Below the pieces are notes generated by a model. That model made no database searches. It was not told the origin of the DNA and was given only the letters and a program-made list of their open reading frames with translations. A program made the translations under genes and the position numbers. A stretch of 64,000 nt of DNA from an uncultured Trueperaceae bacterium (lineage in GTDB: Bacteria; Deinococcota; Deinococci; Deinococcales; Trueperaceae): positions 960,001-1,024,000 of the forward strand of contig CAVSGP010000004.1 of NCBI GenBank assembly GCA_963727505.1, given 5' to 3'. This document shows positions 1 to 64,000 of this stretch, one piece after another (positions within the stretch are counted from its first letter, which is position 1; each line of letters starts with the position of its first letter).

Positions 1-375
1 GTCGGGAAGCTCCCGGTAGTCCGCTTCCGGCGTGGCCGAGGAGAAGAAGCAGTAGAGCCTCAGCACCTCCGGCCCGGGGTTGACGGTGGCGTGGCGGGCG
101 CCGGCGGGGACGATCCAGGCGTCCCCCTCTCCCACGCGCGTCCACCTGCCCTCCACCCACAGCGCGCCGCGCCCCCGCGCCACCACGATGACCTCCTCCA
201 TCGTGTCGTGCACGTGCGGCACGCGGGGGCTGGCATCGTCCTGCGGCTCGACATCGACCGTGCGGAACGAACAGGAGGCGGCGGAACCGGTCCGGGCCGA
301 GAACACCTCGCGCACCGAGCGGTTGGGGAGCCGGTACGCCTCCACCTCGTCGATGGTGCGCACGCTCGCCTTCAT
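1..375 (-). CDS. Cupin-domain protein (3' end runs off the window)
   Basis: Not in the ORF track. Read by hand from ATG at 375 (GAGGA SD): MKASVRTIDEVEAYRLPNRSVREVF...PHVHDTMEEVIVVARGRG...GDAWIVPAGARHATVN, which has both cupin motifs (HxH...E and G...P.G..H...N). Confidence 0.85.
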   Translation of the reverse strand, partial: MKASVRTIDEVEAYRLPNRSVREVFSARTGSAASCSFRTVDVEPQDDASPRVPHVHDTMEEVIVVARGRGALWVEGRWTRVGEGDAWIVPAGARHATVNPGPEVLRLYCFFSSATPEADYRELPD

Positions 376-454
376 GCGTTCCTCGTCGCCATACGAGATC
401 GCTGCCGCCGCGCATCCGCCGCCCGTCGCAGACCGGACGTCCGGCGCCGCCGGC

Positions 455-1234
455 TCATGCTGATCCGTCCGGCAGCTCGGCCATGGCGGCGCTCGCCTCG
501 CGCACGTCGGCGGCGATGCGGTCGGCCACGCCCGCGACGACGCGGGCCGCCTTCTCCGCCGTCGCCTGTTCCGGCGCGCCGTACCAGCCTGTCGCAGCAA
601 TCTGACGGACGTCGTGGAGCACCGGCCGCACGTTGGGGTTGCGGCGCACCGCGTCGATGCGCCGGCCGCGGCCGGGAGGCGAAGGGTTGGTGGCACGCTC
701 CACGTGGACCAGGGCGGGGTCGAAGGCCAGCACCGGCAGGACCTCCAGCTCGCCGCCGTGGGTGAGCCCGCCGGTCTCGTCGCCGAAGAGGTCGCGCGCC
801 ACGTAGCAGGCCTCGACCTTGAGGACCTCCATCCCCAGCTCGTGGTGGATGCGGCTGGCCGCGACGCCGATGGCGTCGCTGTTGCCCTCGTGCCAGTTGA
901 GGATGACGACGCGCTCGGCGCCATGCTGGGCCACGCTGCCCGCGAGATCGAGCATGACCGCCACGAAGGTCTCGGGGCGGAGCGTCACCGTGCCGGCGAA
1001 CCCCATATGGAAGGGCGTGATGCCCATCGGCGCGAACGGGACCACCAGGGCCCCGAGCCGCTCGGCGACCGCCCGCGCGAACACCAGCGCCGCGATCCAG
1101 TCGGTCCCGCACGGCAGGTGAGGGCCGTGTTGCTCCACCGAGCCGGTCGGGATGATCACCGTCTTGCTGGCCTCCAGCAGCGCCTCGGCCTCGGGCTGCG
1201 TGATGTCCATCAGGTCGTTGGGGTGGGTCGTCAC
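455..1234 (-). CDS. Creatininase/creatinine amidohydrolase family protein
   Basis: Motifs GSVEQHGPHLPCGTD, NWHEGN, HGGELE. GTG start at 1234 with GGAGG SD. The longer ORF-track start overlaps the ferredoxin gene. Confidence 0.9.
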   Translation of the reverse strand: MTTHPNDLMDITQPEAEALLEASKTVIIPTGSVEQHGPHLPCGTDWIAALVFARAVAERLGALVVPFAPMGITPFHMGFAGTVTLRPETFVAVMLDLAGSVAQHGAERVVILNWHEGNSDAIGVAASRIHHELGMEVLKVEACYVARDLFGDETGGLTHGGELEVLPVLAFDPALVHVERATNPSPPGRGRRIDAVRRNPNVRPVLHDVRQIAATGWYGAPEQATAEKAARVVAGVADRIAADVREASAAMAELPDGSA

Positions 1235-1242
1235 GTTCCTCC

Positions 1243-1551
1243 TCAGCCTTCCGCCGAAGCGGTGTCCGCCGGGTCCACCCTGCCCAGCAGCGTCACCACG
1301 TCGGTGGTGTTGTGCAGGATCTCGTCGGGGAACACGATGGTGATGGCGTTCGTCGGGCACACGGACTCGCAGTGACCGCAGTACCAGCACTCGTCCGGGA
1401 ACGCCACCACCGGCAAGGTCTCCCGGTCGCCCTCCTCCTTGTAGATGATGTCGCCGGGGCACACCCAGTCGCACAGCGTGCACCGGATGCAGGTGTTGGG
1501 ATCGATCTGGATGGGATTGTGCGCGCTCGCCGCGCCGTCGCCATGTTCCAT
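1243..1551 (-). CDS. 2x[4Fe-4S] ferredoxin (AsfB/AprB-like)
   Basis: CIRCTLCDWVCP and DECWYCGHCESVCP motifs; lies directly downstream of the flavoprotein. Confidence 0.9.
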   Translation of the reverse strand: MEHGDGAASAHNPIQIDPNTCIRCTLCDWVCPGDIIYKEEGDRETLPVVAFPDECWYCGHCESVCPTNAITIVFPDEILHNTTDVVTLLGRVDPADTASAEG

Positions 1552-1558
1552 GCTCGTC

Positions 1559-3283
1559 CTAGCCTCCCTTTCCTGGTTGCCGTCGCGGGAACGCCGAGGC
1601 GAGCGGCATCTGCGCCGACAGCGTGGTCACGCTCGGTCCCTCGGCCGTGCGGTCGACCAACACGAAGGAACGCCAATGGGCGTTGTCGGTCTCGGGATAG
1701 TCGATGCGCCAGTGCGCCGATCCGGTCCGCGTTTCCTGGCGCTCCAGCGCCGCCTCGGCGAGCAGCTCCGCGTTCAGGCGGATGTTGCGCGCCTCGTGCA
1801 CACGCATCAGGCCGTGCGTGTGTGTCGCACCCAGCGCTGCCCCCTCGCGCCGCAACGCCCGCAAGGTGTCGAGCGCGTGGCGCAGTCCGCGCTCGGTGCG
1901 CCGTACGCCGGCGAAGTCGGTGACCGTGTGCCGGATGCGATCCTCGAAGGCCTGCCAGGAGGGACCGCCTGGCTGCCGGAGATGGACGGTCGCCTCGCCG
2001 ATCAGCCGTTCCAACTCGCCGGGGTCCACCTCGGGCAGCGTGCCCCCCTCCTTGACGTACTGCACGATGCCCTCCCCGGCGATGTGGCCCAGCGTCGCCG
2101 CTCCGGCGATACCGCCGCTGACCGTAGCGCTGTCGCCTGCCGAGAACAGGCCGCGGACGGACGACTCGGCGTTGGCGTCGACAGCGATGCCGCTGCCGCG
2201 GAAGTAGAGCCCGCTTCGGCGGATGCTGAGCTCGGAGATCGACACCTCGACGGGGTCGGTGCGGAAATCCACGCCCTTCTGCCGGTAGAACGCCGGCAGG
2301 GTGTGCCGGTCGATCTGCAATGTCTCCTCCATGTGGTCGAGAACGTCGGTGGGGAGGTGGCGGCAGTCGAGGTAGATGGGACCGTTACCCTCCAGATACT
2401 CCTTGATGACGCCGTCGGCAAGCACGGCCCGGCGCGCGTTCTCCCCCTTGGGATCGTAGCGGAACATGAAACGCTCGCCCTGGCGATTGAGGAAGTAGGC
2501 GCCCAGGCTGACGAGCGCGTTGAGCCCCTGGGTCGAGAAACCCTTGGGGGTCAGCGTCGTCTCCGTGAACTCCATGTTGGCCAGGGTGGCGCCGGCGCGG
2601 TAGCCCATCGCCTGGGCGTCCCCGGTGTTGTACGGGCAGTGCCAGCTATCGAAGGCGAGCCCCGAAGCGTTCATGGACAGGCGGTTGACGTCCCCCGTCG
2701 AAAGCACCACGGCGCGCGCCCGCACGTAGTACCAGGCGCCAGAACGGATATCGAAGGCCAGCACGCCGTAGGCGCGGCCGTCCTCCACCAGCACCTGGAC
2801 CCCCATGGTGCGAGCCAGCACGGTGGCCTTGCCCCGCCGCACGCGTTGACCGATGTGGTGCTTGAAGCGGGTGCCGTCGAAGTTGATGTGGTAGGCGCCG
2901 GGAAGCCCGAACGAGCGGTGGCGGTCGTAGGTCCCGGTACGCGGGTCCTTGAAGTCGACGCCCAGCGCCTCGAGCTTGCGCAGCACGCGCGGCATCTCGC
3001 GGACCACCCGGTCGGTGACTTCCATGTCGACGATGCCGTCGGTCAGGTCGGGGATGTGCTTGAGGAGGAACTCCGGGGTGTCCCATTCGGGCCCCGTCTC
3101 CATGATCGTCAGATAGTGGTCGACGCCGCCGCCGACCGAGCCGCTGCGTTCGAGCAGCTTGCCCTTGTCACAGATCACGACCTCCAGCCCGGCCTCCAGC
3201 GCCGGGATCGCTGCCATGCAGCCGGCGACCCCACCGCCGACCACGGCAACGTCGGTCTCGAGCCGGATCACGTCGTCGTTCAC
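1559..3283 (-). CDS. FAD-dependent oxidoreductase, SdhA/FrdA/AprA superfamily (AsfA/AprA-like)
   Basis: VVGGGVAGCMAA Rossmann motif, ERSGS, NTGDAQAMGYRAGATLANME, GLFSAGD, C-terminal RQETRTGSAHWRIDYPETD; GTG start with AAGGAGG SD. Confidence 0.85.
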   Translation of the reverse strand: MNDDVIRLETDVAVVGGGVAGCMAAIPALEAGLEVVICDKGKLLERSGSVGGGVDHYLTIMETGPEWDTPEFLLKHIPDLTDGIVDMEVTDRVVREMPRVLRKLEALGVDFKDPRTGTYDRHRSFGLPGAYHINFDGTRFKHHIGQRVRRGKATVLARTMGVQVLVEDGRAYGVLAFDIRSGAWYYVRARAVVLSTGDVNRLSMNASGLAFDSWHCPYNTGDAQAMGYRAGATLANMEFTETTLTPKGFSTQGLNALVSLGAYFLNRQGERFMFRYDPKGENARRAVLADGVIKEYLEGNGPIYLDCRHLPTDVLDHMEETLQIDRHTLPAFYRQKGVDFRTDPVEVSISELSIRRSGLYFRGSGIAVDANAESSVRGLFSAGDSATVSGGIAGAATLGHIAGEGIVQYVKEGGTLPEVDPGELERLIGEATVHLRQPGGPSWQAFEDRIRHTVTDFAGVRRTERGLRHALDTLRALRREGAALGATHTHGLMRVHEARNIRLNAELLAEAALERQETRTGSAHWRIDYPETDNAHWRSFVLVDRTAEGPSVTTLSAQMPLASAFPRRQPGKGG

Positions 3284-3311
3284 GGCAAGCCTCCTTCACG
3301 GCAGGGCACCC

Positions 3312-4433
3312 TCATCCGTCGTACCGCAGGATCTCGATGCCTGCACCCCCCCGATCACTGGTGAACGCCAGACCATCCGCCTGGACGAACACGTCGTTGG
3401 TCTGCGGGTGGACGTCCCCCTTCGACGGCGGGACATGGCTGGCCACCTCGACCGGGGCGCGGGGGTCGGAGCAGTCGTACGCTCGTAGCCCCCCACTGAA
3501 GTAGGTCACGAAGATCAGCGTTTCACTCGAGAACGCACCAGGGCGGTTCTCGTGCAGGTTGTGGGGCCCGAAGCGGGGTCCGTGCGTGCGCACGGGCCCC
3601 TCGGGCTCCGGGAACGTCGAGAGCTCCTTGGGGTGGCTCTCGTCCTGGATGTCGAAGACCCGAACGAGCCGAGGCGTGGCGTCGTGCTCGGGCGTGGCCT
3701 TGGCCTCGTCGGTCACCACCAGCAGCCCGCGGCCGGGTAGCGGCATGGTGGTGTGGGTGTGTCCCCCGTGCTCGGGCGCCCAGGCAGCCGAGCCGACCAC
3801 CGTAGGCCGGCTCGGGTCGTGGATGTCGAGGATGCGCAGGCCACCGTCCCACACACCTGCATAGGCGCGATCACCGTGGCGAATGGCATGGTGGAGCTTG
3901 GGGTTGATGGTGTCCGGCCAGGCAGGCACCTCGCCGCCGGCCTCCCATTGGCCTGGCATCCACCAGCGGCCGGTCTCGCGGGGGCGCGCCGGATCCGAGA
4001 CGTCCACGATCAGCAGCATGCGATCGCGGAAACCCGGGGCGACGGCCGATAGGTAGACGGTGGGCTCGAGCTCGTCACACCACATGCGGTGCACGCCCCG
4101 GCCGCCGGTGTCGTAGAACGACACCTGGCGCGGATGCGCGGGATCGCTCAGGTCGAAGATCCCGAAGCCGGTACGCTCGGCCCGTTCCCCGGCGCGCCAC
4201 TCGTAGTTGACGAAGAGCAGGTCTTGGACGATCTGCACTTTGGGTGACATGGTGTTGGCGTAGCCGGGTAGGAAGCCCGCGAGGACGGGTTCGCGCGGAT
4301 CGGACACGTCCAAGACCGCGGTCCCGACACCGGGTTCCATGTTGCCGACGTAGAGGTGCCGGCCGTGCGACATGAGCTGCATGGTGCTGCCCTTGCTGCC
4401 GAGATCATGATGACCGAGAAGTTCGAAGCCCAT
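3312..4433 (-). CDS. LVIVD-repeat (beta-propeller) protein
   Basis: Repeated [VL]xD[VL]SDPxxP units, GGLRILDI, GGLRAYD; conserved His motifs (VHRM, LHHA, HTHT, GPHN). Confidence 0.85.
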   Translation of the reverse strand: MGFELLGHHDLGSKGSTMQLMSHGRHLYVGNMEPGVGTAVLDVSDPREPVLAGFLPGYANTMSPKVQIVQDLLFVNYEWRAGERAERTGFGIFDLSDPAHPRQVSFYDTGGRGVHRMWCDELEPTVYLSAVAPGFRDRMLLIVDVSDPARPRETGRWWMPGQWEAGGEVPAWPDTINPKLHHAIRHGDRAYAGVWDGGLRILDIHDPSRPTVVGSAAWAPEHGGHTHTTMPLPGRGLLVVTDEAKATPEHDATPRLVRVFDIQDESHPKELSTFPEPEGPVRTHGPRFGPHNLHENRPGAFSSETLIFVTYFSGGLRAYDCSDPRAPVEVASHVPPSKGDVHPQTNDVFVQADGLAFTSDRGGAGIEILRYDG

Positions 4434-4445
4434 CGTCGTCCTTAT

Positions 4446-5465
4446 CTACTGGATTTTGGCGACCGCCTGCTTGAGGATCGGCACGATGCTCTGACCGGCC
4501 GCGGCGATCTGTCCGACCTTCGGTTGCTCTTCCGCGCCCTGCATCGGCACGATGATGAGCCCCTGCTTCTTGGCGTCGGCCAGCAGGCCGGGATCGTGCA
4601 GCGCCGCCCAGACGGCCGAGCGCATGGCGCTCACAGCGGCATCGGGCATGCCGGGAGGGCCGAAGAAGCTGCGGTGCATGGTGATCATGTTGACGATCGC
4701 CTGAACGAGCTCCTTGCCCTGGCCCTGGGTGACCTCGAGGGCCGTAGGCACGTCGGGGTAGCCCGACTCGCGCGCGTCGCCGATGGTCAGGATCGGCCGC
4801 AGATCGCCAGCCTGGATGCCCGACAGCGAGGAGTGCCAGGCGGTGATGTGTCCGTCTCCCTCACCCTTGATGACGGCCAGGGTGGTGTCGGCGTTGCCCT
4901 GGTAGCCGGTGACGGCCTTGAGCTCGAAGTTCAAGGCGTAGGCCAGCACCGCCATGGTGTAGAAGTCCTCGTCGGTGCCCTGCGTCGGGAAGATGAAGGG
5001 GCGACCGAGGTTCTGGACGTCCTGCATGGTCTGGATCTTCGACTTACCGCCCACCACCAGCACGCGCGCCTCGGTGGCGGCGCGCCCCAGGTAGACGAAC
5101 TTGGTGGCGTCGAACTCGACGCCCTGGCTGCCGGAGAGCTGTGCCAGCACCAGGGCCGGCACGCTCGTGAAAGCGATCGTCATGCCGTCGGGCTTGGCGT
5201 GCCAGAGGTAGTTGGCACCCACCACGCCGCCCGCGCCCTGCATGTTCTTGACGCGCACGTCGGCCGCGCCGAGGTGCTTGGCGATGTAGGGGGCGATCAT
5301 GCGGGCGTACTGCGTCATCTGGCCGCTCGGGCTGTTGGGCAGGATCAGGGTGACCGTCTTGCCCTTGTAGTAGTCCGAGCCGCTCTGGGCCATCGCCATC
5401 CCGCCTACGAGCGCGAGCGCGGCGATCAGCCCTACCATGATGTTGAAGCGTGCCTTCCGTCCCAC
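4446..5465 (-). CDS. tctC: Tripartite tricarboxylate transporter substrate-binding protein (TctC/Bug family)
   Basis: Signal peptide, YYKGKTVTLI, NMQGAGGVVGAN, KPDGMT, GYQG, PDVPT, PPGMP. Probable GTG start at 5465 after GGAGG. Confidence 0.85.
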   Translation of the reverse strand: MGRKARFNIMVGLIAALALVGGMAMAQSGSDYYKGKTVTLILPNSPSGQMTQYARMIAPYIAKHLGAADVRVKNMQGAGGVVGANYLWHAKPDGMTIAFTSVPALVLAQLSGSQGVEFDATKFVYLGRAATEARVLVVGGKSKIQTMQDVQNLGRPFIFPTQGTDEDFYTMAVLAYALNFELKAVTGYQGNADTTLAVIKGEGDGHITAWHSSLSGIQAGDLRPILTIGDARESGYPDVPTALEVTQGQGKELVQAIVNMITMHRSFFGPPGMPDAAVSAMRSAVWAALHDPGLLADAKKQGLIIVPMQGAEEQPKVGQIAAAGQSIVPILKQAVAKIQ

Positions 5466-5543
5466 AGTTGCCTCCATGTTCCGGTCGTGTCTGGCGTGAG
5501 GTCGTCGATCGTGGTTCCTTCGCCTCCACTCCTTCCCGACCGC

Positions 5544-6077
5544 TCAGAGCGGTCCCGGCAAGATGCCGTGATACATCTGGGTGTTCAGCAGCACGACGAA
5601 GAGCAGGTACAACGCCCCGCTCACGCCGATGGAAAGGGCCAGCGCGCTGTACCAGCGCAAGCGCCCGATGGCGGCCGCGTCGCCGAGCACGAACAGGAAG
5701 ATGCCCACGATGGGGCCGAGAAGCAGCACCAGGCCAAGAAGCACCGCCAGCAACACGAACGCGATGACCTCGCGGCGCGCGTGCGTGCCGGGCGGGTGGA
5801 CCGTGGCGGCTTTCGTGCGTGACGCCCGCGCCTTGTCCTGCACACCCTCGCGCGCGCTTCGCCGCGTCAGCACCTCCAGGACATCGACATGCAGGTCGTC
5901 CGGCGAGCCGGTGTTCTGCACCACCAGCTGAGCGATCACCAACACCAGCGAGAACACCGCAACCGGCACGGGCACCAAACGCGAGCGTGGTCCGTAGCCC
6001 ATGCTGATGATGATCACGGCGACCAAGATGCCGACCAGCACCACGCCGAGGATGTTCTCCTGGGCACGGCGGCTCAT
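5544..6077 (-). CDS. tctB: Tripartite tricarboxylate transporter small membrane subunit (TctB)
   Basis: About 4-5 hydrophobic segments, positioned between tctA and tctC, ATGA overlap with tctA. Confidence 0.8.
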   Translation of the reverse strand: MSRRAQENILGVVLVGILVAVIIISMGYGPRSRLVPVPVAVFSLVLVIAQLVVQNTGSPDDLHVDVLEVLTRRSAREGVQDKARASRTKAATVHPPGTHARREVIAFVLLAVLLGLVLLLGPIVGIFLFVLGDAAAIGRLRWYSALALSIGVSGALYLLFVVLLNTQMYHGILPGPL

Positions 6078-7576
6078 GGTTCCCTCGCGTCTGCGGCCGC
6101 CCGCCGGCGCGCCATTCGCCGGCGCACGATCGGAAATGCCGTGGTGAACAGGATGAACAGGAACATGGCTAGCGTGACGGGACGCGTGAAGATGAAGGTG
6201 CTTCCGTAGAGGGTCAGCGAGATGTGCAGATCGCGCTCGATCATGGTGGCCAGCACCATGCCGATCACGAAGTCGGCGCGGGAGAAGTTGTACTTGTCCA
6301 TCGCGTATCCGACGACGCCGAAGACAGCGGCCACGATCACGTCACCGACGCGCCCGTTGGTCGCGTATGCGCCCATGAAGCACACTGCAAGCACCACGGG
6401 CACCAGGTAGCGGGCCGGCAGGGTGGCCGAGCGCGCCAGCGTCTTGGCACTGAGAAGCCCGATCACCGTGGTGAGGATGTTGGCGATCACGATGATCCAC
6501 ACCATGGTGAACACCAGGCTCAGGTTGGTGGTCAGCATCTGGCGCCCTGGCGTGATGCCCATGTTGATGAAGGCGGCCAGCAGGATCGCCATGCTCTCGC
6601 CGCCAGGGATGCCGAAGGCCAGCGTGGGGAGCAGGCCGCCGCCTTCGGTGGCGGCCAGGGTGGCGTCCGGCCCGATGACGCCCTCGACCGCGCCGTGACC
6701 GAAGCGCTCGGGGTGTTTCGAGGTCTGGGCGGCCTGCGCATAGGCGGCGATGCCGCCGACACTGGCGCCGACCCCCGGCAGCACCCCGATCCAGAGGCCG
6801 AGCACGCTGGAGCGCAACACCAGCCACCAGTGGCGGAAGGTGTCCTGGACCCCGTCCCACACGGTGCTCGACTCGGCATCGACCTGCGCCTCCACCACCG
6901 AGCCGCCCTTGACGAAGAGCTTCAGCATCTGCGACACCGCGAACAGTCCGATCATGGCGACCGGGAACGAGATGCCGTCGAGGAGGAAGAGGCTGCCGAA
7001 GGTGTAGCGGGCGGTGCCGGTGATGGGGTCCATGCCGATGAAGGCGACCAGGATGCCAAGGCCGGCGGCGATGAGCCCCTTGAGCACCGAGCCTTCGCTG
7101 AAGGTCGCGATGATGGTCAGGCCCCAGAGCGCCATCATGAAGTACTCGCTGGGTCCGAGCGCCAGCATCAGCGGTCGGACGACGGGGATGGTGGCCACCA
7201 GGAAGACCGCACCGATGATGCCCCCGAGCAGCGCGGCCATGGCCGAAGCTCCGAGAGCCCGCGCGCCTTCGCCGCGCTGCGTCATGGGATAGCCGTCGAA
7301 GACGCTGGTGATGGTCTTGGCGGCGCCCGGCACGTTGAACAGGATGCCGGTGATGGAGCCGCCCCAGACGGTGGCGGCATGAGCTCCGAGAAGGAGGGCC
7401 AACGCGGCAGCCGGTTGGAACCCGAAGGTGAAAGGCAGGACGAGCGCCATGGCGACGATCCCGCCCAGGCCGGGCAGGACGCCGATGATGAGCCCGTAGA
7501 TCACCCCGACGACCATGAAGAGCATCGACTGTGGCGTGAACAGTGCCAGCAAGCCAGTCACCGCTGCGGCGATCAC
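6074..7576 (-). CDS. tctA: Tripartite tricarboxylate transporter large permease (TctA)
   Basis: 500 aa, GVLPGLGG, ILFNVPG, DGYPM, GMDPITGTARYTFG, PTLAFGIPG. Confidence 0.92.
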   Translation of the reverse strand: MIAAAVTGLLALFTPQSMLFMVVGVIYGLIIGVLPGLGGIVAMALVLPFTFGFQPAAALALLLGAHAATVWGGSITGILFNVPGAAKTITSVFDGYPMTQRGEGARALGASAMAALLGGIIGAVFLVATIPVVRPLMLALGPSEYFMMALWGLTIIATFSEGSVLKGLIAAGLGILVAFIGMDPITGTARYTFGSLFLLDGISFPVAMIGLFAVSQMLKLFVKGGSVVEAQVDAESSTVWDGVQDTFRHWWLVLRSSVLGLWIGVLPGVGASVGGIAAYAQAAQTSKHPERFGHGAVEGVIGPDATLAATEGGGLLPTLAFGIPGGESMAILLAAFINMGITPGRQMLTTNLSLVFTMVWIIVIANILTTVIGLLSAKTLARSATLPARYLVPVVLAVCFMGAYATNGRVGDVIVAAVFGVVGYAMDKYNFSRADFVIGMVLATMIERDLHISLTLYGSTFIFTRPVTLAMFLFILFTTAFPIVRRRMARRRAAADAREP

Positions 7577-7591
7577 TCCCAGCCCTCCTTC

Positions 7592-8653
7592 CTAGCCCAG
7601 CAGCTCGGCAACGTCGACGATCCTGCCTTCGCGGCTCGAGCGCACCGCTGCCAGCATCACCGCGACGTTGCGGGTCGCGACCTCGGCATCGACCTCGGCC
7701 GCAACCTCGCCGCGCACCGCCCGGGCGAACTCCTCGACCTCTTCGCGCAGGTGATCGACGCCAGGGATCTCAACCTCGGCGTCACGGAGCTCGAAGTCGT
7801 CGGGGTCGTCGGTTGCTCGCGCGAAGGCGCGCTTGGTGAGGCTCGAGTGCGCGTCGGTCACGTCCGAGTTGCTCCACCAGCTGAAATCGAGCTGGTAGAA
7901 CAGGTCGGCCGTGGTCCCGTAGACGTTGATGGTGAAGACGCCGGGACAGGCCCAGTTCGTCCCCAGGTAGGCCATGGGGCCGCTCTCGAACTCGAGCACC
8001 GTGACGTTCACCGTGTCGTTCTCGACGCGCGTGTACATGGGCTTCCCGAAGGTGGCGACGCGCTTCACGGGGCCGAGCAGGTACTGCAGGTTGTCGATCT
8101 GGTGGATGCCCAGTTGCGTCAACGGGCCCCCCGGGGCCTTCTCGGGATCGCCGCGCCAGTTCCCGGGCGTGATCTGCAGGCCGCGTTCGTTGGCGAACAC
8201 CGCCTCGATGACCGAGACCTCGCCGATCTCGCCCGACGCCATCATCGCCTTGATCTTGCGCAGTCCTCCGAGGCGCCGCGCCGAGTGCCCGCAGGTGAAC
8301 ACCACGCCAGAGTCGGCCACCGCACGCTCGATGCGGCGCGCGTCGGCCAGCGTGACGGCGATGGGCTTCTCCACGAAGGCGTGTTTGCCCGCCGCCGCCG
8401 CCTGCTCGATGACGACAGCGTGCTGGTCGTTGGGCACCGTCACGATGACGCCATCGACGTCGTCACGCGCCAGTAGGGCCTCGAGGCTGGTGTCCTGCCC
8501 GCAGCCGTAGCGCTCTGCGAAGGCGTCGCGCTTGCCCGGGGAGCGGCTGAAGCAGCTGACCAGCTCGACCTCGCTGCTGCGGGTGTAGGCGTCTGCCAGC
8601 ACGTTGGCCCAGCGCCCCAGCCCCACCGCGGCCACACGCACGGGCCGGCTCAT
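7592..8653 (-). CDS. Gfo/Idh/MocA family NAD(P)-dependent oxidoreductase
   Basis: VGLGRWA, AGKHAFVEKP, GGPLTQLGIHQID. Confidence 0.9.
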   Translation of the reverse strand: MSRPVRVAAVGLGRWANVLADAYTRSSEVELVSCFSRSPGKRDAFAERYGCGQDTSLEALLARDDVDGVIVTVPNDQHAVVIEQAAAAGKHAFVEKPIAVTLADARRIERAVADSGVVFTCGHSARRLGGLRKIKAMMASGEIGEVSVIEAVFANERGLQITPGNWRGDPEKAPGGPLTQLGIHQIDNLQYLLGPVKRVATFGKPMYTRVENDTVNVTVLEFESGPMAYLGTNWACPGVFTINVYGTTADLFYQLDFSWWSNSDVTDAHSSLTKRAFARATDDPDDFELRDAEVEIPGVDHLREEVEEFARAVRGEVAAEVDAEVATRNVAVMLAAVRSSREGRIVDVAELLG

Positions 8654-8693
8654 CGCGTCTCCCCGCCGTCGGGGGTCGATGCCCCTGGCACGC

Positions 8694-9848
8694 TCACGCG
8701 CTCCGGTACAGCTTGGTGAGCACGAACTCGCGGTGCCCGAGCGCCTCGGCGCAGCTGCGGCGACCGCGGACGGTACGCTCCACCACCGTCATGAGCTGCT
8801 CGCCCGCGCCTGCCACGTCGATCTCGCGCCGGAGGAGCCCACTGACGTCGAGGTCGATGTGCTCGCTCATGGTCCCGGCGGTGATGGGGTTGCCCGTCAG
8901 CTTGACCACCGGCTCGATGGGGTGGCCCACGATGTTGCCCTGCCCGGTCGGGAACAGGTGGATCACGGCGCCGGCGGCGGCCATGAGGGTGATGCACTCG
9001 GCGGCCGCCGAGGAGGTGTCCATGAAGTTCAGACCCTTCTTGCTCGGCGCCACGGCCGGCCCCAGCACGTCGACCACCGGCTTGGTGCCGGTCTTCTCGA
9101 TGTTGCCGAGCGCCTTCTCCTCGATGGTGCTGAGGCCCCCACGGATGTTGCCCTGGGTGGGCTGCGAGCCCATCAGGTCGGCGTCCTGCTCCTCGATCAT
9201 GCGGATGTAATCGTCGTAGGTCTCCTGGAAGCGCCGGCGCACATCGTCGTCGATGCAGCGTTCGGCGATGAGATGCTCGCCACCGGTGAGCTCGGAGGTC
9301 TCGCCGAAGAGCACGGTGCCGCCCGCCTCGATGACCTTGTCGACGACTTGCGCCACCGTGGGGCACGACGCCAGACCGGTGGTGGTATCGCTCTCGCCGC
9401 ACTTGATGCTGAGCGTGATCTCGCCCAGTTCGATCGGCACACGGGGGATCTCACCGGCCTCCTGGACGAAGCGCTGCGCGGCGCGCGCCGCGACCTTGAT
9501 GGTCTCGAGGTCACCGTGGCGTTCGATGGAGAAGCCGTGCACCGGGGTGCCCTGCGCACGGATCCCCTCGACGACGAGCTCGGTCCAGTTGGGCTCGATG
9601 CCGATCACGATGGCCGCGGCCACGTTGGGGTTGGAGCCGGTGCCGATCAGGGTCCGGAAGTGGAGTTCCAGATCCTCTCCGAACTGCAGCCGGCCGTAGG
9701 GGTGCGGGATGGCCAGCGCTTCGGGAACGAGCCGCGCTACCCCCTCGGCGGCGGCGTTGGAGATGTCGTCGACAGGGATGACGACCACGTGGTTGCGGAT
9801 GCCGACGCGGCCGTTGGCCCGCCTATAGCCGGTGAGTTCCGATGCCAT
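8694..9848 (-). CDS. suyB: (2R)-sulfolactate sulfo-lyase beta subunit (UxaA family)
   Basis: GYRRxNGRVGIRNHVVxxPVDDISNAA, PHxYGRLQFGEDLELHFRTLIGTGxNPNVAA, KCGESDTTTGL, MDTSSAAAECITL and C-terminal GHREFVLTKLYRSA resemble SuyB rather than generic altronate dehydratase. Confidence 0.88.
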   Translation of the reverse strand: MASELTGYRRANGRVGIRNHVVVIPVDDISNAAAEGVARLVPEALAIPHPYGRLQFGEDLELHFRTLIGTGSNPNVAAAIVIGIEPNWTELVVEGIRAQGTPVHGFSIERHGDLETIKVAARAAQRFVQEAGEIPRVPIELGEITLSIKCGESDTTTGLASCPTVAQVVDKVIEAGGTVLFGETSELTGGEHLIAERCIDDDVRRRFQETYDDYIRMIEEQDADLMGSQPTQGNIRGGLSTIEEKALGNIEKTGTKPVVDVLGPAVAPSKKGLNFMDTSSAAAECITLMAAAGAVIHLFPTGQGNIVGHPIEPVVKLTGNPITAGTMSEHIDLDVSGLLRREIDVAGAGEQLMTVVERTVRGRRSCAEALGHREFVLTKLYRSA

Positions 9849-9861
9849 GGTGCTCCCTCTC

Positions 9862-10140
9862 CTACCAGCGCGCCGAACGGATGTTGTGGGTGTGGACGTA
9901 GTCGCCGACCTCGATGTCGCTCGTGGCGATGCCGACGCGCGTACCGTACTCGGTGACCTCGTCGCCGCGCTTCAACGCGCGAACGGCGATCTTGTGGCTG
10001 AGCGGAACCGCGCCGCGCGCGGTGATACGAGCCTCGCCGCCGGTATCCATGAAGATGCCGACGATCGCGTCACCGACGTCGATGTCTTCGGTTGCGACCC
10101 CGACATCGTCGCCTTCGTTATGGACCAGGAACTTGTGTAT
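9862..10140 (-). CDS. suyA: (2R)-sulfolactate sulfo-lyase alpha subunit (SAF domain)
   Basis: FLVHxxGDxVGVA...VPLSHKIA...YG..G.A..DIxxGxxVHTHNxRSARW, directly upstream of suyB. Start placed at ATA 10140 (see findings); the ORF track uses 10227. Confidence 0.85.
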   Translation of the reverse strand: MHKFLVHNEGDDVGVATEDIDVGDAIVGIFMDTGGEARITARGAVPLSHKIAVRALKRGDEVTEYGTRVGIATSDIEVGDYVHTHNIRSARW

Positions 10141-10225
10141 GGCGAACCACCTCCCCTGCGGGCGCCCGGAGGCCCCACATGGTCCGGGCGCCCTTGGCGC
10201 CCGGTCGCTTGGTTGCGATGGCGCC

Positions 10226-10266
10226 ATTCTAGGGGGCAGCCAGCAACGATGTCAATTTTCAATTTT
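10226..10266 (-). promoter_or_regulatory. Sigma70-type promoter of the suyAB operon with AAAATTG direct repeats
   Basis: Minus strand: AAAATTG-AAAATTG-ACA, TTGACA (10255-10250), 18 nt, TAGAAT (10231-10226). An AT-rich patch in high-GC DNA. Confidence 0.8.
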
Positions 10267-10364
10267 GTGTCGAAAATTACGGCCTGCCGCGGCCCTGCCC
10301 CGAGGCCGTCCACGCGGGGGCAGGCACACAGCAGCGAGGCCGCGCCCGCAAGATCACGTCTGCG

Positions 10365-10428
10365 GCGTCACTGCAGTCGCGTCACTGCAGTCGCGTCACT
10401 GCGGCCGCGTCACTGCGGCCGCGTCACT
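10365..10428. repeat. 14-bp tandem repeat, about 4.5 copies
   Basis: gcgtcactgcagtc x2, gcgtcactgcggcc x2, then partial gcgtcact. Confidence 0.9.
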
Positions 10429-10645
10429 CCAGCAAGGCCGCGTCGGACGCCGGCGTGACGCCGGCCAGGTCCCGCCCACACCACGGGCAGTAGCGGACAT
10501 TCACGCGTTGCTGGCGGGCGCGCCCGCCGGGCGGAACGGTGGTCAGCACCCACGACCGACTGCGTGAGCTGTAGAAGACGATGCCTTCGATCTGTCCGGT
10601 CTCGGGCCGGCAGAGGTGGTTCGAGGGGTGTGTTTCCTCACGCAT
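10424..10645 (-). CDS. Small hypothetical protein with HxC...CPWCG putative zinc site
   Basis: 73 aa; ATG 3 nt after the dehydrogenase stop, with GGAG/GAGG upstream; VRYCPWCGRDL knuckle. Confidence 0.6.
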   Translation of the reverse strand: MREETHPSNHLCRPETGQIEGIVFYSSRSRSWVLTTVPPGGRARQQRVNVRYCPWCGRDLAGVTPASDAALLE

Positions 10646-10648
10646 GCC

Positions 10649-11638
10649 TCAACTCCCGACCGCGCTGCGAACCGGGTTGAGCGGGGCTTCGCCGCGCAGG
10701 CAACGCGCGACCTCCTCGGCGGCGAGCCGGCGCATGCGCGCCTGCGCCTGCTCCGAGTACCAGGCCATGTGGGGCGTCAGCAGCACGGACGGATGGCTGC
10801 GTAGCGGGTCGTCGGCCGACGGCGGCTCCCCCTCGGCCACGTCCAGTCCGGCGCCCGCCAACCGGCCCTCGTCGAGGGCGCGCAGCAGCGCGGGCTCGTC
10901 GATGAGGCCACCGCGGCTGACGTTGACGACGAACGCCCCGTCGGGCAGGAGCGCCAGCTCGCGCTCGCCCAGCAGGTGTCGCGTGGAGTCGCTGAGCGGC
11001 AGGTGAAGGCTGACCACCTGCGCATCACGAAGTACGTCCTCCAGCGACGAGCGCAACTCGAGCGCGCCACCGGTGGGGTCGGAGGTCACGAACGGGTCGA
11101 AGCCGGTGAGCCGGAAGCCCAAGCCCTTCAGGAACTCCGCCGCGCGCCGGCCGATTCGTCCGAGGCCGAGCACGGCCACGGTGGTCGCCTCGGGCGCGGC
11201 GATGGGCCGCACCTCGGCCACCCCCCAGCCACCCGCCCGGACGTGTCCGGCCGCCGTCATGATCTTGCGGGTCAGCGACAGGATCAACGTCACGGCGTGG
11301 AGCGCCACCTCGTCGGTGCAGTAGTCCAGTACGTTGCATACCTGCACGCCGACCTCTGCGGCCGCATCCACGTCGATGCGGTCCACGCCGATGCCGTAGC
11401 GCACCAGCGCCTCCACACCACGCATCTCGGCCAGGACCGCGCGCGTGAAGCGTGGCGCCGACCCGGCAAGGACGGCGGCAGCGCCACGGCAACTGTCGAC
11501 AAGCGCCGCCCCTTCGTCGCCCTGGGCCCGCACGACCTCTACGCCAAGCGGGGCCAGCACGGCCTCCTCGATATCGAGCGGATCGAAGCGCGCGCCACAC
11601 ACGACGACGCGCCGCGGGCCCGCGGCGGCGCCCGTCAT
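10649..11638 (-). CDS. D-isomer-specific 2-hydroxyacid dehydrogenase (SerA/CtBP-like)
   Basis: RYGIGVDRID, DYCTDEVALH, GLGRIG, VNVSRGGLID, LLTPHMAWYS. Start at MTGAAAG (11638). Confidence 0.9.
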   Translation of the reverse strand: MTGAAAGPRRVVVCGARFDPLDIEEAVLAPLGVEVVRAQGDEGAALVDSCRGAAAVLAGSAPRFTRAVLAEMRGVEALVRYGIGVDRIDVDAAAEVGVQVCNVLDYCTDEVALHAVTLILSLTRKIMTAAGHVRAGGWGVAEVRPIAAPEATTVAVLGLGRIGRRAAEFLKGLGFRLTGFDPFVTSDPTGGALELRSSLEDVLRDAQVVSLHLPLSDSTRHLLGERELALLPDGAFVVNVSRGGLIDEPALLRALDEGRLAGAGLDVAEGEPPSADDPLRSHPSVLLTPHMAWYSEQAQARMRRLAAEEVARCLRGEAPLNPVRSAVGS

Positions 11639-11708
11639 CGCTCGCTCGCGTTCGAACACGCCACGCGACGCGGCGAACGGGGACGGTGCTGCCTGAGGTG
11701 CGGCGTGT

Positions 11709-12428
11709 TCACGAGGATACCTCCGCCTTGCCATGGGTCACAGGAAGCTCGAGCTCGGAGCCGAGGTGCGTCAGAAGGGCAGCGCCGGCATTGCGCACGT
11801 GCTCCCGCATGGAGGCCTCCGCCGACCTCGCTTCACCCCGCGCTACGTGTTCCAGGATGCGGTCGTGCTCCGCCATCGAGGAGGGCAGGCGCCCTTCGAC
11901 CTCTGCGGAGGTGCCGATCAGCAGGCGGACCTGCCCCATCAACATCTCGGACATCCTCAGCAGCCGGTCGTTGCCCGACGCCTCCCACACCGTGCGGTGG
12001 AAGGCGACGTCGAGGTCGGCGTAGCGCGCCAGGTCGCGGTCGTCGCAGCACTCGACCTGCTCTTCGTGCAACGAGCGCAGCGAGCTCGCCAGGGCCTTGG
12101 GGTCCGTCTCAACGGCAAGCCGCATCGCGAGCCCTTCCAGGACCTCCCGCAGGGTGTAGATGTCGACGATGTCCGGGGGCTCGAGGGTGATGACGGAGTA
12201 GCCGCGATGCGGCCTGGACTCCACCAGGCCCTCGCGCTCCAGCGCCGCCAGCGCCTGATTGATCGGCGTCGGCGAGAGCTCCAGTTGCTCGACCAGGTCC
12301 CGCATGACCAGCTTGCTCCCGGCCGGCAGGGTCCGTGTCAGGATCCCCTCCCGCAACGCGTCGTAGGCCTGGCGGGACAGGACATCCCGTTCTGGAGCGT
12401 GCAGTTTGCCGATCGTCGGCTTCCCCAT
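11709..12428 (-). CDS. GntR family (FCD) transcriptional regulator
   Basis: N-terminal wHTH (SPTPINQALAALEREGLV), FCD domain (DVAFH, SGNDRL, EHDRI). TAGACT lies 7 nt before the ATG, suggesting a leaderless transcript. Confidence 0.92.
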   Translation of the reverse strand: MGKPTIGKLHAPERDVLSRQAYDALREGILTRTLPAGSKLVMRDLVEQLELSPTPINQALAALEREGLVESRPHRGYSVITLEPPDIVDIYTLREVLEGLAMRLAVETDPKALASSLRSLHEEQVECCDDRDLARYADLDVAFHRTVWEASGNDRLLRMSEMLMGQVRLLIGTSAEVEGRLPSSMAEHDRILEHVARGEARSAEASMREHVRNAGAALLTHLGSELELPVTHGKAEVSS

Positions 12429-12447
12429 GCTCAGGAGTCTATAACAA

Positions 12448-12487
12448 AAAATTGAAAATTGACAATTGACCCCTCACGACCTAGAAT
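12448..12487 (+). promoter_or_regulatory. Sigma70-type promoter of the ABC operon with AAAATTG direct repeats
   Basis: AAAATTG AAAATTG ACAATTG; TTGACA (12459-12464), 17 nt, TAGAAT (12482-12487). The 17-bp core is identical to that in the suyA promoter. Confidence 0.82.
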
Positions 12488-12642
12488 TGCCGAATCGACA
12501 ATCTCGTTGCCTAGCACGCGCACGTGCGCCGCCACCGTTGCGGACGTGGGTGCCGATGCGCCGGGAGGTGGCTCATCCACGGGTTCCTCGTTCTTACCAG
12601 CTTCGCACGCAACAGGGGTCACGCCCGGGCATGCGTTCGACC

Positions 12643-13428
12643 ATGACGGTCTCCACTCAGCCGCGGCAGGCGAAGGCCACCGCCACCAACATCTCGAAGT
12701 GGTACGGCGACCTCGAGGTGCTGCACAACGTCAGTCTCGAGATCCACCAGCACGAGTTCCTGTGCCTGCTCGGACCGAGCGGCTGCGGGAAGACGACCCT
12801 GCTGAGGATCCTCGACGGGCTCATCCGCCCCGACGAAGGCAACGTGCGCCTCGACGACGAGATCATCACCGGGCCGCCCCGACAGGCGGCCGTGGTGTTC
12901 CAGCAGTTCGGGCTCTTCCCCTGGAAGACCGTCAGTCAGAACGTGGCCTTCCCGCTGGTCCTCGCCAACGTCCCCAAGGCGCAGATCGAGGAGAAGGTGC
13001 AATGGGCGGTCGACCTCGTCGGGTTGAAGGGCTTCGAGGCCTCCTTCCCCGACAATCTCTCCGGCGGGATGCGGCAGCGCGTCGGCATCGCACGGGCCCT
13101 CGCCCTCGGACCCGAGCTCCTGCTCATGGACGAGCCGTTCGCCTCGGTCGACGCCTACACCCGGGAGCTGCTCCAGGGCGAGCTGCTGTCGATCTGGGAG
13201 CGCTTCCGCCAGACGGTGGTCTTCGTGACCCACAGCATCGACGAGGCCATCACGCTGGCCGATCGCATCGTGGTCATGAAGACCAAGCCGGGTGAGGTCT
13301 ATCACGTGTTCGACGTGCCGATCGAACGTCCGCGCACCGTCGACACGGTCCGCAAGCACCCCGCCTACGAGCCGCTGCGCGAGACCATCTGGCAGGACAT
13401 GCTCAAGGGCAGCGGAAGGGAAGTGTGA
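12643..13428 (+). CDS. NitT/TauT/SsuB-type ABC transporter ATP-binding protein
   Basis: GPSGCGKTT, VFQQFGLFPW, LSGGMRQRVGIARAL, LLMDEPF, FVTHSIDEA. Start is 12643 or 12631. Confidence 0.92.
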   Translation: MTVSTQPRQAKATATNISKWYGDLEVLHNVSLEIHQHEFLCLLGPSGCGKTTLLRILDGLIRPDEGNVRLDDEIITGPPRQAAVVFQQFGLFPWKTVSQNVAFPLVLANVPKAQIEEKVQWAVDLVGLKGFEASFPDNLSGGMRQRVGIARALALGPELLLMDEPFASVDAYTRELLQGELLSIWERFRQTVVFVTHSIDEAITLADRIVVMKTKPGEVYHVFDVPIERPRTVDTVRKHPAYEPLRETIWQDMLKGSGREV

Positions 13429-14270
13429 TGGACGTGCAGGAGCGCCATCCCGACGCACGAGGCGCGCTGCGCGAACGGGTCCAGCAGCGCAGGCGGCAGG
13501 CCGTGCGCCGCAGCCGGAACCGCTTCTTGCTCATCCGGGTGTTGTCGTTCGTGGTGGTGCTGGGCGCCTGGCAGATCTACGGCGCCAACACCCTGGAGAT
13601 CATCTTCACGCCGTTCACCACGGTCATCGCTCACCTCTTCGAGCTGCTCGTCTCGGGGCCGCTGGCCGGCGCCATCCTCTACAGCGTGTCGATGTTCCTG
13701 GGCGGGCTGGTGATCGGCAGCCTCATCGGGATCACCCTCGGCGTCGCCATGGGCCGCTTCGCGGTGTTCGAAGCCGCGGTAGGGATGTACGTCTACGCCA
13801 TCTACTCCACACCGCTGGTCGCCCTGATCCCGCTCATCTCGCTGTGGTTCGGCTTCGGCGTGCAGGCGCAGCTCATCATCATCTCCATGTTCGTCCTCTT
13901 CCCCGTCACGATTGCCGTGTACAACGGTGTGCGTAGCGTGGATGCCTCGCTGATCGAGGTCGCGCGTTCGTTCCGCGCCAACGAGATGGCGATGTGGCGC
14001 CACGTCATCATCCCGAGCGTCGTGCCCTACATCGTCACGGGGCTCAGCCAGGGCGTGGCCATGGGTCTGGTGGGGATGTTCATCTCCGAGATCTACACGG
14101 CGCTGTCGGGCATGGGGCAGATCCTCGCCTTCTCGGCAAACGCCTACAAGACGGCGGACATGCTGGCGGTCCTGCTCACCGTGATGATCCTGGGGGTCTT
14201 CTTCCGGACGGTCATCGAGGAGCTCAGGAAGCGCCTCGCGCCGTGGTTCAGCAAGGACTCCGGCCGGTGA
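13425..14270 (+). CDS. NitT/TauT/SsuC-type ABC permease
   Basis: Multiple TM segments, EAA loop LIEVARSFRANE. Confidence 0.9.
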   Translation: MMDVQERHPDARGALRERVQQRRRQAVRRSRNRFLLIRVLSFVVVLGAWQIYGANTLEIIFTPFTTVIAHLFELLVSGPLAGAILYSVSMFLGGLVIGSLIGITLGVAMGRFAVFEAAVGMYVYAIYSTPLVALIPLISLWFGFGVQAQLIIISMFVLFPVTIAVYNGVRSVDASLIEVARSFRANEMAMWRHVIIPSVVPYIVTGLSQGVAMGLVGMFISEIYTALSGMGQILAFSANAYKTADMLAVLLTVMILGVFFRTVIEELRKRLAPWFSKDSGR

Positions 14271-14355
14271 GCGCCGCTCCCGCCGAGGGTAGAAGTGCAT
14301 CGGTGTTCCCGGGACGGAATGCGTCCGTTCCCGAGCACGTCAAGGGAGGCAGCAG

Positions 14356-15435
14356 ATGAGCAGGTCCAACGAAGGATGGTTCAAGAGCAAGCCGCTGGGC
14401 GCATGGGTCGCGGCCGGGTTCGTGGTCGTGGCCCTGCTGGCCGGGTCCGCGAGCGCGCAGTCCTCGAACGACTGGGCGAACGTGACCGACGCGACCCCCT
14501 GGGGAACGATCGGAGCGACGGTGGCGGTGTCGCCACCCAAGGCCGTCTTCCTCGTGCCCTTCATCGCACAGGCCGAAGGGTTCTTCGACAAGGAGCACCT
14601 GCACGTCAAGCTGGTCCCCGAGACCAGCGGCGTCCCGGCCTTCCTGAGCACCGTTTCCGGCTCCACCAAGTTCTCCTTCACCTCCGCCACGGACCCCATC
14701 ATCGCCGCCTCCCACGGCAAGGCCGCCCACGTCATCTGGTCGTATGGCCTCAAGCTCGACACCGTATGCATCGGCGGTGACGGCGTCAAGTCCGCCAAGG
14801 ACCTGGTGGGCAAGAACGTGGGGGTCACCGACACCGGCGGCTTCGCCCAGACCCTGCTCCAGGCCTGCCTCGACCCCGCGGGCGTGTCGCTCGACAGCGT
14901 CCACATGATCCATATGCAGCGCTCCGGCTTCGTTCCCGCCATGGTCAGCCACCGCATCTCGGCCGCCGTCTTCCACGCCGACGGCGCCTACGTCGTCCTG
15001 CAGAAGGACCCCGGCGTGACCACGCTCGCCTACGAGTACAAGGCCATCCCCGACTGGTGGTACGGCGCGCTGGCGGCCAACGACGCCTACGCCGACAGCC
15101 ACCCCGCCGAAGTGAAGCGGTTCCTGCGCGCCCTGGTGCTCGCCAGCCGCTGGATGTACGACCCGGCCAACAAGGCCAAGGTCATCGCCGACGGGGCCAA
15201 GGCCAGCGGCGAGGATCCCGCCGCCATCGAGTACGCCTACAACTTGATGATCGACGGCAAGATCTGGCCGCTGAACGAGGGCCTGCCCACCCAGAAGTCG
15301 TTCCAGTACACCGCGCAGAAGCTCAAGGACTTCGGCGAGATCGATACCATCCCCACCTACAGCCACACCATCGACGCCTCCTTCGTCGACGCCGTGCTGC
15401 AGAACATCGGGAAGGTCGATCCCTCGAAGTACTAG
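14356..15435 (+). CDS. ABC substrate-binding protein, NMT1/SsuA/TauA-like
   Basis: Signal peptide (ASAQ), IAQAEGFFDKEHL, KDLVGKNVGVT, VKRFLRAL; third gene of the TauT-type operon. Confidence 0.85.
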   Translation: MSRSNEGWFKSKPLGAWVAAGFVVVALLAGSASAQSSNDWANVTDATPWGTIGATVAVSPPKAVFLVPFIAQAEGFFDKEHLHVKLVPETSGVPAFLSTVSGSTKFSFTSATDPIIAASHGKAAHVIWSYGLKLDTVCIGGDGVKSAKDLVGKNVGVTDTGGFAQTLLQACLDPAGVSLDSVHMIHMQRSGFVPAMVSHRISAAVFHADGAYVVLQKDPGVTTLAYEYKAIPDWWYGALAANDAYADSHPAEVKRFLRALVLASRWMYDPANKAKVIADGAKASGEDPAAIEYAYNLMIDGKIWPLNEGLPTQKSFQYTAQKLKDFGEIDTIPTYSHTIDASFVDAVLQNIGKVDPSKY

Positions 15436-15640
15436 CGCCACCGACCACCGAATCCCACCCTTGGAGCGCCCCGCGGGCCCCGAGGAACGCCGGCCGCCAG
15501 CCCCCTTCGGGCTCGGCGGCCGGCGGCCGTTGGGGCAAGGGGTCACGGCCGCTGCGACGCCTTCGCCCGCACCCTTCTGTAGCCTCTCTGTGGCCTCGTC
15601 CGGTGTCCTCGGGCGCCGACGCCCCTAGACTGGCCGCAGC

Positions 15641-16021
15641 ATGGATACCGCTCCGGACGCCGGGACCGCCTGCATCGCCAACATCAGCCTCTCCGAGCGC
15701 CGACGGCGCCTCGCCTTCGGGATCGCCGCGCTCGTGCTGGGCGCCGCGGCCTTCGCTGCGCTGCTCCTCGGCGGCGCCGACCGCTGGTGGCGCCTGCCGC
15801 TGGTCCTGCTCTTCTACCCGGCGGCGATCGGCTACTTCCAGTGGCGCGACCAGACCTGCGTGGCGCTGGCGGCGCGCAGCGAGCGCAAGCTCGGCGAGCG
15901 CGCCGAACGCATCGACGATGCCGACGAGCTCGCAGCAGTGCGGGCGCAGGCGACCCGTGTCCAGCGCAAGGCGCTGGCGGCTGCGGCGGTGCTGGTGGTC
16001 GTATCGTTGCTCGTTCCCTAG
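15641..16021 (+). CDS. Hypothetical membrane protein (CxxNI..ERRRR / FQxRxxxCV motifs)
   Basis: 126 aa, 3 hydrophobic segments, GC3-rich codon pattern, TAGACT shortly upstream. Confidence 0.7.
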   Translation: MDTAPDAGTACIANISLSERRRRLAFGIAALVLGAAAFAALLLGGADRWWRLPLVLLFYPAAIGYFQWRDQTCVALAARSERKLGERAERIDDADELAAVRAQATRVQRKALAAAAVLVVVSLLVP

Positions 16022-16128
16022 CGTTCCGCCGACCTTCCACGCGCCCCGCTGTAAGAACGCGGTGACGGCCCACTCCCTACCGTAGGTACCTCGTGGGGAC
16101 CTTTGGGGGAGCGAGGACGGCAGGAATC

Positions 16129-17070
16129 GTGCCGACGAAAGAGAATGGCGTCGACCTTCCGACCGGGTTGCATTGGCTCCCGGCGGGCGACGCGATCGAG
16201 AGCGCAGGATCCAAGGCGGGAACCGCACGCCTGCTGGCGAACGGACGCGGCACGGAGATCGTGCACGGCGAGCTCGCCAGCGGCGAACACCTGACGCTCG
16301 TACCGGGCGAAGACGGGCACCCGTCGGCAGAGACCTACTACATCCTGTCGGGTGCCGCCGCATGGCCTTCGCCGGGAGGCACCACGACCTTCCGGCAGGG
16401 CGACTGCTTGAGCGTCGAGGACCTGCGCGAGCCCATCATCCTGACCGTCGTCGAACACCTGCGCTTCCTCTACATCACGTCCAGCCCGACCTTCCACCAG
16501 ATCAGCGGCAGCTTGCGCGACCTGATGCGCCTTGCGGAGCAGGTCGAGGTCGCCGACGGCTACACGGCGCATCACTGCCGGCGCCTGCAACGGCTCGCCT
16601 ATGCCACCGGTCAGGCGCTCGGGCTCGGCGCGGCGTGCTTGCGGGCCCTGGACCACGGCGCCTACCTCCACGATCTCGGTAAGGTCCGGGTCCCCGCGGC
16701 GGTCCTGCAGAAGCCCGGCCCGCTCACGGCCGAGGAGTGGGCGCTCGTCAAACAGCACCCGATCTTCGGACGCGAGCTGCTCGAGCCCACCAGTTTGCGA
16801 CACGCCGCTCCCATCGTGGAGCAACACCACGAACGGATCGACGGAAGCGGGTACCCCTACGGCCTGCGCGGCGACGAGGTGCTCGTGGAAGCCAGCATCG
16901 TCGCGGTGGCCGACACCTTCGACGCCATGACGACCGACCGTGTCTATCGACGGGCGCTCGGGCGCAACGCTGCGCTCGAGGAGATCCGACGGCTTGCCGG
17001 CACGCAGCTGCCACGCGACGTCGTGCGGGCCTTCGAGTCCTCCGTGGCCGAGGTCGAGCCGGATGCGTGA
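16129..17070 (+). CDS. HD-GYP phosphodiesterase with N-terminal cupin-like domain
   Basis: HCRRL, YLHDLGK, QHP, QHHERIDGSGYPYGL, VADTFDAMTTDRVYR; N-terminal ETYYILSG beta-barrel segment. GTG start at 16129. Confidence 0.88.
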   Translation: MPTKENGVDLPTGLHWLPAGDAIESAGSKAGTARLLANGRGTEIVHGELASGEHLTLVPGEDGHPSAETYYILSGAAAWPSPGGTTTFRQGDCLSVEDLREPIILTVVEHLRFLYITSSPTFHQISGSLRDLMRLAEQVEVADGYTAHHCRRLQRLAYATGQALGLGAACLRALDHGAYLHDLGKVRVPAAVLQKPGPLTAEEWALVKQHPIFGRELLEPTSLRHAAPIVEQHHERIDGSGYPYGLRGDEVLVEASIVAVADTFDAMTTDRVYRRALGRNAALEEIRRLAGTQLPRDVVRAFESSVAEVEPDA

Positions 17071-17206
17071 CGGTAGACCGGTCGCTGGAGATGTTGGCCT
17101 GCCGAAGCTGGCGAACGTGCACCGGGTCCAACATGACGTAAGGATCCCGTCATGGCGGGACCGCTACGGTGACCCGGGCCCGAAGGCCCGGAAGGAGGTG
17201 ACCGAT

Positions 17207-17503
17207 GTGCCTCGGTCGATGATCAAGCTCGCCGTCGTGACGGTCCTCGGTGTGGGCCTCTCGTTCGCGTTCGCGGACCGCAACCCCAGCCGTGACGTCC
17301 ACGTCAACGTGGACACCGGACCGGCCAAGGCCGTGACCCACGCGCTGCCGATCGACGCCGTGGGCTCGACTCTGTACAAGGTGCAGCAGGGCGTGCACCA
17401 TACTGTCAAGCAGACCACCGGGACCTCGGTCGACCACCACTACGTCTGGATCGGCGTGGACGGACAGTCCGTCCCCGTCGACCCGTTCGAGTTCAGTCGC
17501 TGA
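17207..17503 (+). CDS. Small secreted hypothetical protein
   Basis: AAGGAGGT SD then GTG; signal peptide MIKLAVVTVLGVGLSFAFA; 98 aa with GC3-rich codons. Confidence 0.7.
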   Translation: MPRSMIKLAVVTVLGVGLSFAFADRNPSRDVHVNVDTGPAKAVTHALPIDAVGSTLYKVQQGVHHTVKQTTGTSVDHHYVWIGVDGQSVPVDPFEFSR

Positions 17504-17704
17504 GCCGAACGGACCAGATCGTCGCGGCCGCCCGCACCTTGCGGGTGGCCGCGATCACGTGGGGGCCACGCGGCCGGTGGCACAGAAGGCCGGGACCGCC
17601 ACCTGCCGGCGCACACCCGTAGACCGGAGCGCATCCGACCGACGACGGGCTCCCCCTCCGTTCACCCCTCGCGCCACGCAGCACCCGCTCACCGTTCTCA
17701 CCCC

Positions 17705-17760
17705 TTGACGCTCCCACCGCCGCGGCCGTAGACTTCTGACACCTGAATCAGTCGTCAGGT
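17705..17760 (+). promoter_or_regulatory. Promoter and probable TetR operator
   Basis: TTGACG, 18 nt, TAGACT (17729-17734), followed by inverted repeat ACCTGA-N8-TCAGGT (17741-17760). Confidence 0.65.
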
Positions 17761-17820
17761 CCGACGAGCGTTGCGACTCCGTCCCGCGCCCGTCCGACCC
17801 GGGATTCCCGAAGGGGCGTC

Positions 17821-18414
17821 GTGTCAGACCTACCCAGACCCAGCACCGCTCGCGGCGAGGCCACCCGAAGCCGGCTGCTGGAGGCGGCCGAAGCCGAGAT
17901 CGCCGAGAAGGGCTTCAGCCGCGCCTCCATCTCCTCCATCACGCGGCGCGCCGGCGTCGGGCAGGGCACTTTCTACCTGTACTTCCCCAGCAAGGAGGAC
18001 GCGCTCCGCGAGCTGGTAAGGCACATGGGGCGCGAGCTGCGCCGAGCGCTCAGCCTCGCCACGCGCGGGGTGGAGGGCCGGCTCGAGATCGAGCGCAAGG
18101 GCTTCGACGCCTTCCTAAGCTTCTCGCTCTCGCACCAGGACCTCTACCGGGTGGTCATGGAGTCGCAGTTCGTCGACGAGACCATCTACCGCGAGTACTA
18201 CCAGACGCTGGCCGACGCCTACGCCCGCGGCCTGGAGCGGGCCCAGGCGGCCGGCGAGATCCGCGCCGGTCACGCCGAGACCCAGGCCTGGGCGCTGATG
18301 GGCATCGCGCACTTCCTGGGGCTGCGCTACACCATCTGGGAGCAGCGCGACCCGCCCCCCGAGGCGATGGCGAGCGCCCTCGACATGATCGCGCGCGGGC
18401 TGGAGCCGGCGTGA
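17821..18414 (+). CDS. TetR/AcrR family transcriptional regulator
   Basis: HTH ITRRAGVGQGTFYLYFPSKED. Confidence 0.93.
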   Translation: MSDLPRPSTARGEATRSRLLEAAEAEIAEKGFSRASISSITRRAGVGQGTFYLYFPSKEDALRELVRHMGRELRRALSLATRGVEGRLEIERKGFDAFLSFSLSHQDLYRVVMESQFVDETIYREYYQTLADAYARGLERAQAAGEIRAGHAETQAWALMGIAHFLGLRYTIWEQRDPPPEAMASALDMIARGLEPA

Positions 18415-19535
18415 GCGGCGACGCCCCGCGCGATCGCGCGACGGTCGGCATCACCGGCCTGGCCGCCTACGTGCCGGCCGGGCGCCTGGGAGCGGCGGAC
18501 ATCGCGGCCGCCAGCGGCCTGCCGGAGTGGGTGGTGCGAGAGAAGCTCGGCATCCTGGAGAAAGTGGCTCCCGGCGCCGACGAGCACCCCGCCGCCATGG
18601 GGGCCTTCGCCGCCGAGGAGGCGCTGGCCCGCGCCGGGGTCGACGCGGGCGACGTCGATGTCGTCATCTCCATCACCGAGGAGTTCAAGGAGTATCCGGT
18701 ATGGACGGCGGGCATCAAGCTCGCCTACGACATCGGCGCGCGGGGCGCCTACGCCTACGACATCGGCCAGAAGTGCGGCACCAGCGTGCTCGGCCTCAAG
18801 CAGGCGAAGGACCTGCTGCTGGCCGACCCCGAGGTGAACACCGTGCTGGTGGCCGGCGGCTACCGCAACGGCGACCTCATCGCCTTCAGTGACCCCAACG
18901 TGCGCTTCATGTACAACCTCGCCGCCGGGGCCGGCGCCGCCGTGGTGCAGCGCGGTCGCGGCCACGCCCTCCTCGGCTCGCACATCGTGACCGACGGCAG
19001 CTTCTCGCTCGACGTGATGGTCCCGGTCGGCGGCACCGTAGCGCCGCTCACGCCCGAGCGCGTGGGCGACTACCGGCTGCAGGTCACCGACCCGGCGGGC
19101 ATGAAGGAGCGGCTCGAGCCCAAGAGCCTCGACAACTTCGTCGAGGTGGTGCGCCGCGCCGTCGCGAAGTCCGGCGCGACCGTGCAGGACGTCGCCTACC
19201 TCGCCATGCTCCACGTCAAGCGCAGCGCCCACCTGGGCCTGCTCGAGCGTCTCGGCATCGACCCCGCGCGCTCGATCTACCTCGAGCACTACGGCCACCT
19301 CGGTCAGATCGACCAGATCCTCAGCCTGAAACTCGCCGAGGAGCAGGGCCTGCTGAAGCCCGGCGACCTGGTGGTGCTGGTCGCAGCGGGCGTCGGTTAC
19401 GTGTGGAACGCGATCTGTCTTCGCTGGGGGGAGACCGGGCCGGGCCTGGCCTACGCCGGCGACGGCCTGCGCGGCGTCCGGCCGCCGCCGGATGGTCGCG
19501 GCGAGCCGATCGAACCGCGAGGAGGCACGCCATGA
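18411..19535 (+). CDS. 3-oxoacyl-ACP synthase III (FabH)-like protein
   Basis: KAS III fold: catalytic Cys (GQKCGT), His (AMLHVK), YGHLG in place of GNTS, and AAGVGY. Confidence 0.85.
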   Translation: MSGDAPRDRATVGITGLAAYVPAGRLGAADIAAASGLPEWVVREKLGILEKVAPGADEHPAAMGAFAAEEALARAGVDAGDVDVVISITEEFKEYPVWTAGIKLAYDIGARGAYAYDIGQKCGTSVLGLKQAKDLLLADPEVNTVLVAGGYRNGDLIAFSDPNVRFMYNLAAGAGAAVVQRGRGHALLGSHIVTDGSFSLDVMVPVGGTVAPLTPERVGDYRLQVTDPAGMKERLEPKSLDNFVEVVRRAVAKSGATVQDVAYLAMLHVKRSAHLGLLERLGIDPARSIYLEHYGHLGQIDQILSLKLAEEQGLLKPGDLVVLVAAGVGYVWNAICLRWGETGPGLAYAGDGLRGVRPPPDGRGEPIEPRGGTP

Positions 19536-21043
19536 TCCTCGACCCGATCCTGGACATCGCCCGCCGCCGCGCCGAGCTCACGCCCGATCGCCCCGCCGTG
19601 TACTGGCAGGGTCGGTGGCACAGCTACGCCGAGATGAACCACCGCGCCGAGCGGCTGGCCGGGCTGCTGGTGCGCCGCGGCCTCCAGAAGGGCGACCGGG
19701 TCGGCATCCTGGCGTTCAACCACATCGCCCACCTCGACCTGGTTCTCGCGACCGCCAAGACGGGCATCATCTACACCCCGTTCAACTACCGGCTGTCGCC
19801 GGCCGAGACCCGTTCCATCGCCGACTACGTGCGCCCGGGCCTCATGCTCGCCGACGCGGAGAACCTCGACGTCGCGACCTCGCTCGGCGTGCCCACGCTG
19901 GCGCTCGACGACTACGAGGGTCTGCTCGACAGCGCGCTGCCCCCGCCCACGCCGCCGGCGCTCACCCCCGAGGACATCCAGATGATCCTCTTCACCGGCG
20001 GCACCACCGGGCTTCCCAAGGGCGCCATGCAGCCCTACCGACAGGGCTTCTACAACGCCGTCAACACCATTCAGTCGTGGGGGATCCGCGAGGACGACTG
20101 CGTGGTGCAGGCGACCCCCTGCTTCCACGCGGCGCTGAACGCCTTCACGGTGCCACTCTTCCACATGGGAGCCAGGATCGCGCTCGAGCGCGCCTTCGAG
20201 CCGGCCGACTACCTGCGGCTGGTGCGGGAGGCCGGCGCCACCGTGCTCTTTCTGGTGCCCACCATGTACAAGATGGTGACCGACCACGAGGCTTTCGATG
20301 CCGCCGACCTGAGCACCGTGCGCTGGGCCATCTCGGGCGGCGCGCCCTGCCCGGAACCGGTGCAACGCGCCTTCCGCGAGCGCGGTGTGCGCTTCAAGCA
20401 GGGCTACGGCCTGACCGAGGCCGGCGTGAACTGCTTCGCCATGTCCCTGGACGAGGCCGAGGCGCATCCGGCCTCGGTCGGCAAACCCGTCCTCCACGCC
20501 CGCGCCGCGGTCCGCCGAGAGGACGGCAGCGTGTGTGATCCGGGCGAGGTGGGCGAGCTCACCCTCGCCGGCCCGCACGTCTTCGCCGGCTACTTCGAGC
20601 GCCCCCGGGAGACCGACGAGGTCCTCCGGGAGGGCTGGCTGTGGACCGGCGATCTCGCCACCATGGACGCGGAGGGCTTCGTCACGATCGCGGGGCGCCG
20701 CAAGGAGATGTTCATCTCCGGCGGCGAGAACGTCTTCCCCGCCGAGATCGAGAACGCCCTGTACGACCATCCGGGCGTGTCGGAGTGCGCCGTGCTGGGC
20801 GTAGCCGACGCGCGCTGGGGTGAGGTGGGGCTGGCCGCGGTGGTGCCGCGCGGCGGGCACGAGCTCGATGCCGAGCGCGTGCGCACGTTCCTTTCCGAGC
20901 GGCTGGCACGTTACAAGATCCCGAAGCACGTGCGCGTCGTCGACCGGCTCCCCAAGAGCGGCGCCGGCAAGATCCTCAAGAGCGAGCTCAGGAGCGCTTT
21001 CGAGCAAGCGCAGCCCCCTGAAGGGCGCGATAGCCGTGGCTGA
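19532..21043 (+). CDS. Long-chain acyl-CoA synthetase (AMP-forming)
   Basis: FTGGTTGLPKG, QGYGLTE, WTGDL, GRRKEMFISGGENVFPAEIE, LPKSGAGK. ATG at 19532 with GGAGG. Confidence 0.92.
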   Translation: MILDPILDIARRRAELTPDRPAVYWQGRWHSYAEMNHRAERLAGLLVRRGLQKGDRVGILAFNHIAHLDLVLATAKTGIIYTPFNYRLSPAETRSIADYVRPGLMLADAENLDVATSLGVPTLALDDYEGLLDSALPPPTPPALTPEDIQMILFTGGTTGLPKGAMQPYRQGFYNAVNTIQSWGIREDDCVVQATPCFHAALNAFTVPLFHMGARIALERAFEPADYLRLVREAGATVLFLVPTMYKMVTDHEAFDAADLSTVRWAISGGAPCPEPVQRAFRERGVRFKQGYGLTEAGVNCFAMSLDEAEAHPASVGKPVLHARAAVRREDGSVCDPGEVGELTLAGPHVFAGYFERPRETDEVLREGWLWTGDLATMDAEGFVTIAGRRKEMFISGGENVFPAEIENALYDHPGVSECAVLGVADARWGEVGLAAVVPRGGHELDAERVRTFLSERLARYKIPKHVRVVDRLPKSGAGKILKSELRSAFEQAQPPEGRDSRG

Positions 21044-21893
21044 TGCACCGTCCAGGAGCGCGATCGACGATCTCGATCTTGCCAGCGGCATCCGCATGCA
21101 CGTGGTGCAGAGCGGCAGTCCCGAGGGCGAGCCGGTGGTGCTGATCAACGGCATCTTCATGAATACCGCCAGCTGGGAGGGGCTCGAGCGCGCGCTAGCC
21201 CCCGACTACCGGGTGGTGCGCTTCGACGGCCGCGGTCAGGGCGAATCCTCCAAACCGGAAGGACCCTACACGGTCGAGCAGCACGTGAACGACCTGGAGG
21301 CGTTGCTCGACGCCCTCGCGCTCGGTCCGGTGCATCTGGTCGGCCTCTCCAACGGTGCCCTGGCCGCGCTCGAGCTGGCGGGCCGGCGCCCCGAGCAGCT
21401 GCGCTCGCTCGCCGTCCTCGACGGCTTCGGCCGCGTCGACGCGCTCATGCGCGCGGTTCTGCGCTCCTGGCGCGCCGCCCTGGCGCTGGGCGGTACCGGC
21501 GGGCGCTTCGACGTGGCGACACCCTGGGTGTGGGGCCACACCTTCCTCGCCGAGAACGAGAACTGGCTGCTGGGGCTGCGGGACGAGGCCGCGAAGGCCG
21601 ACCCGCGTCCCGTGCTGGCGCTCGTCGAGGGTGCGCTCGCCTACGGCGAGCAGGAACGCGACGCGGCCGGAGCCCTGCGCAGCTACCTGGGCCCGCTTCT
21701 GACGCTGGTAGGCGAGGACGATATCCTCAGCCCCCCGCGCTACAGCCTCGAGCTTCTGCGCGCCGCCGGCCACGGCAGCCTGGCGGTCGTGCCGCGCGCC
21801 GGCCACGCCGCTCCCATCGAGCGGCCCGACGCCGTCGCGCGCGAGCTCGTCGCCTTCTTCGGGCGCGTGCGCGACGAGGGGAGCACCGCATGA
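21036..21893 (+). CDS. Alpha/beta hydrolase (PcaD/enol-lactonase-like)
   Basis: LINGIFM, DGRGQGES, GLSNG nucleophile elbow, GEDD, AGHA. Confidence 0.88.
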   Translation: MADAPSRSAIDDLDLASGIRMHVVQSGSPEGEPVVLINGIFMNTASWEGLERALAPDYRVVRFDGRGQGESSKPEGPYTVEQHVNDLEALLDALALGPVHLVGLSNGALAALELAGRRPEQLRSLAVLDGFGRVDALMRAVLRSWRAALALGGTGGRFDVATPWVWGHTFLAENENWLLGLRDEAAKADPRPVLALVEGALAYGEQERDAAGALRSYLGPLLTLVGEDDILSPPRYSLELLRAAGHGSLAVVPRAGHAAPIERPDAVARELVAFFGRVRDEGSTA

Positions 21894-22723
21894 GCGAGTC
21901 CCCTACCCTCCGGACCCTGTCGGTGGCCGGCACCACCCTTGCCTACGTGCGCGCCGGGGCCGGCGCGCCGGTGGTGCTGGTCCACGGCAACCTGGCGAGC
22001 CACCGCTACTGGCAGGAGCTGCTGGCTGCCCCACCGGCCGGGCTCGAGCTCTTCGCCCCCGACCTGCCCAACTTCGGCGCCTCCGGCCCGCTGACCGGCG
22101 AGATCACCATGGCCGCTTACGGTGCGGCGCTGGCCGCGTTCCTGGAGGCCCTCGAGCTGCGCGGCGTCACGCTGGTGGGCCACAGCCTCGGCGGCGCCGT
22201 GGCGCAGGCGTGCGCCGGCTATGCGCCGGAACGCATCGCTCGCCTCCTGCTGGTGGACTCCCCGGCCCCCGGTCCCTTCCACGCCCCCGAGGCGAGCCTT
22301 CGAGGTGCCGAGGTCCTGGCCGGGGAGAGCGACGCGGCCGCGCGCCGCGCCATGATCGCCCAGGCCCTCCCGGCCGTGATGCCCACCCGCACGCCGCCCT
22401 ACTTCGATGAGCTCGTCTCGGAAGCCGCACGTATCCCACCCGAGGCCATCATGCCGAACGCCTACGCCCTCGAGACGATGGACCTGTTCGATCTCGTCGC
22501 CGCCTACCGCGGTCCCGTCGTTGTGCTGCGCGGCGACAAGGACGCCCTCGTGAGCGACGACCTCGCCCGGGCGACGGTCGACGCCTACGGCGCCGACCGC
22601 TGCCGGCACCTCACCTGGACCGGCGTGGGGCACTCCCCACAGATCGAGGCGCCCGAGCGCTTCACTCGGCTCCTGGCCGACGTCGCGCTGGGCCGAGACC
22701 CTGGGGGACCCGCCATGACCTGA
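21890..22723 (+). CDS. Alpha/beta hydrolase (esterase; PhaZ-like candidate)
   Basis: VHGNLAS, PDLPNFGAS, GHSLGG, GDKD, VGHSP. Confidence 0.88.
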   Translation: MSESPTLRTLSVAGTTLAYVRAGAGAPVVLVHGNLASHRYWQELLAAPPAGLELFAPDLPNFGASGPLTGEITMAAYGAALAAFLEALELRGVTLVGHSLGGAVAQACAGYAPERIARLLLVDSPAPGPFHAPEASLRGAEVLAGESDAAARRAMIAQALPAVMPTRTPPYFDELVSEAARIPPEAIMPNAYALETMDLFDLVAAYRGPVVVLRGDKDALVSDDLARATVDAYGADRCRHLTWTGVGHSPQIEAPERFTRLLADVALGRDPGGPAMT

Positions 22724-22810
22724 CACCCCGAACCCCACGAGAGGAAGCCACCCGTCGTCCACCGTTCGCCGCGCGGCCGTTCCACGGCCGTCCCATCCCC
22801 AGGAGGCAGC

Positions 22811-24010
22811 ATGAAGCGAATCGCACTCATCCTCGTCGCCGTCCTCGCGTCGCTGGCCCTCGCCCAGCCCGTGACCATCGGCATCCTCAGCCCGCTCACC
22901 GGCGGCGCCGCCGGTACCGGCCAGGCCCAGAAGGAGGGCTTCGATCTGGCCCTCAAGGAGATCAACGCCGCGGGCGGCGTGCTCGGTCAGCCCCTCAAGG
23001 TCATCTACGCCGATACCCAGGCCAACGGCAAGGTCGCGGTGGCGGCCTTCGAGAAGCTCATGACCGAGGACAACGTCCAGTTCATCGGCGGCGGCTACAG
23101 CTCCGGCGTGACGCTGGCGCTGGCCGAGTCGTTCAAGACCTTCCAGCCCGTCGTGAGCTGGATCGGCGGGGCCGTTTCGGGCGTCGGCATCGACAACTTC
23201 GACGGTATCGAGGAGATCCTCGGCAACGAGCCCTGGTTCTTCCACGTGCACCCCTGGGACTACCAGAACACCGAGGCCTCCACCAACTTCATCGCCGACA
23301 GCGGCGTGAAGTCCGTGGCGCTGCTGCACGAAGACTCCGCCTTCGGCGGACCCGGCTCCCAGGAGGCCCAGAAGCTGCTCGAAGCCGCGGGCCTGAAGGT
23401 CACCATCAACGAGGCCTTCAAGTCGACGCTGTTCGGCGGCACCGGCGACTTCCGCGCCGCCATCAGCAAGGCAGCGGCCACGAAGGCCGACATGCTCTAC
23501 TGGATCGGCTACGACTCCGACGTGGTGCCGATGATCAGCCAGACCCGCGAGCTCAACTACACGCCCCAGCAGATCTTCGGGGCCCCTCCGGGATGGCCGA
23601 GCGACTTCGCCAAGGCTCCCGAGGCCCAGTGCGTCACCGGCCTGATCGGCTTCATGCCGAACCTGCCCACGCCCGAGGCTGCGGCCTTCACCAAGAGCTT
23701 CGAGGCGATGTACAACAAGGCGCCCGACAACTACATGTCGGCCCTGGCCTACGCCCAGCTGTGGTCGTACGCCGACAGCATCAACAAGGCGGGAACCACG
23801 GACCAGCAGGCCGTCATCAAGACCATGGAGAGCCTCACCTTCAAGTCGCCCATGGGCCCCTGGAAGTTCCACGACTCCCAGATCACCCATCACCAGGGCT
23901 TCGGCGCCGACATGTGGCTGGTCTTCCAGTATCAGAACGGCGAACGTCAGATCGTGTGGCCGACGAGCAAGGCCACCGCGCCGCTGCAGAGCTGTCAGGC
24001 GGGCAACTGA
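22811..24010 (+). CDS. Branched-chain amino acid (Liv)-type ABC substrate-binding protein
   Basis: Signal peptide, IGILSPLTG, EINAAGGVLG, GGYSSGV. Confidence 0.92.
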   Translation: MKRIALILVAVLASLALAQPVTIGILSPLTGGAAGTGQAQKEGFDLALKEINAAGGVLGQPLKVIYADTQANGKVAVAAFEKLMTEDNVQFIGGGYSSGVTLALAESFKTFQPVVSWIGGAVSGVGIDNFDGIEEILGNEPWFFHVHPWDYQNTEASTNFIADSGVKSVALLHEDSAFGGPGSQEAQKLLEAAGLKVTINEAFKSTLFGGTGDFRAAISKAAATKADMLYWIGYDSDVVPMISQTRELNYTPQQIFGAPPGWPSDFAKAPEAQCVTGLIGFMPNLPTPEAAAFTKSFEAMYNKAPDNYMSALAYAQLWSYADSINKAGTTDQQAVIKTMESLTFKSPMGPWKFHDSQITHHQGFGADMWLVFQYQNGERQIVWPTSKATAPLQSCQAGN

Positions 24011-24027
24011 CGTCCTGTCCGGTCCGA

Positions 24028-24057
24028 GCGGTGGGTCGGCCCCGGCCGACCTACCGC
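24028..24057 (+). other. Stem-loop between SBP and permease genes
   Basis: GCGGTGGGTCGGCC / GGCCGACCTACCGC arms. Confidence 0.6.
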
Positions 24058-24113
24058 CACCGGGCGGACACGTCCACGAATCTGATGCCGCCCTCTTCCC
24101 CCTCTCCCCGCCC

Positions 24114-24980
24114 GTGGATCTGACCCTCCTCGCCCAGGGACTCGTGTCCGGCGTGCTCGCCGCCGGGCTCTACGCCCTCGTGTCGGTGGGGCTGGCGCTG
24201 GCCATCGGCGTCATCGGCGTGATCAACTTCGCGCACGGCGAGTTCTTCATGATCGGGGCGTTCCTCGCCTACCAGCTCTTCGTGAGCTTCGGGATCGACC
24301 CCCTGCTATCGCTTATCTTCGTGGCGCCCGCGCTCTTCATCATCGGCGCCGTGATCTATCAAACGACCATCCGCTACGTGCTGGAGGCCCCCGAGCTCAA
24401 CCAGATGCTCCTCACCTTCGGCCTTTCGATCGTGTTGCAGAACCTGGCGCTGGTGATCTGGGGCGGCGACCCGCGCTCCATCAGCGGCGTGCCCTACCGC
24501 TCGGTGGGCTACCAGATCGGGGGCGTCAGCATCGGGTTGGTACCGCTCGGCAGCTTCCTCATATCGCTGGTGCTGGTGCTCGCGCTCTATGCCGTGCTGG
24601 CGCGCTCCAAGCTCGGCCGCGCGATGCGGGCGGTGGCCCAGAACCGCATCGGCGCCAGCCTGGTGGGGCTCGAGGTCAACCGCATCTACCTGGTGGCGTT
24701 CGCGCTCTCCGCGCTGCTGGCCGGCATCGGCGGAGTGATGATCGCCGTCATCCAGTCGCCCACCCCCACGGTCGGCTTCGCCTTCACGCTCAAGGCGTTC
24801 GCCATCGTGGTGCTGGCGGGGCTGGGCAACATCCGCGGCATCCTGTGGGCGTCGTTGGCGGTCGCCGTCTCCGAGTCGCTGGTGGCGACCCTCGTCCCCA
24901 ACGGCGACGCGCTGCGCAACGCGGTGTTCTTCGCCATCATCTTCATCGTGCTGGTGGTCCGCGCACGGAGGACGGCATGA
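24114..24980 (+). CDS. Liv-type ABC permease (LivH family)
   Basis: GVINFAHGEF, GRAMRAVAQN, LKAFAIVVLAGLG. Confidence 0.92.
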   Translation: MDLTLLAQGLVSGVLAAGLYALVSVGLALAIGVIGVINFAHGEFFMIGAFLAYQLFVSFGIDPLLSLIFVAPALFIIGAVIYQTTIRYVLEAPELNQMLLTFGLSIVLQNLALVIWGGDPRSISGVPYRSVGYQIGGVSIGLVPLGSFLISLVLVLALYAVLARSKLGRAMRAVAQNRIGASLVGLEVNRIYLVAFALSALLAGIGGVMIAVIQSPTPTVGFAFTLKAFAIVVLAGLGNIRGILWASLAVAVSESLVATLVPNGDALRNAVFFAIIFIVLVVRARRTA

Positions 24981-26001
24981 GACGTGCGCTGCCCGACCTG
25001 CTGTGGACGCTGCTGCTCGCCGCCGCCGTGGCGCTGGCACCGACCGTCCTCAGGGCCCTGTTCGCACAGGCGTCGGTGAGCTACCTCTCCATCGCCGCCA
25101 ACGCCATCAGCCTCGCCATCCTGGCCCTGTCGTGGGACCTGCTGGCCCGCACCGGTCAGCTCTCGCTCGCCCACGCCGCCTTCTACGGCGCCGGCGCCTA
25201 CACCGCAGCCATCCTCGCGAAGGCGGGCGGCCTCCCCCTGGCGCTGGGGCTCCCGCTCGCCGCAGTCGTGGCCGCGCTATTGGCCCTCGGTCTCGGGTCG
25301 GTCACCCTGCGACTCAAGGGCATCTACTTCGCGATCGCCACCCTGGCCTTCACCGAGGTGCTGAAGGCCGTCGTCCAGGAACTGCCCACCGGTCTGGCGG
25401 GGGGAGCGGCCGGCCTCAACGTGCCCCCGCTGTTCCGCCCTCACTTCGTCCCCGGCGTGATGCAACGCTGGGAGATCGCCTTCCAACGCAACGAGGCCTA
25501 CTTCTACGTCTATGGAGGCCTGCTGATCCTGACGATCCTCGTCTCGACGGTGGCGCAGCGCACCCGGCTCCGGGCTGCCTTCACGGCGGTGCGCACCAAC
25601 GAGGAGGTCGCCGCCGTGATGGGCGTGCGCCCCGCCCGGGCCAAGCTGCTGGCGTTCGTGCTCTCGAGCGCGCTGGTCGGCATGCTCGGCGCTCTCGAAG
25701 CGATGCGGCTGGGGAGCGTCATCCCGGACGGCACCTTCGCCATCTCGACCACGGTGTTCGCCTTGGTGACGCCCATCTTCGGTGGGCTCTACACCACGCT
25801 GGGCCCGATCCTGGGCGCCGGTGTGCTCTCCGCGGTCGAGGAGACGCTGCGACGCACCTTCGCTGAGGGCTACCTGATCGGCTACGGCATCGTGCTGGTG
25901 GCGTCGATCCTGTTCATGCCGCGCGGGATCGTGGGGCTCTTCACGCGGCTGACCCGGCGTCGCGCGGCTGCGCCCGGCGTCGACGCAGAGGAGACGGATT
26001 G

Positions 26002-26002
<1 letters not shown>
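24977..26002 (+). CDS. Liv-type ABC permease (LivM family)
   Basis: [49 protein letters not shown] overlap at 24977. Confidence 0.92.
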
Positions 26003-27536
<1,534 letters not shown>

Positions 27537-27588
27537 GGGAGGCGCGGCCCGCCGGGTCCCGGTCGATCGCGTGTGCGCGCAGCTCCCC

Positions 27589-28425
27589 TCAAGCTTCCGA
27601 GGGACGGCGCCCCAGCGTCACCAGGTATTCGGCGTTCGGGCGCTCGCGTTCCTGGTGCGCCAGGAAGTCCGCCAGCTCGCCTCGCAGGTCCGGCCAGCGG
27701 CCGTCGGCCTCCGTCAGGCGCCGCGCGACGATCAACGGGCCGAAGGTGCTCGTGTAGAACGCGACGCCGTCGTCGATCGACGGGAAGTCGTAGCTGCTCG
27801 GCACGCTCTGCCGCTCGAACTTCAACACCATGCCCGTGCCCGCGAACAGGTCGCGCACGTGCTCCTCCGTCCCCCACCGGAGCGGGGCCGGGGCGTCGGG
27901 GAAAGGCTGCGGCAGGTAGCGCGCGAGGATGGCGAAGAACGGCCGCATCGCCCCGGTCGGGATCCACGCGCACAGCCCCATGCGTCCTCCGGGTCGCAGG
28001 ACGCGCGCGATCTCCCGGGCAGCGGCGCGATGGCCGGGCGCGAACATGCACCCGAACGTCGACAGCACCACGTCGAAGCTGGCGTCGGCCACCGGCATGG
28101 CCTCGGCGTCCCCCTCGAGCCAGGTGACCTCCACGCCCGCCTCCGCGGCGAGCGCGCGCCCGGTCGCGAACAGTTCCGGGGTCAGGTCGATCCCGACAAC
28201 GCGGGCGCCCGCGGTCGCCGCGCGAAGGGCCGCGTTCCCGGTCCCGCACGCGACGTCCAGCACGTCCTCCCCTGGACGCACGTCGAGCCGTCGCACGAGG
28301 CGCTCCCCCGTCTGCCAGAATTCGCGGCGGGCGATCGCGCCGTAGTCGCCGGTGGCCCACGTCGCACGGATCTGCCGTTTCGCGGGATCGGGCACCGGGT
28401 TCGTACTGGACGCTGTCGTGGTCAT
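27589..28425 (-). CDS. Class I SAM-dependent methyltransferase
   Basis: VLDVACGTGNAA, GDAEAMP, FDVVLSTFGCMFAP, RVLRPGG. ATG at 28425 after AAGGAGG. Confidence 0.9.
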   Translation of the reverse strand: MTTTASSTNPVPDPAKRQIRATWATGDYGAIARREFWQTGERLVRRLDVRPGEDVLDVACGTGNAALRAATAGARVVGIDLTPELFATGRALAAEAGVEVTWLEGDAEAMPVADASFDVVLSTFGCMFAPGHRAAAREIARVLRPGGRMGLCAWIPTGAMRPFFAILARYLPQPFPDAPAPLRWGTEEHVRDLFAGTGMVLKFERQSVPSSYDFPSIDDGVAFYTSTFGPLIVARRLTEADGRWPDLRGELADFLAHQERERPNAEYLVTLGRRPSEA

Positions 28426-28519
28426 GGCGGGCCTCCTTCGTGAGAGGACGGTCGGCTCCAACGGCCGAATCTGGTCCAGCCTGCCACGCCGCAGCGTCGC
28501 GGAGCATCGGTGAGATCGC

Positions 28520-30205
28520 CTAGTCGCGGCTAGGTAAGCGGCCGCGCGCGACCAGGGCGGCCTCGGTCCGGTTCCTCACCCCGAGCTTGGACAACACGCT
28601 CTGGACGTGATGTTCGACCGTCCGGCGGGAGATGGACAGGCGCTCGGCGATGGCGGGATTCGACAGGCCCTGCTCGAGGAGCTCCAGCACCTCGCGCTCG
28701 CGCTTCGTCAGCATGCCGAGGCCCTTGGGCCCGCGGCGCGACGCCCGCACCCCCAGCGTCCGAAGGACGGCGGCCGCCCGGTCGGCATCGCCCCCCGCGC
28801 CGAGGTCCTCGAACGAGGCCAGGGCGCTCCGGAGCCACGGTGCGGCCAGGTCGGGCGTTCGCCGGGCCAGCTGCTCGCCGAGAAGGAGCCGGCAGCGCGC
28901 CGCCTCCAGCGGCATCTGCAGGCGCTCGAAGCGCGTCAGCGCCTGCCGCCCGGACCGTATCGCGCCTTCGGGGTCGCGTGCGGCCGCCAACGCACGTGCG
29001 CGCGCCAGATCGGCCTGCGCGACGATCGGTTGGCAGCCGGTCTCCTCGCCGAGACCGACGAGTCGATCGGCAACGGCGAGCGCCTCCCGGCCCCGGCCCG
29101 CCGCCGCCAGCGCCGCGGCCTGCACCGACAGTGCGGCCGCCCGCTCCAGACCCGCCGCGGCCCCGGCGGTGTAGGCGAGCAGCCGATCGTCCTCCCCGCC
29201 CTCTTCGGCGCCCTCCATCGCGGCGGCCGCCGCAGCGCTCTGGCCCCGCGCCAGCAGGAGCGCCGCGCGGACGCGCCCACCCACCGCCTGCCCCGCCAAC
29301 CCCTGCACCAGCTCCTCGGCCTCCTCCAGCCTTCCCTGGGCGAGGCGCAGCTCCGCCAACCCCGCGAGCGCCATCCCGTGCAGCGCCGGCTCGGCGTCCC
29401 GACCGGTCCGGAGCGCGGCCAGGTAGTGCTCGTCCGCGCTCCGCCAGTCGCCGGTGACGAACATCAGGCGGGCGTGGTGGACGCGGCACAACGTGAAGAC
29501 GTGCGGGCAACCGAAGCGCTCGGCGAAGGCGTGGCCCGCGCGGATCCACTGCAGGGCCCGACCCACCTCCGCCACCCGGCTGCAGGCCGTGACCGTGTTG
29601 CAGCTCGCATACACGACCGTCTGCAGACGCTCGCCCTGGCCCGCCAGCGCACCGGCCATCGTCTCGTCGAGGAGGTCGACACCGTCGGCGATCCGACCCA
29701 TGCCGACGAGGCACGCACCGAGCTGGCTGCGCGCGCACAGCTCGAGGTCCGGGTCGCCGGTCCGCACGGCGATGTCGACGGCGGACCTCGCCGCCCGCTC
29801 GGCCGCCGCGACGTCGTCCGACGCATGGGCGGTGAGCAGCAGGATCCAGCCGTCGAGGGGCTCGAGCCGGTGCTCCTCGACCAGGCGCGCCGCGCGCCGC
29901 AGCCAACCGTTCGCGACGGCCCGCCGCCCCAGGCTGATGCGCGCCACGAAGTACAGCTGGAACGCCGCCATCACCGCCTCGGCCGGCTCGCCGTCGCGCA
30001 GGTAGGCCGCGTGGGCACGCTCGAAGTGCGCCACCGCGGCCGCCGTGTCGCCGAGCCACCATGCCGCCTCCGCGAACCCGGCCAGGGCCGGCGCCGTGGG
30101 CTCCTGCTCGAGGGCGCGGGCGAAGACCGCCTCGGCCTGCCGCCAACGACCGTCGGCAAGCGCCCGCCTCCCCTCGGCGAGCCACCCCTCCTGTGGCTGC
30201 TCCAT
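28520..30205 (-). CDS. LuxR-family regulator (TPR-like repeats plus C-terminal HTH)
   Basis: C-terminal LTKREREVLELL..GLSNPAIAERLSISRRTVEHHV. TACCGT lies 6 nt before ATG 30205 (leaderless-like). Confidence 0.88.
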   Translation of the reverse strand: MEQPQEGWLAEGRRALADGRWRQAEAVFARALEQEPTAPALAGFAEAAWWLGDTAAAVAHFERAHAAYLRDGEPAEAVMAAFQLYFVARISLGRRAVANGWLRRAARLVEEHRLEPLDGWILLLTAHASDDVAAAERAARSAVDIAVRTGDPDLELCARSQLGACLVGMGRIADGVDLLDETMAGALAGQGERLQTVVYASCNTVTACSRVAEVGRALQWIRAGHAFAERFGCPHVFTLCRVHHARLMFVTGDWRSADEHYLAALRTGRDAEPALHGMALAGLAELRLAQGRLEEAEELVQGLAGQAVGGRVRAALLLARGQSAAAAAAMEGAEEGGEDDRLLAYTAGAAAGLERAAALSVQAAALAAAGRGREALAVADRLVGLGEETGCQPIVAQADLARARALAAARDPEGAIRSGRQALTRFERLQMPLEAARCRLLLGEQLARRTPDLAAPWLRSALASFEDLGAGGDADRAAAVLRTLGVRASRRGPKGLGMLTKREREVLELLEQGLSNPAIAERLSISRRTVEHHVQSVLSKLGVRNRTEAALVARGRLPSRD

Positions 30206-30289
30206 GGCGCCACGGTAGCGCACCCGCAGCGCGCGGCGCACCCCCGCCCGCCACGCGCGTCGCACCCGGAGTCGGGCCTGCGCCGTGGA

Positions 30290-31144
30290 TCAGCGCCGCG
30301 TGCGACCGCGCGGGTCGAGCACGTCGCGCAGGCCGTCGCCGAGCAGGTTGAACGCCAGCACCGTGAGCAGGATGGCGATGGCCGGCGCCGACGACGCCCA
30401 GGGCGCCTCGTTGATGAAGTTGCGCGTCTCCGAGACGATGGCCCCCCACTCGGGGGTGGGCGGCTGCGCCCCGAAGCCGATGAACCCGAGGCCCGCTGCG
30501 GTCAGGATGGCGCTGCCGATGTCGAAGCTCGCCTGCACCAGCAGCGGCGTCAACGTGTTGGGCAGCACGTGCAGGAAGGCCTGCCGGAGTCTCGCCGCGC
30601 CCAGCGCGCGCGACGCCTCTACGTAGTCGAGCGTACGCACCGCCAGCACCTGCGCCCGCAGCAGGCGGGCGTAGTTGGGCCACGAAACCGCCGCCACCGC
30701 GATCATCACGTTGGTCAGACTAGGACCCAGCGCGGCGGAGATCGCCATCGCCAGGATCAGCGCCGGGAATGCCAGGAAGATGTCGGTGACGCGCATGAGC
30801 AGCTCGTCCCAGAAGCCTCCCAGCATGCCCGCGGCGAGGCCCACCACGCCGCCCACGAACAGCGACACAGCGACCACCACGAACCCGATGCGAAGCGAGA
30901 TACGCGAGCCCCACACCACCCGCGACCACACGTCGCGGCCGAGCTGGTCGGTGCCGAACCAGTGCTGGGCGCTCGGGCCCTGCAGCCGCTCCGACAGGTT
31001 CTGGTGGAGGGGGTCGCCGGCGAGGAAAGGCGCCATCAGCGCCAGCACGATCAGCGCGACCGACAGACCCGTGCCGATCAACGTCCCCGGATTGCGGAGG
31101 AAACGCCGGGCCGGCTTGCTACGGAGGAAGGCCGGGGCGGTCAC
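30290..31144 (-). CDS. Peptide/nickel ABC permease (DppC family)
   Basis: HWFGTDQLGRDVWSRV, YVEASRALGA, HVLPN, NLLGDGLRDVLDP. GTG start overlaps the upstream stop. Confidence 0.92.
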   Translation of the reverse strand: MTAPAFLRSKPARRFLRNPGTLIGTGLSVALIVLALMAPFLAGDPLHQNLSERLQGPSAQHWFGTDQLGRDVWSRVVWGSRISLRIGFVVVAVSLFVGGVVGLAAGMLGGFWDELLMRVTDIFLAFPALILAMAISAALGPSLTNVMIAVAAVSWPNYARLLRAQVLAVRTLDYVEASRALGAARLRQAFLHVLPNTLTPLLVQASFDIGSAILTAAGLGFIGFGAQPPTPEWGAIVSETRNFINEAPWASSAPAIAILLTVLAFNLLGDGLRDVLDPRGRTRR

Positions 31145-32148
31145 GCGTAGGTGATGCGCGGGTCGAAGACCGCGTAGGAGATGTCGACGAGGAGGTTGAT
31201 GACACTGTAGGCGAGGCCCGCCACCAGCGTCACGCCCATGACCGCAGGGAAGTCCAGCCCGATGGCGCTGGAGGTGGCGTAGGAGCCCAGGCCCGGCCAC
31301 GAGAAGATGGTCTCGGTGAGCACCGCGCCGGTGAGCAGGCTGCCGAGCAGGCTCCCCATCACCGTGAGCACCGGCAGCGCGGCGTTGCGCAGCGCGTGCT
31401 TGAACGTCACCACCCGGCTCGCCAGCCCCTTGGCGCGGGCGGTGCGGACGTAGTCCTGGGACAGCACCTCGAGCATGGCGCTGCGCACCATCCGGGCCAG
31501 CAGCGCCGTGGAGAACGCACCCAGCACGGCGGCGGGGAGGATGAGGTGGCGCACCGCGCTCACGAACGCCGGCCAATCGCCGGCGATCGCCGCGTCGACC
31601 ACCAGCATGCCGGTGACGCGGTGGGGCTCGATCAGATAGGCGTTGAGCTCACCGGGTCCCGGCAACCAGCCGAGGCGGGAGTGGAACAGCTCGAGCGCGA
31701 GGATGGCCAGCCAGTACACCGGCGTGGCACCCCCCACCAGCGCCAGCGTGCGCACGCCCAGGTCGACGGGCCGGTCCTGGTAGAGCGCGGCGATCACCCC
31801 TGCCGGCAGGCCGAAGAGGATGGCGAACACCATGGCGCCGAGCGTGAGCTCGAGCGTGGCGGGGAAGAAATCCCGCAGGTCGGACAAGATAGGGCGCTGC
31901 GTGCGAAGCGAGTTGCCGAGGTCACCCCGGAAGAGGTCCACCATGTAGCGCAGGTACTGCCGGTAGGCCGGCAGGTCGAGCCCGTACTTCTGCCGGTAGG
32001 CCTCGATCTGCGCCGGGCGGGCGTTGCTCCCCAGGGCGGCTGCGGCGGGATCGGCGGGGACGATGTGGGAGATGAAGAAGGCGGCGAACCCGACCCCCCA
32101 GACGACGAAGATCAGGTAGCCCAGGCGCCTCAGCAGGAAGGCGAGCAC
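31141..32148 (-). CDS. Peptide/nickel ABC permease (DppB family)
   Basis: GDLGNSL, PATLEL, DYVRTARAKGL, ETIFSWPGLG, DPRI. Confidence 0.93.
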   Translation of the reverse strand: MLAFLLRRLGYLIFVVWGVGFAAFFISHIVPADPAAAALGSNARPAQIEAYRQKYGLDLPAYRQYLRYMVDLFRGDLGNSLRTQRPILSDLRDFFPATLELTLGAMVFAILFGLPAGVIAALYQDRPVDLGVRTLALVGGATPVYWLAILALELFHSRLGWLPGPGELNAYLIEPHRVTGMLVVDAAIAGDWPAFVSAVRHLILPAAVLGAFSTALLARMVRSAMLEVLSQDYVRTARAKGLASRVVTFKHALRNAALPVLTVMGSLLGSLLTGAVLTETIFSWPGLGSYATSSAIGLDFPAVMGVTLVAGLAYSVINLLVDISYAVFDPRITYA

Positions 32149-32173
32149 GGCACCTCCGAGGGGATAGCGGGGG

Positions 32174-32202
32174 CGTGGGAGGGGCCAGGGGCCCCTCCCA
32201 CG
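32174..32202. other. Stem-loop between SBP and permease genes
   Basis: CGTGGGAGGGGCC-AGG-GGCCCCTCCCACG, a perfect 13-bp stem. Confidence 0.7.
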
Positions 32203-32227
32203 TCGGTCTCACGAGGTCTCGCGGACC

Positions 32228-33817
32228 TCAAGGCTGCTTGCTGATGGCCGTGTAGTCGACGTCGCCCTGCGCGCTGCGATCGAAGCCGTCCACCTTGGCG
32301 GTGGTCACGATGGGCACGTTCGGCTGGTAGAGGATGGCGAAGGGACCGTTCTGCGCCACGTACTTGGTGAGCTGGGCGTAGAGGTCCTTGCGCTGCGCGG
32401 GATCGGTGCTGGTCGCGGCCTCGGTGGCCAGCTTGGTGCCGGTGGCGTCGTTCCACACGTTGCGCCAGGCCAGCGACTTGGCGTTGTAGTCCGCCAGCGG
32501 GCTGGCGTTGCCGTTCGGGTCGGGATAGTCCGGGCTCCACGCGGCCAGCACGAGCTGGGCGGCCTGCTGCCGGTAGATGGTGTAGAGCTGGGCGCCGGTG
32601 GTCTGCTTGATGTTGGCGGTGATGCCGATCTTCGCCAGGTCGGACTGGACCTTCGCCGCCAGGTCGGCGCAGGGTATGCCGCCGCCGCAGGCGCCGGTGG
32701 AGATGAGGAACTCGACCGTCATGCCGCCGGACTTGCCGGCCTCGGCCATGAGCTGCTTGGCCTTCTCGATGTCGTGCGTGTAGTACTGGGTGGTGTCGGC
32801 GCCCATCAGGCCGTAGGGGATGATGGTCTGCATCTTGCGGCCCAGGCCCGCCAGCAGGTCGTTGATGATGCCGTCCTGATCGATGGCGTAGCGCACGGCG
32901 TCGCGCACGCGGTTGTCCTCGAAGGGCGCGCCGGGGCCGGAGTTCATCCCCAGGTAGGACATCTGGAAGGTATCGGTCTTGAGCGTCTTCAGGTTGGGAT
33001 CGCTCTCGGCCTGCTTGAAGGCGTCGGGCGTGAAGTTGTAGGCGACGTCGATCTCACCGGAGGTGATGGCGGAGCGCTGGGCGTTGGACTCCTGCATGTT
33101 GCGCAGGATCACGCGCTTGATCGAGCCGGGGTTCGGGTACTCGGGGTTGGCCGACAGCACCACCTGCGAGCTGCGGTCCCAGCGGTCCAGCATGTACGGC
33201 CCCGAGCCGGCCGAGTGGTCGTTGAGCCACTTCTGGCCGTAGTCGTTACCGTCGACGTGCTTCTGTACCTCGGTGGCGTCCATGACGCCGCCGATGTTGA
33301 AGGTGAGCATGTTGAGGATGATCTGCGGGTTGACGCCCTTGGGCAGCGTGAGCTGCACCGTCTTGTCGTCGAGCGCCTTGGTGGAGCCCACCTTCATGCC
33401 GGCCACGTCGGTGAACAGGAAGGCCGACGGGCCGTTGATCTGGATGACGCGGTCGAACGACCACACCACGTCCTGCGCCGTCACCGTACGCCCCGTGGAG
33501 AACTTGGCGTCCTTGAGGTGGAAGGTGATGGTGCTGCCGCCGTCGGCCGTGCTGGCGATGTCCCAGCTGGTGGCCAGGCCGGGCACCACCTTCGAGAGGT
33601 CGGTGCCGTTGAACTGCACCAGCCGCTCGTAGATGTTGTCGTCGATGGGGGTGGACGAGAACTCGTAGGCCACGCCGGGATCGAGCGTGATCAGGTCGCT
33701 CCAGTCGCCGCCGATGACGAGGGTCTGCTGCTGCGCGGACTGCGCCGAGCCGAACGTCAGCAGCAGCGCCGCCGCGAGCGTAGCCAGGACCATCCATGAG
33801 GTGCGGAGTCGTACCAT
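32228..33817 (-). CDS. Peptide ABC substrate-binding protein (family 5, DppA-like)
   Basis: TLDP, PGLATSW, GSGPY, VRDAVRYAID, WSPDYPDP. ATG at 33817 after AAGGAGG. Confidence 0.93.
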   Translation of the reverse strand: MVRLRTSWMVLATLAAALLLTFGSAQSAQQQTLVIGGDWSDLITLDPGVAYEFSSTPIDDNIYERLVQFNGTDLSKVVPGLATSWDIASTADGGSTITFHLKDAKFSTGRTVTAQDVVWSFDRVIQINGPSAFLFTDVAGMKVGSTKALDDKTVQLTLPKGVNPQIILNMLTFNIGGVMDATEVQKHVDGNDYGQKWLNDHSAGSGPYMLDRWDRSSQVVLSANPEYPNPGSIKRVILRNMQESNAQRSAITSGEIDVAYNFTPDAFKQAESDPNLKTLKTDTFQMSYLGMNSGPGAPFEDNRVRDAVRYAIDQDGIINDLLAGLGRKMQTIIPYGLMGADTTQYYTHDIEKAKQLMAEAGKSGGMTVEFLISTGACGGGIPCADLAAKVQSDLAKIGITANIKQTTGAQLYTIYRQQAAQLVLAAWSPDYPDPNGNASPLADYNAKSLAWRNVWNDATGTKLATEAATSTDPAQRKDLYAQLTKYVAQNGPFAILYQPNVPIVTTAKVDGFDRSAQGDVDYTAISKQP

Positions 33818-33929
33818 GGTTCCTCCTTCAAGGTGTTGGTCCCGCCATCTTATCCCCAACAGCGGCGGCAGGAGGGACCTCCCCGCCAGCGCGACGGTCC
33901 GGCGGCCGGCGCGCTGACGGGCGTCGCCA

Positions 33930-34964
33930 TCAGGTCCAGTCCAGAATGACCTTCCCCGACCGCCCCGAGCGCATGGTGTCGAAGGCCTGCTGGAAGTCGT
34001 CCACGGCGAAGCGGTGGGTGATCACGGGCGCCAGGTCGAGCCCCGCCTGCAGCATGGCGGACATCTTGTACCAGGTGTCGAACATCTCACGGCCGTAGAT
34101 GCCGCGGATCTCGAGCCCCTTGAAGATGATCCGGTTGAAGTCGACGCCGATGGGCGCTCCCGGGATCCCCAGCAGTGCGATCTTGCCGCCGTGGTTGATC
34201 GACGCCAGGATCTGCTCGAAGGCCCCCTGTGCCCCCGACATCTCCAGCACCACGTCGAAACCCTCCGTCATGCCGAGCTCCGCCATCACGTCCTTCAGGT
34301 CGGCATCGGGCCGGGACACGTCGACCGCGCGGTCGACCGCGCCCATGCGCTCCGCCATGGCGAGACGCTCGGCGTTGACGTCGGTGATGACGACGTAGCG
34401 GGCGCCCACGAAGCGGGCAACGGCCGCGGCCATCAGGCCGATCGGACCGGCGCCGGTCACCAGCACGTCCTCCCCGACCAGGGGGAACGCCAGCGCCGTG
34501 TGCACGGCGTTGCCGAAGGGGTCGAGGATGGCCGCCCAGTCGTCGGGGATTCCGTCCGGGACCTTGAAGGCGTTCCCTGCCGGCAGCACGAAGCGTTCGG
34601 CGAAAGCCCCGGGCCGGTCGACGCCGACGCCCTGGGTGTTGCGGCAGAGGTGGCGGCGGCCGGCGCGGCAGTTCCGGCAGTGGCCGCAGGTGATGTGCCC
34701 CTCGCCGGAGACGCGATCGCCGGGCGCGTAACCCTGCACCTCGGAGCCGACCGCCTCGACCACCCCGACGTACTCGTGGCCGGTGATCATGGGGATGGGA
34801 AGGGTGCGCTGGGCCCAGGCGTCCCAGTTGTAGATGTGCACGTCGGTACCGCAGATGGAGGTGTGGGTGATGCGCAGTTGCAGGTCGTTCGGCCCCATCT
34901 CCGGCTCGGGGGCGTCGATCCTCCACATGCCCTCGCGGGGGTGGAGTTTGGCGAGCGCCTTCAC
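33930..34964 (-). CDS. tdh: L-threonine 3-dehydrogenase
   Basis: [53 protein letters not shown]. Confidence 0.97.
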
Positions 34965-36154
34965 GCGATCACTCCGAGGTCACGGCCGACGCGCGTGAAG
35001 GCGTCGACCGCGCGCTGGAGCTGCTCGCGGGTGTGGAGCGCCGACATCTGGGTGCGGATGCGGGCCTGCCCGTTGGGCACCACCGGGTAGGAGAACCCGA
35101 TGACGTAGATACCCTCCTCGGCGAGCAACTTCTCGGCCATGGCGGTGGCCAGCGCGGCGTCCCCGATCATGACGGGGATGATGGGGTGACCCTCGCCCGC
35201 AAGCGTGAAGCCCGCGCGCGTCATCGCCTCCCGGAAGAAGACGCTGTTCTCGCCCAGGCGCGTGCGCAGGTCGCCCGAGCGCTCGAGCAGCTCGAGGACC
35301 GCCAGCGACGCCGCCACCACGGCGGGCGCCACGGAATTGGAGAACAGGTAGGGCCGGCTGCGCTGCCGCAGCCACGCCACGATCTCCTTGCGCCCGCTGG
35401 TGTAGCCGCCGGACGCGCCCCCGAGGGCCTTGCCGAGCGTGCCGGTGAGGATGTCCACGCGTCCCATCACGCCGCGGAGCTCATGGGTGCCTCGACCCCG
35501 CTCCCCCAGGAAGCCGACGGCGTGGCTGTCGTCGACCATCACCATGGCGTCGTGGCGCTCTGCAAGGTCGCAGATCGCCTCCAGATCGGCGACCACGCCG
35601 TCCATCGAGAACACGCCGTCGGTGGCGATCAGCCGGTAGCGGGCGTCCGTCGCGGCCTCGAGCTGGCGCTCCAGGTCCGCCATGTCGTTGTTGGCGTAGC
35701 GGAAGCGCCGGGCCTTGCTGAGCCGCACCCCGTCGATGATGCTGGCGTGGTTGAGGGCGTCGCTGATGATGGCGTCTTCGGGACCCAGGAGGGCCTCGAA
35801 GAGCCCGCCGTTGGCGTCGAAGCATGAGGAGTAGAGGATGGTGTCCCCGGTGCCGAGGAAGCTGCTGATGCGCTCCTCGAGCTGCTTGTGGATGTCCTGC
35901 GTGCCGCAGATGAAGCGGACCGAGGCCATCCCGAAGCCACGCTCCTCGATGCCGCGCTGAGCCGCCTCCATCACCGCGGGGTGGTTGGCCAGCCCGAGGT
36001 AGTTGTTGGCACAGAAGTTGAGCACCTCCCCGCCGCCCTCGACCGTGATGGTCGCTTGCTGTTGGGAGGTGATGATGCGCTCGCCCTTGAAGAGCCCTCC
36101 GTCGCGTAGCTCGTCGAGCCGCTTCTCCAGGTCATCGAGGTAGTCGCGTCCCAT
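34961..36154 (-). CDS. kbl: 2-amino-3-ketobutyrate CoA ligase (glycine C-acetyltransferase)
   Basis: [59 protein letters not shown] at 36154 after GGAGGAG. Confidence 0.97.
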
Positions 36155-36579
36155 GACTGCTCCTCCCGGCATGGGGCCAAGCGAGGCGCACGCCCCCGCT
36201 CTCGCGTAGGAGCCCCCGTCCACGCTACCGCGCCGCCCGGCGCCGTGCGCGAAGACGCACCGACCGTTGCGCCAGACGACCACGGAGCCATCGACCGTGG
36301 CCACCATCCGGACGCCTGCACGTCCCCCTGGTGTGACGCGAGAGAGGCCGTCAGGCACGTCCCATGCTACCGTCATGGTCAGCGATACGAAGCGCCGGAC
36401 CGGTCGGTCGCGCCCTCCTCGTTCCCGTTCCATCTTCAACGACCGAAGCAAGCACACGGCGTTCGATCGCGATTTCCGGTTCGTCGCCCGCGAGCCGCAG
36501 CGTGGCATAGCTGCACCCCGCCGCTGAACCCCGCCACGATGCCGCCCCCGGACCCGAACTCCGAAGCGAGGGGACGACC

Positions 36580-36777
36580 ATGAACTGGGATCAGATCCAA
36601 GGCAAGTGGAAGCAGTTCACCGGGGAAGTGCAATCCAACTGGGGCAAGCTCACGAACGACGACCTCCAGGAGGTCAAGGGCGACCGCACCAAGCTCTCCG
36701 GCAAGCTCCAGGAACGCTATGGCGTCACGAAGGAAGAAGCGGACCGTCAGATCGACCACTGGATGAAGAAGCACTGA
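36580..36777 (+). CDS. csbD: CsbD family stress protein
   Basis: [13 protein letters not shown].....WGKLTNDDL....[11 protein letters not shown]. Confidence 0.93.
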
Positions 36778-37089
36778 CGGCCGGTTGCGGCCCTGTGCCG
36801 TTGCGGGCGCCGGCACAGGCCGCCTCGCTGGGGGACGCACGCCGCACCCTCGGTGGGAGCCACGCCGCGCTTCCCACGTCACGTCGCGTCCGCGGCGCCG
36901 GTGCTAGCGTCGAAGCGTACCAGGACGGCCCATCCCGGGGCGCCCGGCTCCCGTTCCGGTCGCCGCCGGGTAACCGAACGGGCGACAGTGCGGGCCGGTG
37001 GACGGGGCTCCCGCCTCGCAACCGGAAGTGCACGGTCGCTCGGTCCCGAAGAGCAGCAACACCCGATCCCATAACAGGCAGGTGATCCC

Positions 37090-37407
37090 ATGGCACAGAC
37101 GAGCGATGTTCAACACGAGATCGACAGCCTCAAGGCCGATCTGAAGTCCCTGCGAGACGACCTCTCCGAGCTATCGAAGGCGGGTGGCAAGGCGGCCGGT
37201 GACAGCGTGCAGGCCGCTCGAGACTCCCTCCGCGAGGAGGCCGACAAGCTCATCGAGCGCTTGAAGAAGACCGCTTCCTCCGTGCAGGAGGAGGGTGAGC
37301 ACGTCGCCGGGCAGGTGCGCGACGAGGTCACAGAGAAGCCGCTCCCATCGCTCTTGACCGCTTTCGGGGTCGGCGCGTTGCTGGGGTGGCTCGTGTCGCG
37401 CAAGTAG
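37090..37407 (+). CDS. ElaB/YqjD/DUF883 family tail-anchored protein
   Basis: Coiled-coil N-terminus, then EKPLPSLLTAFGVGALLGWLVSRK C-terminal anchor. Confidence 0.85.
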   Translation: MAQTSDVQHEIDSLKADLKSLRDDLSELSKAGGKAAGDSVQAARDSLREEADKLIERLKKTASSVQEEGEHVAGQVRDEVTEKPLPSLLTAFGVGALLGWLVSRK

Positions 37408-37686
37408 ATGCGCGCCGCCTTCGCCGACGTCCTCATCGCGGCGCTCGAGCTGCTGGAGGCCGAGGCGCGCAGCGCCCGCAAGGGTCTGACGCGCGCGGCC
37501 GGCGCCGTCGCGCTGCTGGCGGCCGCCGCGCTCCTCGCGCTCGGAGCCGCCGCCCTGCTCGCTTGGGCGCTGTTGACGGCACTCTATCCGGTGATGGCGC
37601 CACCCCTGGCGCGCCTGCTCACGGGGTTCGGCGTCCTCATCGCCTCGGGAGGTCTCTTGTGGGCCGCCAGCCGCATGAACCGCTGA
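37408..37686 (+). CDS. Small 2-TM membrane protein (YqjE/holin-like)
   Basis: LELLEAE followed by two hydrophobic helices; abuts the DUF883 gene. Confidence 0.7.
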   Translation: MRAAFADVLIAALELLEAEARSARKGLTRAAGAVALLAAAALLALGAAALLAWALLTALYPVMAPPLARLLTGFGVLIASGGLLWAASRMNR

Positions 37687-37895
37687 GTATCGCCGACGCC
37701 AAGGCGCGTCTTCGCCGCGCGGCGGCTGCAGGGGCCTCCGGCCCCGGCGAGACCGCTGTGGGCGGCGTGCGCCTGTTCGCCCGCACCCGCCCCTGGGTCG
37801 CGCTGGGTGCGGCCCTAGCCGCGGGGGTCGTAGTGGGCGCATCGAAACGCGCCCGCGCAGAACTCCCCCGACTGCTGCTACGCCTCCTCGGCTGA
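37659..37895 (+). CDS. Small membrane protein (YqjK-like position)
   Basis: GGAGGT, 5 nt, GTG at 37659; RPWVALGAALAAGVVVG segment. Confidence 0.6.
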   Translation: MGRQPHEPLSIADAKARLRRAAAAGASGPGETAVGGVRLFARTRPWVALGAALAAGVVVGASKRARAELPRLLLRLLG

Positions 37896-37905
37896 CCCGC
37901 CGGCG

Positions 37906-40335
37906 TCATTCACCGTACGGCACCCAGATGTTCTTCACGCGGGTGGCGCGGCGCAGGTACTCCGCGCCCTCACCCTGCTCGGCGTCGAACCAGTCGCGGC
38001 GCTTGCCGTAGTTGACCCAGGTGGCCTTGAGGTTGTCCGCGCTCTCACGCTCCACCGCCGTCGAGCCCTCGGCCGAGCCCACGTACCACATCGAGGCCAC
38101 GTCGGCGTGCCGCGCCAGCACCGCGGCGAGCTCGTCTCGGTCGCCGGTGACGATGTTGAGGGCCCCGGCAGGGAGATCGCTCGTGTCTATCACCTGATAG
38201 AAGTCGGTAGCGGCCAGCGGCCAGCGCGACGAAGGGACGGCCACGACGCGGTTGCCCATCGCCAGCGGCGGGGCCACGAGCGACACGAACGCCAGGAGCG
38301 GAGCCTCGTCGGGGCAAGCCACCGCCATCACGCCCCACGGCTCGGGCATGGCGAGCGTCACGTTGCGCAGCGGCGTTGCGTGCACGGCGCCGTCGAACTT
38401 GTCGGCGTGCGCCGCGTACAGGAACAGTCGCCGCACGCTCGCCGCGACCTCCCGTTCGGCGTCGGCCTTGCGCGCGCCGGTCATGGCGCGCAGCCGGGCG
38501 GCGAACTCGGCGGCGCGCGCATCCAGGTTCTCGGCCAGGAAGTAAAGCACTTGCGCCCGGTTGTGGGCCGTCGCCTTCGACCAGGCCACCCCCTTGCGCG
38601 CGGCCTCGACGGCGTTGCGCACGTCCTTGCGGTTGCCGAGCGGGGCCTCCCCCAGATGCGTTCCGTCGGCACCGAGCACCGGGTAGCTGTAGTTGCCGTC
38701 GGGGCGGGTCTGCTTGCCGCCCACGTAGAGCTTGGCCGTACGGTCGATGGCGCCGCCTTCCGGGGCTGGTGTGCCGGCACCCAGCGCCGCGCCACCGGCG
38801 GCGCCGCCGAGCTCTCCCTCGCCATAGGGCTCGAGCCGCGCCTCCCACGACGGCTTCAGGTACTCGAACATCCCCTCGCGTCCGCCCTCGCGCCCGAAGC
38901 CCGACTCGCGGTAGCCGCCGAAGCCACTGGCGGCGTCGAAGACGTTGGTGCAGTTCACCCACACCACACCTGCTTCCAGCTTGGGCGCGACGTCCAGCGC
39001 CAGGTTGACGTTCTCCGTCCATACGCTCGCCGCGAGCCCGTAACGGGTGTTGTTGGCCAGCTCGACGGCCTCGGCCGGCGTGCGGAAGGTCATGCTCACG
39101 ATGACGGGGCCGAAGATCTCCTCCTGCGCTGCGGCCGAGGAGGGCGCCACCTCGCTGAACAGCGTCGGCGGGAAGTACAGGCCACCGCTATCGGAGACCT
39201 CCGCCGCCCACGAGGGCTGATAGCAACGGCCGCCCTCGGCCTTGCACTGCTCCACCAGGCGCGTGATCTTCTCGAGCTGCACCGGCGCGACGATGGCACC
39301 GATATCCATGGCCTTGTCCAGCGAAGGCCCCTCGCGCAGCGTCTCCATGCGGGCCCGGAGCTTCTCCTCCATGCGTGCGGACACGCTCTCCTGCACGAGC
39401 AGGCGGCTGCCGGCGCAGCACACCTCGCCCTGGTTGAACCAGATGGCGTCCACCACACCCTCCACCGCGCTGTCCAGGTCGGCGTCGTCGAAGACGATGA
39501 AGGGGCTCTTGCCGCCCAGCTCGAGCGACAGCTTCACGCCCCGGCCCGCGGTGGCCTGCCGGATGATGCGCCCCACCTCGGTGGAGCCCGTGAACGCCAC
39601 CTTGGCGAGACCCTCGTGCGCCACCAGCGCGGCGCCGGTGCGTCCGTCGCCGGTCACCACGTTGAGCACGCCGGCCGGCAGACCCGCCTCGGCGGCGATC
39701 TCCGCGAAGGCCAGCGCCGTGAGCGGCGTGAACTCGGCCGGCTTCAGCACCACCGTGTTGCCCGCGGCCAGCGCCGGCGCCACCTTCCAGGCCAGCATCA
39801 GCAGCGGGAAGTTCCAGGGGATCACCTGGCCGCACACCCCGACCGGCTCGTAGCCGGCGAACGCGCTGTCCCGGAGCTGCGCCCAGCCCGCATGGTGGTA
39901 GAAGTGACGCGCCACCAGCGGAACGTCGATGTCACGCGTCTCGCGGATGGTCTTGCCGTTGTCGAGCGCCTCCAGCACCGCCAGCAGGCGCGCGTGCTTC
40001 TGCACGTGACGCGCCAGCGCGTAAAGGTGCCGCGAGCGCTCGAAGGGGGTCAGCGCCTGCCACGCCGGCAGCGCCTCCTTCGCGGCGCGCACGGCCGCGT
40101 CGACGTCGGCCTCGCCACCCTGCGCCACCTGCGCGAGCTCCGCACCGTCGCCCGGGTGCGTCGTCGCGAAGCGCTCCCCGTCGGCGGGGTCGATGAAGCG
40201 CCCGCCCACGAAGTGCCCGAAGCTGCGCTGGTGGCGCTCCAGCCAGGCCTGCGCGACCTCATCGCTCTCGGGCGCCGGGCCGTACTCCATGGTCTCGAAG
40301 ATCGCTTTCACGGTCGGTTCCGCGGTCCTGCTCAT
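37906..40335 (-). CDS. Aldehyde dehydrogenase, two-module ALDH16-type
   Basis: 809 aa; IPWNFP, FTGSTEVG, LELGGKSP, NQGEVCCAGSR, EEIFGP, plus a second truncated ALDH module ending KNIWVPYGE. Confidence 0.92.
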   Translation of the reverse strand: MSRTAEPTVKAIFETMEYGPAPESDEVAQAWLERHQRSFGHFVGGRFIDPADGERFATTHPGDGAELAQVAQGGEADVDAAVRAAKEALPAWQALTPFERSRHLYALARHVQKHARLLAVLEALDNGKTIRETRDIDVPLVARHFYHHAGWAQLRDSAFAGYEPVGVCGQVIPWNFPLLMLAWKVAPALAAGNTVVLKPAEFTPLTALAFAEIAAEAGLPAGVLNVVTGDGRTGAALVAHEGLAKVAFTGSTEVGRIIRQATAGRGVKLSLELGGKSPFIVFDDADLDSAVEGVVDAIWFNQGEVCCAGSRLLVQESVSARMEEKLRARMETLREGPSLDKAMDIGAIVAPVQLEKITRLVEQCKAEGGRCYQPSWAAEVSDSGGLYFPPTLFSEVAPSSAAAQEEIFGPVIVSMTFRTPAEAVELANNTRYGLAASVWTENVNLALDVAPKLEAGVVWVNCTNVFDAASGFGGYRESGFGREGGREGMFEYLKPSWEARLEPYGEGELGGAAGGAALGAGTPAPEGGAIDRTAKLYVGGKQTRPDGNYSYPVLGADGTHLGEAPLGNRKDVRNAVEAARKGVAWSKATAHNRAQVLYFLAENLDARAAEFAARLRAMTGARKADAEREVAASVRRLFLYAAHADKFDGAVHATPLRNVTLAMPEPWGVMAVACPDEAPLLAFVSLVAPPLAMGNRVVAVPSSRWPLAATDFYQVIDTSDLPAGALNIVTGDRDELAAVLARHADVASMWYVGSAEGSTAVERESADNLKATWVNYGKRRDWFDAEQGEGAEYLRRATRVKNIWVPYGE

Positions 40336-40889
40336 GCGCTACGCTCCTGACGCTGCCATTCGCTGCGCAGCAGGCCGAACACCTCCAGATCGGCGGGTTC
40401 GCCCCCGCCGACCGGATGCACCGCTCGCAGCGTGCCCTCGTGTCGGAATCCGAGCCGCTCGGCGACGCGACGGCTGGGGATGTTGTCCGGCTGGCACCGG
40501 ATCTCCACCCGGTTGAGGCCGTACTCCTCGAACATGACCCGCGTCAGTCCGGCCACCGCGCGCGTGACGACGCCGCGGCCGGACGCGCGCCGCGCGATCC
40601 AGTAGCCGAACTCGGTGCGGCCCACCACCCGGTCGAGATAGTGCACGCCCAGCATGCCGACCAGCTCATCATCGAGCCACATCCCCGTCTCGAACCCGTT
40701 GCCGCGCGCGAACTTCTCCAGCGCGCCCCGCAAGAAGGCCTGCACCGCCGCCTCGTCGGTGGACAGCGCCCACGGCAGGAACCGGCCCAGGTGCTCGCGG
40801 TTCTCCCCGACCAGGGACGCCAGCAGGGGTGCATGACGCTCCTCGAGAAGCACCAGGGAGAGGGAGTCGTCGAGCGGCAGACGGAACAT
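40332..40889 (-). CDS. GNAT N-acetyltransferase (RimL/RimJ-like)
   Basis: NREHLGRFLPW, EFGYWI, GRGVVT, GLNRVEIRC, NIPSRRVAERLGFRHEG. Confidence 0.9.
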   Translation of the reverse strand: MFRLPLDDSLSLVLLEERHAPLLASLVGENREHLGRFLPWALSTDEAAVQAFLRGALEKFARGNGFETGMWLDDELVGMLGVHYLDRVVGRTEFGYWIARRASGRGVVTRAVAGLTRVMFEEYGLNRVEIRCQPDNIPSRRVAERLGFRHEGTLRAVHPVGGGEPADLEVFGLLRSEWQRQERSA

Positions 40890-41881
40890 CAGCCCACCGG
40901 GTGCCGGAAGCCGGCGGAGTAGCGGCCCGTGAGGCCGTGCTCGAGCTGGCGCTCGATGTCGGCGAGCAGCGAGCTCGCCCCGATGCGGAAGAGGTCGGGC
41001 TCGAGCCACCGGCGCCCCAGCTCCTCGCGCATCAGCGCCAGCCAGACCAGGGCGTCCTTGGCCGTGCGCAGGCCGCCCGCGGGCTTGAAGCCCACGGCAA
41101 CGCCGGTACGCTCGTAGTACGCGCGGATGGCCCGCATCATCACCAGCCCGACCGGTAGCGTCGCGTTCACGCTCTCCTTGCCGGTCGAGGTCTTCACGAA
41201 GTCGGCGCCCGCCATCATCGCCACCAGGCTGGCCCGGTAGACGTTGCGTAGCGTGCCCAGCTCGCCGGTGGCCAGGATGGTCTTGAGGTGCGACTCGCCG
41301 GCCGCGTCGCGGAAAGCGCGCACCTCGTCGTAGAGCGCCTGCCAGTCGCCGGTGAGCACGTGACGGCGCGAGATCACGATGTCGATCTCGGCGGCGCCCG
41401 CACGCACGCTGCGGTCGATCTCCTCGAGGCGCGTCTCGAACGGCGAGAGCCCCGCCGGGAAGCCTGCGGAGACAGCGGCCACCGGTACGCCGGTGCCGCG
41501 CAGGGCCTCCACCGCCACCGGCACCATGTCGTGGTAGACGCAGACGGCTGCCGTGGTGAGGCCGGCGTCCGCCATGTCCATCGCCTCCAGCAGATCGCGC
41601 CGCACGGGATGCAACGCCTTGGCGCACAGCCGCCGCACCCGTCCGGGCGTGTCGTCGCCCGACAGCGTGGTGAGATCGATCAGGCGGATCGCGCGCAGCA
41701 GCCAGGCCAGCTGCCACTGCTTCTTCACGCTCCGGCGGGCGGGCAGCGTCGCGGCCCGGCGCTCGACGGCGCTGCGATTGACATGCGCGTCGCGGACCCA
41801 GTCGAGCGTCAGGGCCATGCCGGGGTTGCGCTTTTCGACCCCGTGCAGCGCCCGCTCTGCGGTGTCGCTCCCGATGTTCAT
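40889..41881 (-). CDS. deoC: Deoxyribose-phosphate aldolase (long form)
   Basis: IDLTTLSGDDT, AAVCVY, GFPAG, HLKTILATGEL, DFVKTSTGK, GFKPAGG, FRIGASSLL. Confidence 0.95.
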   Translation of the reverse strand: MNIGSDTAERALHGVEKRNPGMALTLDWVRDAHVNRSAVERRAATLPARRSVKKQWQLAWLLRAIRLIDLTTLSGDDTPGRVRRLCAKALHPVRRDLLEAMDMADAGLTTAAVCVYHDMVPVAVEALRGTGVPVAAVSAGFPAGLSPFETRLEEIDRSVRAGAAEIDIVISRRHVLTGDWQALYDEVRAFRDAAGESHLKTILATGELGTLRNVYRASLVAMMAGADFVKTSTGKESVNATLPVGLVMMRAIRAYYERTGVAVGFKPAGGLRTAKDALVWLALMREELGRRWLEPDLFRIGASSLLADIERQLEHGLTGRYSAGFRHPVG

Positions 41882-41925
41882 AGCTTCGCTCCCCACCCGT
41901 GCTGTCGCAGCGACGGGCACGTCCC

Positions 41926-41973
41926 AGCATACATGTCGTGGTCGCTCGAACCGGCCCTGGACCACGATATGAT
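41926..41973. promoter_or_regulatory. Back-to-back divergent -10 boxes with a 12-bp inverted repeat between them
   Basis: Minus TATGCT (41931-41926), plus TATGAT (41968-41973); CATGTCGTGGTC ... GACCACGATATG (11/12 match). Confidence 0.55.
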
Positions 41974-42033
41974 GCGATCCTTGGCACGCGTGGCTGCACG
42001 CAGGCAGCTGCCGTTCACCCGGAGGGAGTCTCC

Positions 42034-43032
42034 ATGCACCTGGCGCGGTTCCCGCGACGCCGCTACACCCCCCACACCACCCCGATCGAGCCGCTGGAGC
42101 GGCTCAGCGCGCACCTGGGTGGCCCCAACCTCTACATCAAGCGCGACGACCTGCTCGGCCTGACGGCCGGCGGCAACAAGACGCGCAAGCTCGAGTTCCT
42201 CGTTGCCGACGCGCTCTCCCAGGGCGCGGACACCCTCATCACCACCGGCGCCGTGCAGTCGAACCACTGCCGGCTGACCCTGGCTGCCGCCGTGCACGAG
42301 GGGCTCCATTGCCGCCTGGTCCTCGAGCAACGGGTGCCGGGCAGCTACGATCCGGGCGCCAGCGGGAACAACTTCCTCTACCGCCTGCTCGGTGTCGAGT
42401 CGATCACCGTCGTCGAGGGCGGAACCGACCTGATGGCGGCGATGCAGCGGGAGGCCGAGGCGCTCGAGGCCGAGGGACGCCGGGCCTACGTCATCCCCGG
42501 AGGGGGCTCCACCCCGCTCGGCGCGCTGGGCTACGTGGCATGCGCCGAGGAGCTGCTGGCGCAGACCTTCGAGACGGGGCTGAAGCTCGACCACATCGTG
42601 AGCGCCAGTGGCAGCGGCGGAACCCACGCCGGCCTGGTGGCGGGGACCTGGGGAACGAGTGCCAACGTCCCCATCACCGGCATCAGCGTGCGGGCGAAGA
42701 AGGCGGCGCAGGAGGAGCGCATCCTGGGGCTAGCGCGCCTGACCGCGGAGCTGGCCGGCGTGAAGGCCGAGCTGCCGCCCGAGGCCGTGAGCGTGCTCGA
42801 CGACTACGTGGGGCCCGGCTACTCGCTGCCCACCGACGCCATGATCGAGGCCGTGAAGCTGTTCGCCTCGCTCGAGGGCATCCTGCTCGACCCGGTCTAC
42901 ACCGGCAAGGCGGCCGCCGGGCTGATCGATCTGGTGCGGCGCGGGCGTTTCGAGCGCGACGAGAACGTGCTGTTCCTGCACACCGGCGGCTCCCCCGCTC
43001 TCTACGCCTACCAGGACGTGTTGCTGGGATGA
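42034..43032 (+). CDS. D-cysteine desulfhydrase family PLP enzyme, probable cysteate sulfo-lyase (CuyA-like)
   Basis: IKRDD, GGNKTRKLEF, GAVQSNH, SGSGGTHAGL, LDPVYTGKA, FLHTGGSP. Specificity inferred from the neighbouring racemase and SlcC-like genes. Confidence 0.85.
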   Translation: MHLARFPRRRYTPHTTPIEPLERLSAHLGGPNLYIKRDDLLGLTAGGNKTRKLEFLVADALSQGADTLITTGAVQSNHCRLTLAAAVHEGLHCRLVLEQRVPGSYDPGASGNNFLYRLLGVESITVVEGGTDLMAAMQREAEALEAEGRRAYVIPGGGSTPLGALGYVACAEELLAQTFETGLKLDHIVSASGSGGTHAGLVAGTWGTSANVPITGISVRAKKAAQEERILGLARLTAELAGVKAELPPEAVSVLDDYVGPGYSLPTDAMIEAVKLFASLEGILLDPVYTGKAAAGLIDLVRRGRFERDENVLFLHTGGSPALYAYQDVLLG

Positions 43033-43787
43033 ACGGCGCCACCAGCCATGGGCCGCGCCGGACGGTGGGCGTGCTCGGTGGGCTCGGCCCCGAGGCCACC
43101 CTCGACTTCTTCGCCAAGGTGCTGCGGCGCACCCCCGCCGAACACGACCAGGACCATCTGCACCTGATCATCGACAACGATCCGGGCGTCCCCGATCGCA
43201 ACGACGCGGTCGCGGGACGCGGACCGTCGCCCGCGCCCCGGCTCGGGGCCATGGCGCGGCGTCTGGAGGGGGCGGGGGCAGACTTCCTGGTGATGGTGTG
43301 CAACGCTGCCCACGCCTTCCAGGGTGCGGTCGTTCAAGCCGTCGCCATCCCCTTCGTCAGCATCATCGACGAGACGGTCGACGCGACGCTGGCGCGCGCG
43401 CCGGAGGCTCGTTGTGTCGGCGTGCTGGCGGCCGAGGGCGCGCTCGACGCAGGGCTCTACCAGCGGGCCTTCCAGGCTCGGGGGGTGACGGCGCTGGTCC
43501 CGGAGGGGGACGACCGCGCGCGCTTCATGGACCTGATGTACGCGATCAAGGGCGGAGACAAGGGGGACGAGGTAGCGCAGGGCATGCTCCGCCTGGCCCG
43601 CGCGCTCCGTGAAGCCGGCGCCGAAGCGCTGGTGGCCGGCTGCACCGAGGTCCCGCTGGTGCTGACGCAAGACGCGTTGGACGGCGCCGAACTGGAGCTG
43701 CCGCTCGTGGCCTCGACCGACGCGCTGGTCGAGGCCACGGTGGCGATCGCCCTGGGCGAGCGCCCGCTGCCCGCGCCCCCCGCGTGA
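43029..43787 (+). CDS. Aspartate/glutamate racemase family protein, possible cysteate racemase (CuyB-like)
   Basis: GVLGGLGPEAT, DQDH, VPDR, MVCNAAH and AGCTEVP (two catalytic Cys). Confidence 0.85.
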   Translation: MNGATSHGPRRTVGVLGGLGPEATLDFFAKVLRRTPAEHDQDHLHLIIDNDPGVPDRNDAVAGRGPSPAPRLGAMARRLEGAGADFLVMVCNAAHAFQGAVVQAVAIPFVSIIDETVDATLARAPEARCVGVLAAEGALDAGLYQRAFQARGVTALVPEGDDRARFMDLMYAIKGGDKGDEVAQGMLRLARALREAGAEALVAGCTEVPLVLTQDALDGAELELPLVASTDALVEATVAIALGERPLPAPPA

Positions 43788-44737
43788 GCCGCATCGTCGT
43801 GGCGGAGTACCTGCCGGAGGCGGCCCTGGACCTGCTGCGTGACGCCGGCGAGGTCGTCGGCGGGCCGGATCTGCACGCCCGGCGCCCCGACTTGAAGGAG
43901 CTCCTTCGCGACGCCGAGGCGCTGGTGGTCCGCAACCAGACGCGCGTCGACGCGGAGCTGATCGAAGCCGCGCCGCGCCTGCGGGTCGTCGGAAGGGTCG
44001 GCGTCGGTCTCGACAACTTCGATCTCGGTGCTCTGCGCGAGCGCCGCGTGACCCTCACCTTCTCCCCGGGCGCCAACGCCGCGAGCGTGGCGGAGTACGT
44101 GTTGGGTGCGATGCTGACCGTCTACCGGCGCTTCGGCGCAGTGGCCGACGCGGTCGCTGCCGGAGGGTGGGACCGCGAGGCGGCCACCGGCCGCGAAGCG
44201 TTCGGCGGGGTGATGGGCATCGTCGGGCTGGGCGACATCGGGGCGCGCGTGGCCAGCCGGGCCCGCGCCTTCGGGATGACGGTGCTCGCCACCGACCCCT
44301 ACCTGCACGACGCCAGCCTCCCCGTGCAGGAGAACGGCGTGACGCTCGTCGGGCTCGACGAGTTGCTGCAACGCTCGGACGTGGTGACACTGCATCCGCC
44401 ACTGACGCCGGCGACGCGCCACCTGCTCGGAGCGGCGCAGCTCGAGCACATGAAGGCGGGCTCGGTGCTCGTCAACACCGGCCGCGGGGCTCTGGTGGAC
44501 GAACGGGCGCTGGCGCAGGCCCTACGCCGCGGCCGGCCTGCCGCGGCCGTGCTGGACGTGCGCGATCCAGAACCACCGGGCGAAGACGACCCCCTCCGGG
44601 GCGCACCCAACCTGCTGGTGACGCCCCACGTGGCGGGTGTCACCGCCCAGGCGCTGGAACGCGGCGCCAGCCACGTGGCGCGCGACGTTGCCCGCGTGCT
44701 GGCAGGCGACCCCGCGGTGAGCGCCGTCCAGCTGTAG
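43784..44737 (+). CDS. D-2-hydroxyacid dehydrogenase, (S)-sulfolactate dehydrogenase SlcC-like
   Basis: IVVAEYL, ALVVRNQTRVD, VGRVGVGLDN, GANAASVAEYV, TPHVAGVT; the N-terminal pattern resembles SlcC. Confidence 0.8.
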   Translation: MSRIVVAEYLPEAALDLLRDAGEVVGGPDLHARRPDLKELLRDAEALVVRNQTRVDAELIEAAPRLRVVGRVGVGLDNFDLGALRERRVTLTFSPGANAASVAEYVLGAMLTVYRRFGAVADAVAAGGWDREAATGREAFGGVMGIVGLGDIGARVASRARAFGMTVLATDPYLHDASLPVQENGVTLVGLDELLQRSDVVTLHPPLTPATRHLLGAAQLEHMKAGSVLVNTGRGALVDERALAQALRRGRPAAAVLDVRDPEPPGEDDPLRGAPNLLVTPHVAGVTAQALERGASHVARDVARVLAGDPAVSAVQL

Positions 44738-44888
44738 CGGCCGCGCCCACACCACGCCCGGCAGCCGCCTCCCCTCTGGGTCCGGCACGCTGCGCGCGCG
44801 GATCGACGCCGGTTCCCGCTTACGGCCGGCGGCCCGGGTCACCCCCGTCCCACACTTCTCAGTGAGCTCGCGCCTCGGTCGCGCCGTC

Positions 44889-44941
44889 ATGGACGCATTG
44901 CGTCCATTTCGTTGACTTGCATGACGCATTTCTCCTATGAT
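44889..44941 (+). promoter_or_regulatory. Promoter with upstream perfect palindrome
   Basis: ATGGACGCA-T-TGCGTCCAT (44889-44907); TTGACT (44912-44917), 18 nt, TATGAT (44936-44941). Confidence 0.7.
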
Positions 44942-45006
44942 GGGCGTTGCCTGAAAAGTCATGCGCACGGGAGGATGGACCCTCGCCCAGGCAGGTCCAG
45001 TCTTGG

Positions 45007-45525
45007 ATGAGAATCGGTACCTATCACCAGCTCGACCGCATCGACCAGCAGATCGTCGACCTGCTGCGCACCGACGGGCGCATGCCTTACCGCGAGATCG
45101 CCCGTCGCCTGGCGGTCTCGGAGTCGATGGTGCGCAAGCGCGCCGGCAAGCTCCTCGAGTCCGGCTGGATGCGGATCCTCGCCATCAGCGACCCCCTCAA
45201 ACTGGGGGTCCCCATCGTCGCCACCACCTACGCGAGCGTCAGTCCGAACGTGCTGGAGGAGGTGACCGACGCGCTCGCCCGGAACGAGGCGGTCCGCTAC
45301 CTGGCCATCGGCGTGGGCAGCCGCAACCTCGTGGTCGAGTCGCTCCACGCCTCGGTCGAGGACGTGCACGCCTTCATCCAGAAGGAACTGGGAAGGGAGG
45401 GGGTCTACGAGAGCGAGACCATCCACGTGGTGAAGATCAAGAAGAGCGTCTGGGACTGGCCCTTGCCGACCGAGTCCGACGACAGCACCATGGCACCGAG
45501 CCCGAAACGGAGAGACGAACCATGA
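45007..45525 (+). CDS. Lrp/AsnC family transcriptional regulator
   Basis: LDRIDQQIVDLLRTDGRMPYREIARRLAVSESMVRKR. Confidence 0.92.
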   Translation: MRIGTYHQLDRIDQQIVDLLRTDGRMPYREIARRLAVSESMVRKRAGKLLESGWMRILAISDPLKLGVPIVATTYASVSPNVLEEVTDALARNEAVRYLAIGVGSRNLVVESLHASVEDVHAFIQKELGREGVYESETIHVVKIKKSVWDWPLPTESDDSTMAPSPKRRDEP

Positions 45526-47027
45526 AACGCTTGACCCTGACCCTCGGCCTTCTCGCGATGCTGGCCGCCGCCAGCCTGGGTTTCGCCCAGAAGAGCGGCG
45601 GCACCCTGATCGCGGCGTGGGCCCAAGACCCGGTGAGCCTGGACCCCCAGGTCACCAGCGCCTACTCGAGCTTCCAGGTCCTGGAGAACGTGCTCGACAC
45701 CCTGGTCGCCCTCGACCAGCAGGACAAGATCGTGCCGTCGCTGGCCAGCAGCTGGGAGTCCTCCGCAGACGGGCTCACCTGGACCTTCCACCTGCGCCAC
45801 GACGTCAAGTTCAGCAACGGACGACCGATGACCGCGCAGGACGTGGTCTACACCTACGACCGCATGCTCGATCCCAAGACCGGGTCCGGCAACGCCTACC
45901 TGCTGGCCGGCGTCAAGAAGGTCAGCGCGCCGGACGACTACACCGTGCAGTTCCAGCTCGAGGCACCCAACGTCGCGCTGCTCGGCCACCTGGCGGTCAA
46001 CAAGTCCGTCGGCATCATCGCCAAGGAGTCGGTCGAGAACGGCACCATCAAGACGCAGCCGATCGGCACCGGCCCGTTCATGATCAGCGATTTCCAGCCC
46101 GGTCAGAAGGTCGTGCTGAAGAAGAACCCCTACTACTGGAAGCAGGGCCTTCCCTACCTCGACGAGGTCGACATCCGCATCCTCACCGACGAATCGGTGC
46201 GCCAGACGGCGCTGCTCTCGGGCGACATCGACTGGGCCATCAGCGTGCCGCCGCAGAGCCTGGACCAGCTCCAGAACGCGCAGGGCGTGGTGGTGGACAA
46301 GACCACGGCGGGCGCCTACTGGTACATCGGCATCAACCTCAACAACCAGTACCTCAAGAACCCCAAGGTGCGTGAGGCCATCAACTACGCCATCAACCGC
46401 AAGGACATCACCACCGCGATGACCTTCGGCACCGGCGAGCCGACGCAGGATCCGATCCCGTCGTCGAGCGCCTGGGCGTACAACTACGCGCCCTACAGCT
46501 ACGACCCCGGCAAGGCCAAGCAACTCCTGGCCGACGCCGGCTACCCCGACGGCTTCCGCATGATGATCATGCCCACCACCCAGTACCCGGAGTCGGTGCG
46601 CGGCGCCCAGGTGATCCAGCAGGAGCTGGGCCAGATCGGCGTCAAGGTGACCATCAAGACGCTGGAGTGGGCGCAGTGGCTGCAGGAAGAGGGCAAGGGC
46701 AACTACGACACCTACGTGTGCTCGTGGAACGGCCTCGTCGACCCCGACGACTACTTCTACGCCCAACAGAAGACGGGTGAGGTCTTCAACTTCACCGGCT
46801 ACAGCAACAGCAAGGTCGACCAGCTGCTGAGCGAGGGCCGCAAGACGCAGGGCTTCGACCAGCGCAAGACGATCTACCAGCAGGTCAACAAGATGGTGGT
46901 GGACGACGCGCCGTACATCTACATGTACAACCCCGCCAACATCAACGCCTACCGCGACTACGTCAAGGGCTACTCGGCCCGGCCCGATCAGGCCGTGAAC
47001 TTCAGCCAGACCTGGCTCAACAACTGA
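45522..47027 (+). CDS. Peptide ABC substrate-binding protein (family 5)
   Basis: Signal peptide, SLDP, PSLASSW, IGTGPF, VREAINYAINR, KAKQLLADAGYPDGF. Confidence 0.93.
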   Translation: MKRLTLTLGLLAMLAAASLGFAQKSGGTLIAAWAQDPVSLDPQVTSAYSSFQVLENVLDTLVALDQQDKIVPSLASSWESSADGLTWTFHLRHDVKFSNGRPMTAQDVVYTYDRMLDPKTGSGNAYLLAGVKKVSAPDDYTVQFQLEAPNVALLGHLAVNKSVGIIAKESVENGTIKTQPIGTGPFMISDFQPGQKVVLKKNPYYWKQGLPYLDEVDIRILTDESVRQTALLSGDIDWAISVPPQSLDQLQNAQGVVVDKTTAGAYWYIGINLNNQYLKNPKVREAINYAINRKDITTAMTFGTGEPTQDPIPSSSAWAYNYAPYSYDPGKAKQLLADAGYPDGFRMMIMPTTQYPESVRGAQVIQQELGQIGVKVTIKTLEWAQWLQEEGKGNYDTYVCSWNGLVDPDDYFYAQQKTGEVFNFTGYSNSKVDQLLSEGRKTQGFDQRKTIYQQVNKMVVDDAPYIYMYNPANINAYRDYVKGYSARPDQAVNFSQTWLNN

Positions 47028-47044
47028 GCCTCGTTCCTTGAGCC

Positions 47045-47076
47045 GCGTGGGAGGCGGGTGGACCCGCCTCCCACGC
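47045..47076. other. Stem-loop between SBP and permease genes
   Basis: GCGTGGGAGGCGGGT-GG-ACCCGCCTCCCACGC, a perfect inverted repeat. Confidence 0.7.
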
Positions 47077-47112
47077 TCGTCCGTTTCCGCTATCTTGTCT
47101 ACAGAGGTACCC

Positions 47113-48063
47113 GTGAGCCTTCGCTATCTTCTGCAACGGCTGGGCACGCTGCTGCTGGTCCTGTTCGGGGTATCGATCCTGACCTTCTCGATCATCCCGC
47201 TGGTGCCGGGCAGCCCGGCTCGCGTCACGCTCGGCGTGCAAGCGACCGACGCGTCGGTCGCCGCGCTCGAGCACCAGATGGGCCTCGACCGCCCCCTCAC
47301 CACCCAGTACTGGACGTGGGTGACGGGCATCGTCCTGCACGGAGATTTCGGCAAGAGTCTGATCAGCGGCAAGCCCATCACCGAGCAGGTCCGGCACCGC
47401 CTGCCCGCCACCCTGATCCTGGCCTTCGTCGCCCTCCTCATCGGATTGATCATCGCCATCCCCAGCGGCATCCTCTCGGCGCTGCGCCCCGGCAGCGCGC
47501 GCGACCTGGGCGTGTCGCTGATGAGCCAGATCGGGGTGTCGATCCCGGACTTCTGGCTCGGCATCCTGCTCATCCTGGTCTTCGCCCAGTACCTGCACTG
47601 GCTGCCCTCCAGCGGCTACGCTCCCCTCTCCGAGGGGCTGGGCGCCTATCTCAGGCACATCCTGCTTCCCGCCGCCACCGCCGGCGTCATCAGCGGCTCG
47701 ATCATGGCGCGCTTCGTGCGCTCGGCCATGATGGAGGTGCTCAGCAACGACTACGTGCGCACGGCGCGAGCCAAGGGGCTCAACCCGCGCCGCGTCATCG
47801 GCAAGCACGTGCTCCGCAACGCCGCCATCACCATCGTCACGATCATCGGTTTGCAGATGGCGACACTGCTTTCGTCGGTGGTCGTGGTCGAGATCATCTT
47901 CGCCTGGCCGGGGCTGGGCTCGATGGCCCTCAACGCCACTCTGCAGCGCGACTATCCGGTGTTGCAGGCGTCGGTGCTGCTGTTCGCCACCTCCTTCGCC
48001 GTCATCAACCTGCTGACCGACCTCTCCTATGTCTTGCTCGACCCGAGCGTGGAGTACGCATGA
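47113..48063 (+). CDS. Peptide ABC permease (DppB family)
   Basis: GDFGKSL, RLPATL, DYVRTARAKGL, EIIFAWPGLG, RDYPV. Confidence 0.93.
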   Translation: MSLRYLLQRLGTLLLVLFGVSILTFSIIPLVPGSPARVTLGVQATDASVAALEHQMGLDRPLTTQYWTWVTGIVLHGDFGKSLISGKPITEQVRHRLPATLILAFVALLIGLIIAIPSGILSALRPGSARDLGVSLMSQIGVSIPDFWLGILLILVFAQYLHWLPSSGYAPLSEGLGAYLRHILLPAATAGVISGSIMARFVRSAMMEVLSNDYVRTARAKGLNPRRVIGKHVLRNAAITIVTIIGLQMATLLSSVVVVEIIFAWPGLGSMALNATLQRDYPVLQASVLLFATSFAVINLLTDLSYVLLDPSVEYA

Positions 48064-48950
48064 GCGACGCCTCCATCGCCACGGCACCCGGTGCGGCCGG
48101 CGAGAAGGAGACGGCGGGGCGCCGCTCGCTGCTACGGCGCGCGCTGCGCCACCCGCTCGTGGTCACCGGCAGCGTCGTGGTCCTCGCTCTCGCCGTCGTC
48201 GCCGTCTTCGGGCGCTGGCTGGCGCCCTTCGATCCGACCAGCATGGACTTCGGTGCCCGTTTCGCGCCACCCTCCTGGACCCATCCCTTCGGCACCGACG
48301 ACTTCGGGCGCGACGTCTTCTCGCGCGTGCTCTACGGCGCCGCGGTGTCGTTCAAGGTGGCCTTCATCGCCGTCGGCCTCTCCGGCACCATAGGCGTCCT
48401 GCTGGGGCTGCTGGCCGGCTTCCGAGGCGGCTGGCTCGACGAGCTCGTCATGCGCGTGATGGACATCCTGTTCGCGTTCCCGGCGGTGCTGCTCGCCATC
48501 ACGGTGATGGCCATCCTGGGACGTGGCGTCGGCAATGCCATGATCGCCATCGCCATCGTCTACATCCCGATCTTCGCGCGCGTCACGCGCGGCGCGGTGA
48601 TCAGCGTGCGGGGCCGGGAGTTCGTGACCGCCGCGCGCGCCATGGGCCAGGGGCAGTGGCGCATCATGCTGCGCCACGTCCTCCCCAACTCGCTGGGGCC
48701 GATCATCGTGCAGACCTCCCTCAGCCTGGCCTTCGCGATCCTGGCGGAGGCGGCGCTGTCGTTCTTCGGTCTGGGCACCCAGCCTCCCGAGCCGAGCTGG
48801 GGGCGCATGCTCTCCGAGGGGCGCTCGTTCCTCCACCAGGCCCCCTGGATGGGCATCTTCCCGGGCCTGGCGATCATGGTCACGGTTCTCGGCTTCAATC
48901 TCCTCGGCGACGGCCTGCGCGACGTGCTCGACCCGCGCTCGTCCCGTTGA
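48060..48950 (+). CDS. Peptide ABC permease (DppC family)
   Basis: HPFGTDDFGRDVFSRV, RHVLPN, PSWGRML, NLLGDGLRDVLDP. Confidence 0.93.
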   Translation: MSDASIATAPGAAGEKETAGRRSLLRRALRHPLVVTGSVVVLALAVVAVFGRWLAPFDPTSMDFGARFAPPSWTHPFGTDDFGRDVFSRVLYGAAVSFKVAFIAVGLSGTIGVLLGLLAGFRGGWLDELVMRVMDILFAFPAVLLAITVMAILGRGVGNAMIAIAIVYIPIFARVTRGAVISVRGREFVTAARAMGQGQWRIMLRHVLPNSLGPIIVQTSLSLAFAILAEAALSFFGLGTQPPEPSWGRMLSEGRSFLHQAPWMGIFPGLAIMVTVLGFNLLGDGLRDVLDPRSSR

Positions 48951-48968
48951 GCCCGGCGCGGTGAGGCC

Positions 48969-51290
48969 TTGACCGCGGCCGATGCGCGCGAGCCGGGCGA
49001 ACCGGCGGCCTCGGGCCGTCTGGTACGTGTGCGCGCCTCCGTCTCCCTGCTGGCCGGCGCCGGCCTGCTGCTGGAGATCGCGCTCACGCGCGTGCTGTCG
49101 CTGCTCTACTTCAGCCCCTTCGTGTACGTGCTGCTGGCCGTCGCGGTGCTGGGGGCCGGCCTGGGCGCGGCCGCGGCCACCCTGCTGCCAACGACCCGCA
49201 CCCGGGCCGGCGCCGCGATCGCCGCCGCTGCCGGCGCGCTCGCCACCCCCCTGGTGGTGGTCCTGCTCCTGAGGGTGGCGACGGCGCCCCTGCAGGGTGT
49301 CGCCCTGGCGCTGTGCACGCTCCCGTTCGCGTTCCTGGGGCATGCCCTGGCCACGCTCTTCGCCCTGCACAGCGCCCGCGCCCCTCGGCTCTACCTCCAC
49401 GACCTGGCCGGCGCCGGGATCGGCGCCCTGGCGTCCGTCGCGGCGCTCGACCTCCTCGGCGCGCTCGGTGCGGTGCTGCTGGCGGGCCTGGTGCTCGCGC
49501 TCGCCGCCCTCTTGCTCGCGCCGCGTGCCTACCGGCCGTCCGCAGCGATCGTGGTCGTCGTCGGCGCCGCGCTGCTGACCGGGCACGCGGCGACCGGCTG
49601 GCCGCAGCCGCCGATGGCCCGGCTCGCCGCCGCCAAGCCCCTGAGTCGCGAGCTGCGAAGCGGCGCCAGCGAAGTAGCCCACGCCTGGGACGCCCTGGGG
49701 CGCAGCGACCTGGTGCGGCGGCCCGACGGAAGCCTCTATCTCTACCTCGACGGCGGCGCCGGCTCGCTGGTACCCGACACCGCGCGGCCCACCACCTACC
49801 TGCACGACGTGGGCGCCTACGCGTACGCCGTCCAGAGTCCGCAGAGCGTGTTCATCATCGGTCCCGGCGGCGGTCTGGACGTGGCCCTGGCCCATGCCTT
49901 CGACGTGCCCGACGTCACCGCTGTGGAGCTGAACGGCGCCGGCGTGCGGCTGGCGCGCCGGGCGTCGGCCGACGGCCTGATCGCGGGCGCCCCCGCGTAC
50001 GACGGCACCACGCTTCGCATCGACGAGGGCCGCAGCACCCTGCGGCGCACGCAGCAGCGCTTCGACCTGATCCTGCTCTCGCAGGTGGTCACGGACGCCG
50101 CCGAGGCACGCTCGTACGCGCTGGTCGAGAACGCGGTGTACACGGTGGAGGCCTTCCGGGAGGATCTCGATCACCTCGCTCCGGGCGGCGCCATCGCCCT
50201 GAAGCTCTACGACGAGGTCACCCTCACGCGCGCCCTCACCACCGCGGTGACCGCCCTGTCGGAACACGGCATGAGCGAGGCCGACGCCCTGCACCACACC
50301 CTGGCGGTGCTCGACGCGCGGGGCGGGCGCCCCATCCCGTTGCTCATGGTGTTCGACCATGCGCTCGGCCGCGACGAGGCGCTGGCCTACGGCCGCCTGG
50401 CGCGCTCGGCCGGACTGCAGGTCCTCTACCTCCCGGGGCTGGTGGAGAATCCGCCGCTCGATGCCCTGAGCGCGGGAAGCACCGACCTGCGGCGCATCGA
50501 GGCCGCCAGTGGAGGCGTGGACATCCGGCCCACGCACGACCGCCGGCCCTTCTTCTTCCAGTTCGAACCGGGCCTGCCGCGGCCCCTGCTGTCGCTGCTC
50601 GTGGGGCTGGCCGTACTGACGGCCGCGGCAGCCGTCCTCTTGGCCCTCCGGCAACGTCGCCGGCGCGGGCCCGCGCGGCTGGCGCCGCTGCTCTTCGGCG
50701 CACTCGGCGCCGGCTTCATGTTGTTCGAGGTCGGTGCGCTTCAACGGCTGCGCCTCTACCTGGGGCACCCCACGTTGACGCTGGCGGTGGGGCTGGCCGC
50801 GCTGCTGGTGGGGGCCGGGCTGGGCGCCGGGCTGGCGGGCGGCGCCGCTCGCCGGGTTGGCAACGCAGCTCGAGGCGAGCTCCGGGTGGCCGCCTTGGCG
50901 GCACTGCTGGTGGCGGCGGCCGGCCTCGTCTGGAGCCTGCTGTTCCCGGCGTGGTCGGGGGCCACCCTGGCCTGGCCAACGGCCGCAAGGGCCGCGCTGG
51001 CCGCGGCGACGCTGCTGGTGGTGGCGCTGCCGATGGGGATGCCGTTCCCGCTGGCGCTGCGGGCCGTAGGACGGACGGGCCCCTCGGAGGTGGCGCTGGG
51101 CTGGGCGGTCAACGGTGTTGCGGCGGTCCTGGGCAGCAGCGCCGCCACCGCCGTGGCCTTGACCTGGGGCTTCCCCTACGTGCACCTGGCCGCCGCCGCC
51201 GCTTACCTGCTGGCTGCGGGCACGGCCCCCCTGATGGCGCGCAGCGACGCGTTCACGCCGGCGGGCGCACCACCGACGACCCTTCCCTGA
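48969..51290 (+). CDS. Multi-pass membrane protein with central spermidine-synthase/SAM-binding domain
   Basis: N- and C-terminal TM bundles flank IIGPGGGLDV, AVELN, DEGRS, FDLI, ENAVYTVEAF, DRRPFFFQF; also GMPFP and WAVNG. Confidence 0.8.
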   Translation: MTAADAREPGEPAASGRLVRVRASVSLLAGAGLLLEIALTRVLSLLYFSPFVYVLLAVAVLGAGLGAAAATLLPTTRTRAGAAIAAAAGALATPLVVVLLLRVATAPLQGVALALCTLPFAFLGHALATLFALHSARAPRLYLHDLAGAGIGALASVAALDLLGALGAVLLAGLVLALAALLLAPRAYRPSAAIVVVVGAALLTGHAATGWPQPPMARLAAAKPLSRELRSGASEVAHAWDALGRSDLVRRPDGSLYLYLDGGAGSLVPDTARPTTYLHDVGAYAYAVQSPQSVFIIGPGGGLDVALAHAFDVPDVTAVELNGAGVRLARRASADGLIAGAPAYDGTTLRIDEGRSTLRRTQQRFDLILLSQVVTDAAEARSYALVENAVYTVEAFREDLDHLAPGGAIALKLYDEVTLTRALTTAVTALSEHGMSEADALHHTLAVLDARGGRPIPLLMVFDHALGRDEALAYGRLARSAGLQVLYLPGLVENPPLDALSAGSTDLRRIEAASGGVDIRPTHDRRPFFFQFEPGLPRPLLSLLVGLAVLTAAAAVLLALRQRRRRGPARLAPLLFGALGAGFMLFEVGALQRLRLYLGHPTLTLAVGLAALLVGAGLGAGLAGGAARRVGNAARGELRVAALAALLVAAAGLVWSLLFPAWSGATLAWPTAARAALAAATLLVVALPMGMPFPLALRAVGRTGPSEVALGWAVNGVAAVLGSSAATAVALTWGFPYVHLAAAAAYLLAAGTAPLMARSDAFTPAGAPPTTLP

Positions 51291-52278
51291 GCGAGCGCTC
51301 CACGGCCACGCACAGCGCCACCGCCACACGTCCGTCGTGACCGTCGGCCGGAACCGGCGTCCCCTCGGTGACGGCACGCAAGAACGCCGTCGTCTGCCGC
51401 GGCAGGTCGAAGGCGTGGCCCGTGCGTTGCGGCACCGGCACCGTGCGGATACCATCGTCGTCCTGCGTCCACAGCGACACGGTCGGGTCCTCGTCGGTGT
51501 CCTGCCGCCCGTCCCAGCGCGCCCGCAGGGCGCCGTCCTCGGCGTTGAGGTCGCAGCGCACGTGGTGCTCGAAGCCCGCGACGGTGCGCGTGACCATGGC
51601 GCGAGCTCCGCCCGCGAACGAGAGTCTCACGTCGAGGTTCTCGTGCGCCCCCTCACGGCCGGCGCGGCTCACCGACCAGGCCTGCACCTCCGTGACCTCG
51701 CCGAGGAGCCAGCGCGCCAGGTCGAAATAGTGGATCGGCTCCTCGAGGATGCTGCTGCCGAGCCTGGCGGGATCCTGCTTCCAGCCCGACGCACCCGCGC
51801 GGTAGGGGCGACGGAACAGGCGCAGGTCGAGGTGATCGGGCCGGCCCAGCTTCCCGGCCTCCGCGCGCACCGCCTCGAACAGGCGGAACACGCGCATCTC
51901 GTGGCCGACCGCCAGCACCCGGTCCGCGCGGCGCGCCGCCTCGAGGATGCGGTCGCAGTCCTCGATCCCGATCGCCATCGGCTTCTCCACCAGCACGTGC
52001 TTGCCCGCCTCGAGCGCGGCCACGGCGTGCTCGGCGTGCAGGTCGTTGGGGCTCGCCACGATGACAGCGTCGAGCTCGGAGGCGAGGAACGCCTCCAGGT
52101 CCGTGGTCACCGGCACCTGCCAGGCGCCCTGCAAGCGGTGCGCGCTCACCTCGCTGCGTACCAGCACAGCCGCAAGCGGCGCGCCGACGCTCTCCAGCGC
52201 GGCGCGGTGCATGGCGGCCCAGCGGCCGCCGCCGATGATACCCACACGTACCGGAAGGCGCCCGCTGCCACCGCTCAT
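51253..52278 (-). CDS. Gfo/Idh/MocA family oxidoreductase
   Basis: IIGGGRWA, ASPNDLH, AGKHVLVEKPMA, EEPIHYFD. Confidence 0.9.
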   Translation of the reverse strand: MSGGSGRLPVRVGIIGGGRWAAMHRAALESVGAPLAAVLVRSEVSAHRLQGAWQVPVTTDLEAFLASELDAVIVASPNDLHAEHAVAALEAGKHVLVEKPMAIGIEDCDRILEAARRADRVLAVGHEMRVFRLFEAVRAEAGKLGRPDHLDLRLFRRPYRAGASGWKQDPARLGSSILEEPIHYFDLARWLLGEVTEVQAWSVSRAGREGAHENLDVRLSFAGGARAMVTRTVAGFEHHVRCDLNAEDGALRARWDGRQDTDEDPTVSLWTQDDDGIRTVPVPQRTGHAFDLPRQTTAFLRAVTEGTPVPADGHDGRVAVALCVAVERSLREGSSVVRPPA

Positions 52279-53333
52279 GCCGCCTCCCCCGCGAGCGGCG
52301 GGAGGTCGCCCTGCACCTCGGCCGGGACGACTTCGCGGTCTTCGGCGATCGAGGTCAGCACGGCGAGCGAGGTGCGCAGGGCGCGCACGCCGTCGTCCAT
52401 GGTTGCCAGGGGCCGGTGCTCGAGCCCGTGCAGCTCCCGGTGGAACGCCCGGATCTCCTCCCGCCAGGGGTCGGAGGCCGGGGGCTCCCAACGCAGCGTC
52501 CCCTCCGAGGTCAGCAGCTCGACCCGGTCGGGCCACTCCGCCGTGATCAGCCCGTCGGGCCCCATGTAGGTGTGACGTTCGGTGGCGGCGATGCCCGCGG
52601 GCAGCCCCCAGGACACCTGGATCTGCCCCACGCCCCCGCCCGGATAGCGCAGCGTGATGTGCGCGCTGTCCAGCGCCTTGTGCCGGATGCTCGCCAGTGC
52701 CGGCTTGCCGTCGCCGAACGTGTAGCCGTAGGCGCGCACCCCACTCGGACGTTCACCGTAGAACGCCTCCCACTGGTCGAAGATGTGGCAGCACATGTCG
52801 ATGATGGGGCCCCCGTTGGCCGCCGCGTCGTGCATGAGCAGCTTGGGTCGGATGCCCGCGGCGATGGTGGCCTGCGCCAGCACCGGCCCGCCGATCCTCG
52901 CGCCGAAGGCGAGCATCTGGTGGCTGGCGGGGTCGAAGCGGCGCATGAAGCCGATGCGCAGGAGCTTGCCGCTCTCCTCCGCGGCCTGGCTCATGGCCTC
53001 GGCCTCGGCCAGGCGCAAAGCGGCCGGCTTCTCGCACAGCACGTGCTTTCCCGCCCGCAACGCCGCCACGGTGTAGCGAGCATGCAGATAGGTCGGCGTG
53101 CAGACCGAAGCCGCGCCGACGTCGGCGCGCTCCAGCGCGGTGCCGAGGTCGTCGAGCGCGAGGGCGCCGAAGCCAGCAGCTACGCGCTCGCCCCGGCTCC
53201 GATCGGGGTCGACCACCGCCACCACGCGGGCGCCGGCCTCCGCCCACCAACGTGCGTGACGGGCGCCCATGTCGCCTGCGCCGACGACCACGACGCCGAG
53301 CGGATCCTGGGACCCTTGCTTCGGGATGCTCAT
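52275..53333 (-). CDS. Gfo/Idh/MocA family oxidoreductase
   Basis: VVGAGDMG, CTPTYLH, AGKHVLCEKP, GFMRRFDP, GGPIIDMCCH. Confidence 0.9.
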   Translation of the reverse strand: MSIPKQGSQDPLGVVVVGAGDMGARHARWWAEAGARVVAVVDPDRSRGERVAAGFGALALDDLGTALERADVGAASVCTPTYLHARYTVAALRAGKHVLCEKPAALRLAEAEAMSQAAEESGKLLRIGFMRRFDPASHQMLAFGARIGGPVLAQATIAAGIRPKLLMHDAAANGGPIIDMCCHIFDQWEAFYGERPSGVRAYGYTFGDGKPALASIRHKALDSAHITLRYPGGGVGQIQVSWGLPAGIAATERHTYMGPDGLITAEWPDRVELLTSEGTLRWEPPASDPWREEIRAFHRELHGLEHRPLATMDDGVRALRTSLAVLTSIAEDREVVPAEVQGDLPPLAGEAA

Positions 53334-54397
53334 GGCAGGTACCTCCGGTGCCAGCCCTCCCCGGCGCCCTCCATCGCAGGCGCGCCGCCATAGCGGCGGT
53401 GGTCGTGCCACGGCAGCGCGCCGTCGGCGCGAGCGGAGATGGCACGAAGGTAGGGTAGCGCTCGCGACCGCAGCTGCTCTTCGACCGCCGCCGCGTCGGG
53501 GTAGGCCTCGAGGGCCTCCAGCCACACCGCGCGGCCCGCCAGGAAGCCGCTCGCACCGGCATCGAAGGCGAGCTCGAGATCGATCTCGAACTCGGCCGGC
53601 CCGACGCCCGCGCTCAGCAGCACCCAGGGTGCGGGGCAGGCATCGTCGAGCTCCGCCAGGAAGCCGCGTACCTCGTCCAAGGAGAAGAGGGCGGGGCGCT
53701 CGCGACCGTCGAAAGCGCCGCCGTGATAGCCACGGCAGTGCTTGAGGTCGGCGGGGAACTCGAGCTTGAAGACGTCTACCCCGAAGCGCGGCTCGGCGAA
53801 GCGCCGCACGGACGCGAGGACGCGCTCGGGACGACGCGCCTGGTACTCCGGCGAGGCGGGGTCCTCGCCCGGTTTCGGGTAGACCAGCAGCTCCAAGATG
53901 AACGGGATGTCGCTCACCCGGCAGGCCTCGCCCACCTCGGCCACCAGCCGTTCCTGGTGCGCGCGCGTCGCTTCCGAGGTGTCGGGGCGATACCAGGCCA
54001 GCAGCTTGACGCCGGACGCCCCTGCGCGTTTGATGGCCCCGACGCTCCATCCCTCGATGAGCCTGGAGCGACGCTCCCCGTCGATGACCTCGAAGCCGTA
54101 GTCCTCGAGCGTGCCGATCAGCGCGGTGCTGCCGGGAACGGCCGACAGGGCGGTGGCGTGCGTCCAGACCGGATCGATGAGGATCGCGCCCGCCTCCGGG
54201 GCCAGCACCCGGGTGAGGAGCGCCTTGGCTTCGGCCACCTCATCGAAGCTCAGGCTCTGCGGGTCCCGGTTGCCGGCGCGCGCCAGCGCCTGGAACAGGG
54301 GCGGACGTTGATCGACCGCCACCATGCGGAACACGCCGTCGTCGTCGGCGAGCGTCATCATCGCGCGCAACTTGCCGGCACTCAGGGTCTTACTCAT
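53330..54397 (-). CDS. Class I aldolase, LacD/YihT family (tagatose-bisphosphate or sulfofructose-phosphate aldolase)
   Basis: MVAVDQR, ILIDP, GWSV, GVKLL.WYRPD, FILELLVY, DVFKLEFP, PWVLLSAGV, GASGFLAGRAVW. ATG at 54397 after GGAGGTG. Confidence 0.88.
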   Translation of the reverse strand: MSKTLSAGKLRAMMTLADDDGVFRMVAVDQRPPLFQALARAGNRDPQSLSFDEVAEAKALLTRVLAPEAGAILIDPVWTHATALSAVPGSTALIGTLEDYGFEVIDGERRSRLIEGWSVGAIKRAGASGVKLLAWYRPDTSEATRAHQERLVAEVGEACRVSDIPFILELLVYPKPGEDPASPEYQARRPERVLASVRRFAEPRFGVDVFKLEFPADLKHCRGYHGGAFDGRERPALFSLDEVRGFLAELDDACPAPWVLLSAGVGPAEFEIDLELAFDAGASGFLAGRAVWLEALEAYPDAAAVEEQLRSRALPYLRAISARADGALPWHDHRRYGGAPAMEGAGEGWHRRYLP

Positions 54398-54553
54398 GCT
54401 CACACCTCCACCGTCATCGTCACGGAGTCCATCTCGATTCATCGGTCGGGACCATGGTTCGGGACCATGGGTCGCGTGCGTCTGCCGCGGACGTGCTGCG
54501 GGTTCCGGGGCTGGTTCCTGCTGCGGCATCCGGAGCCGTGGCGCTGGCCGCCA

Positions 54554-55489
54554 TCAGCGCGGGGGCGTCCCGGCGTCCGGGCGCGCATCCCCCGGCCCGG
54601 TGGCAGTGCGGAAGGCGACCACGTCGTCGTGGCTGGGCAGTCCGGCGCGCGCACCGAAGGCGCGGCACGCCATCGCCGCCGCCGTAGCCGCGTAACGGGC
54701 GGCCTCCTCGGCGGATGCGCGCCGCGCGATAGCGGCGGCGTACGCGCCGTGAAACACATCGCCCGCGCCGGTGGTGTCCACCGCCTCGACGCGCGGGGCG
54801 GACACGTGCAGGGTGTGCTGACCCTCCAGCAGCAGCACCCCCTCCGCACCCAGGGTGATCCCCACCACCTGATCGGGGCGCCGCCGCAGGCGCGGCAACG
54901 CCGCCTCGGGGTCGTCCCGGCCGATCAGCTCCTGCGCGCACTCGCGCGCCACCAGCAGATGATCGGCCAGGCCGGCATCCTCCCAGTGGCGGAGGTTGCC
55001 GTAGTCGGCAACGACGGGGACGTTGCCGGCGCGGGCGGCCTCGGCGGCGGCGCGGCACAGGCGAGGATGCCTCAGGTCAACGAGCACCGCCCCGGTCCCT
55101 TCGAGGAAACCGGCCGGCAGGTGGGAGGGGTCGTCCTCGAGCCCGCTCCCGCGGTAGGGGAAGATCCACCGTTCCCCGTCGGGCGCCACCAGCACGGCGC
55201 TGACGAACGTGCGCGCGCCGGGCAGCCGGTGCACGCCGGAGACGTCCACCCCATGCGCCTCGAGATCGACGAGGGCGGTGCTGCCGGCAGCGTCGTCGCC
55301 GTGGAGCGCCACCAACGCGGCGGCCACCCCGAGGTGCGCGGCCGCCGCGGCGGCCGTGGCGGCCGGCCCACCTCCCTGCGTCCGGTAGGCAGTGGCGTCG
55401 GTGCGCGAGTGGACCGGCGGGAAGCGCTCGACCCGCCACACGTGATCCAGACACGACAAACCGACACACACCACACGCGGCCCACTCAC
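54554..55489 (-). CDS. PfkB family kinase, YihV (sulfofructose kinase)-like
   Basis: RVVCVGL..LD, GGGPAATAA, SAVLVAPDGER, YxxxxL, VLVDLR, VDTTGAGDVFHGA. Confidence 0.85.
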   Translation of the reverse strand: MSGPRVVCVGLSCLDHVWRVERFPPVHSRTDATAYRTQGGGPAATAAAAAAHLGVAAALVALHGDDAAGSTALVDLEAHGVDVSGVHRLPGARTFVSAVLVAPDGERWIFPYRGSGLEDDPSHLPAGFLEGTGAVLVDLRHPRLCRAAAEAARAGNVPVVADYGNLRHWEDAGLADHLLVARECAQELIGRDDPEAALPRLRRRPDQVVGITLGAEGVLLLEGQHTLHVSAPRVEAVDTTGAGDVFHGAYAAAIARRASAEEAARYAATAAAMACRAFGARAGLPSHDDVVAFRTATGPGDARPDAGTPPR

Positions 55490-56889
55490 GAGCGCAGATA
55501 GGACGCCGGGGGCAGCGCCGGCAGGACGTCCGCACCGAGGTAGGCGCAAAGCTCGTAGAGCGCTTCCACCCGGTCGCCGCGACCGAAGGCGAGGTGGTGC
55601 GGCAACCGCCTGTCGAGCAAGTTGGCGACGAAGGCGCGCACATCGACGGGGCTCTCACCCCAGCGTAGTCCTCCGATCCAACCGCGGACGCCGTCGTAGC
55701 CCACCTTCTCCTCGCGGCGTACCTCGCCGCCGACGATGACGGCGCGCCCCCCGGAGCTCAGCAGCCGGAAACCGGTCACGGGACCGGCCCGCAGGCGCAT
55801 GTCGCGCACGACGCCGGTGCCGTCGCGGTTGAAGTGCGTGGTGAGACGGGTGTCGGGACCCCCCGAAGGTCCCGGCGCCGCCCACGCCACGGGCGCGTTG
55901 CCGCAGTGCCAGACCTGGAGGCTGTCGTCGGCCTCGTCCACGTCGGAGAGGTCCATGAGGATGGCGGGGTCGCCGCTGACGCCCTGCAGCGCGAGCATCG
56001 ACAGCGCTCCCATCACGTCCCCCTCGCAGGCGGCGGGCACCTCGCGGCCGCTGGAGTCCCCCATCGCGGCGCATGCCATCGAATCGCAGGTGTCCGGCAC
56101 CTCCGGCCAGCACCGCACGGCCAGTGCCGTTGCTCCCGTCTCCTCGGCCAGCCTCTCGAGGGCGGCGTCGATCCGCGCGCCTCGGACGAGCTGCTCGAAC
56201 GATACGTCCGCGCGCTCGCGCTCCTGCCAGCCGCGAGCCCGCGCCTCGGCCTCGGCTTCCGGCACCGCCGCCACGCGCTCGAACAGCGCCGCCAGGTCGC
56301 GCGCGACGACCTCGACCCCCTCGAAGGCGGGCGCCTCCTGGAGTCCGTAGAAGCCCGGCGCGGTGCCACCGATCGCCAGGATGCGGGCGCTGTGCACCGC
56401 AGCCAGACCGCGAAGGGCACCTATCGTGGCCGCGAACCGTCGCCCGAACTCCGGGTCGTCGGGCAGGCCGTAGAACCACTTGACGGGCTCGGACTTGGCG
56501 ACCTGGGGCGCGTCCAGCAGCGAGAGCGTCATGTTCAGGCCGCACAGCGAGTTGAGCGGCAAGGGCCCCTCGCGCCAACCGCCCGCCCGCTCCGGCACGC
56601 CCCACAGGCCGACCCGCTCGGCGGCCGCGAGCAGGGGCGCGACCACGTCGCCGGTCGCGAACGTGGTGAGCTGCACCAGCAGGTAATCGAGGCCCTCTTC
56701 GGCGAGCACGCGGGCCGCTCGCGCGGCCTCGGGCGCGTCCCGCACCGCCTGCACAGGCGCGACCAGCTCGAAGCCGAGCCGCTCCGCCAGCCTCTCCATA
56801 CCTTCGAGGCTGCGGCGCGCAGCCGCTGCGCTGTCCCCCTTGAAGGCGGGCCGCGTCACCGAGACGAACCCGATACGGGGTCGGATCAT
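55486..56889 (-). CDS. L-fucose isomerase-fold protein, SqvD/SftI (sulfoquinovose isomerase)-like
   Basis: RPAF, QLTTFATG, LWGVPE...GPLPLNSLCGLN, TAPGFY, VRCWPE, ACEGDVMG, WHCGNAP, HFN, PHHL. Confidence 0.8.
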   Translation of the reverse strand: MIRPRIGFVSVTRPAFKGDSAAAARRSLEGMERLAERLGFELVAPVQAVRDAPEAARAARVLAEEGLDYLLVQLTTFATGDVVAPLLAAAERVGLWGVPERAGGWREGPLPLNSLCGLNMTLSLLDAPQVAKSEPVKWFYGLPDDPEFGRRFAATIGALRGLAAVHSARILAIGGTAPGFYGLQEAPAFEGVEVVARDLAALFERVAAVPEAEAEARARGWQERERADVSFEQLVRGARIDAALERLAEETGATALAVRCWPEVPDTCDSMACAAMGDSSGREVPAACEGDVMGALSMLALQGVSGDPAILMDLSDVDEADDSLQVWHCGNAPVAWAAPGPSGGPDTRLTTHFNRDGTGVVRDMRLRAGPVTGFRLLSSGGRAVIVGGEVRREEKVGYDGVRGWIGGLRWGESPVDVRAFVANLLDRRLPHHLAFGRGDRVEALYELCAYLGADVLPALPPASYLRS

Positions 56890-56896
56890 CGCTGGA

Positions 56897-57829
56897 TCAT
56901 CCTTTGACTCCTCCGGCGGTGAGACCGCTGATGATGCGCTGCTGGAAGAACAGGATGAGCAGCACGAGGGGGACGATCCCCAGGGTGACGGCGGCCGAGA
57001 TCACCGCCCAGGGGAAGGCGAACTCGCCCTGGTAGAGGGTGATGCCGACGGGAATGGTTCGCATGGTGGTGGCGGTGTTGAACGTCAGCGCCAGCAGGAA
57101 CTCGTTCCAGGAGTTGACGAACGCGATGATGCCCGCCGTCACGATACCGGGCGCCGACAACGGGGCCACGATGCGGACGAGCGCGCCCAGCCGGCTGGCG
57201 CCGTCCACCGTGGCCGCCGACTCCAGGTCCTCCGGGATGAGCTGGAAGAAGCTCGTCAGGATCAGGGTGGTGATCGGCAGGCTCAGGGCGACGTAGGGGA
57301 TGATCAGTGCCCAGTAGGTGTTGAGCAGGTTCGGCGTCATGACGGTGGTCGGGAGGAAGCTCCACCCCATGGCGTGCAGGTACGCCACGACCTGACTGAG
57401 GCCGGGGACCTCGACGCCTACGAACAGGCGGTAGAGCGGGACCAGCATGACGAGCGCCGGGAACATGCTCGTCATCACGATGGCCGTGAGCAGGGCGCGG
57501 CGGCCGCGCAACCTCAGCCGTGCAAGGGCATACCCTGCCAGGGACGCAAAGAGCACACAGATGAGCGTGGCGACGATGGATACCACCGCCGAGTTCAACA
57601 GGAACCGGCCGAACGGATTCTGGGTGAACACGTCGACGTAGTTGTGCAGGATCGGATGCTGCGGCAGATAGGTGATCGGGATGCGGGTGAGCTCGTTCTC
57701 CGACTTGAACGACGTCAGCACCAGCCACACCGCCGGGAACAAACCGTTGAGGAGCATCAACAGCAGACCGAGGCGCACGAAGACGTAGCCGATCCGCTGC
57801 TGGGAAGTCCGTCGCGCTGCCCCGTTCAT
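56897..57829 (-). CDS. Carbohydrate ABC permease (MalG-type)
   Basis: LTSFK, IPEDLESAATVDGAS, SWNEFL, QQRIISGLTAGGVKG. Confidence 0.93.
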   Translation of the reverse strand: MNGAARRTSQQRIGYVFVRLGLLLMLLNGLFPAVWLVLTSFKSENELTRIPITYLPQHPILHNYVDVFTQNPFGRFLLNSAVVSIVATLICVLFASLAGYALARLRLRGRRALLTAIVMTSMFPALVMLVPLYRLFVGVEVPGLSQVVAYLHAMGWSFLPTTVMTPNLLNTYWALIIPYVALSLPITTLILTSFFQLIPEDLESAATVDGASRLGALVRIVAPLSAPGIVTAGIIAFVNSWNEFLLALTFNTATTMRTIPVGITLYQGEFAFPWAVISAAVTLGIVPLVLLILFFQQRIISGLTAGGVKG

Positions 57830-58947
57830 TCGGTGTAGATCCATCGCAGGTAGATGAGGGTAACGGTCAGGCTGATCACGAACAACACCACCGACAGCGC
57901 CGCCGCATAACCGATGTTGAGGGCCAGCGTGCTGTTGTAGATGTACACGCCTAGCGTCTCCAGACTACGACCCGGGCCGCCGCGCGTCATCGCGAACGGG
58001 ATGTCGAAGGTCTGGATGGCCGTGAGCGTCCGGAAGATCAGGGCGACGGCGATCGAGGGCCGCAGAAGCGGCAACGTGATGCGCCAGAACCGCTGCCATG
58101 CGTTGGCGCCGTCGACCACGGCGGCCTCGTAGAGGCTGGCATCGATCGACTGAAGGCCGGCCAGGAGGATGAGGCCGACGAAGGAGGACGTCTTCCAGAC
58201 GATGGTGAGGTTCACGGCCGCGATCGCGGGTGCCACGCGCGCCAGCCACAGCGGGCCTTGGATGCCGAGATGCCTGAGCACGTCGTTGATGACGCCGTAC
58301 TGGTTCTGGAACAACCACGCAAAGGTGAGTCCGGCGAACACCCGCGGCATCGCCCAGGGGAGCAGCAAGGAGACGCGGCCGAGCCAACGGAGTCGCGACT
58401 CGACGTTGGCGAGCAGGGCCAGCGGCAGGCCGACCACGAACGAGCCGATCACGCTCGCGACGAGGATCACCATCGTGATCGAGAAGGAGTCCCAGAAGCG
58501 GCTGTCCGTCCAGCGGCCGTCGGGACCGGGATGGAAGCCGAGCACATAGATCGAGAGCATGGCCAGGACCAGACCGAGGACCGCACCGGTCAACGGCGAG
58601 AGCCAGCGCCGGCGCACGACCCAGATCAGCGGCGCCAGCAGAGCGACTCCGACCAACCGTAGCCACAGCAGGTGCGAGAGGTTCCACGTCAGCCCCTCCC
58701 CCCAAAGCATCCGCCGGAAGTTCTCGAACCCGATGAAGGGCGTGCCGCGGAAGGGCTGGTTGAGCCGGTTGAAATGCAGCGACTGCCACACCACCGAGAT
58801 CATGGGGTAGAGCATCACCGCGGCCAGGGTCAGCAATGCGGGCAGGAGGAAGAGGATGCCCAACTGGGCGTCCGACAGGTTGCCGGTCCGCAGCCTCCGC
58901 CAGAAGCCGGGCTTGCGATAGGGGGTGGTGGAACGGGGTTCGATCAT
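57826..58947 (-). CDS. Carbohydrate ABC permease (MalF-type)
   Basis: FIGFENF, LLPWAMP, LAGLQSIDASLYEAAVVDGA, ITLPLL, TRGGPG. Confidence 0.93.
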   Translation of the reverse strand: MIEPRSTTPYRKPGFWRRLRTGNLSDAQLGILFLLPALLTLAAVMLYPMISVVWQSLHFNRLNQPFRGTPFIGFENFRRMLWGEGLTWNLSHLLWLRLVGVALLAPLIWVVRRRWLSPLTGAVLGLVLAMLSIYVLGFHPGPDGRWTDSRFWDSFSITMVILVASVIGSFVVGLPLALLANVESRLRWLGRVSLLLPWAMPRVFAGLTFAWLFQNQYGVINDVLRHLGIQGPLWLARVAPAIAAVNLTIVWKTSSFVGLILLAGLQSIDASLYEAAVVDGANAWQRFWRITLPLLRPSIAVALIFRTLTAIQTFDIPFAMTRGGPGRSLETLGVYIYNSTLALNIGYAAALSVVLFVISLTVTLIYLRWIYTE

Positions 58948-58973
58948 GAGTAGATACAGGGTGTCAGATCGGT

Positions 58974-59000
58974 GGGGTGGGGCGACGGGCGCCCCACCCC
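58974..59000. other. Stem-loop between SBP and permease genes
   Basis: GGGGTGGGGCG-N5-CGCCCCACCCC. Confidence 0.6.
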
Positions 59001-59026
59001 CGAGATTCGATCGGGGAACGGATCCC

Positions 59027-60292
59027 CTACTGGGACAGGATGTCCTGCAGTCCTGTCTGCATCTTCTTGAGCGTCTGATCGACGGTCAGCGACCGAGCGA
59101 AGAAGGCGTTCATGGTGGTCCGGATCAGGTTGCTGACGTCGGGATAGAGCGGCGTCACCGGCCTGGGCCGAGCGTTGATGATGACGTCGTAGAACTGCGA
59201 GAACTGCGGGGCCGCCTCGAGCACCGCCGGATCCTTGTAGAGGGACTTCCGCGCCGGGATGTTGCTGGCCTTCACCGCCAGCGTGCGCTGGCTGTCCTCG
59301 CTCGCCAGGAAGCGCATCAGCTTGAAGGCGTCCTGCTTGTGCGCGCTGTAGGGGTTCATCGCCCACTGCCAGCCCCCGACGCACGTCGCAGAAGAATTGC
59401 CCTGGAAGGCGGGCAGCGGCGCCACGCCGACCTTGCCCTTGACGGCGCTGTCCTTGTCGGCCTGGAAGTGCGCCCACGCGTAGCCCCAGTTCAGCATGAA
59501 CACCACGTCGCCGGACTGGAACATCTTACGGGAGTCGTCGGTCCCGACCGAAGCGATGTCAGGGATGGTGATGCCCGACGAGAGCGTCTCGTTGTACCAG
59601 TCGAGCGCCTGCTTGCCGGCCGCCGTGTCGACGGTGATGTTGCCGTTGGCGTCGCGCCAGTTGCCGCCTGCCGTCCACAGCGCCTCGAGGAAGGTGCAGT
59701 TGGTGCCCTCGATGGCGGCGCCCTGGTAGTTGAAGCCCTGGAGCCTGGGGTTGTTCTCCCCCTTCATGATGGTGAGCGCTTCGCTCTTCAGCTCTTCCCA
59801 GGTCTTGGGCGGCTTGAGACCGTACTTGTCGAGCAGGTCCTTGCGGTAGTAGAGGAACTGCGCGTCGGTGAAGGCGGGGACGGCGTACAGCTTGCCGTTC
59901 ACCGTATCGGCGTTGACCGGGCCGGGCAGGAACGACGCGAGGTAGGTCTTCTCCGCGTCGGGGCTCGCGAAGTAGCTGTTGAGCGGCTCGGCCCAGCCCG
60001 AGGCTGCGTACTGCGCGGGCCGCACGACGTCGATGAGCATCACGTCGATCGCCGACGACTTGCTGGTGAGCACGGTGCTCAGGTACTGCTGCTGTACATC
60101 ACTGGTCGCACCGCCCACCTCGAAGGTGGCGTGCATGTCGGGGTTCTCGGCGTTGAACTTGTCGAGCAGGGGCCCGATCACGTCGGGTCGCTGCTGACCG
60201 CCGATGAAGACCTTGAGATTCACCTGGGCGGCGCCGGTCGCGAGCAGCGCGGCGAACGCCAGGGCGAGCAGGATGCGGGTGAGTCGGTTCAT
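59027..60292 (-). CDS. Carbohydrate ABC substrate-binding protein
   Basis: Signal peptide MNRLTRILLALAFAALLATGAAQ, LYYRKDLL, PKTWEEL, GVAPLP, RPVTP. Confidence 0.92.
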   Translation of the reverse strand: MNRLTRILLALAFAALLATGAAQVNLKVFIGGQQRPDVIGPLLDKFNAENPDMHATFEVGGATSDVQQQYLSTVLTSKSSAIDVMLIDVVRPAQYAASGWAEPLNSYFASPDAEKTYLASFLPGPVNADTVNGKLYAVPAFTDAQFLYYRKDLLDKYGLKPPKTWEELKSEALTIMKGENNPRLQGFNYQGAAIEGTNCTFLEALWTAGGNWRDANGNITVDTAAGKQALDWYNETLSSGITIPDIASVGTDDSRKMFQSGDVVFMLNWGYAWAHFQADKDSAVKGKVGVAPLPAFQGNSSATCVGGWQWAMNPYSAHKQDAFKLMRFLASEDSQRTLAVKASNIPARKSLYKDPAVLEAAPQFSQFYDVIINARPRPVTPLYPDVSNLIRTTMNAFFARSLTVDQTLKKMQTGLQDILSQ

Positions 60293-60339
60293 GATTACCT
60301 CCGGAATCGTCTTGGGTCGTTGGCGAACGGACGGGTCGT

Positions 60340-61374
60340 CTACGCAGGCGGCACCTCCATCGTGGCGGGGGGACCCGTGCTGTCTCGGACGATGAGCTGG
60401 GTCGCCAGCCGGACCGACTGGACGGACCCGCCGGCCATCAGGGTGAGAAGCGCGTCGAAGGCCATCTCGCCAAGGCGGCGTGTCGCCTGCCGGACCGAGG
60501 TGAGGGCGGGGCGGGCCACGGCGGCGAGCGGCGTGTCGTCGAAGCCGACCACCGAGACGTCGCCGGGTACGCAACGGCCCGCCGCCGCAAGGGCGCGCAA
60601 CGCCCCCAGAGCGACCAGGTCGTTGTTCGCGAGCACGGCCTCGAAGCGCGTTCCGCCGGCGATCAGGCGCGCGCAGGCCTCGGCGCCGCCCGTGCGACTG
60701 TCGTCGGTGGGCACCAGCAGCGAGCGGTCGGCCACCAGCCCGAAGGTCTCGACTCCGGTCCGGTAGGCACGGATGCGCCGTTCGGCGTAGCGCGAGCCGC
60801 GGGGCCCGCTCAGGAACGCCACCCGTCGTAGACCGAGCTGCTCGAGGTGCGCCAGCGCCTGCCACACCCCGGCGCGCTCGTTGCTGCCGATGCTCACCGC
60901 GTCGAGGCTTCGCGGGCCGGCATGGATGGCGACCACCGGATAACGAGCGGTGATCAGGCGATTGAGGCCGTCGACGTCGTCGTCGGTCACGCTGGATCCG
61001 AGCACGAGCAGGCCGTCGACACGACCCTCGCGCAGCCACAGCGTGAAGTCGGGACGGGGCGCCGTTGAGAGGAGCAGCGGGAAGCCTGCCTCCTCGGCCC
61101 GGCTGGTGACGCCGAGCAGGAGCTCGCTGAAGTAGGGGTTGGCGAAGACGAGTTCGGAGCTCCGGGGAAGCATCAATCCGACGGCCTGCGCCCTGCGGCG
61201 GGTCAGCGCCCGGGCTGCGGCGTCGGGACGGTAGCCAAGCGTGTCGGCGAGCTCCCGGACGCGCGTACGGGTGGCCGCGGCGATCTGGGGGTCGTCCCGC
61301 AACGCACGCGACACCGTGGAACGGGCCAACCCCAGCCGCTCGGAGAGGTCCTTCAGAGTGAGCTTGCGCCTCAC
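60340..61374 (-). CDS. LacI family transcriptional regulator
   Basis: TLKDLSERLGLARSTVSRAL, LGYRPDAAARAL, VSVVGFDD, PALTSVRQ, LIVRDST. Confidence 0.93.
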   Translation of the reverse strand: MRRKLTLKDLSERLGLARSTVSRALRDDPQIAAATRTRVRELADTLGYRPDAAARALTRRRAQAVGLMLPRSSELVFANPYFSELLLGVTSRAEEAGFPLLLSTAPRPDFTLWLREGRVDGLLVLGSSVTDDDVDGLNRLITARYPVVAIHAGPRSLDAVSIGSNERAGVWQALAHLEQLGLRRVAFLSGPRGSRYAERRIRAYRTGVETFGLVADRSLLVPTDDSRTGGAEACARLIAGGTRFEAVLANNDLVALGALRALAAAGRCVPGDVSVVGFDDTPLAAVARPALTSVRQATRRLGEMAFDALLTLMAGGSVQSVRLATQLIVRDSTGPPATMEVPPA

Positions 61375-61445
61375 ACTCGACCGCCCGTCTCCCCGCCCCG
61401 ATCGGCCCACGACGCGCGGCCCTCAGGGACGATGCGGAAGCTACT

Positions 61446-61469
61446 TCGCAACCGGTTGCGACAACGGTA
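61446..61469 (-). promoter_or_regulatory. LacI-type operator next to an extended -10 box
   Basis: Perfect 16-bp palindrome TCGCAACCGGTTGCGA (61446-61461) with central CG; minus-strand TGnTACCGT immediately upstream. Confidence 0.8.
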
Positions 61470-61518
61470 GCACAGCCCCCAGGGCCCCGCAAGAGCGCCG
61501 AAGCGCGGCTCGCCCGGG

Positions 61519-64000
61519 TTACAGCGCGCCCTGTGCCTGAAGCCGGCGCGCCACCTCGTCGGGGGCGAGCGGAGGAGCGAAGAGGTAGCCCTGGCCGTAG
61601 TCGCAGCCCAGCTCGAGGAGCGTCTCGAGCTCCTCTTCGCGCTCGATACCCTCGGCCACCGCGTCGATTCCGAGGCTCCGGGCGAGCCCGACGATGGTGC
61701 TCACCACGTCCCTGTTAGCCGCGTCGGCGTCGATCCCTCGCACGAAGGAGCCGTCGATCTTGAGCGAGTCGATGGGGAGACGCTGGAGGTACTTCAGCGA
61801 GGAGAAGCCGGTGCCGAAGTCGTCCACCTGGACCCGCACGCCCATCCGATGAAGGCTCGTGAGCGCCTCGGCAGCGGCCTCCGGATAGCTCATCAGGGCG
61901 CCTTCGCTGATCTCGAGCTTGAGACTGGAAGCCGGCGCGCCCGCCTCCTCCAGAGCAGCTCGCAGCATCGTGTCCATGTCCTGCAGCGCGAGGTGCCGGG
62001 CCGACACGTTGACACTGACCACGGGGGGCGGCACGCTCCCGTCCAGCTCGCGTGCCCAGGTCGCGAGCTGACGCGTCGCCTGGCCGAGCACCCAGCGATC
62101 GATCGCGACGATCTGGCCCGACTCCTCGGCCAGCGGCACGAACTCCGACGGAGGGACGAGCCCGCGCTCCGGGTGCTGCCAGCGCACCAGCGCCTCGACG
62201 CCCACCAGGCGGCGTTCTCGCAACTGGTAGACGGGCTGGTACTCGAGGAACAGCTCGTTGCGATCGGGCGCACGGTGGAGGCTGGTCTCCAGCTGCATCT
62301 GCCCGAGCGCGCGGGCGTGCATGCCCTTGTCGAAGATCGCGAAGCGCGCCTTGCCCGACGCCTTGGCGCGGTACATGGCGATGTCGGCGTCGCGCAGCAG
62401 TTCCTGAGGATCGCGGTAGTGGGGCGCGGAGAAGGCGATCCCGATCGAAGCACTCGTGAAGATGTCGTGACCGTGCAACGTGAACGGCTCGGCGAGAGCG
62501 CTCTGGATGCGCGTGGCGGTCGCGGTCGCGTGGTCGGGGCCGTCGACGTCCTCGATGAGCACGCAGAACTCGTCTCCTCCCAGCCGGGCCACTGTGTCGG
62601 AACCGCGCACGCAGGTCTTGAGGCGCACGGCCAGGGCCTTGAGCAACTCGTCGCCGGCGTTGTGGCCGAGGCTGTCGTTGACGACCTTGAAGCGGTCGAG
62701 ATCCAGGAAGAGCAGCGCGAAGTGCCAGGACTCGTTGCGGGCGGCGCGCGACAGGGCCTGGCGCAGGCGGTCGAGCAGGAGCACGCGGTTGGCCAGGCTG
62801 GTCAGCTCGTCGAACAGCGCACCCTGCACCAGGCGTTCCTCGATGCGTTTGCGCTCGGTGATGTCGCGCGACGACGTCACGAAGTTGACCACCTCTCCCC
62901 GCTCATCACGCACACTCTGGGCGACGGTCTCGAGCCACACGTAGCGACCGTCGGCGCGCCGGAAACGGTACCCGACCTGGACCGACTCCTGTCCCTCCAA
63001 CAGGCGCTGCCGTCCACCCTTGCGCACCCGGTCGCGGTCCTCCTCGTGGATCAGCGTGAAGGGGTCGATCCCCACGAGCGCGTCCGGGGCGTAACCGAGA
63101 ACGGTGGTCGCCGATGGGCTGACGTAGACGCAGCGCCCCGCAGGGTCGTGCAGACAGACCAGGTCCTGCATATGCTCGGCGAGCAGGCGGAAACGCTGCT
63201 CGCTCTGTCGGACGACCCCGTAGAGGCGGCCGCGTTCCGCCGCCACCCCGAGCTGTTCGCCCAGGGCCCGCAGCATCCGGAGGTCCTCGTCGGCCGAGCC
63301 GGCGGCGCGGCCCTCCGCCACAAGCACGCCCACCACACCGTCGCCCGCCACGAGCGGGACCGCTGCCTGCCACGGAGCCGCGACCGGCGCCCCGCCGACA
63401 CCGGTCGCTTCGTCGTTTGCGCCGCCTCCGATGAGGAGCGGCTCACCAGTCTCGGCCACGCGGGAGGCGACTTGCGTCACCTCACCGAGCGCGTTTCGCG
63501 CCGACGCGCTCTCGTAGCCGAGCTGATGCTGCAACACCAGCTCGCCCCCGACCCATGCGAACAGACCCACCCTGCGGTACCCCAGCACCTCCACTGTTGC
63601 CGATGCCGCAGCGGCGAACACCGCCTGCAGGTCGAGCTCGCTGGCGACCGCGCCACGGACCCGATCGAGCAGCGTCAATTCGGCCGCCTGGCGCTTCGCG
63701 GCCTCGAACAACGATCGGTACTCGGCGGCCTGGCCACGGCTCTGTTCCACCAGAGCCAGCCGGTCGAGCGCGTTGCCGCAGGCCAGCGCGATGGCCTCGA
63801 GGAAGCCCGTGTCCTCGCGCTCGAAGCTGCGGCTCCCCGCCTGGGCCAGCGCGCTCACGACGCCGACGATCTCGCCCTCGCCGTTGCGCAGGGGCGTGCC
63901 CAGGAAGGCCACCGGCCGCGGGGCCCCGGACGGGACCGGCACATCGGTCAGGCCGGCGGCGTCGCGCACGCCGACCGTCCGGCCCTCGTCGACCACTTGC
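61519..64000 (-). CDS. GAF-GAF-PAS-GGDEF-EAL c-di-GMP signalling protein (5' end outside the window)
   Basis: DLDRFKVVNDSLGH, ARLGGDEF, ADIAMYRAK, EALVRW, DDFGTGFSSL, LKIDGSF, AEGIE; PAS segment YVSPS...LGY. Confidence 0.93.
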   Translation of the reverse strand, partial: QVVDEGRTVGVRDAAGLTDVPVPSGAPRPVAFLGTPLRNGEGEIVGVVSALAQAGSRSFEREDTGFLEAIALACGNALDRLALVEQSRGQAAEYRSLFEAAKRQAAELTLLDRVRGAVASELDLQAVFAAAASATVEVLGYRRVGLFAWVGGELVLQHQLGYESASARNALGEVTQVASRVAETGEPLLIGGGANDEATGVGGAPVAAPWQAAVPLVAGDGVVGVLVAEGRAAGSADEDLRMLRALGEQLGVAAERGRLYGVVRQSEQRFRLLAEHMQDLVCLHDPAGRCVYVSPSATTVLGYAPDALVGIDPFTLIHEEDRDRVRKGGRQRLLEGQESVQVGYRFRRADGRYVWLETVAQSVRDERGEVVNFVTSSRDITERKRIEERLVQGALFDELTSLANRVLLLDRLRQALSRAARNESWHFALLFLDLDRFKVVNDSLGHNAGDELLKALAVRLKTCVRGSDTVARLGGDEFCVLIEDVDGPDHATATATRIQSALAEPFTLHGHDIFTSASIGIAFSAPHYRDPQELLRDADIAMYRAKASGKARFAIFDKGMHARALGQMQLETSLHRAPDRNELFLEYQPVYQLRERRLVGVEALVRWQHPERGLVPPSEFVPLAEESGQIVAIDRWVLGQATRQLATWARELDGSVPPPVVSVNVSARHLALQDMDTMLRAALEEAGAPASSLKLEISEGALMSYPEAAAEALTSLHRMGVRVQVDDFGTGFSSLKYLQRLPIDSLKIDGSFVRGIDADAANRDVVSTIVGLARSLGIDAVAEGIEREEELETLLELGCDYGQGYLFAPPLAPDEVARRLQAQGAL

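Follow-up and report, generated by a model that had tools for sequence, protein, structure and literature searches.

Probable Sulfonate Loci in the Window

The DNA analyzed here, referred to in the following as the window, is a 64,000-nucleotide stretch from a bacterium of soil or sediment that belongs to the radiation-resistant Deinococcus group. A first-pass annotation had picked out three sulfonate loci and proposed a Deinococcota origin. All three loci were confirmed at their positions by Pfam searches on 80 ORFs and NCBIfam searches on 35: a suy locus (locus 1), a cuy operon (locus 2) and a sugar operon (locus 3). The origin also proved right, as the named records among 16 related loci were Trueperaceae, Deinococcales or Deinococcota MAGs.

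The Sugar Operon and Its Importer

Locus 3 lies on the minus strand, running from 61410 to 51253, and encodes in order a LacI-family regulator, a binding protein (SBP), two permeases, a FucI-like isomerase, a PfkB kinase, a LacD-family aldolase and two Gfo/Idh/MocA oxidoreductases. The regulator gene at its head (60340–61410; Pfam LacI and Peripla_BP_3) also precedes the operon in related loci L005–L007, L009 and L017. The two CUT1-type ABC permeases (57826–58947 and 56897–57844, together spanning 56897–58947; Pfam BPD_transp_1) are syntenic in 10 related loci.

The SBP gene (59027–60220, covering the mature part, with the true start upstream) encodes a SmoF-like protein predicted to bind sulfoquinovose (SQ) or sulfoquinovosyl-glycerol. 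Its top PDB match was SmoF (7nbz) at 375 bits and 48% identity, with the runner-up at 252 bits. The ligand of SmoF is SQ-glycerol, the sulfonate of which is described as held by Thr220, Gly166, Ser43 and a water bound by His13 and Gln46. When these five sulfonate contacts were compared, the SBP was found to retain four (Ser43, Gln46, Gly166 and Thr220), with His13 replaced by Gln. The Ser, Gly and Thr contacts were present in 8/8 Deinococcota orthologues, and the Gln in 7/8. The SBP is also 47% identical to the binding proteins of canonical sulfo-ED clusters. A search with it gave 19 plasmid records at E ≤ 1e-60, and the three that were opened contained two canonical sulfo-ED clusters and one Deinococcus cluster. 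The two sulfo-ED clusters include a YihQ-type glucosidase, TauE/TSUP and SSADH.

Isomerase, Kinase and Aldolase

The isomerase (55486–56889, minus strand) is a FucI-like aldose-ketose isomerase and, on its NCBIfam match and context, a candidate SqvD/SftI-like sulfoquinovose isomerase. The SftI model NF048012 was its sole NCBIfam match, full-length at 124 bits, short of the cut-off of 700. Judged from its sequence, the protein is a remote relative of SftI/SqvD, and the genome holds no second gene of its type. A counterpart with 40% identity is found in a Deinococcus peraridilitoris cluster, which has the same isomerase–kinase–aldolase triad as the window.

The PfkB kinase (54554–55480, minus strand, start uncertain) is a candidate YihV-like sulfofructose kinase. 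YihV (7ag6) was its best solved relative, at 142 bits against 97 for the best ribokinase, and its identity to E. coli YihV is 36%. It retains YihV Arg138 and the catalytic Asp244 and lacks Asn109 of the YihV Lys–Arg–Asn triad; the Lys27 position is Arg in 8/8 orthologues, all of which thus have a basic residue there together with Arg138.

The last member of the triad (53330–54529, minus strand, start uncertain) is a class I aldolase of the LacD/DUF2090 clade and a candidate sulfofructose-1-phosphate aldolase. It scored 307 bits against NF009498 (cut-off 184), and its PDB matches were 8tnf, an unannotated DUF2090 structure, at 244 bits, LacD at 141 and YihT at 76. It retains two YihT residues, the Schiff-base Lys193 and Arg253, although the protein as a whole is closer to tagatose-bisphosphate aldolases and the DUF2090 structure than to YihT. 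With Shinella and Rhizobium aldolases it shares 42% identity, and these occur alongside a YihV-like kinase, SSADH and a TSUP exporter. Among relatives at 40–42% identity, a PfkB or "sugar kinase" gene adjoined the aldolase gene in 3/3 opened contexts, each of which also held SSADH and/or a TSUP/AEC exporter; of these kinases, the Shinella one was compared with YihV and showed 44% identity. In rhizobial sulfonate clusters, aldolases of this clade are partnered by YihV-like kinases.

The first-pass annotation had raised the possibility that the encoded proteins would group with non-sulfonate paralogues. For the most part they did not: CuyA, CuyB, SuyB, the SBP and the kinase all fell with sulfonate proteins, the weaker points being the aldolase and the isomerase.

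GFO1 and GFO2

The operon ends with two Gfo/Idh/MocA oxidoreductases identified by Pfam, GFO2 (52275–53300) and GFO1 (51253–52251), both on the minus strand. GFO2 was present in 13 of the 16 related loci, with EKP, RPK and D-x3-H motifs invariant in 8/8 orthologues. GFO1 has a basic loop, RRPYRxGxxGWK, and an E-x3-H motif that are likewise invariant in all eight, and is a candidate NAD-dependent sulfoquinovosidase or sulfolactaldehyde oxidoreductase. Aligned to SqgA (8qc2), it matched the sulfonate-binding Arg166 and the catalytic Glu189 and His193, with Lys172 unmatched. The SqgA scores were 62 bits for GFO1 and 38 for GFO2, and SqgA was not the closest match of either.

No YihQ-type sulfoquinovosidase was found in the genome. 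Its only GH31 protein was considered for this role and rejected, as it lacks YihQ residues Trp304 and Tyr508 and scored 139 bits against the YihQ model (cut-off 553). The two GFO genes are conserved where the Deinococcus sister cluster has a GH31 glycosidase, which is not of the YihQ type either.

Several of these results could also be accommodated if the operon served a neutral sugar, either a 6-deoxyhexose yielding lactaldehyde or an inositol-like compound (the genes being IolG-, IolC- and IolJ-like), with the proximity of cuyAB due to chance or shared regulation. The source annotations name an "L-fucose isomerase", NCBIfam calls the aldolase a tagatose 1,6-diphosphate aldolase, the best NCBIfam model for the kinase is ribokinase (under its cut-off), IolG was the top score of GFO1 and GFO2 (129–134 bits), the kinase and aldolase weakly match IolC and DUF2090, respectively, and the YihQ-type glycosidase is absent. 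However, known YihV and YihT, run as a control, received the same generic NCBIfam names. The operon lacks IolD, IolB and IolE by Pfam, the four basic residues of the invariant GFO1 loop suit an anionic substrate, the SBP groups with SmoF and sulfo-ED SBPs with its sulfonate contacts kept, and adjacency to cuyAB persists across 8 genera while other neighbors change. We consider a neutral sugar very unlikely.

The substrate might instead be a sulfosugar other than SQ, for example sulfofucose, processed via sulfotagatose and sulfotagatose-1-phosphate by the fucose-isomerase-like and tagatose-bisphosphate-aldolase-like enzymes. A passage in the P. wurundjeri paper (PMC12421959) proposes that a PF00294 and PF01791 pair handles sulfofucose in an EMP-like manner. 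The greater similarity of the aldolase to LacD than to YihT fits this proposal, and related Rhizobiaceae clusters have SDR and mandelate-racemase genes, as does a sulfofucose ED cluster. On the other hand, SQ is far commoner than sulfofucose, LacD aldolases are lax on C3/C4 configuration, and the SBP most resembles the SQ-glycerol binder SmoF and the SBPs of sulfo-ED clusters for SQ. A sulfosugar other than SQ therefore seems an improbable substrate, if a less improbable one than a neutral sugar, and we take the operon to be most likely directed at SQ.

The cuy Operon

Locus 2, on the plus strand, consists of cuyA (41899–43032, with the model match beginning near 42034), cuyB (43029–43787) and a 2-hydroxyacid dehydrogenase gene (43784–44737). 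The cuyA TGA overlaps the cuyB ATG (ATGA) and the cuyB stop overlaps the following GTG, and the three genes are predicted to be translationally coupled. The first-pass annotation had called the first gene CuyA, the D-cysteate sulfo-lyase, with DcyD as the alternative; CuyA and CuyB, the cysteate racemase, both scored above their NCBIfam equivalog cut-offs (NF052482, 528.6 bits against 450; NF052483, 262 against 190). Resting on curated models, these two predicted identities are firm, and DcyD is rejected.

The third product, a PGDH-like D-2-hydroxyacid dehydrogenase (Pfam 2-Hacid_dh), is a candidate SlcC-like (S)-sulfolactate dehydrogenase. It shares 43% identity with the hydroxyacid dehydrogenase encoded in a Rhodococcus suyAB cluster, which additionally has an Ldh-family gene, and its gene directly follows cuyB in the window and in L010, L011, L017 and L019.

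Two minus-strand genes precede cuyA. An 809-residue ORF at 37906–40335 encodes an aldehyde dehydrogenase (Pfam Aldedh at residues 49–495 plus a second half-domain) that shares 41% identity with the SSADH from a sulfo-ED cluster and is one candidate sulfolactaldehyde dehydrogenase; it is close to cuyA in L017 and L019 too. The other is a DeoC deoxyribose-phosphate aldolase gene (40889–41965; TIGR00126, 149 bits, cut-off 117), a conserved cuyA neighbor also present in L017 and L019, whose part in a sulfonate route is doubtful.

The suy Locus

The genes of locus 1 form a compact run on the minus strand (11734 to 455). The first of them encodes a second D-2-hydroxyacid dehydrogenase (10649–11734; Pfam), 36% identical to that of the cuy operon and 35% to the Rhodococcus one. 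It is followed by a SuyA-like small subunit with a SAF domain (9862–10227, start uncertain), which shares 46% identity with the small UxaA subunit of Rhodococcus, 40% with that of Paracoccus and 32% with that of Cupriavidus, and by a SuyB-like protein, the predicted large subunit of (R)-sulfolactate sulfo-lyase (8694–9848; GD_AH_second and GD_AH_C). SuyB is 71% identical to the Rhodococcus koreensis protein and 59% to those of the Paracoccus versutus and Cupriavidus pinatubonensis hpsNOP-suyAB clusters. It clusters with a set at 57–71% identity, of which all five examined contexts were sulfonate clusters (59–71%, including C. pinatubonensis hpsN-hpsO-suyAB); one match examined at 41% lay in a fucose cluster.

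Downstream are GFO3, a Gfo/Idh/MocA oxidoreductase (7592–8653; Pfam) that is possibly the missing second sulfolactate dehydrogenase, and a TctCBA tripartite tricarboxylate-type transporter (4446–7576; Pfam TctA, TctB and TctC), a candidate sulfolactate importer; in C. pinatubonensis, too, a TctC gene follows suyB. The tail (455–4433; Pfam and NCBIfam) encodes an LVIVD propeller, an SdhA/AprA-like flavoprotein, a 2x[4Fe-4S] ferredoxin and a creatininase-family protein. Among 201 Deinococcota genomes, the flavoprotein was found in just 3, which belong to the window's genus and show the same spacing from suyB.

At the head of the run lies a GntR/FCD regulator gene (11709–12428, minus strand; Pfam), and the suyAB clusters of Rhodococcus, Paracoccus and Methylobacterium have a GntR-family regulator as well. 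A divergent NitT/TauT-family (SsuABC/TauABC-like) ABC transporter follows on the plus strand (12466–15435; NCBIfam). It scored 79 bits against SsuA_fam (cut-off 163), its permease is nearest to SaoP, TauC and SsuC, and its ATPase is 42% identical to one encoded upstream of Paracoccus suyAB.

Linkage of the Loci

Linkage was counted in the 18 Trueperaceae genomes with the isomerase (at ≥50% identity) and CuyA on the same contig. In 15 of these, which are related genomes rather than independent samples, no more than 20 kb separates cuyA from the sugar operon, and this linkage spans 8 of 9 evaluable genera, with the remaining flanking genes varying. In L010, L011, L017 and L019 the cuyA–cuyB–dehydrogenase genes directly adjoin the operon. 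In contrast, suyAB was found only in the window's genus (9 of 121 genomes), 41 kb from the operon in the window and about 95 kb in genome G068. It is cuyAB, not suyAB, that has a conserved association with the sugar operon.

Because CuyA was found in 103 of the 121 family genomes but the isomerase in only 60, CuyAB must also have other uses. The two tiers might then be encoded yet unconnected, a mere "sulfonate neighborhood" in which sulfolactate or DHPS from the operon leaves the cell and CuyAB and SuyAB act solely on cysteate, sulfolactate or DHPS taken up from outside. This would agree with the many genomes that have CuyA and no isomerase, with the suy operon having its own TTT and ABC importers, with five or six TauE genes elsewhere in the genome, and with the pathway having no assigned sulfolactaldehyde dehydrogenase or aminotransferase. 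Against it, no exporter gene was found inside or adjoining the operon in the Trueperaceae copies examined, unlike in Deinococcus, Rhizobium and Shinella, whose tier-1 clusters have AEC, TauE or TSUP together with SSADH. Moreover, cysteate alone would not need the cuy-operon dehydrogenase, and the adjacency is retained in most evaluable genomes. Unconnected tiers are therefore unlikely, although the least so of the alternatives considered.

Proposed Route

SQ is an abundant sulfur sugar of plants, and its uptake, splitting and sulfite release are usually divided between two kinds of bacteria. The first-pass annotation had suggested both tiers in one organism, and sequence and context support this: the bacterium probably takes up SQ, splits it and frees the sulfur as sulfite single-handedly. 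That the window holds a self-contained route to sulfite, beginning at SQ or its glycerol glycoside, is, on the same basis, the reading we favor with moderate confidence. No RNA run proved to contain the locus.

The sulfosugar would be imported by the SmoF-like ABC system, as suggested by sequence, contact residues and context, and one of GFO1 and GFO2 may act as an NAD-dependent sulfoquinovosidase. Protein families, gene order and the D. peraridilitoris triad point to conversion of SQ to sulfofructose by the FucI/SqvD-like isomerase, phosphorylation to sulfofructose-1-phosphate by the YihV-like kinase, and cleavage to DHAP and (S)-sulfolactaldehyde by the LacD/DUF2090-clade aldolase.

Oxidation to (S)-sulfolactate could be the work of GFO1 or GFO2, of the aldehyde dehydrogenase encoded near cuyA, or of a GabD-like dehydrogenase encoded on a separate contig. 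The first-pass annotation had listed sulfolactaldehyde dehydrogenase, TauE, ComC-type and aminotransferase genes as absent from the window; TauE, ComC-type and aspartate-type aminotransferase genes are indeed absent, but the aldehyde dehydrogenase is there. A search of the whole genome, which it had proposed, turned up TauE, the GabD-like dehydrogenase and a SorA-like enzyme, but no Ldh_2/ComC-type gene, and no Xsc was found.

Sulfolactate would then be oxidized to sulfopyruvate by the SlcC-like dehydrogenase and converted to L-cysteate by a putative housekeeping aminotransferase; after racemization by CuyB, CuyA would yield pyruvate, ammonium and sulfite. We infer this flow through CuyA and CuyB from the conserved adjacency. 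The suyAB operon, presumably acquired by the genus together with its own transporter, may also turn internal or imported sulfolactate into pyruvate and sulfite. Sulfite might leave the cell through one of the five or six TauE proteins encoded outside the window or be oxidized by the SorA-like molybdoenzyme, genes for both being present in putative roles.

We found no report of such a route in Deinococcota in the literature. If the proposal is true, a single organism carries out both tiers of SQ breakdown, as a variation on known pathways: a passage in a review records hybrid sulfo-EMP clusters with mixed isozymes, and a tandem organism combining a sulfosugar pathway with SuyAB is described in part of PMC12421959.

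Arrangement of the three loci

Since the G+C content of the window is 70%, ORFs were chosen by third-position G+C; 80 window ORFs were scanned against Pfam and 35 against NCBIfam. The first-pass annotation had placed a sulfoglycolysis-like sugar operon, a cuy operon and a suyAB operon within the 64 kb, and by these scans all three loci are real. Locus 1, the suy operon, is a packed run on the minus strand from 11734 down to 455. Its first gene, for a D-2-hydroxyacid dehydrogenase, is followed by those for a small protein with a SAF domain and a large subunit of the UxaA type, and then by GFO3 (7592–8653), of the Gfo/Idh/MocA type, and TctA/B/C. The run closes with genes for an LVIVD propeller, a flavoprotein resembling SdhA/AprA, a 2x[4Fe-4S] ferredoxin and a member of the creatininase family. 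On its flanks are genes for a GntR/FCD regulator and, divergently oriented, an ABC transporter of the NitT/TauT type. Locus 2, the cuy operon, consists of cuyA, cuyB and a dehydrogenase gene, which are tightly joined: the cuyA TGA and the cuyB ATG overlap (ATGA at 43029–43032), and the stop of cuyB shares bases with the GTG at 43784 that starts the dehydrogenase gene. Locus 3, the sugar operon, runs on the minus strand from 61410 to 51253. Genes for a LacI regulator, a solute-binding protein (SBP, 59027–60220) and two permeases come first; next are those for an isomerase resembling FucI, a kinase of the PfkB family and an aldolase of the LacD family, and then GFO2 (52275–53300) and GFO1 (51253–52251), both of the Gfo/Idh/MocA type. 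Part of the region 51300–61200 was present in 13 DNA runs from 7 studies, covering sediment, soil and small shares of salt-marsh metagenomes; no RNA runs containing it were listed.

What separates the cuy and sugar units, in the window as in its close relatives, is an insertion that encodes an AsnC regulator, an ABC transporter of the peptide type and a membrane protein. The membrane protein (48969–51290, plus strand; 773 aa) is polytopic and lies within the 6.5-kb insertion that parts the two operons in this genus; its central soluble part looks methyltransferase- or spermidine-synthase-like by eye and gave no Pfam match at 1e-3. Directly upstream of the LacI regulator is a GAF–PAS–GGDEF–EAL signalling protein (61519–63999, minus strand) that extends beyond the window. 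Elsewhere, a small cluster at 17821–22723 on the plus strand encodes a TetR regulator, a FabH-like ketosynthase, an AMP-dependent ligase and two alpha/beta hydrolases. A Tdh–Kbl pair (threonine dehydrogenase and glycine C-acetyltransferase; 33930–36508, minus strand), each above its equivalog cut-off, represents ordinary threonine catabolism and is distinct from the Tdh-like protein that has been discussed as a candidate sulfolactaldehyde dehydrogenase in Paracoccus.

Binding protein and core enzymes of the sugar operon

The strongest evidence that locus 3 is a predicted sulfosugar operon comes from the SBP of its transporter. When the protein was searched against the PDB, its top solved relative was SmoF at 375 bits, followed by a maltose binder at 252 bits. 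SmoF is described as the sulfoquinovosyl-glycerol binder of Agrobacterium, with a sulfonate cluster in which Thr220, Gly166 and Ser43 are joined by a water molecule that His13 and Gln46 hold in place. Four of these five residues are identical in the window SBP by HMMER alignment, and His13 is replaced by Gln. Among eight Deinococcota orthologs, the Ser, Gly and Thr of the cluster were invariant and the Gln was kept in seven; of three comparison sugar binders (MalE3, a trehalose/maltose binder and one more), all differed at Gln46 and two at Thr220. A search of plasmids gave 19 records matching the SBP at E ≤ 1e-60. Three contexts were opened, and those of Rhizobium sp. WSM4643 and Shinella sp. 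HZN7, whose SBPs are 47% and 46% identical to that of the window, respectively, were textbook sulfo-ED clusters carrying dehydratase, aldolase, lactonase, SDR, alpha-glucosidase, TauE/TSUP and SSADH genes.

The kinase, isomerase and aldolase appear, with reservations, to fit a sulfo-EMP-type core. The sulfoglycolysis-like character first assigned to this operon is supported by the SBP and the kinase, whose best solved relatives are SmoF and YihV, respectively; the isomerase, which falls below the SftI cut-off, and the aldolase, which is nearer to LacD than to YihT, are weaker points. The top PDB match of the kinase was E. coli YihV (142 bits, 36% identity), compared with 97 bits for the best ribokinase. 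The sulfonate triad of YihV is described as Lys27–Arg138–Asn109. In all eight orthologs of the kinase, Arg138 was invariant and Lys27 was replaced by Arg; Asn109 was lost, being Pro, or Arg in Deinococcus, and the catalytic Asp244 of the GXGD motif was retained. For the isomerase, the sole NCBIfam match at E ≤ 1e-5 was SftI (NF048012), at 124 bits against a cut-off of 700, in a full-length alignment (model positions 6–437 of 443), and there was no Pfam match at 1e-5. Its relatives in Parasedimentitalea and Paracoccus seriniphilus (26–28% identity) are located in a different, DhaK-type cluster and were set aside.

The aldolase retains the Schiff-base Lys193 of YihT as well as Arg253 and Ser226. 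In the PDB search it scored 244 bits with 8tnf, a DUF2090 structure, 141 with LacD and 76 with YihT. Judging from these matches, it shares the YihT fold and probably its chemistry but belongs to a different clade, and is not a YihT ortholog. No relevant publication was found for 8tnf by title, and a full-text search returned none joining "sulfoquinovose" and "DUF2090". In control scans, E. coli YihT, E. coli YihV and Cupriavidus SuyB received equally generic NCBIfam names; since known sulfonate enzymes are named generically too, such names carry little information. Gene context is what can tie the aldolase clade to sulfonates: relatives in Shinella pShin-03 (42% identity) and Rhizobium sp. CC-CFT758 (41%) both have a sugar kinase gene and a TSUP exporter gene beside them. 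In Shinella there is an SSADH as well, and the kinase, the sole one compared, is 44% identical to YihV.

The same two clusters (L046 in Shinella sp. HZN7 pShin-03 and L047 in the Rhizobium) encode LacI, an ABC transporter, a Zn-ADH, the sugar kinase and clade aldolase, an SDR, an enolase-superfamily (mandelate-racemase-type) protein and the TSUP protein. They resemble cluster 2 as described in the Paracoccus wurundjeri paper (PMC12421959).

The Gfo/Idh/MocA pair and the rest of the genome

The best-scoring NCBIfam models for GFO1 and GFO2 were of the inositol dehydrogenase type. An inositol pathway was rejected for the sugar operon, given its SmoF-like SBP and the absence of IolB, IolD and IolE. 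Against SqgA, GFO1 scored 62 bits, and 12 other PDB proteins scored higher. SqgA is described as binding the sulfonate through Arg166, Lys172 and the Leu170 backbone, with Tyr136, Glu189, His193 and His321 being catalytic (PMC10755693). In a single alignment, mapped with an inferred 13-residue numbering offset, Arg147, Glu170 and His174 of GFO1 matched Arg166, Glu189 and His193 of SqgA, respectively; Lys172 aligned with Gly153, and the alignment does not reach Tyr136 or His321. In the GFO1 orthologs, the basic loop RRPYRxGxxGWK is invariant, with E-x3-H after it, and GFO2 keeps an RPK loop and D-x3-H. GH188 membership was not established for either protein, SqgA not being the closest relative of GFO1 or GFO2 and Lys172 being unmatched in GFO1.

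In the Trueperaceae, the GFO pair occupies the place that GH31 and exporter genes have in Deinococcus. Since the Trueperaceae operon lacks the glycosidase and the aldehyde dehydrogenase of the Deinococcus cluster and has two extra oxidoreductases, we propose that the GFO pair might supply both functions.

The source genome, which is 97% complete, was then searched as a whole. Of the genes that the first-pass annotation had not seen in the window, TauE was found elsewhere, as five or six genes, but ComC was not, there being no Ldh_2/ComC gene in the genome. There is one sulfite-oxidase-type molybdoenzyme with a dimerisation domain. A GabD-like dehydrogenase on contig 9 scored 638 bits against a cut-off of 646 and is 56% identical to the SSADH of the Deinococcus cluster. 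No homolog of YihS or YihR was found in the genome. Its single GH31 protein was ruled out as a YihQ-type sulfoquinovosidase: in the YihQ triad Arg301–Trp304–Tyr508, it has Arg for Trp304 and Phe for Tyr508, and it scored 139 bits with NF007746 (cut-off 553; E. coli YihQ control, 1247). An Xsc route was also ruled out, with a top match of 255 bits against a cut-off of 676.

In the window, an aldehyde dehydrogenase ORF (37906–40335, minus strand; 809 aa) encodes a complete Aldedh domain (residues 49–495) and, further on in the same frame, the first half of another (profile positions 15–237). A homolog in the related locus L019 likewise extends past the first Aldedh domain, to the end of the locus. 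A gene fusion, a relic or an artefact of assembly might account for this arrangement.

The cuy operon

The identity of the operon first annotated as CuyA and a racemase was confirmed by the curated models. CuyA scored 528.6 bits against an equivalog cut-off of 450 (NF052482) and CuyB 262 bits against 190 (NF052483); with the CuyA protein, TIGR01275 gave 323 bits and the DcyD models 290–313 bits, below their own cut-offs. CuyA is a predicted D-cysteate-degrading enzyme, yielding pyruvate, ammonium and sulfite. The cuyB gene adjoins cuyA in the window and in the related loci L010, L011, L017 and L019.

The dehydrogenase encoded by the third gene is PGDH-like. Its identity to a hydroxyacid dehydrogenase encoded in the suyAB cluster of Rhodococcus koreensis is 43%, and the two have the same NCBIfam profile; genes for an aldehyde dehydrogenase and for a ComC-like protein of the Ldh family are present in that cluster too. 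Both window dehydrogenases belong by Pfam to the D-isomer-specific 2-hydroxyacid dehydrogenase family, of which SlcC is also a member; the comparison here is with the Rhodococcus homolog. The third cuy gene is not required for cysteate degradation, and we read it as a candidate (S)-sulfolactate dehydrogenase. With this function, sulfolactate would enter the pathway via sulfopyruvate and transamination to cysteate. Roseovarius nubinhibens reportedly degrades sulfolactate via sulfopyruvate and cysteate. For Paracoccus, the reverse of the sulfolactate-to-cysteate steps is described (PMC11193023). We found no description in the literature of cuyAB either translationally coupled to an SlcC-like dehydrogenase or adjoining a sulfosugar operon.

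The suy operon

The SuyA-like protein (9862–10227) has a SAF domain, and the SuyB-like protein (8694–9848) has GD_AH_second and GD_AH_C domains. When SuyB was searched against plasmids, 466 records were returned, of which 13 were 57–71% identical, followed by a gap to 41% or less. All five contexts opened in the upper group were sulfonate clusters: those of R. koreensis; Paracoccus versutus, with a sulfate-exporter-family gene; Cupriavidus pinatubonensis, with the order hpsN-hpsO-MFS-ADH-suyAB; Methylobacterium oryzae, with genes for TauE, a protein of the Ldh family and a molybdoenzyme; and Rhodobacteraceae SC52, with TRAP, hisD-like, SDR, ADH and Ldh-family genes and an exporter. The lone 41% match opened lay among GH95 fucosidases, in a fucose cluster. 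NCBIfam has no SuyB model, and Cupriavidus SuyB, run as a control, gave the same single weak match as the window protein. The assignment to SuyAB over the sugar-acid dehydratases thereby stood, the protein having two subunits and its large subunit grouping with the SuyBs of sulfonate clusters, and we consider it a predicted (2R)-sulfolactate sulfo-lyase, an enzyme whose cleavage of (R)-sulfolactate depends on Fe(II).

SuyB was found in 9 of 121 Trueperaceae genomes, all of the source genus, and the flavoprotein, the one gene product searched for among the four from the tail of the operon, in 3 of 201 Deinococcota genomes, all in the genus that has suyAB. As both are restricted to this genus, the whole suy operon looks like a genus-level acquisition. 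The operon would offer another outlet to sulfite, independent of the first, as well as a way in for sulfolactate taken up from outside. The flavoprotein (574 aa) gave only 30–34% matches by tblastn against plasmids and fell in generic SdhA/AprA-like clusters of the protein atlas; an FAD protein of equal length adjoining the Methylobacterium suyAB is only 27% identical to it. An AprAB-like, sulfite-oxidising role for the tail genes (455–4433, minus strand) is no more than conceivable.

Conservation of the sugar and cuy operons

A sister cluster is found in a cultured Deinococcus, on D. peraridilitoris plasmid pDEIPE01 (L029, 86289–105557). It encodes an SSADH and a GntR regulator and, divergently, a SmoF-like SBP with two permeases, the three enzymes isomerase, kinase and aldolase, and also a GH31 protein together with an AEC transporter. 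Identity to the window proteins is 48% for the SBP, 50–53% for the permeases and 40% each for the isomerase, kinase and aldolase. With its aldehyde dehydrogenase and exporter, both absent from the Trueperaceae copies of the operon, this layout is that of the classic tier-1 design. Its GH31 protein is nearer to the alpha-xylosidase YicI (482 bits) than to YihQ (241 bits), and may be a third kind of sulfoquinovosidase; otherwise, the sugar may differ.

The source organism belongs to the Trueperaceae, and the 16 related loci compared were all from Trueperaceae, Deinococcales, Deinococcota or MAG records. In 15 of these loci the isomerase and kinase genes lie side by side, one locus being cut off; the aldolase comes next in 11, GFO2 and GFO1 follow in 13, and the SBP is present in 10. 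In three of the loci (L011, L017 and L019), a convergent cuyA-cuyB-dehydrogenase set lies directly after GFO1. In L010, the set comes after an inserted phosphonate-type ABC transporter (PF12974; 16022–19450), which may import another sulfonate.

Among the 121 family genomes sampled, the isomerase was found in 60 and CuyA in 103, with the unpublished genome G033 included in both tallies. An isomerase with at least 50% identity shared a contig with CuyA in 18 genomes, including the source genome, and the two were no more than 20 kb apart in 15 of these (the exceptions being G003, G038 and G104) and in eight of nine evaluable genera; these genomes partly coincide with those of the loci compared, and relatives are not independent samples. 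The flanking genes vary among genomes, while the adjacency of the isomerase operon and cuy is itself retained.

A xylose-isomerase-like TIM-barrel gene adjoins the operon in L017 (5743–6600) and L013 (4203–5069). TIM-barrel lyases of this kind are used with Gfo-type dehydrogenases in oxidative glycoside cleavage; the source genome has no homolog.

A possible single-organism pathway

Taken from sequence, residue and context evidence, the interpretation that one organism could take sulfoquinovose (SQ) to sulfite is supported. A more specific reading, which we regard as possible though somewhat unlikely, is that the Trueperaceae have an undescribed complete SQ-to-sulfite pathway with three new elements jointly. 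The first would be a hybrid sulfo-EMP core made up of an SqvD-like isomerase, a YihV-like kinase and a new class I aldolase clade. In the second, the GFO pair would stand in for two enzymes: one GFO, as a new NAD-dependent lineage outside GH188, for the sulfoquinovosidase, and the other, by oxidising sulfolactaldehyde, for the classical sulfolactaldehyde dehydrogenase. Third, the C3 product would be retained and would pass via sulfopyruvate and cysteate to CuyB/CuyA. Hybrid sulfo-EMP clusters and a sulfofucose-plus-SuyAB tandem in one Paracoccus are already known.

SQ production is put at about 10 billion tonnes a year, and the accepted picture, as presented in two reviews (PMC12890257, PMC13436972), has two tiers, with primary degraders excreting C3 sulfonates and secondary degraders mineralising them. 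The presence of both tiers within one bacterium was termed "unusual" in 2025 (PMC12421959). Two 2026 reviews contain no occurrence of "Deinococc" or "Truepera"; judged by title and abstract opening, none of the publications listed deals with SQ catabolism in Deinococcota, and none of those listed combines "Truepera" with a sulfonate term. If the three-element reading is true, this would be the first sulfoglycolysis–cysteate tandem and these the first SQ degraders in Deinococcota. Should the single-organism reading be correct, a widespread family of soil, sediment and saline habitats would short-circuit the two tiers, sulfoglycolysis would be connected to CuyAB rather than SuyAB, and BLAST-based surveys keyed to YihQ, YihS and YihT would overlook these organisms. 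There would also be candidates for the sulfoquinovosidase in clusters without GH31 or GH188, and for the "missing" sulfolactaldehyde dehydrogenase.

Comparison with known systems

With the sulfo-EMP route of E. coli, the window shares the predicted chemistry (SQ to sulfofructose, sulfofructose-1-phosphate, and then DHAP and sulfolactaldehyde), a kinase of the YihV kind and a class I aldolase of the LacD superfamily. In contrast to E. coli, the window has an isomerase of the FucI kind, an aldolase from another clade and an ABC transporter for import, and the operon has no DHPS-forming reductase or exporter. The E. coli isomerase YihS, the sulfoquinovosidase YihQ, YihR and the MFS transporters were not found in the source genome, and the top relative of the reductase YihU, at 35% identity, is on another contig.

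Sulfo-EMP2 is described as using the SqvD isomerase, the PfkA-type kinase SqiK and the class II aldolase SqiA, and hybrid sulfo-EMP clusters mixing isozymes are described as well (PMC9594981). Both sulfo-EMP2 and the window have a FucI-family isomerase instead of YihS, although that of the window is only a remote SftI relative, and the window differs in its PfkB/YihV-type kinase and class I aldolase. By Pfam, the SqvB and YihQ genes are absent from the sugar operon, and a YihQ-type GH31 is absent from the genome. SqgA (GH188) shares the Gfo/Idh/MocA fold family with GFO1, whose cluster also lacks a GH31 sulfoquinovosidase; the GFO proteins have about 330 aa, compared with about 390 for SqgA.

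The CuyA/CuyB cysteate pathway is described for Bilophila wadsworthia and Ruegeria pomeroyi (PMC11193023). Both proteins exceed the curated cut-offs here, and the route from sulfolactate through sulfopyruvate and cysteate to CuyA is that of known secondary degraders, but CuyZ, RidA and transporter genes are absent from the window cuy operon. Like Cupriavidus pinatubonensis (hpsNOP-suyAB) and Paracoccus (suyAB-suyZ), the window encodes a two-subunit UxaA-type lyase, with a large subunit 59% identical. Its GntR-family regulator is as in Paracoccus, whereas the Cupriavidus cluster has LacI; in Cupriavidus also, a TctC-type transporter gene adjoins suyB. The window suy operon lacks HpsN/O/P, ComC and SuyZ, and has instead a Gfo/Idh/MocA gene and propeller, flavoprotein, ferredoxin and creatininase-like genes.

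A parallel to the pathway as a whole is P. wurundjeri, described as having a tandem sulfofucolytic ED and SlcC/ComC–SuyAB pathway (PMC12421959). The P. wurundjeri pathway is of the ED type, acts on sulfofucose and ends in SuyAB, whereas that proposed here is of the EMP type, probably acts on SQ, has CuyAB as its conserved partner and lacks ComC. Both have suyAB and an SlcC-like dehydrogenase, a candidate in the case of the window, and the classical sulfolactaldehyde dehydrogenase is missing from both. In P. wurundjeri, as is likewise proposed here, one and the same organism cleaves a sulfohexose, yielding sulfolactaldehyde, and goes on to release sulfite from the C3 product.

Follow-up and report, generated by a model that had tools for sequence, protein, structure and literature searches.

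The question raised by this locus is which sugar is served, and by what route, by a run of nine co-directional genes (51253-61374, minus strand) on a contig of a Trueperaceae bacterium (Deinococcota), within the 64,000-nucleotide stretch of DNA analyzed here as the window. The run comprises lacI, a solute-binding protein (SBP), two permeases, a FucI-fold isomerase, a PfkB kinase, a LacD-type class I aldolase and two Gfo/Idh/MocA genes (Gfo1 and Gfo2), all of which were found by ORF coordinates and Pfam matches on one strand, as an earlier note on this DNA had listed. Start codons were picked by eye, and 4-bp overlaps were present at the isomerase/kinase, aldolase/Gfo1, and Gfo1/Gfo2 junctions. 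The nine-gene run contained no ABC ATPase gene and no gene for a sulfolactaldehyde dehydrogenase or reductase, a mutarotase or an exporter, and none of its products reached a sulfo-specific equivalog cut-off in NCBIfam. Sulfoquinovose (SQ) is an abundant sulfur sugar of plants, and the reading we favor, with a probability of about three in four, is that the operon would serve the catabolism of SQ or SQ-glycerol by a pathway of the hybrid sulfo-EMP type. SQ is suggested as the substrate by the SmoF-like SBP, the YihV-like kinase, the isomerase whose only curated family match was to SftI, and the recurrent linkage to SlcC-like, CuyB and CuyA genes. The earlier proposal of a mosaic sulfoglycolysis operon under LacI control was consistent with every test run (comparisons of the SBP, kinase, isomerase and aldolase), with corrections needed on the isomerase, the aldolase and the claim of novelty.

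The SBP (59027..60292, minus strand; SBP_bac_1), a candidate SQ-glycerol/SQ binder, was closest among PDB entries to SmoF (7nbz; 376 bits, E 1.7e-111), followed by MalE3 at 252 bits, and is 48% identical to SmoF, an SQ-glycerol binder. Four of the five residues of the SmoF sulfonate cluster are kept (Thr220, Gly166, Ser43, and Gln46) and His13 is replaced by Gln, compared to two of five in MalE3 and two of the four aligned in TMBP, whose alignment begins past His13. Gln46 and Thr220 occur together in the SBP and not jointly in the maltose and trehalose binders, and the S-Q-G-T set was retained in 12 of 14 SBP orthologues, the window's included. Plasmid-borne relatives of 42-48% identity came from Rhizobiales records as well as from clusters of Burkholderia and Ralstonia, the latter annotated with an alpha-glucosidase, a TSUP transporter, an IlvD/Edd dehydratase, an aldolase, an aldose epimerase, an SDR and LacI-family regulators, a content that looks like sulfo-ED. 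The SBP is accompanied by two permeases on the minus strand, at 57826..58947 (start uncertain; Pfam BPD_transp_1, 57.7 bits) and 56897..57844 (BPD_transp_1, 60.9 bits).

For the PfkB kinase (54554..55489, minus strand; PfkB, 156 bits), a candidate sulfofructose 1-kinase, the best of 46 PDB matches was YihV (7ag6, 142.5 bits), with ribokinases scoring at most 98, and identity to E. coli YihV was 35%. The positions of YihV K27/N109/R138/D162 read R/P/R/D in the window kinase and 29 orthologues and T/I/E/N in E. coli RbsK. The Arg/Arg/Asp pattern at K27/R138/D162, where RbsK has Thr/Glu/Asn, was thus found in 30/30 sequences, and this pattern, with YihV as the closest solved relative, is consistent with the description of the kinase as YihV-type. 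In the YihV KRN triad, a cationic residue is present at two of three positions, Lys27 being replaced by Arg and N109 by Pro.

The isomerase (55486..56889, minus strand) belongs to the FucI/AraA superfamily of aldose-ketose isomerases and is a candidate for the conversion of SQ to sulfofructose. Its sole NCBIfam match was SftI (NF048012, E 6e-36), with residues 8-452 aligned to profile positions 6-437 of 443, and it scored 124 bits where the equivalog model demands 700; the match is full-length, and the SqvD-type label first given needs correcting to that of a distant SftI/SqvD relative. The Pfam Fucose_iso_C match (19.9 bits) fell under that model's cut-off, no related solved structure was found by sequence search, the Atlas groups the protein with L-fucose/L-arabinose isomerase clusters, and a Devosia relative (29-30%) lies beside genes for a transketolase subunit and a GntR protein. 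The class I aldolase (53330..54397, minus strand; DeoC/LacD), a candidate sulfofructose-1-phosphate aldolase, scored 308 bits against NF009498 (cut-off 184), and its PDB scores were 244 bits for 8tnf, 142 for LacD and 77 for YihT. Of the LacD/YihT assignment made earlier, the LacD/PRK12858 part stands, with the Schiff-base lysine (YihT K193), the phosphate/sulfonate arginine R253 and S226 kept, and the score of 77 bits indicates that this is no YihT orthologue. S227 is replaced by Ala, as in LacD, and the YihT sulfonate residues are not diagnostic for this aldolase, R253 being common to LacD.

Related loci were collected as 25 distinct loci holding Gfo2 at no less than 45% identity. The isomerase, the kinase and Gfo1 were present in all 25 and the aldolase in 21, a co-occurrence of the gene block far beyond chance; among the four genomes lacking the aldolase at the locus, two yielded only a 31-32% paralogue and the other two no match to the query used. 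Outside Deinococcota, 57 loci with 41-49% aldolase relatives carried a YihV-like kinase in 43 (37-48% to E. coli YihV), the isomerase in 41, an SlcC-like dehydrogenase in 21, an SqgA-motif gene in 20, a CsqR-like regulator in 11 (33-49% to E. coli CsqR) and a GH31 of the D. peraridilitoris type in 6. Dozens of loci from Alphaproteobacteria and Acidimicrobiia had the kinase-aldolase-isomerase core, which occurs in many lineages from soil, sea and soda lakes, and SSADH-like genes are also linked to the cluster in other phyla. A homologous core on D. peraridilitoris pDEIPE01 comes with an SSADH-like aldehyde dehydrogenase, an AEC exporter and, in the Gfo slot, a GH31 that is YicI-like/alpha-xylosidase-like and lacks the YihQ sulfonate residues, and is therefore no proven sulfoquinovosidase.

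About 6.5 kb from the operon, with genes for a membrane protein and a peptide-type ABC transporter in between, lies a module on the plus strand (41899..44737) consisting of CuyA (41899-43032; NCBIfam NF052482, score 528, cut-off 450), CuyB (43029-43787; NF052483, 265, cut-off 190) and an SlcC-like SERA-type 2-hydroxyacid dehydrogenase (43784-44737; 2-Hacid_dh; best match PGDH, 271 bits). Where related loci had at least 2.5 kb of sequence downstream of Gfo2, an SlcC-like dehydrogenase followed directly in 8 of 22, and CuyB and CuyA came after it in 3 of those. SQ degraders have mostly been described as excreters of DHPS or sulfolactate, and direct genetic coupling of a sulfoglycolytic operon to SlcC/CuyB/CuyA within one organism is unusual. 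SlcC, the (S)-sulfolactate dehydrogenase, is described as a SERA-clade 2-hydroxyacid dehydrogenase (PMC6303947). Compared to the SlcC/CuyB/CuyA desulfonation enzymes as reported (PMC6303947, PMC11193023), the window's CuyA and CuyB are above their equivalog cut-offs and the adjacent dehydrogenase is SERA-like, as is SlcC.

The LacI-family repressor (60340..61374, minus strand; 344 aa from a GTG start chosen by eye; Pfam LacI 38 bits, Peripla_BP_3 113 bits) attained no NCBIfam equivalog; its top score, 155 with RbsR, fell short of the required 382. The perfect LacI-type operator reported before the operon was confirmed by direct reading to be a perfect 16-bp palindrome, TCGCAACCGGTTGCGA (61446..61461), a candidate operator that precedes the start picked for lacI by some 72 bp. 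Only this one exact copy is present in the 3.26-Mb genome, with two further sites at up to two mismatches. At up to three mismatches the window held one site against 0.49 expected, a loose test that is not significant alone because 37 of 100 shuffles also reached one. All 12 related loci having lacI carried a copy with up to three substitutions at 35-87 bp upstream of that gene, and this conservation is stronger support for the predicted site than mismatch counting.

Gfo1 and Gfo2 form the most distinctive part of the operon, and their role was left unexplained in the earlier note, which had recorded both genes. Gfo1 (52275..53333, minus strand; GFO_IDH_MocA, 100 bits) is of the inositol-dehydrogenase type (EKP, D-x3-H), its AF2 model (pLDDT 87.7) had 4hkt, TM0414, YjhC and RgNanOx as leading Foldseek matches, and of the SqgA active site it retains K107 and H193 alone; it looks like an ordinary inositol-type dehydrogenase. 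In Gfo2 (51253..52278, minus strand; 95.6 bits), a distant paralogue 26% identical to Gfo1, an alignment with five SqgA-type proteins from related clusters matched SqgA K107, R166, E189 and H193 to K99, R156, E179 and H183, and the GxH histidine (probably H321) to H288, so that five of seven active-site residues are kept, the sulfonate Arg included, with Y136 replaced by Met and K172 by Gly. When segment 120-215 was compared to the PDB, SqgA entries 8qc2 and 8qc3 ranked second and fourth (E 1.4e-3). Neither a YihQ-type GH31 nor the SqgA motif is present in the genome, whose sole GH31 lacks R301/W304/Y508. This partial SqgA-like site makes Gfo2 a candidate NAD-dependent SQ-glycoside cleaver, and we rate it just short of an even chance that the pair opens the SQ glycoside in place of GH31 or GH188, which is the weakest step of the pathway.

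The pair may instead be no glycosidase, a possibility we place somewhat below even odds, and carry out C3 oxidation and re-reduction in a multi-enzyme 3-keto-glycoside route with lyase and hydratase encoded elsewhere, or act on another intermediate (sulfolactaldehyde, DHPS, glycerol or a sulfosugar epimer). SqgA was not among the best 50 Foldseek matches listed for Gfo2, whose neighbors there include sugar C3-dehydrogenases (GnnA, WlbA, KanD2, levoglucosan dehydrogenase, glucuronide 3-dehydrogenase, and DgpA) and 1,5-anhydrofructose reductase, and the constant pairing of such divergent paralogues in 25/25 loci resembles two-oxidoreductase routes. Tyr136, the proposed base of SqgA, is absent from both proteins, but the sulfonate Arg, Glu189, His193 and GxH His are kept in Gfo2, and the pair is located where related clusters carry GH31 or SqgA. 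A xylose-isomerase-like TIM-barrel gene adjoins the cluster in three loci (L009, L010, and L013), but not in the window or most loci, and tblastn of the genome with two TIM-barrel proteins gave nothing above 60 bits.

Under the favored SQ reading, the LacI repressor would bind the palindrome upstream of lacI and release it when the pathway sugar is present, while the SmoF-like SBP and the two permeases, with an ATPase encoded elsewhere, would import SQ-glycerol or SQ. Gfo2 and Gfo1 may then open the glycoside by transient NAD-dependent oxidation, replacing a GH31/GH188 sulfoquinovosidase, after which the isomerase would convert SQ to sulfofructose, the kinase would form sulfofructose-1-phosphate and the aldolase would release DHAP and sulfolactaldehyde. 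Sulfolactaldehyde would probably be converted to sulfolactate by a predicted dehydrogenase, sulfolactate to sulfopyruvate by the nearby SlcC-like dehydrogenase, sulfopyruvate to cysteate by a predicted aminotransferase, and cysteate to pyruvate, ammonia and sulfite via CuyB and CuyA.

The earlier note allowed for another sulfosugar, and the substrate could also be a different 6-sulfo hexose, with sulfofucose (6-deoxy-6-sulfo-D-galactose) as the foremost candidate, degraded in an EMP-like manner via sulfotagatose and sulfotagatose-1-phosphate, which we consider unlikely. The evidence for a sulfonated substrate (SBP, kinase, CuyA link) fits equally well, and the route would suit the aldolase, a tagatose-bisphosphate-aldolase-type enzyme that passes the 'tagatose 1,6-diphosphate aldolase' subfamily model of NCBIfam and scores higher to LacD than to YihT, but LacD-type aldolases are reportedly lax on C3/C4 configuration. 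The SBP, moreover, is close to a demonstrated SQ-glycerol binder, and studied members of the SqgA-motif genes (20/57) and CsqR-like regulators (11/57) of related clusters act on or respond to SQ. A sulfotagatose(-1-phosphate) route with a PF00294 kinase and a PF01791 aldolase has been hypothesized in print (PMC12421959), but the organism of that report used an ED-type pathway, with the EMP-like route uninduced and sulfotagatose undetected, and sulfofucose is rare according to the same source, whereas the core cluster is spread over many lineages of soils, seas and soda lakes. Catabolism of a non-sulfonated sugar (a rare ketose, tagatose, a 6-deoxyhexose or an alpha-glucoside) by isomerization, 1-/6-phosphorylation and aldol cleavage, with the Gfo proteins as ordinary sugar dehydrogenases, would fit the absence of sulfo-specific equivalogs, ribokinase as top NCBIfam kinase match (128.7 bits), the automatic names (tagatose-1,6-diphosphate aldolase; L-fucose/L-arabinose isomerase for isomerase relatives) and the alpha-xylosidase-like D. 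peraridilitoris GH31, but is quite improbable given an SBP far nearer SmoF than maltose/trehalose binders with Gln46 and Thr220 both kept, Arg/Arg at the ribokinase Thr/Glu positions, and the repeated linkage to genes for SlcC-like enzymes, CuyB and CuyA, joined in other phyla by CsqR-like, SqgA-motif and SSADH-like genes.

Compared to the E. coli sulfo-EMP pathway (YihS, YihV, YihT, YihU, YihQ, CsqR) as described in PMC8006165, the operon has the same predicted intermediates, a kinase homologous to YihV and an aldolase sharing the Pfam family and Schiff-base Lys of YihT. It differs in lacking homologues of YihS (AGE-fold; no match anywhere in the genome by tblastn), YihQ, YihR, YihU and CsqR, in uptake by an ABC system rather than an MFS transporter, and in a KRN triad reading R-R-P. 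The isomerase falls in the FucI-like superfamily of the SqvD/SftI enzyme reported for Bacillus urumqiensis sulfo-EMP2 and sulfo-TAL (PMC12890257), at the low score given above; unlike sulfo-EMP2, the kinase is PfkB (PF00294), not PF00365, and the aldolase is class I, not the class II SqiA. SqgA, the GH188 NAD+-dependent sulfoquinovosidase described by Kaur et al. (2023, PMC10755693) from SQ clusters without GH31, has the Gfo/Idh/MocA fold and shares Lys107, Arg166, Glu189, His193 and the GxH His with Gfo2. In Gfo2, Tyr136 is replaced by Met and Lys172 by Gly, the chain is shorter by ~50-60 residues, the motif HRFPF..K...WNRF...GGTLVEKCCH is missing, and a second paralogue always accompanies it. 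Of the GH188 proteins listed in that source, 13 are from Deinococcus-Thermus (377-405 aa); all of these are Thermales or unclassified, and none is from Trueperaceae.

A close precedent is the hybrid sulfo-EMP1/2 type, described bioinformatically in 2023 from Proteobacteria and Actinobacteria in a search seeded by homologues of E. coli YihT and YaSqiA (PMC10665668). For the conversion of SQ to DHAP and sulfolactaldehyde it likewise pairs an isomerase of the PF02952 type with a PF00294 kinase and a class I aldolase of PF01791. The suggestion that such a hybrid was uncharacterized is thus overtaken by a published Pfam mix and by dozens of loci with the core: the mosaic core is widespread, already in print and not new. 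A word search of one supplementary file of PMC10665668 did not return "Deinococc", "Truepera" or "peraridilitoris". Against that description, the present locus has a Trueperaceae host, a LacD/PRK12858-type aldolase far from YihT, a LacI regulator rather than CsqR/GntR, and neither GH31 nor SqgA. What is particular to this operon is a LacI regulator whose candidate operator is conserved and, in the slot of the missing GH31/SqgA sulfoquinovosidase, the strictly co-occurring Gfo1 and Gfo2.

The operon was resolved from codon-position G+C (window G+C ~70%) and stop-to-stop frames, with start codons chosen by eye, as nine genes on the minus strand of C4:960001-1024000 in a draft genome of 15 contigs and 3.26 Mb. 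Pfam and NCBIfam confirmed the family of each gene, in agreement with the gene content listed in the earlier note: lacI (60340-61374), a solute-binding protein (SBP; 59027-60292), two permeases (57826-58947 and 56897-57844), a FucI-fold protein, the isomerase (55486-56889), a PfkB kinase (54554-55489), a DeoC/LacD aldolase (53330-54397) and two Gfo/Idh/MocA proteins, Gfo1 (52275-53333) and Gfo2 (51253-52278). Neighboring genes overlap by 4 bp at three junctions, and no ABC ATPase gene lies within the nine-gene run. A minus-strand gene for a GAF-PAS-GGDEF-EAL protein (61519-63996) flanks the operon directly upstream of lacI; its counterpart in a related locus (L005:2479-7743) encodes a 1754-aa product with an extra 7TM region. 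At the other end, a plus-strand gene (48969-51290) for an apparently multi-pass, 773-aa membrane protein with no Pfam or NCBIfam match is convergent with Gfo2, the two overlapping by 38 bp at the 3′ end of Gfo2. A promoter and terminator consensus scan was uninformative, returning no promoter site and four terminator-like sites where 2.8 were expected.

The best solved relative of the SBP was SmoF, the sulfoquinovose (SQ)-glycerol binding protein of Agrobacterium (376 bits, E 1.7e-111), followed by MalE3 (252 bits) and TMBP (243 bits). In SmoF, the sulfonate is recognized by Thr220, Gly166 and Ser43 and by a water that His13 and Gln46 hold in place (PMC8795539). Four of these five residues (Thr, Gly, Ser and Gln) are retained in the SBP, with His13 replaced by Gln, which points to a SmoF-type protein; at the same positions, MalE3 keeps two of five and TMBP two of the four covered by its alignment. 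The S-Q-G-T set is kept in 12 of 14 SBP orthologues, including that of Deinococcus peraridilitoris. Plasmid-borne relatives of the SBP (42-48% identity) were found in Rhizobiales records and in Burkholderia and Ralstonia clusters. The latter are annotated with an alpha-glucosidase, a TSUP transporter, glpK/glpD, LacI, an IlvD/Edd dehydratase, an aldolase, an aldose epimerase and an SDR, a content that we read as sulfo-ED-like.

In overall similarity, the kinase agrees with the earlier assignment to the YihV type, as YihV sulfofructose kinase was the best of its 46 solved relatives at 142.5 bits, compared to at most 98 for ribokinases. In YihV, the sulfonate ligands form a KRN triad of Lys27, Arg138 and Asn109, and Asp244 is the catalytic residue of the GXGD motif (PMC8006165). 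Arg138, Asp244, Asp13 and Asp162 are kept in the window kinase, with Lys27 replaced by Arg and Asn109 by Pro. The combination Arg/Arg/Pro at K27/R138/N109 with Asp at D162 is present in 30/30 sequences (the window and 29 orthologues); E. coli ribokinase RbsK has Thr, Glu, Ile and Asn at K27, R138, N109 and D162. The SqvD-type isomerase held up less fully: SftI (NCBIfam NF048012) was its only curated family match, aligned end to end (E 6e-36), but at 124 bits against an equivalog cut-off of 700. A sequence search found no solved relative of the isomerase, and an Atlas search placed it at the superfamily level only.

For the aldolase, the LacD half of the proposed LacD/YihT type stood. It passes NCBIfam NF009498, the LacD/PRK12858 tagatose-bisphosphate aldolase subfamily (308 bits, cut-off 184), a name that denotes a subfamily and not necessarily the substrate of this enzyme. 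Its PDB scores were 244 bits for 8tnf, 142 for LacD and 77 for YihT, indicating a LacD/PRK12858-type enzyme that is not a YihT orthologue; a literature search judged by titles returned no publication on the 8tnf protein. Compared to YihT, the Schiff-base Lys193, Arg253 and Ser226 are kept and Ser227 is replaced by Ala. As aligned, these pocket residues do not tell sulfonate from phosphate and do not discriminate the substrate. The LacD type makes action on sulfofucose, via sulfotagatose-1-phosphate, a serious alternative to action on SQ. The idea of such a route is already in print, in a paper (PMC12421959) that describes sulfofucose as a rare sugar and in which the route was unsupported in the one organism studied. 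The SBP, the kinase and the genetic links make a non-sulfonated sugar an unlikely substrate. We favor import of SQ or SQ-glycerol followed by isomerase, kinase and aldolase steps that would yield DHAP and sulfolactaldehyde.

Other arrangements of related enzymes were seen elsewhere. In two proteobacterial loci (L170 and L191), a true YihT orthologue (54% identical to E. coli YihT) adjoins a LacD-type aldolase (46%), with CsqR-like genes next to the pair and, in L170, a YihV-like gene as well. Distant isomerase relatives (26-28%) in Granulosicoccaceae (L039:1212-10416, also L038, L040 and L044) neighbor a DeoC/LacD aldolase, Dak1/Dak2 dihydroxyacetone-kinase subunits, a xylose-isomerase-like TIM barrel and a sugar ABC transporter, with TauE nearby, and may represent another variant that uses a Dak-type kinase. 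In a Devosia MAG (L042:6805-10431), a 29-30% relative follows a gene for a transketolase pyrimidine-binding/C-terminal subunit and a GntR/UTRA regulator, an arrangement reminiscent of the sulfo-TK pathway.

Upstream of the operon, TCGCAACCGGTTGCGA (61446-61461) is a perfect 16-bp palindrome with a central CCGG, located ~72 bp ahead of the start codon chosen for lacI, in line with the perfect LacI-type operator described in the earlier note. A loose test allowing up to three mismatches says little, because 37 of 100 shuffled sequences reach the single site counted in the window (0.49 expected). The exact 16-mer occurs once in the genome, and in all 12 related loci that have lacI, a copy with at most three substitutions is located 35-87 bp ahead of that gene. 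The regulator has the N-terminal HTH and periplasmic-binding-protein-like core of a LacI repressor, and the palindrome has the central CG that goes with it; we take the site as a real, conserved, predicted LacI-type operator. Membership in an SQ-LacI subfamily shared with the Burkholderia and Ralstonia clusters was ruled out, since their LacI proteins show no similarity to that of the window at E <1e-10.

No YihQ-type GH31 was found in the operon or the genome, where the sole GH31 (C9:483817-486384, on another contig) is without Arg301, Trp304 and Tyr508, the YihQ sulfonate triad that is also missing from the GH31 of the D. peraridilitoris cluster. The SqgA-type motif was absent from the genome and from 60 Deinococcota loci, and tblastn of the genome gave no match to YihS. 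In the slot held by GH31 or SqgA in related clusters, Trueperaceae have Gfo1 and Gfo2, which are 26% identical to each other and whose genes overlap by 4 bp. Across residues 120-215 of Gfo2, the SqgA structures 8qc2 and 8qc3 were the second and fourth best PDB matches (E 1.4e-3 and 3.3e-3). Gfo2 was aligned with five SqgA-type proteins from related clusters, numbered so that the lysine of the EKP motif is Lys107, with residue roles taken from PMC10755693. SqgA Lys107, Arg166 (sulfonate), Glu189, His193 and the G-x-H histidine, probably His321, are kept in Gfo2 as Lys99, Arg156, Glu179, His183 and His288. Tyr136, the proposed base, is replaced by Met, Lys172 (sulfonate) by Gly and Leu170 by Arg160, and Arg157 lies in the same loop as Arg156 and Arg160. 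Gfo1 keeps the equivalents of Lys107, Leu170 and His193, has Arg at Tyr136, Ile at Arg166, a gap at Lys172 and Asp at Glu189, lacks the G-x-H region, and carries the D-x3-H typical of inositol-type dehydrogenases. Gfo2 thus holds five of the seven GH188 SqgA residues (the His321 equivalence being probable) and Gfo1 two; the kept Gfo2 residues are invariant across 15 orthologues.

In Foldseek searches with AF2 models (pLDDT 91.6 for Gfo2 and 87.7 for Gfo1), the nearest structures were 1,5-anhydrofructose reductase and several sugar C3-dehydrogenases for Gfo2, and inositol dehydrogenases, YjhC and NanOx for Gfo1. SqgA was not among the matches listed down to rank 50, and with only generic Gfo/Idh/MocA neighbors the fold gives no specific assignment. 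Neither protein is a member of GH188, and their folds are generic for the family; the enzymes to which both are homologous are homodimeric. A Gfo2 profile scan outside Deinococcota returned generic relatives only, at ~24-42% identity. Among the 80 loci kept from the Gfo2 scan, SQ genes were present in just three, all Deinococcota, and four others had weak (25-38%) sugar-ABC, GH31 or LacI neighbors only. In two Rhodospirillales loci, Gfo2-like genes (34-38%) adjoin the aldolase; they could not be linked to SQ, being part of a module that also has YdjC, permeases, an ATPase and an SBP of another kind.

We propose that the Gfo1/Gfo2 pair would open SQ glycosides by transient NAD-dependent oxidation, to which, judging from residue conservation and gene position, we give slightly less than an even chance. 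The main rival sees Gfo1 and Gfo2 as simple dehydrogenases that belong to a multi-enzyme route or act on another intermediate. A xylose-isomerase-like TIM-barrel gene adjoins the cluster in three loci only, upstream of the SBP gene (L013:4743-5600, between lacI and SBP; about 3200-4060 in L009 and L010), and its product might serve the Gfo enzymes as a partner lyase or hydratase.

The operon encodes no sulfolactaldehyde reductase or dehydrogenase and no C3-sulfonate exporter, and is thus not a complete sulfo-EMP cluster. About 6.5 kb downstream, on the plus strand, lie CuyA D-cysteate sulfo-lyase (41899-43032; NCBIfam 528.5 bits, cut-off 450), CuyB cysteate racemase (43029-43787; 264.7 bits, cut-off 190) and, by family match, a SERA-like (SlcC-like) 2-hydroxyacid dehydrogenase (43784-44737). 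SlcC, an (S)-sulfolactate dehydrogenase, belongs to the SERA clade of 2-hydroxyacid dehydrogenases (PMC6303947), and together CuyB and CuyA break L-cysteate down, with D-cysteate as the intermediate, to pyruvate, ammonia and sulfite (PMC11193023). The gene for this 2-hydroxyacid dehydrogenase directly follows Gfo2 in 8 of the 22 related loci with enough sequence, with CuyB and CuyA next in three (L007, L013 and L015), and a relative precedes the kinase gene in 21 of 57 clusters of other phyla. These links suggest a chain in which sulfolactaldehyde would pass through sulfolactate, sulfopyruvate and cysteate to pyruvate and sulfite, which would also call for an aldehyde dehydrogenase and an aminotransferase. 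The cuyA module is adjoined by deoC (40889-41965) and this in turn by a minus-strand, 809-aa open frame (37906-40335) with a full Aldedh domain at residues 50-496. A second, partial Aldedh match follows in frame (profile positions 15-237), and the arrangement may reflect a fusion, the remnant of a tandem pair or an artefact of assembly. Its product is possibly a sulfolactaldehyde or acetaldehyde dehydrogenase; together with a gene on contig C9 that is 56% identical to the SSADH-like one of D. peraridilitoris, it is a candidate for the missing sulfolactaldehyde step. That the Gfo pair is a third, undescribed SQ-glycoside-cleaving kind besides GH31 and GH188, coupled in Trueperaceae through the SlcC-like enzyme, CuyB and CuyA to complete SQ mineralization to pyruvate and sulfite in a single organism, we consider rather unlikely.

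The closest loci came from MAGs assigned to Trueperaceae, Deinococcales, Deinococci or Deinococcota. Across the 25 distinct related loci with Gfo2 (at least 45% identity), Gfo1, the isomerase and the kinase were always present and the aldolase was present in 21; a search of the genomes of the other four with the aldolase gave only a 31-32% paralogue in two and no match in two. In seven Trueperaceae loci (L024:6661-7776 and L030:13524-14639, also L027, L028, L031, L052 and L142), Gfo1 and Gfo2 are separated by a Peptidase_M24 (pita-bread fold) gene that the window's genome lacks. It is 33% identical to an 'aminopeptidase P family' gene (L018:8653-9714) beside the D. peraridilitoris SSADH-like gene.

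A full-text literature search for sulfoquinovose with Truepera found no publication, and one with Deinococc found none evidently about catabolism, judged from the listing. Three Deinococcota-related taxon words were also absent from the one supplement searched of a paper on hybrid clusters (PMC10665668). SQ genes in the phylum are nonetheless not unprecedented, because the supplementary list of GH188 includes 13 Deinococcus-Thermus entries, all Thermales or unclassified (PMC10755693). SQ production is put at ~10 billion tonnes a year (PMC10755693), and its degraders are inferred from gene markers. Marker sets based on YihQ, SqgA, YihS and YihT would fail to detect this operon, and Trueperaceae from soda lakes, salars and soils would then go unnoticed among SQ consumers. 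Should the Gfo pair cleave glycosides, SQ release would gain a third enzyme solution, and if the CuyA link holds, sulfite would be returned directly and C3 sulfonates would not be handed to other organisms.

The core of the operon is widespread. Plasmid pDEIPE01 of D. peraridilitoris DSM 19664 has homologues of the permeases, of the SBP (47%) and of the isomerase, kinase and aldolase (40%, 41% and 40%, respectively), after which come genes for a GH31 and an AEC transporter. Alongside are a divergent GntR regulator and genes for an M24-family protein and an SSADH-like aldehyde dehydrogenase. The GH31 (L018:18249-20435), encoded after the isomerase, is nearer alpha-xylosidase YicI (482 bits) than YihQ (241), and six alphaproteobacterial loci (L151, L153, L155, L158, L195 and L199) likewise have a relative of it (34-50% identity) after the isomerase; this GH31 type is possibly an unrecognized sulfoquinovosidase subfamily. 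With the aldolase profile, 57 loci with 41-49% relatives were found outside Deinococcota, in Alphaproteobacteria, Acidimicrobiia, Nitriliruptoraceae and Burkholderiales; many are incomplete, making the following counts lower bounds. A YihV-like kinase (37-48% to E. coli YihV) was present in 43 and a FucI-like isomerase in 41; next in frequency were a 43-48% relative of the window's 2-hydroxyacid dehydrogenase (21), a gene with the SqgA loop motif (20), a CsqR-like regulator (11; 33-49% to E. coli CsqR), a SmoF-like SBP (8), an SSADH-like gene (8) and the D. peraridilitoris-type GH31 (6), with YihS in none.

The earlier note had taken the hybrid as uncharacterized, and this stands for its biochemistry, as the literature consulted yielded no biochemical study of a cluster with this enzyme set. 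This widespread core of kinase, LacD-type aldolase, FucI-type isomerase and SlcC-like enzyme merits a biochemical reference member, which D. peraridilitoris DSM 19664, an organism in culture, could supply. As a gene cluster, the mosaic is of a known kind, since hybrid sulfo-EMP1/2 clusters mixing PF02952, PF00294 and PF01791 are already described across Proteobacteria and Actinobacteria (PMC10665668; PMC12890257), and SqgA occurs in sulfo-EMP clusters that lack GH31 (PMC10755693). What appears to be new from the gene content is the LacI control with its predicted operator, the Gfo1/Gfo2 pair and the putative CuyA coupling, while the kinase, aldolase and isomerase core, as seen in the 57 loci, agrees with the published hybrid clusters.
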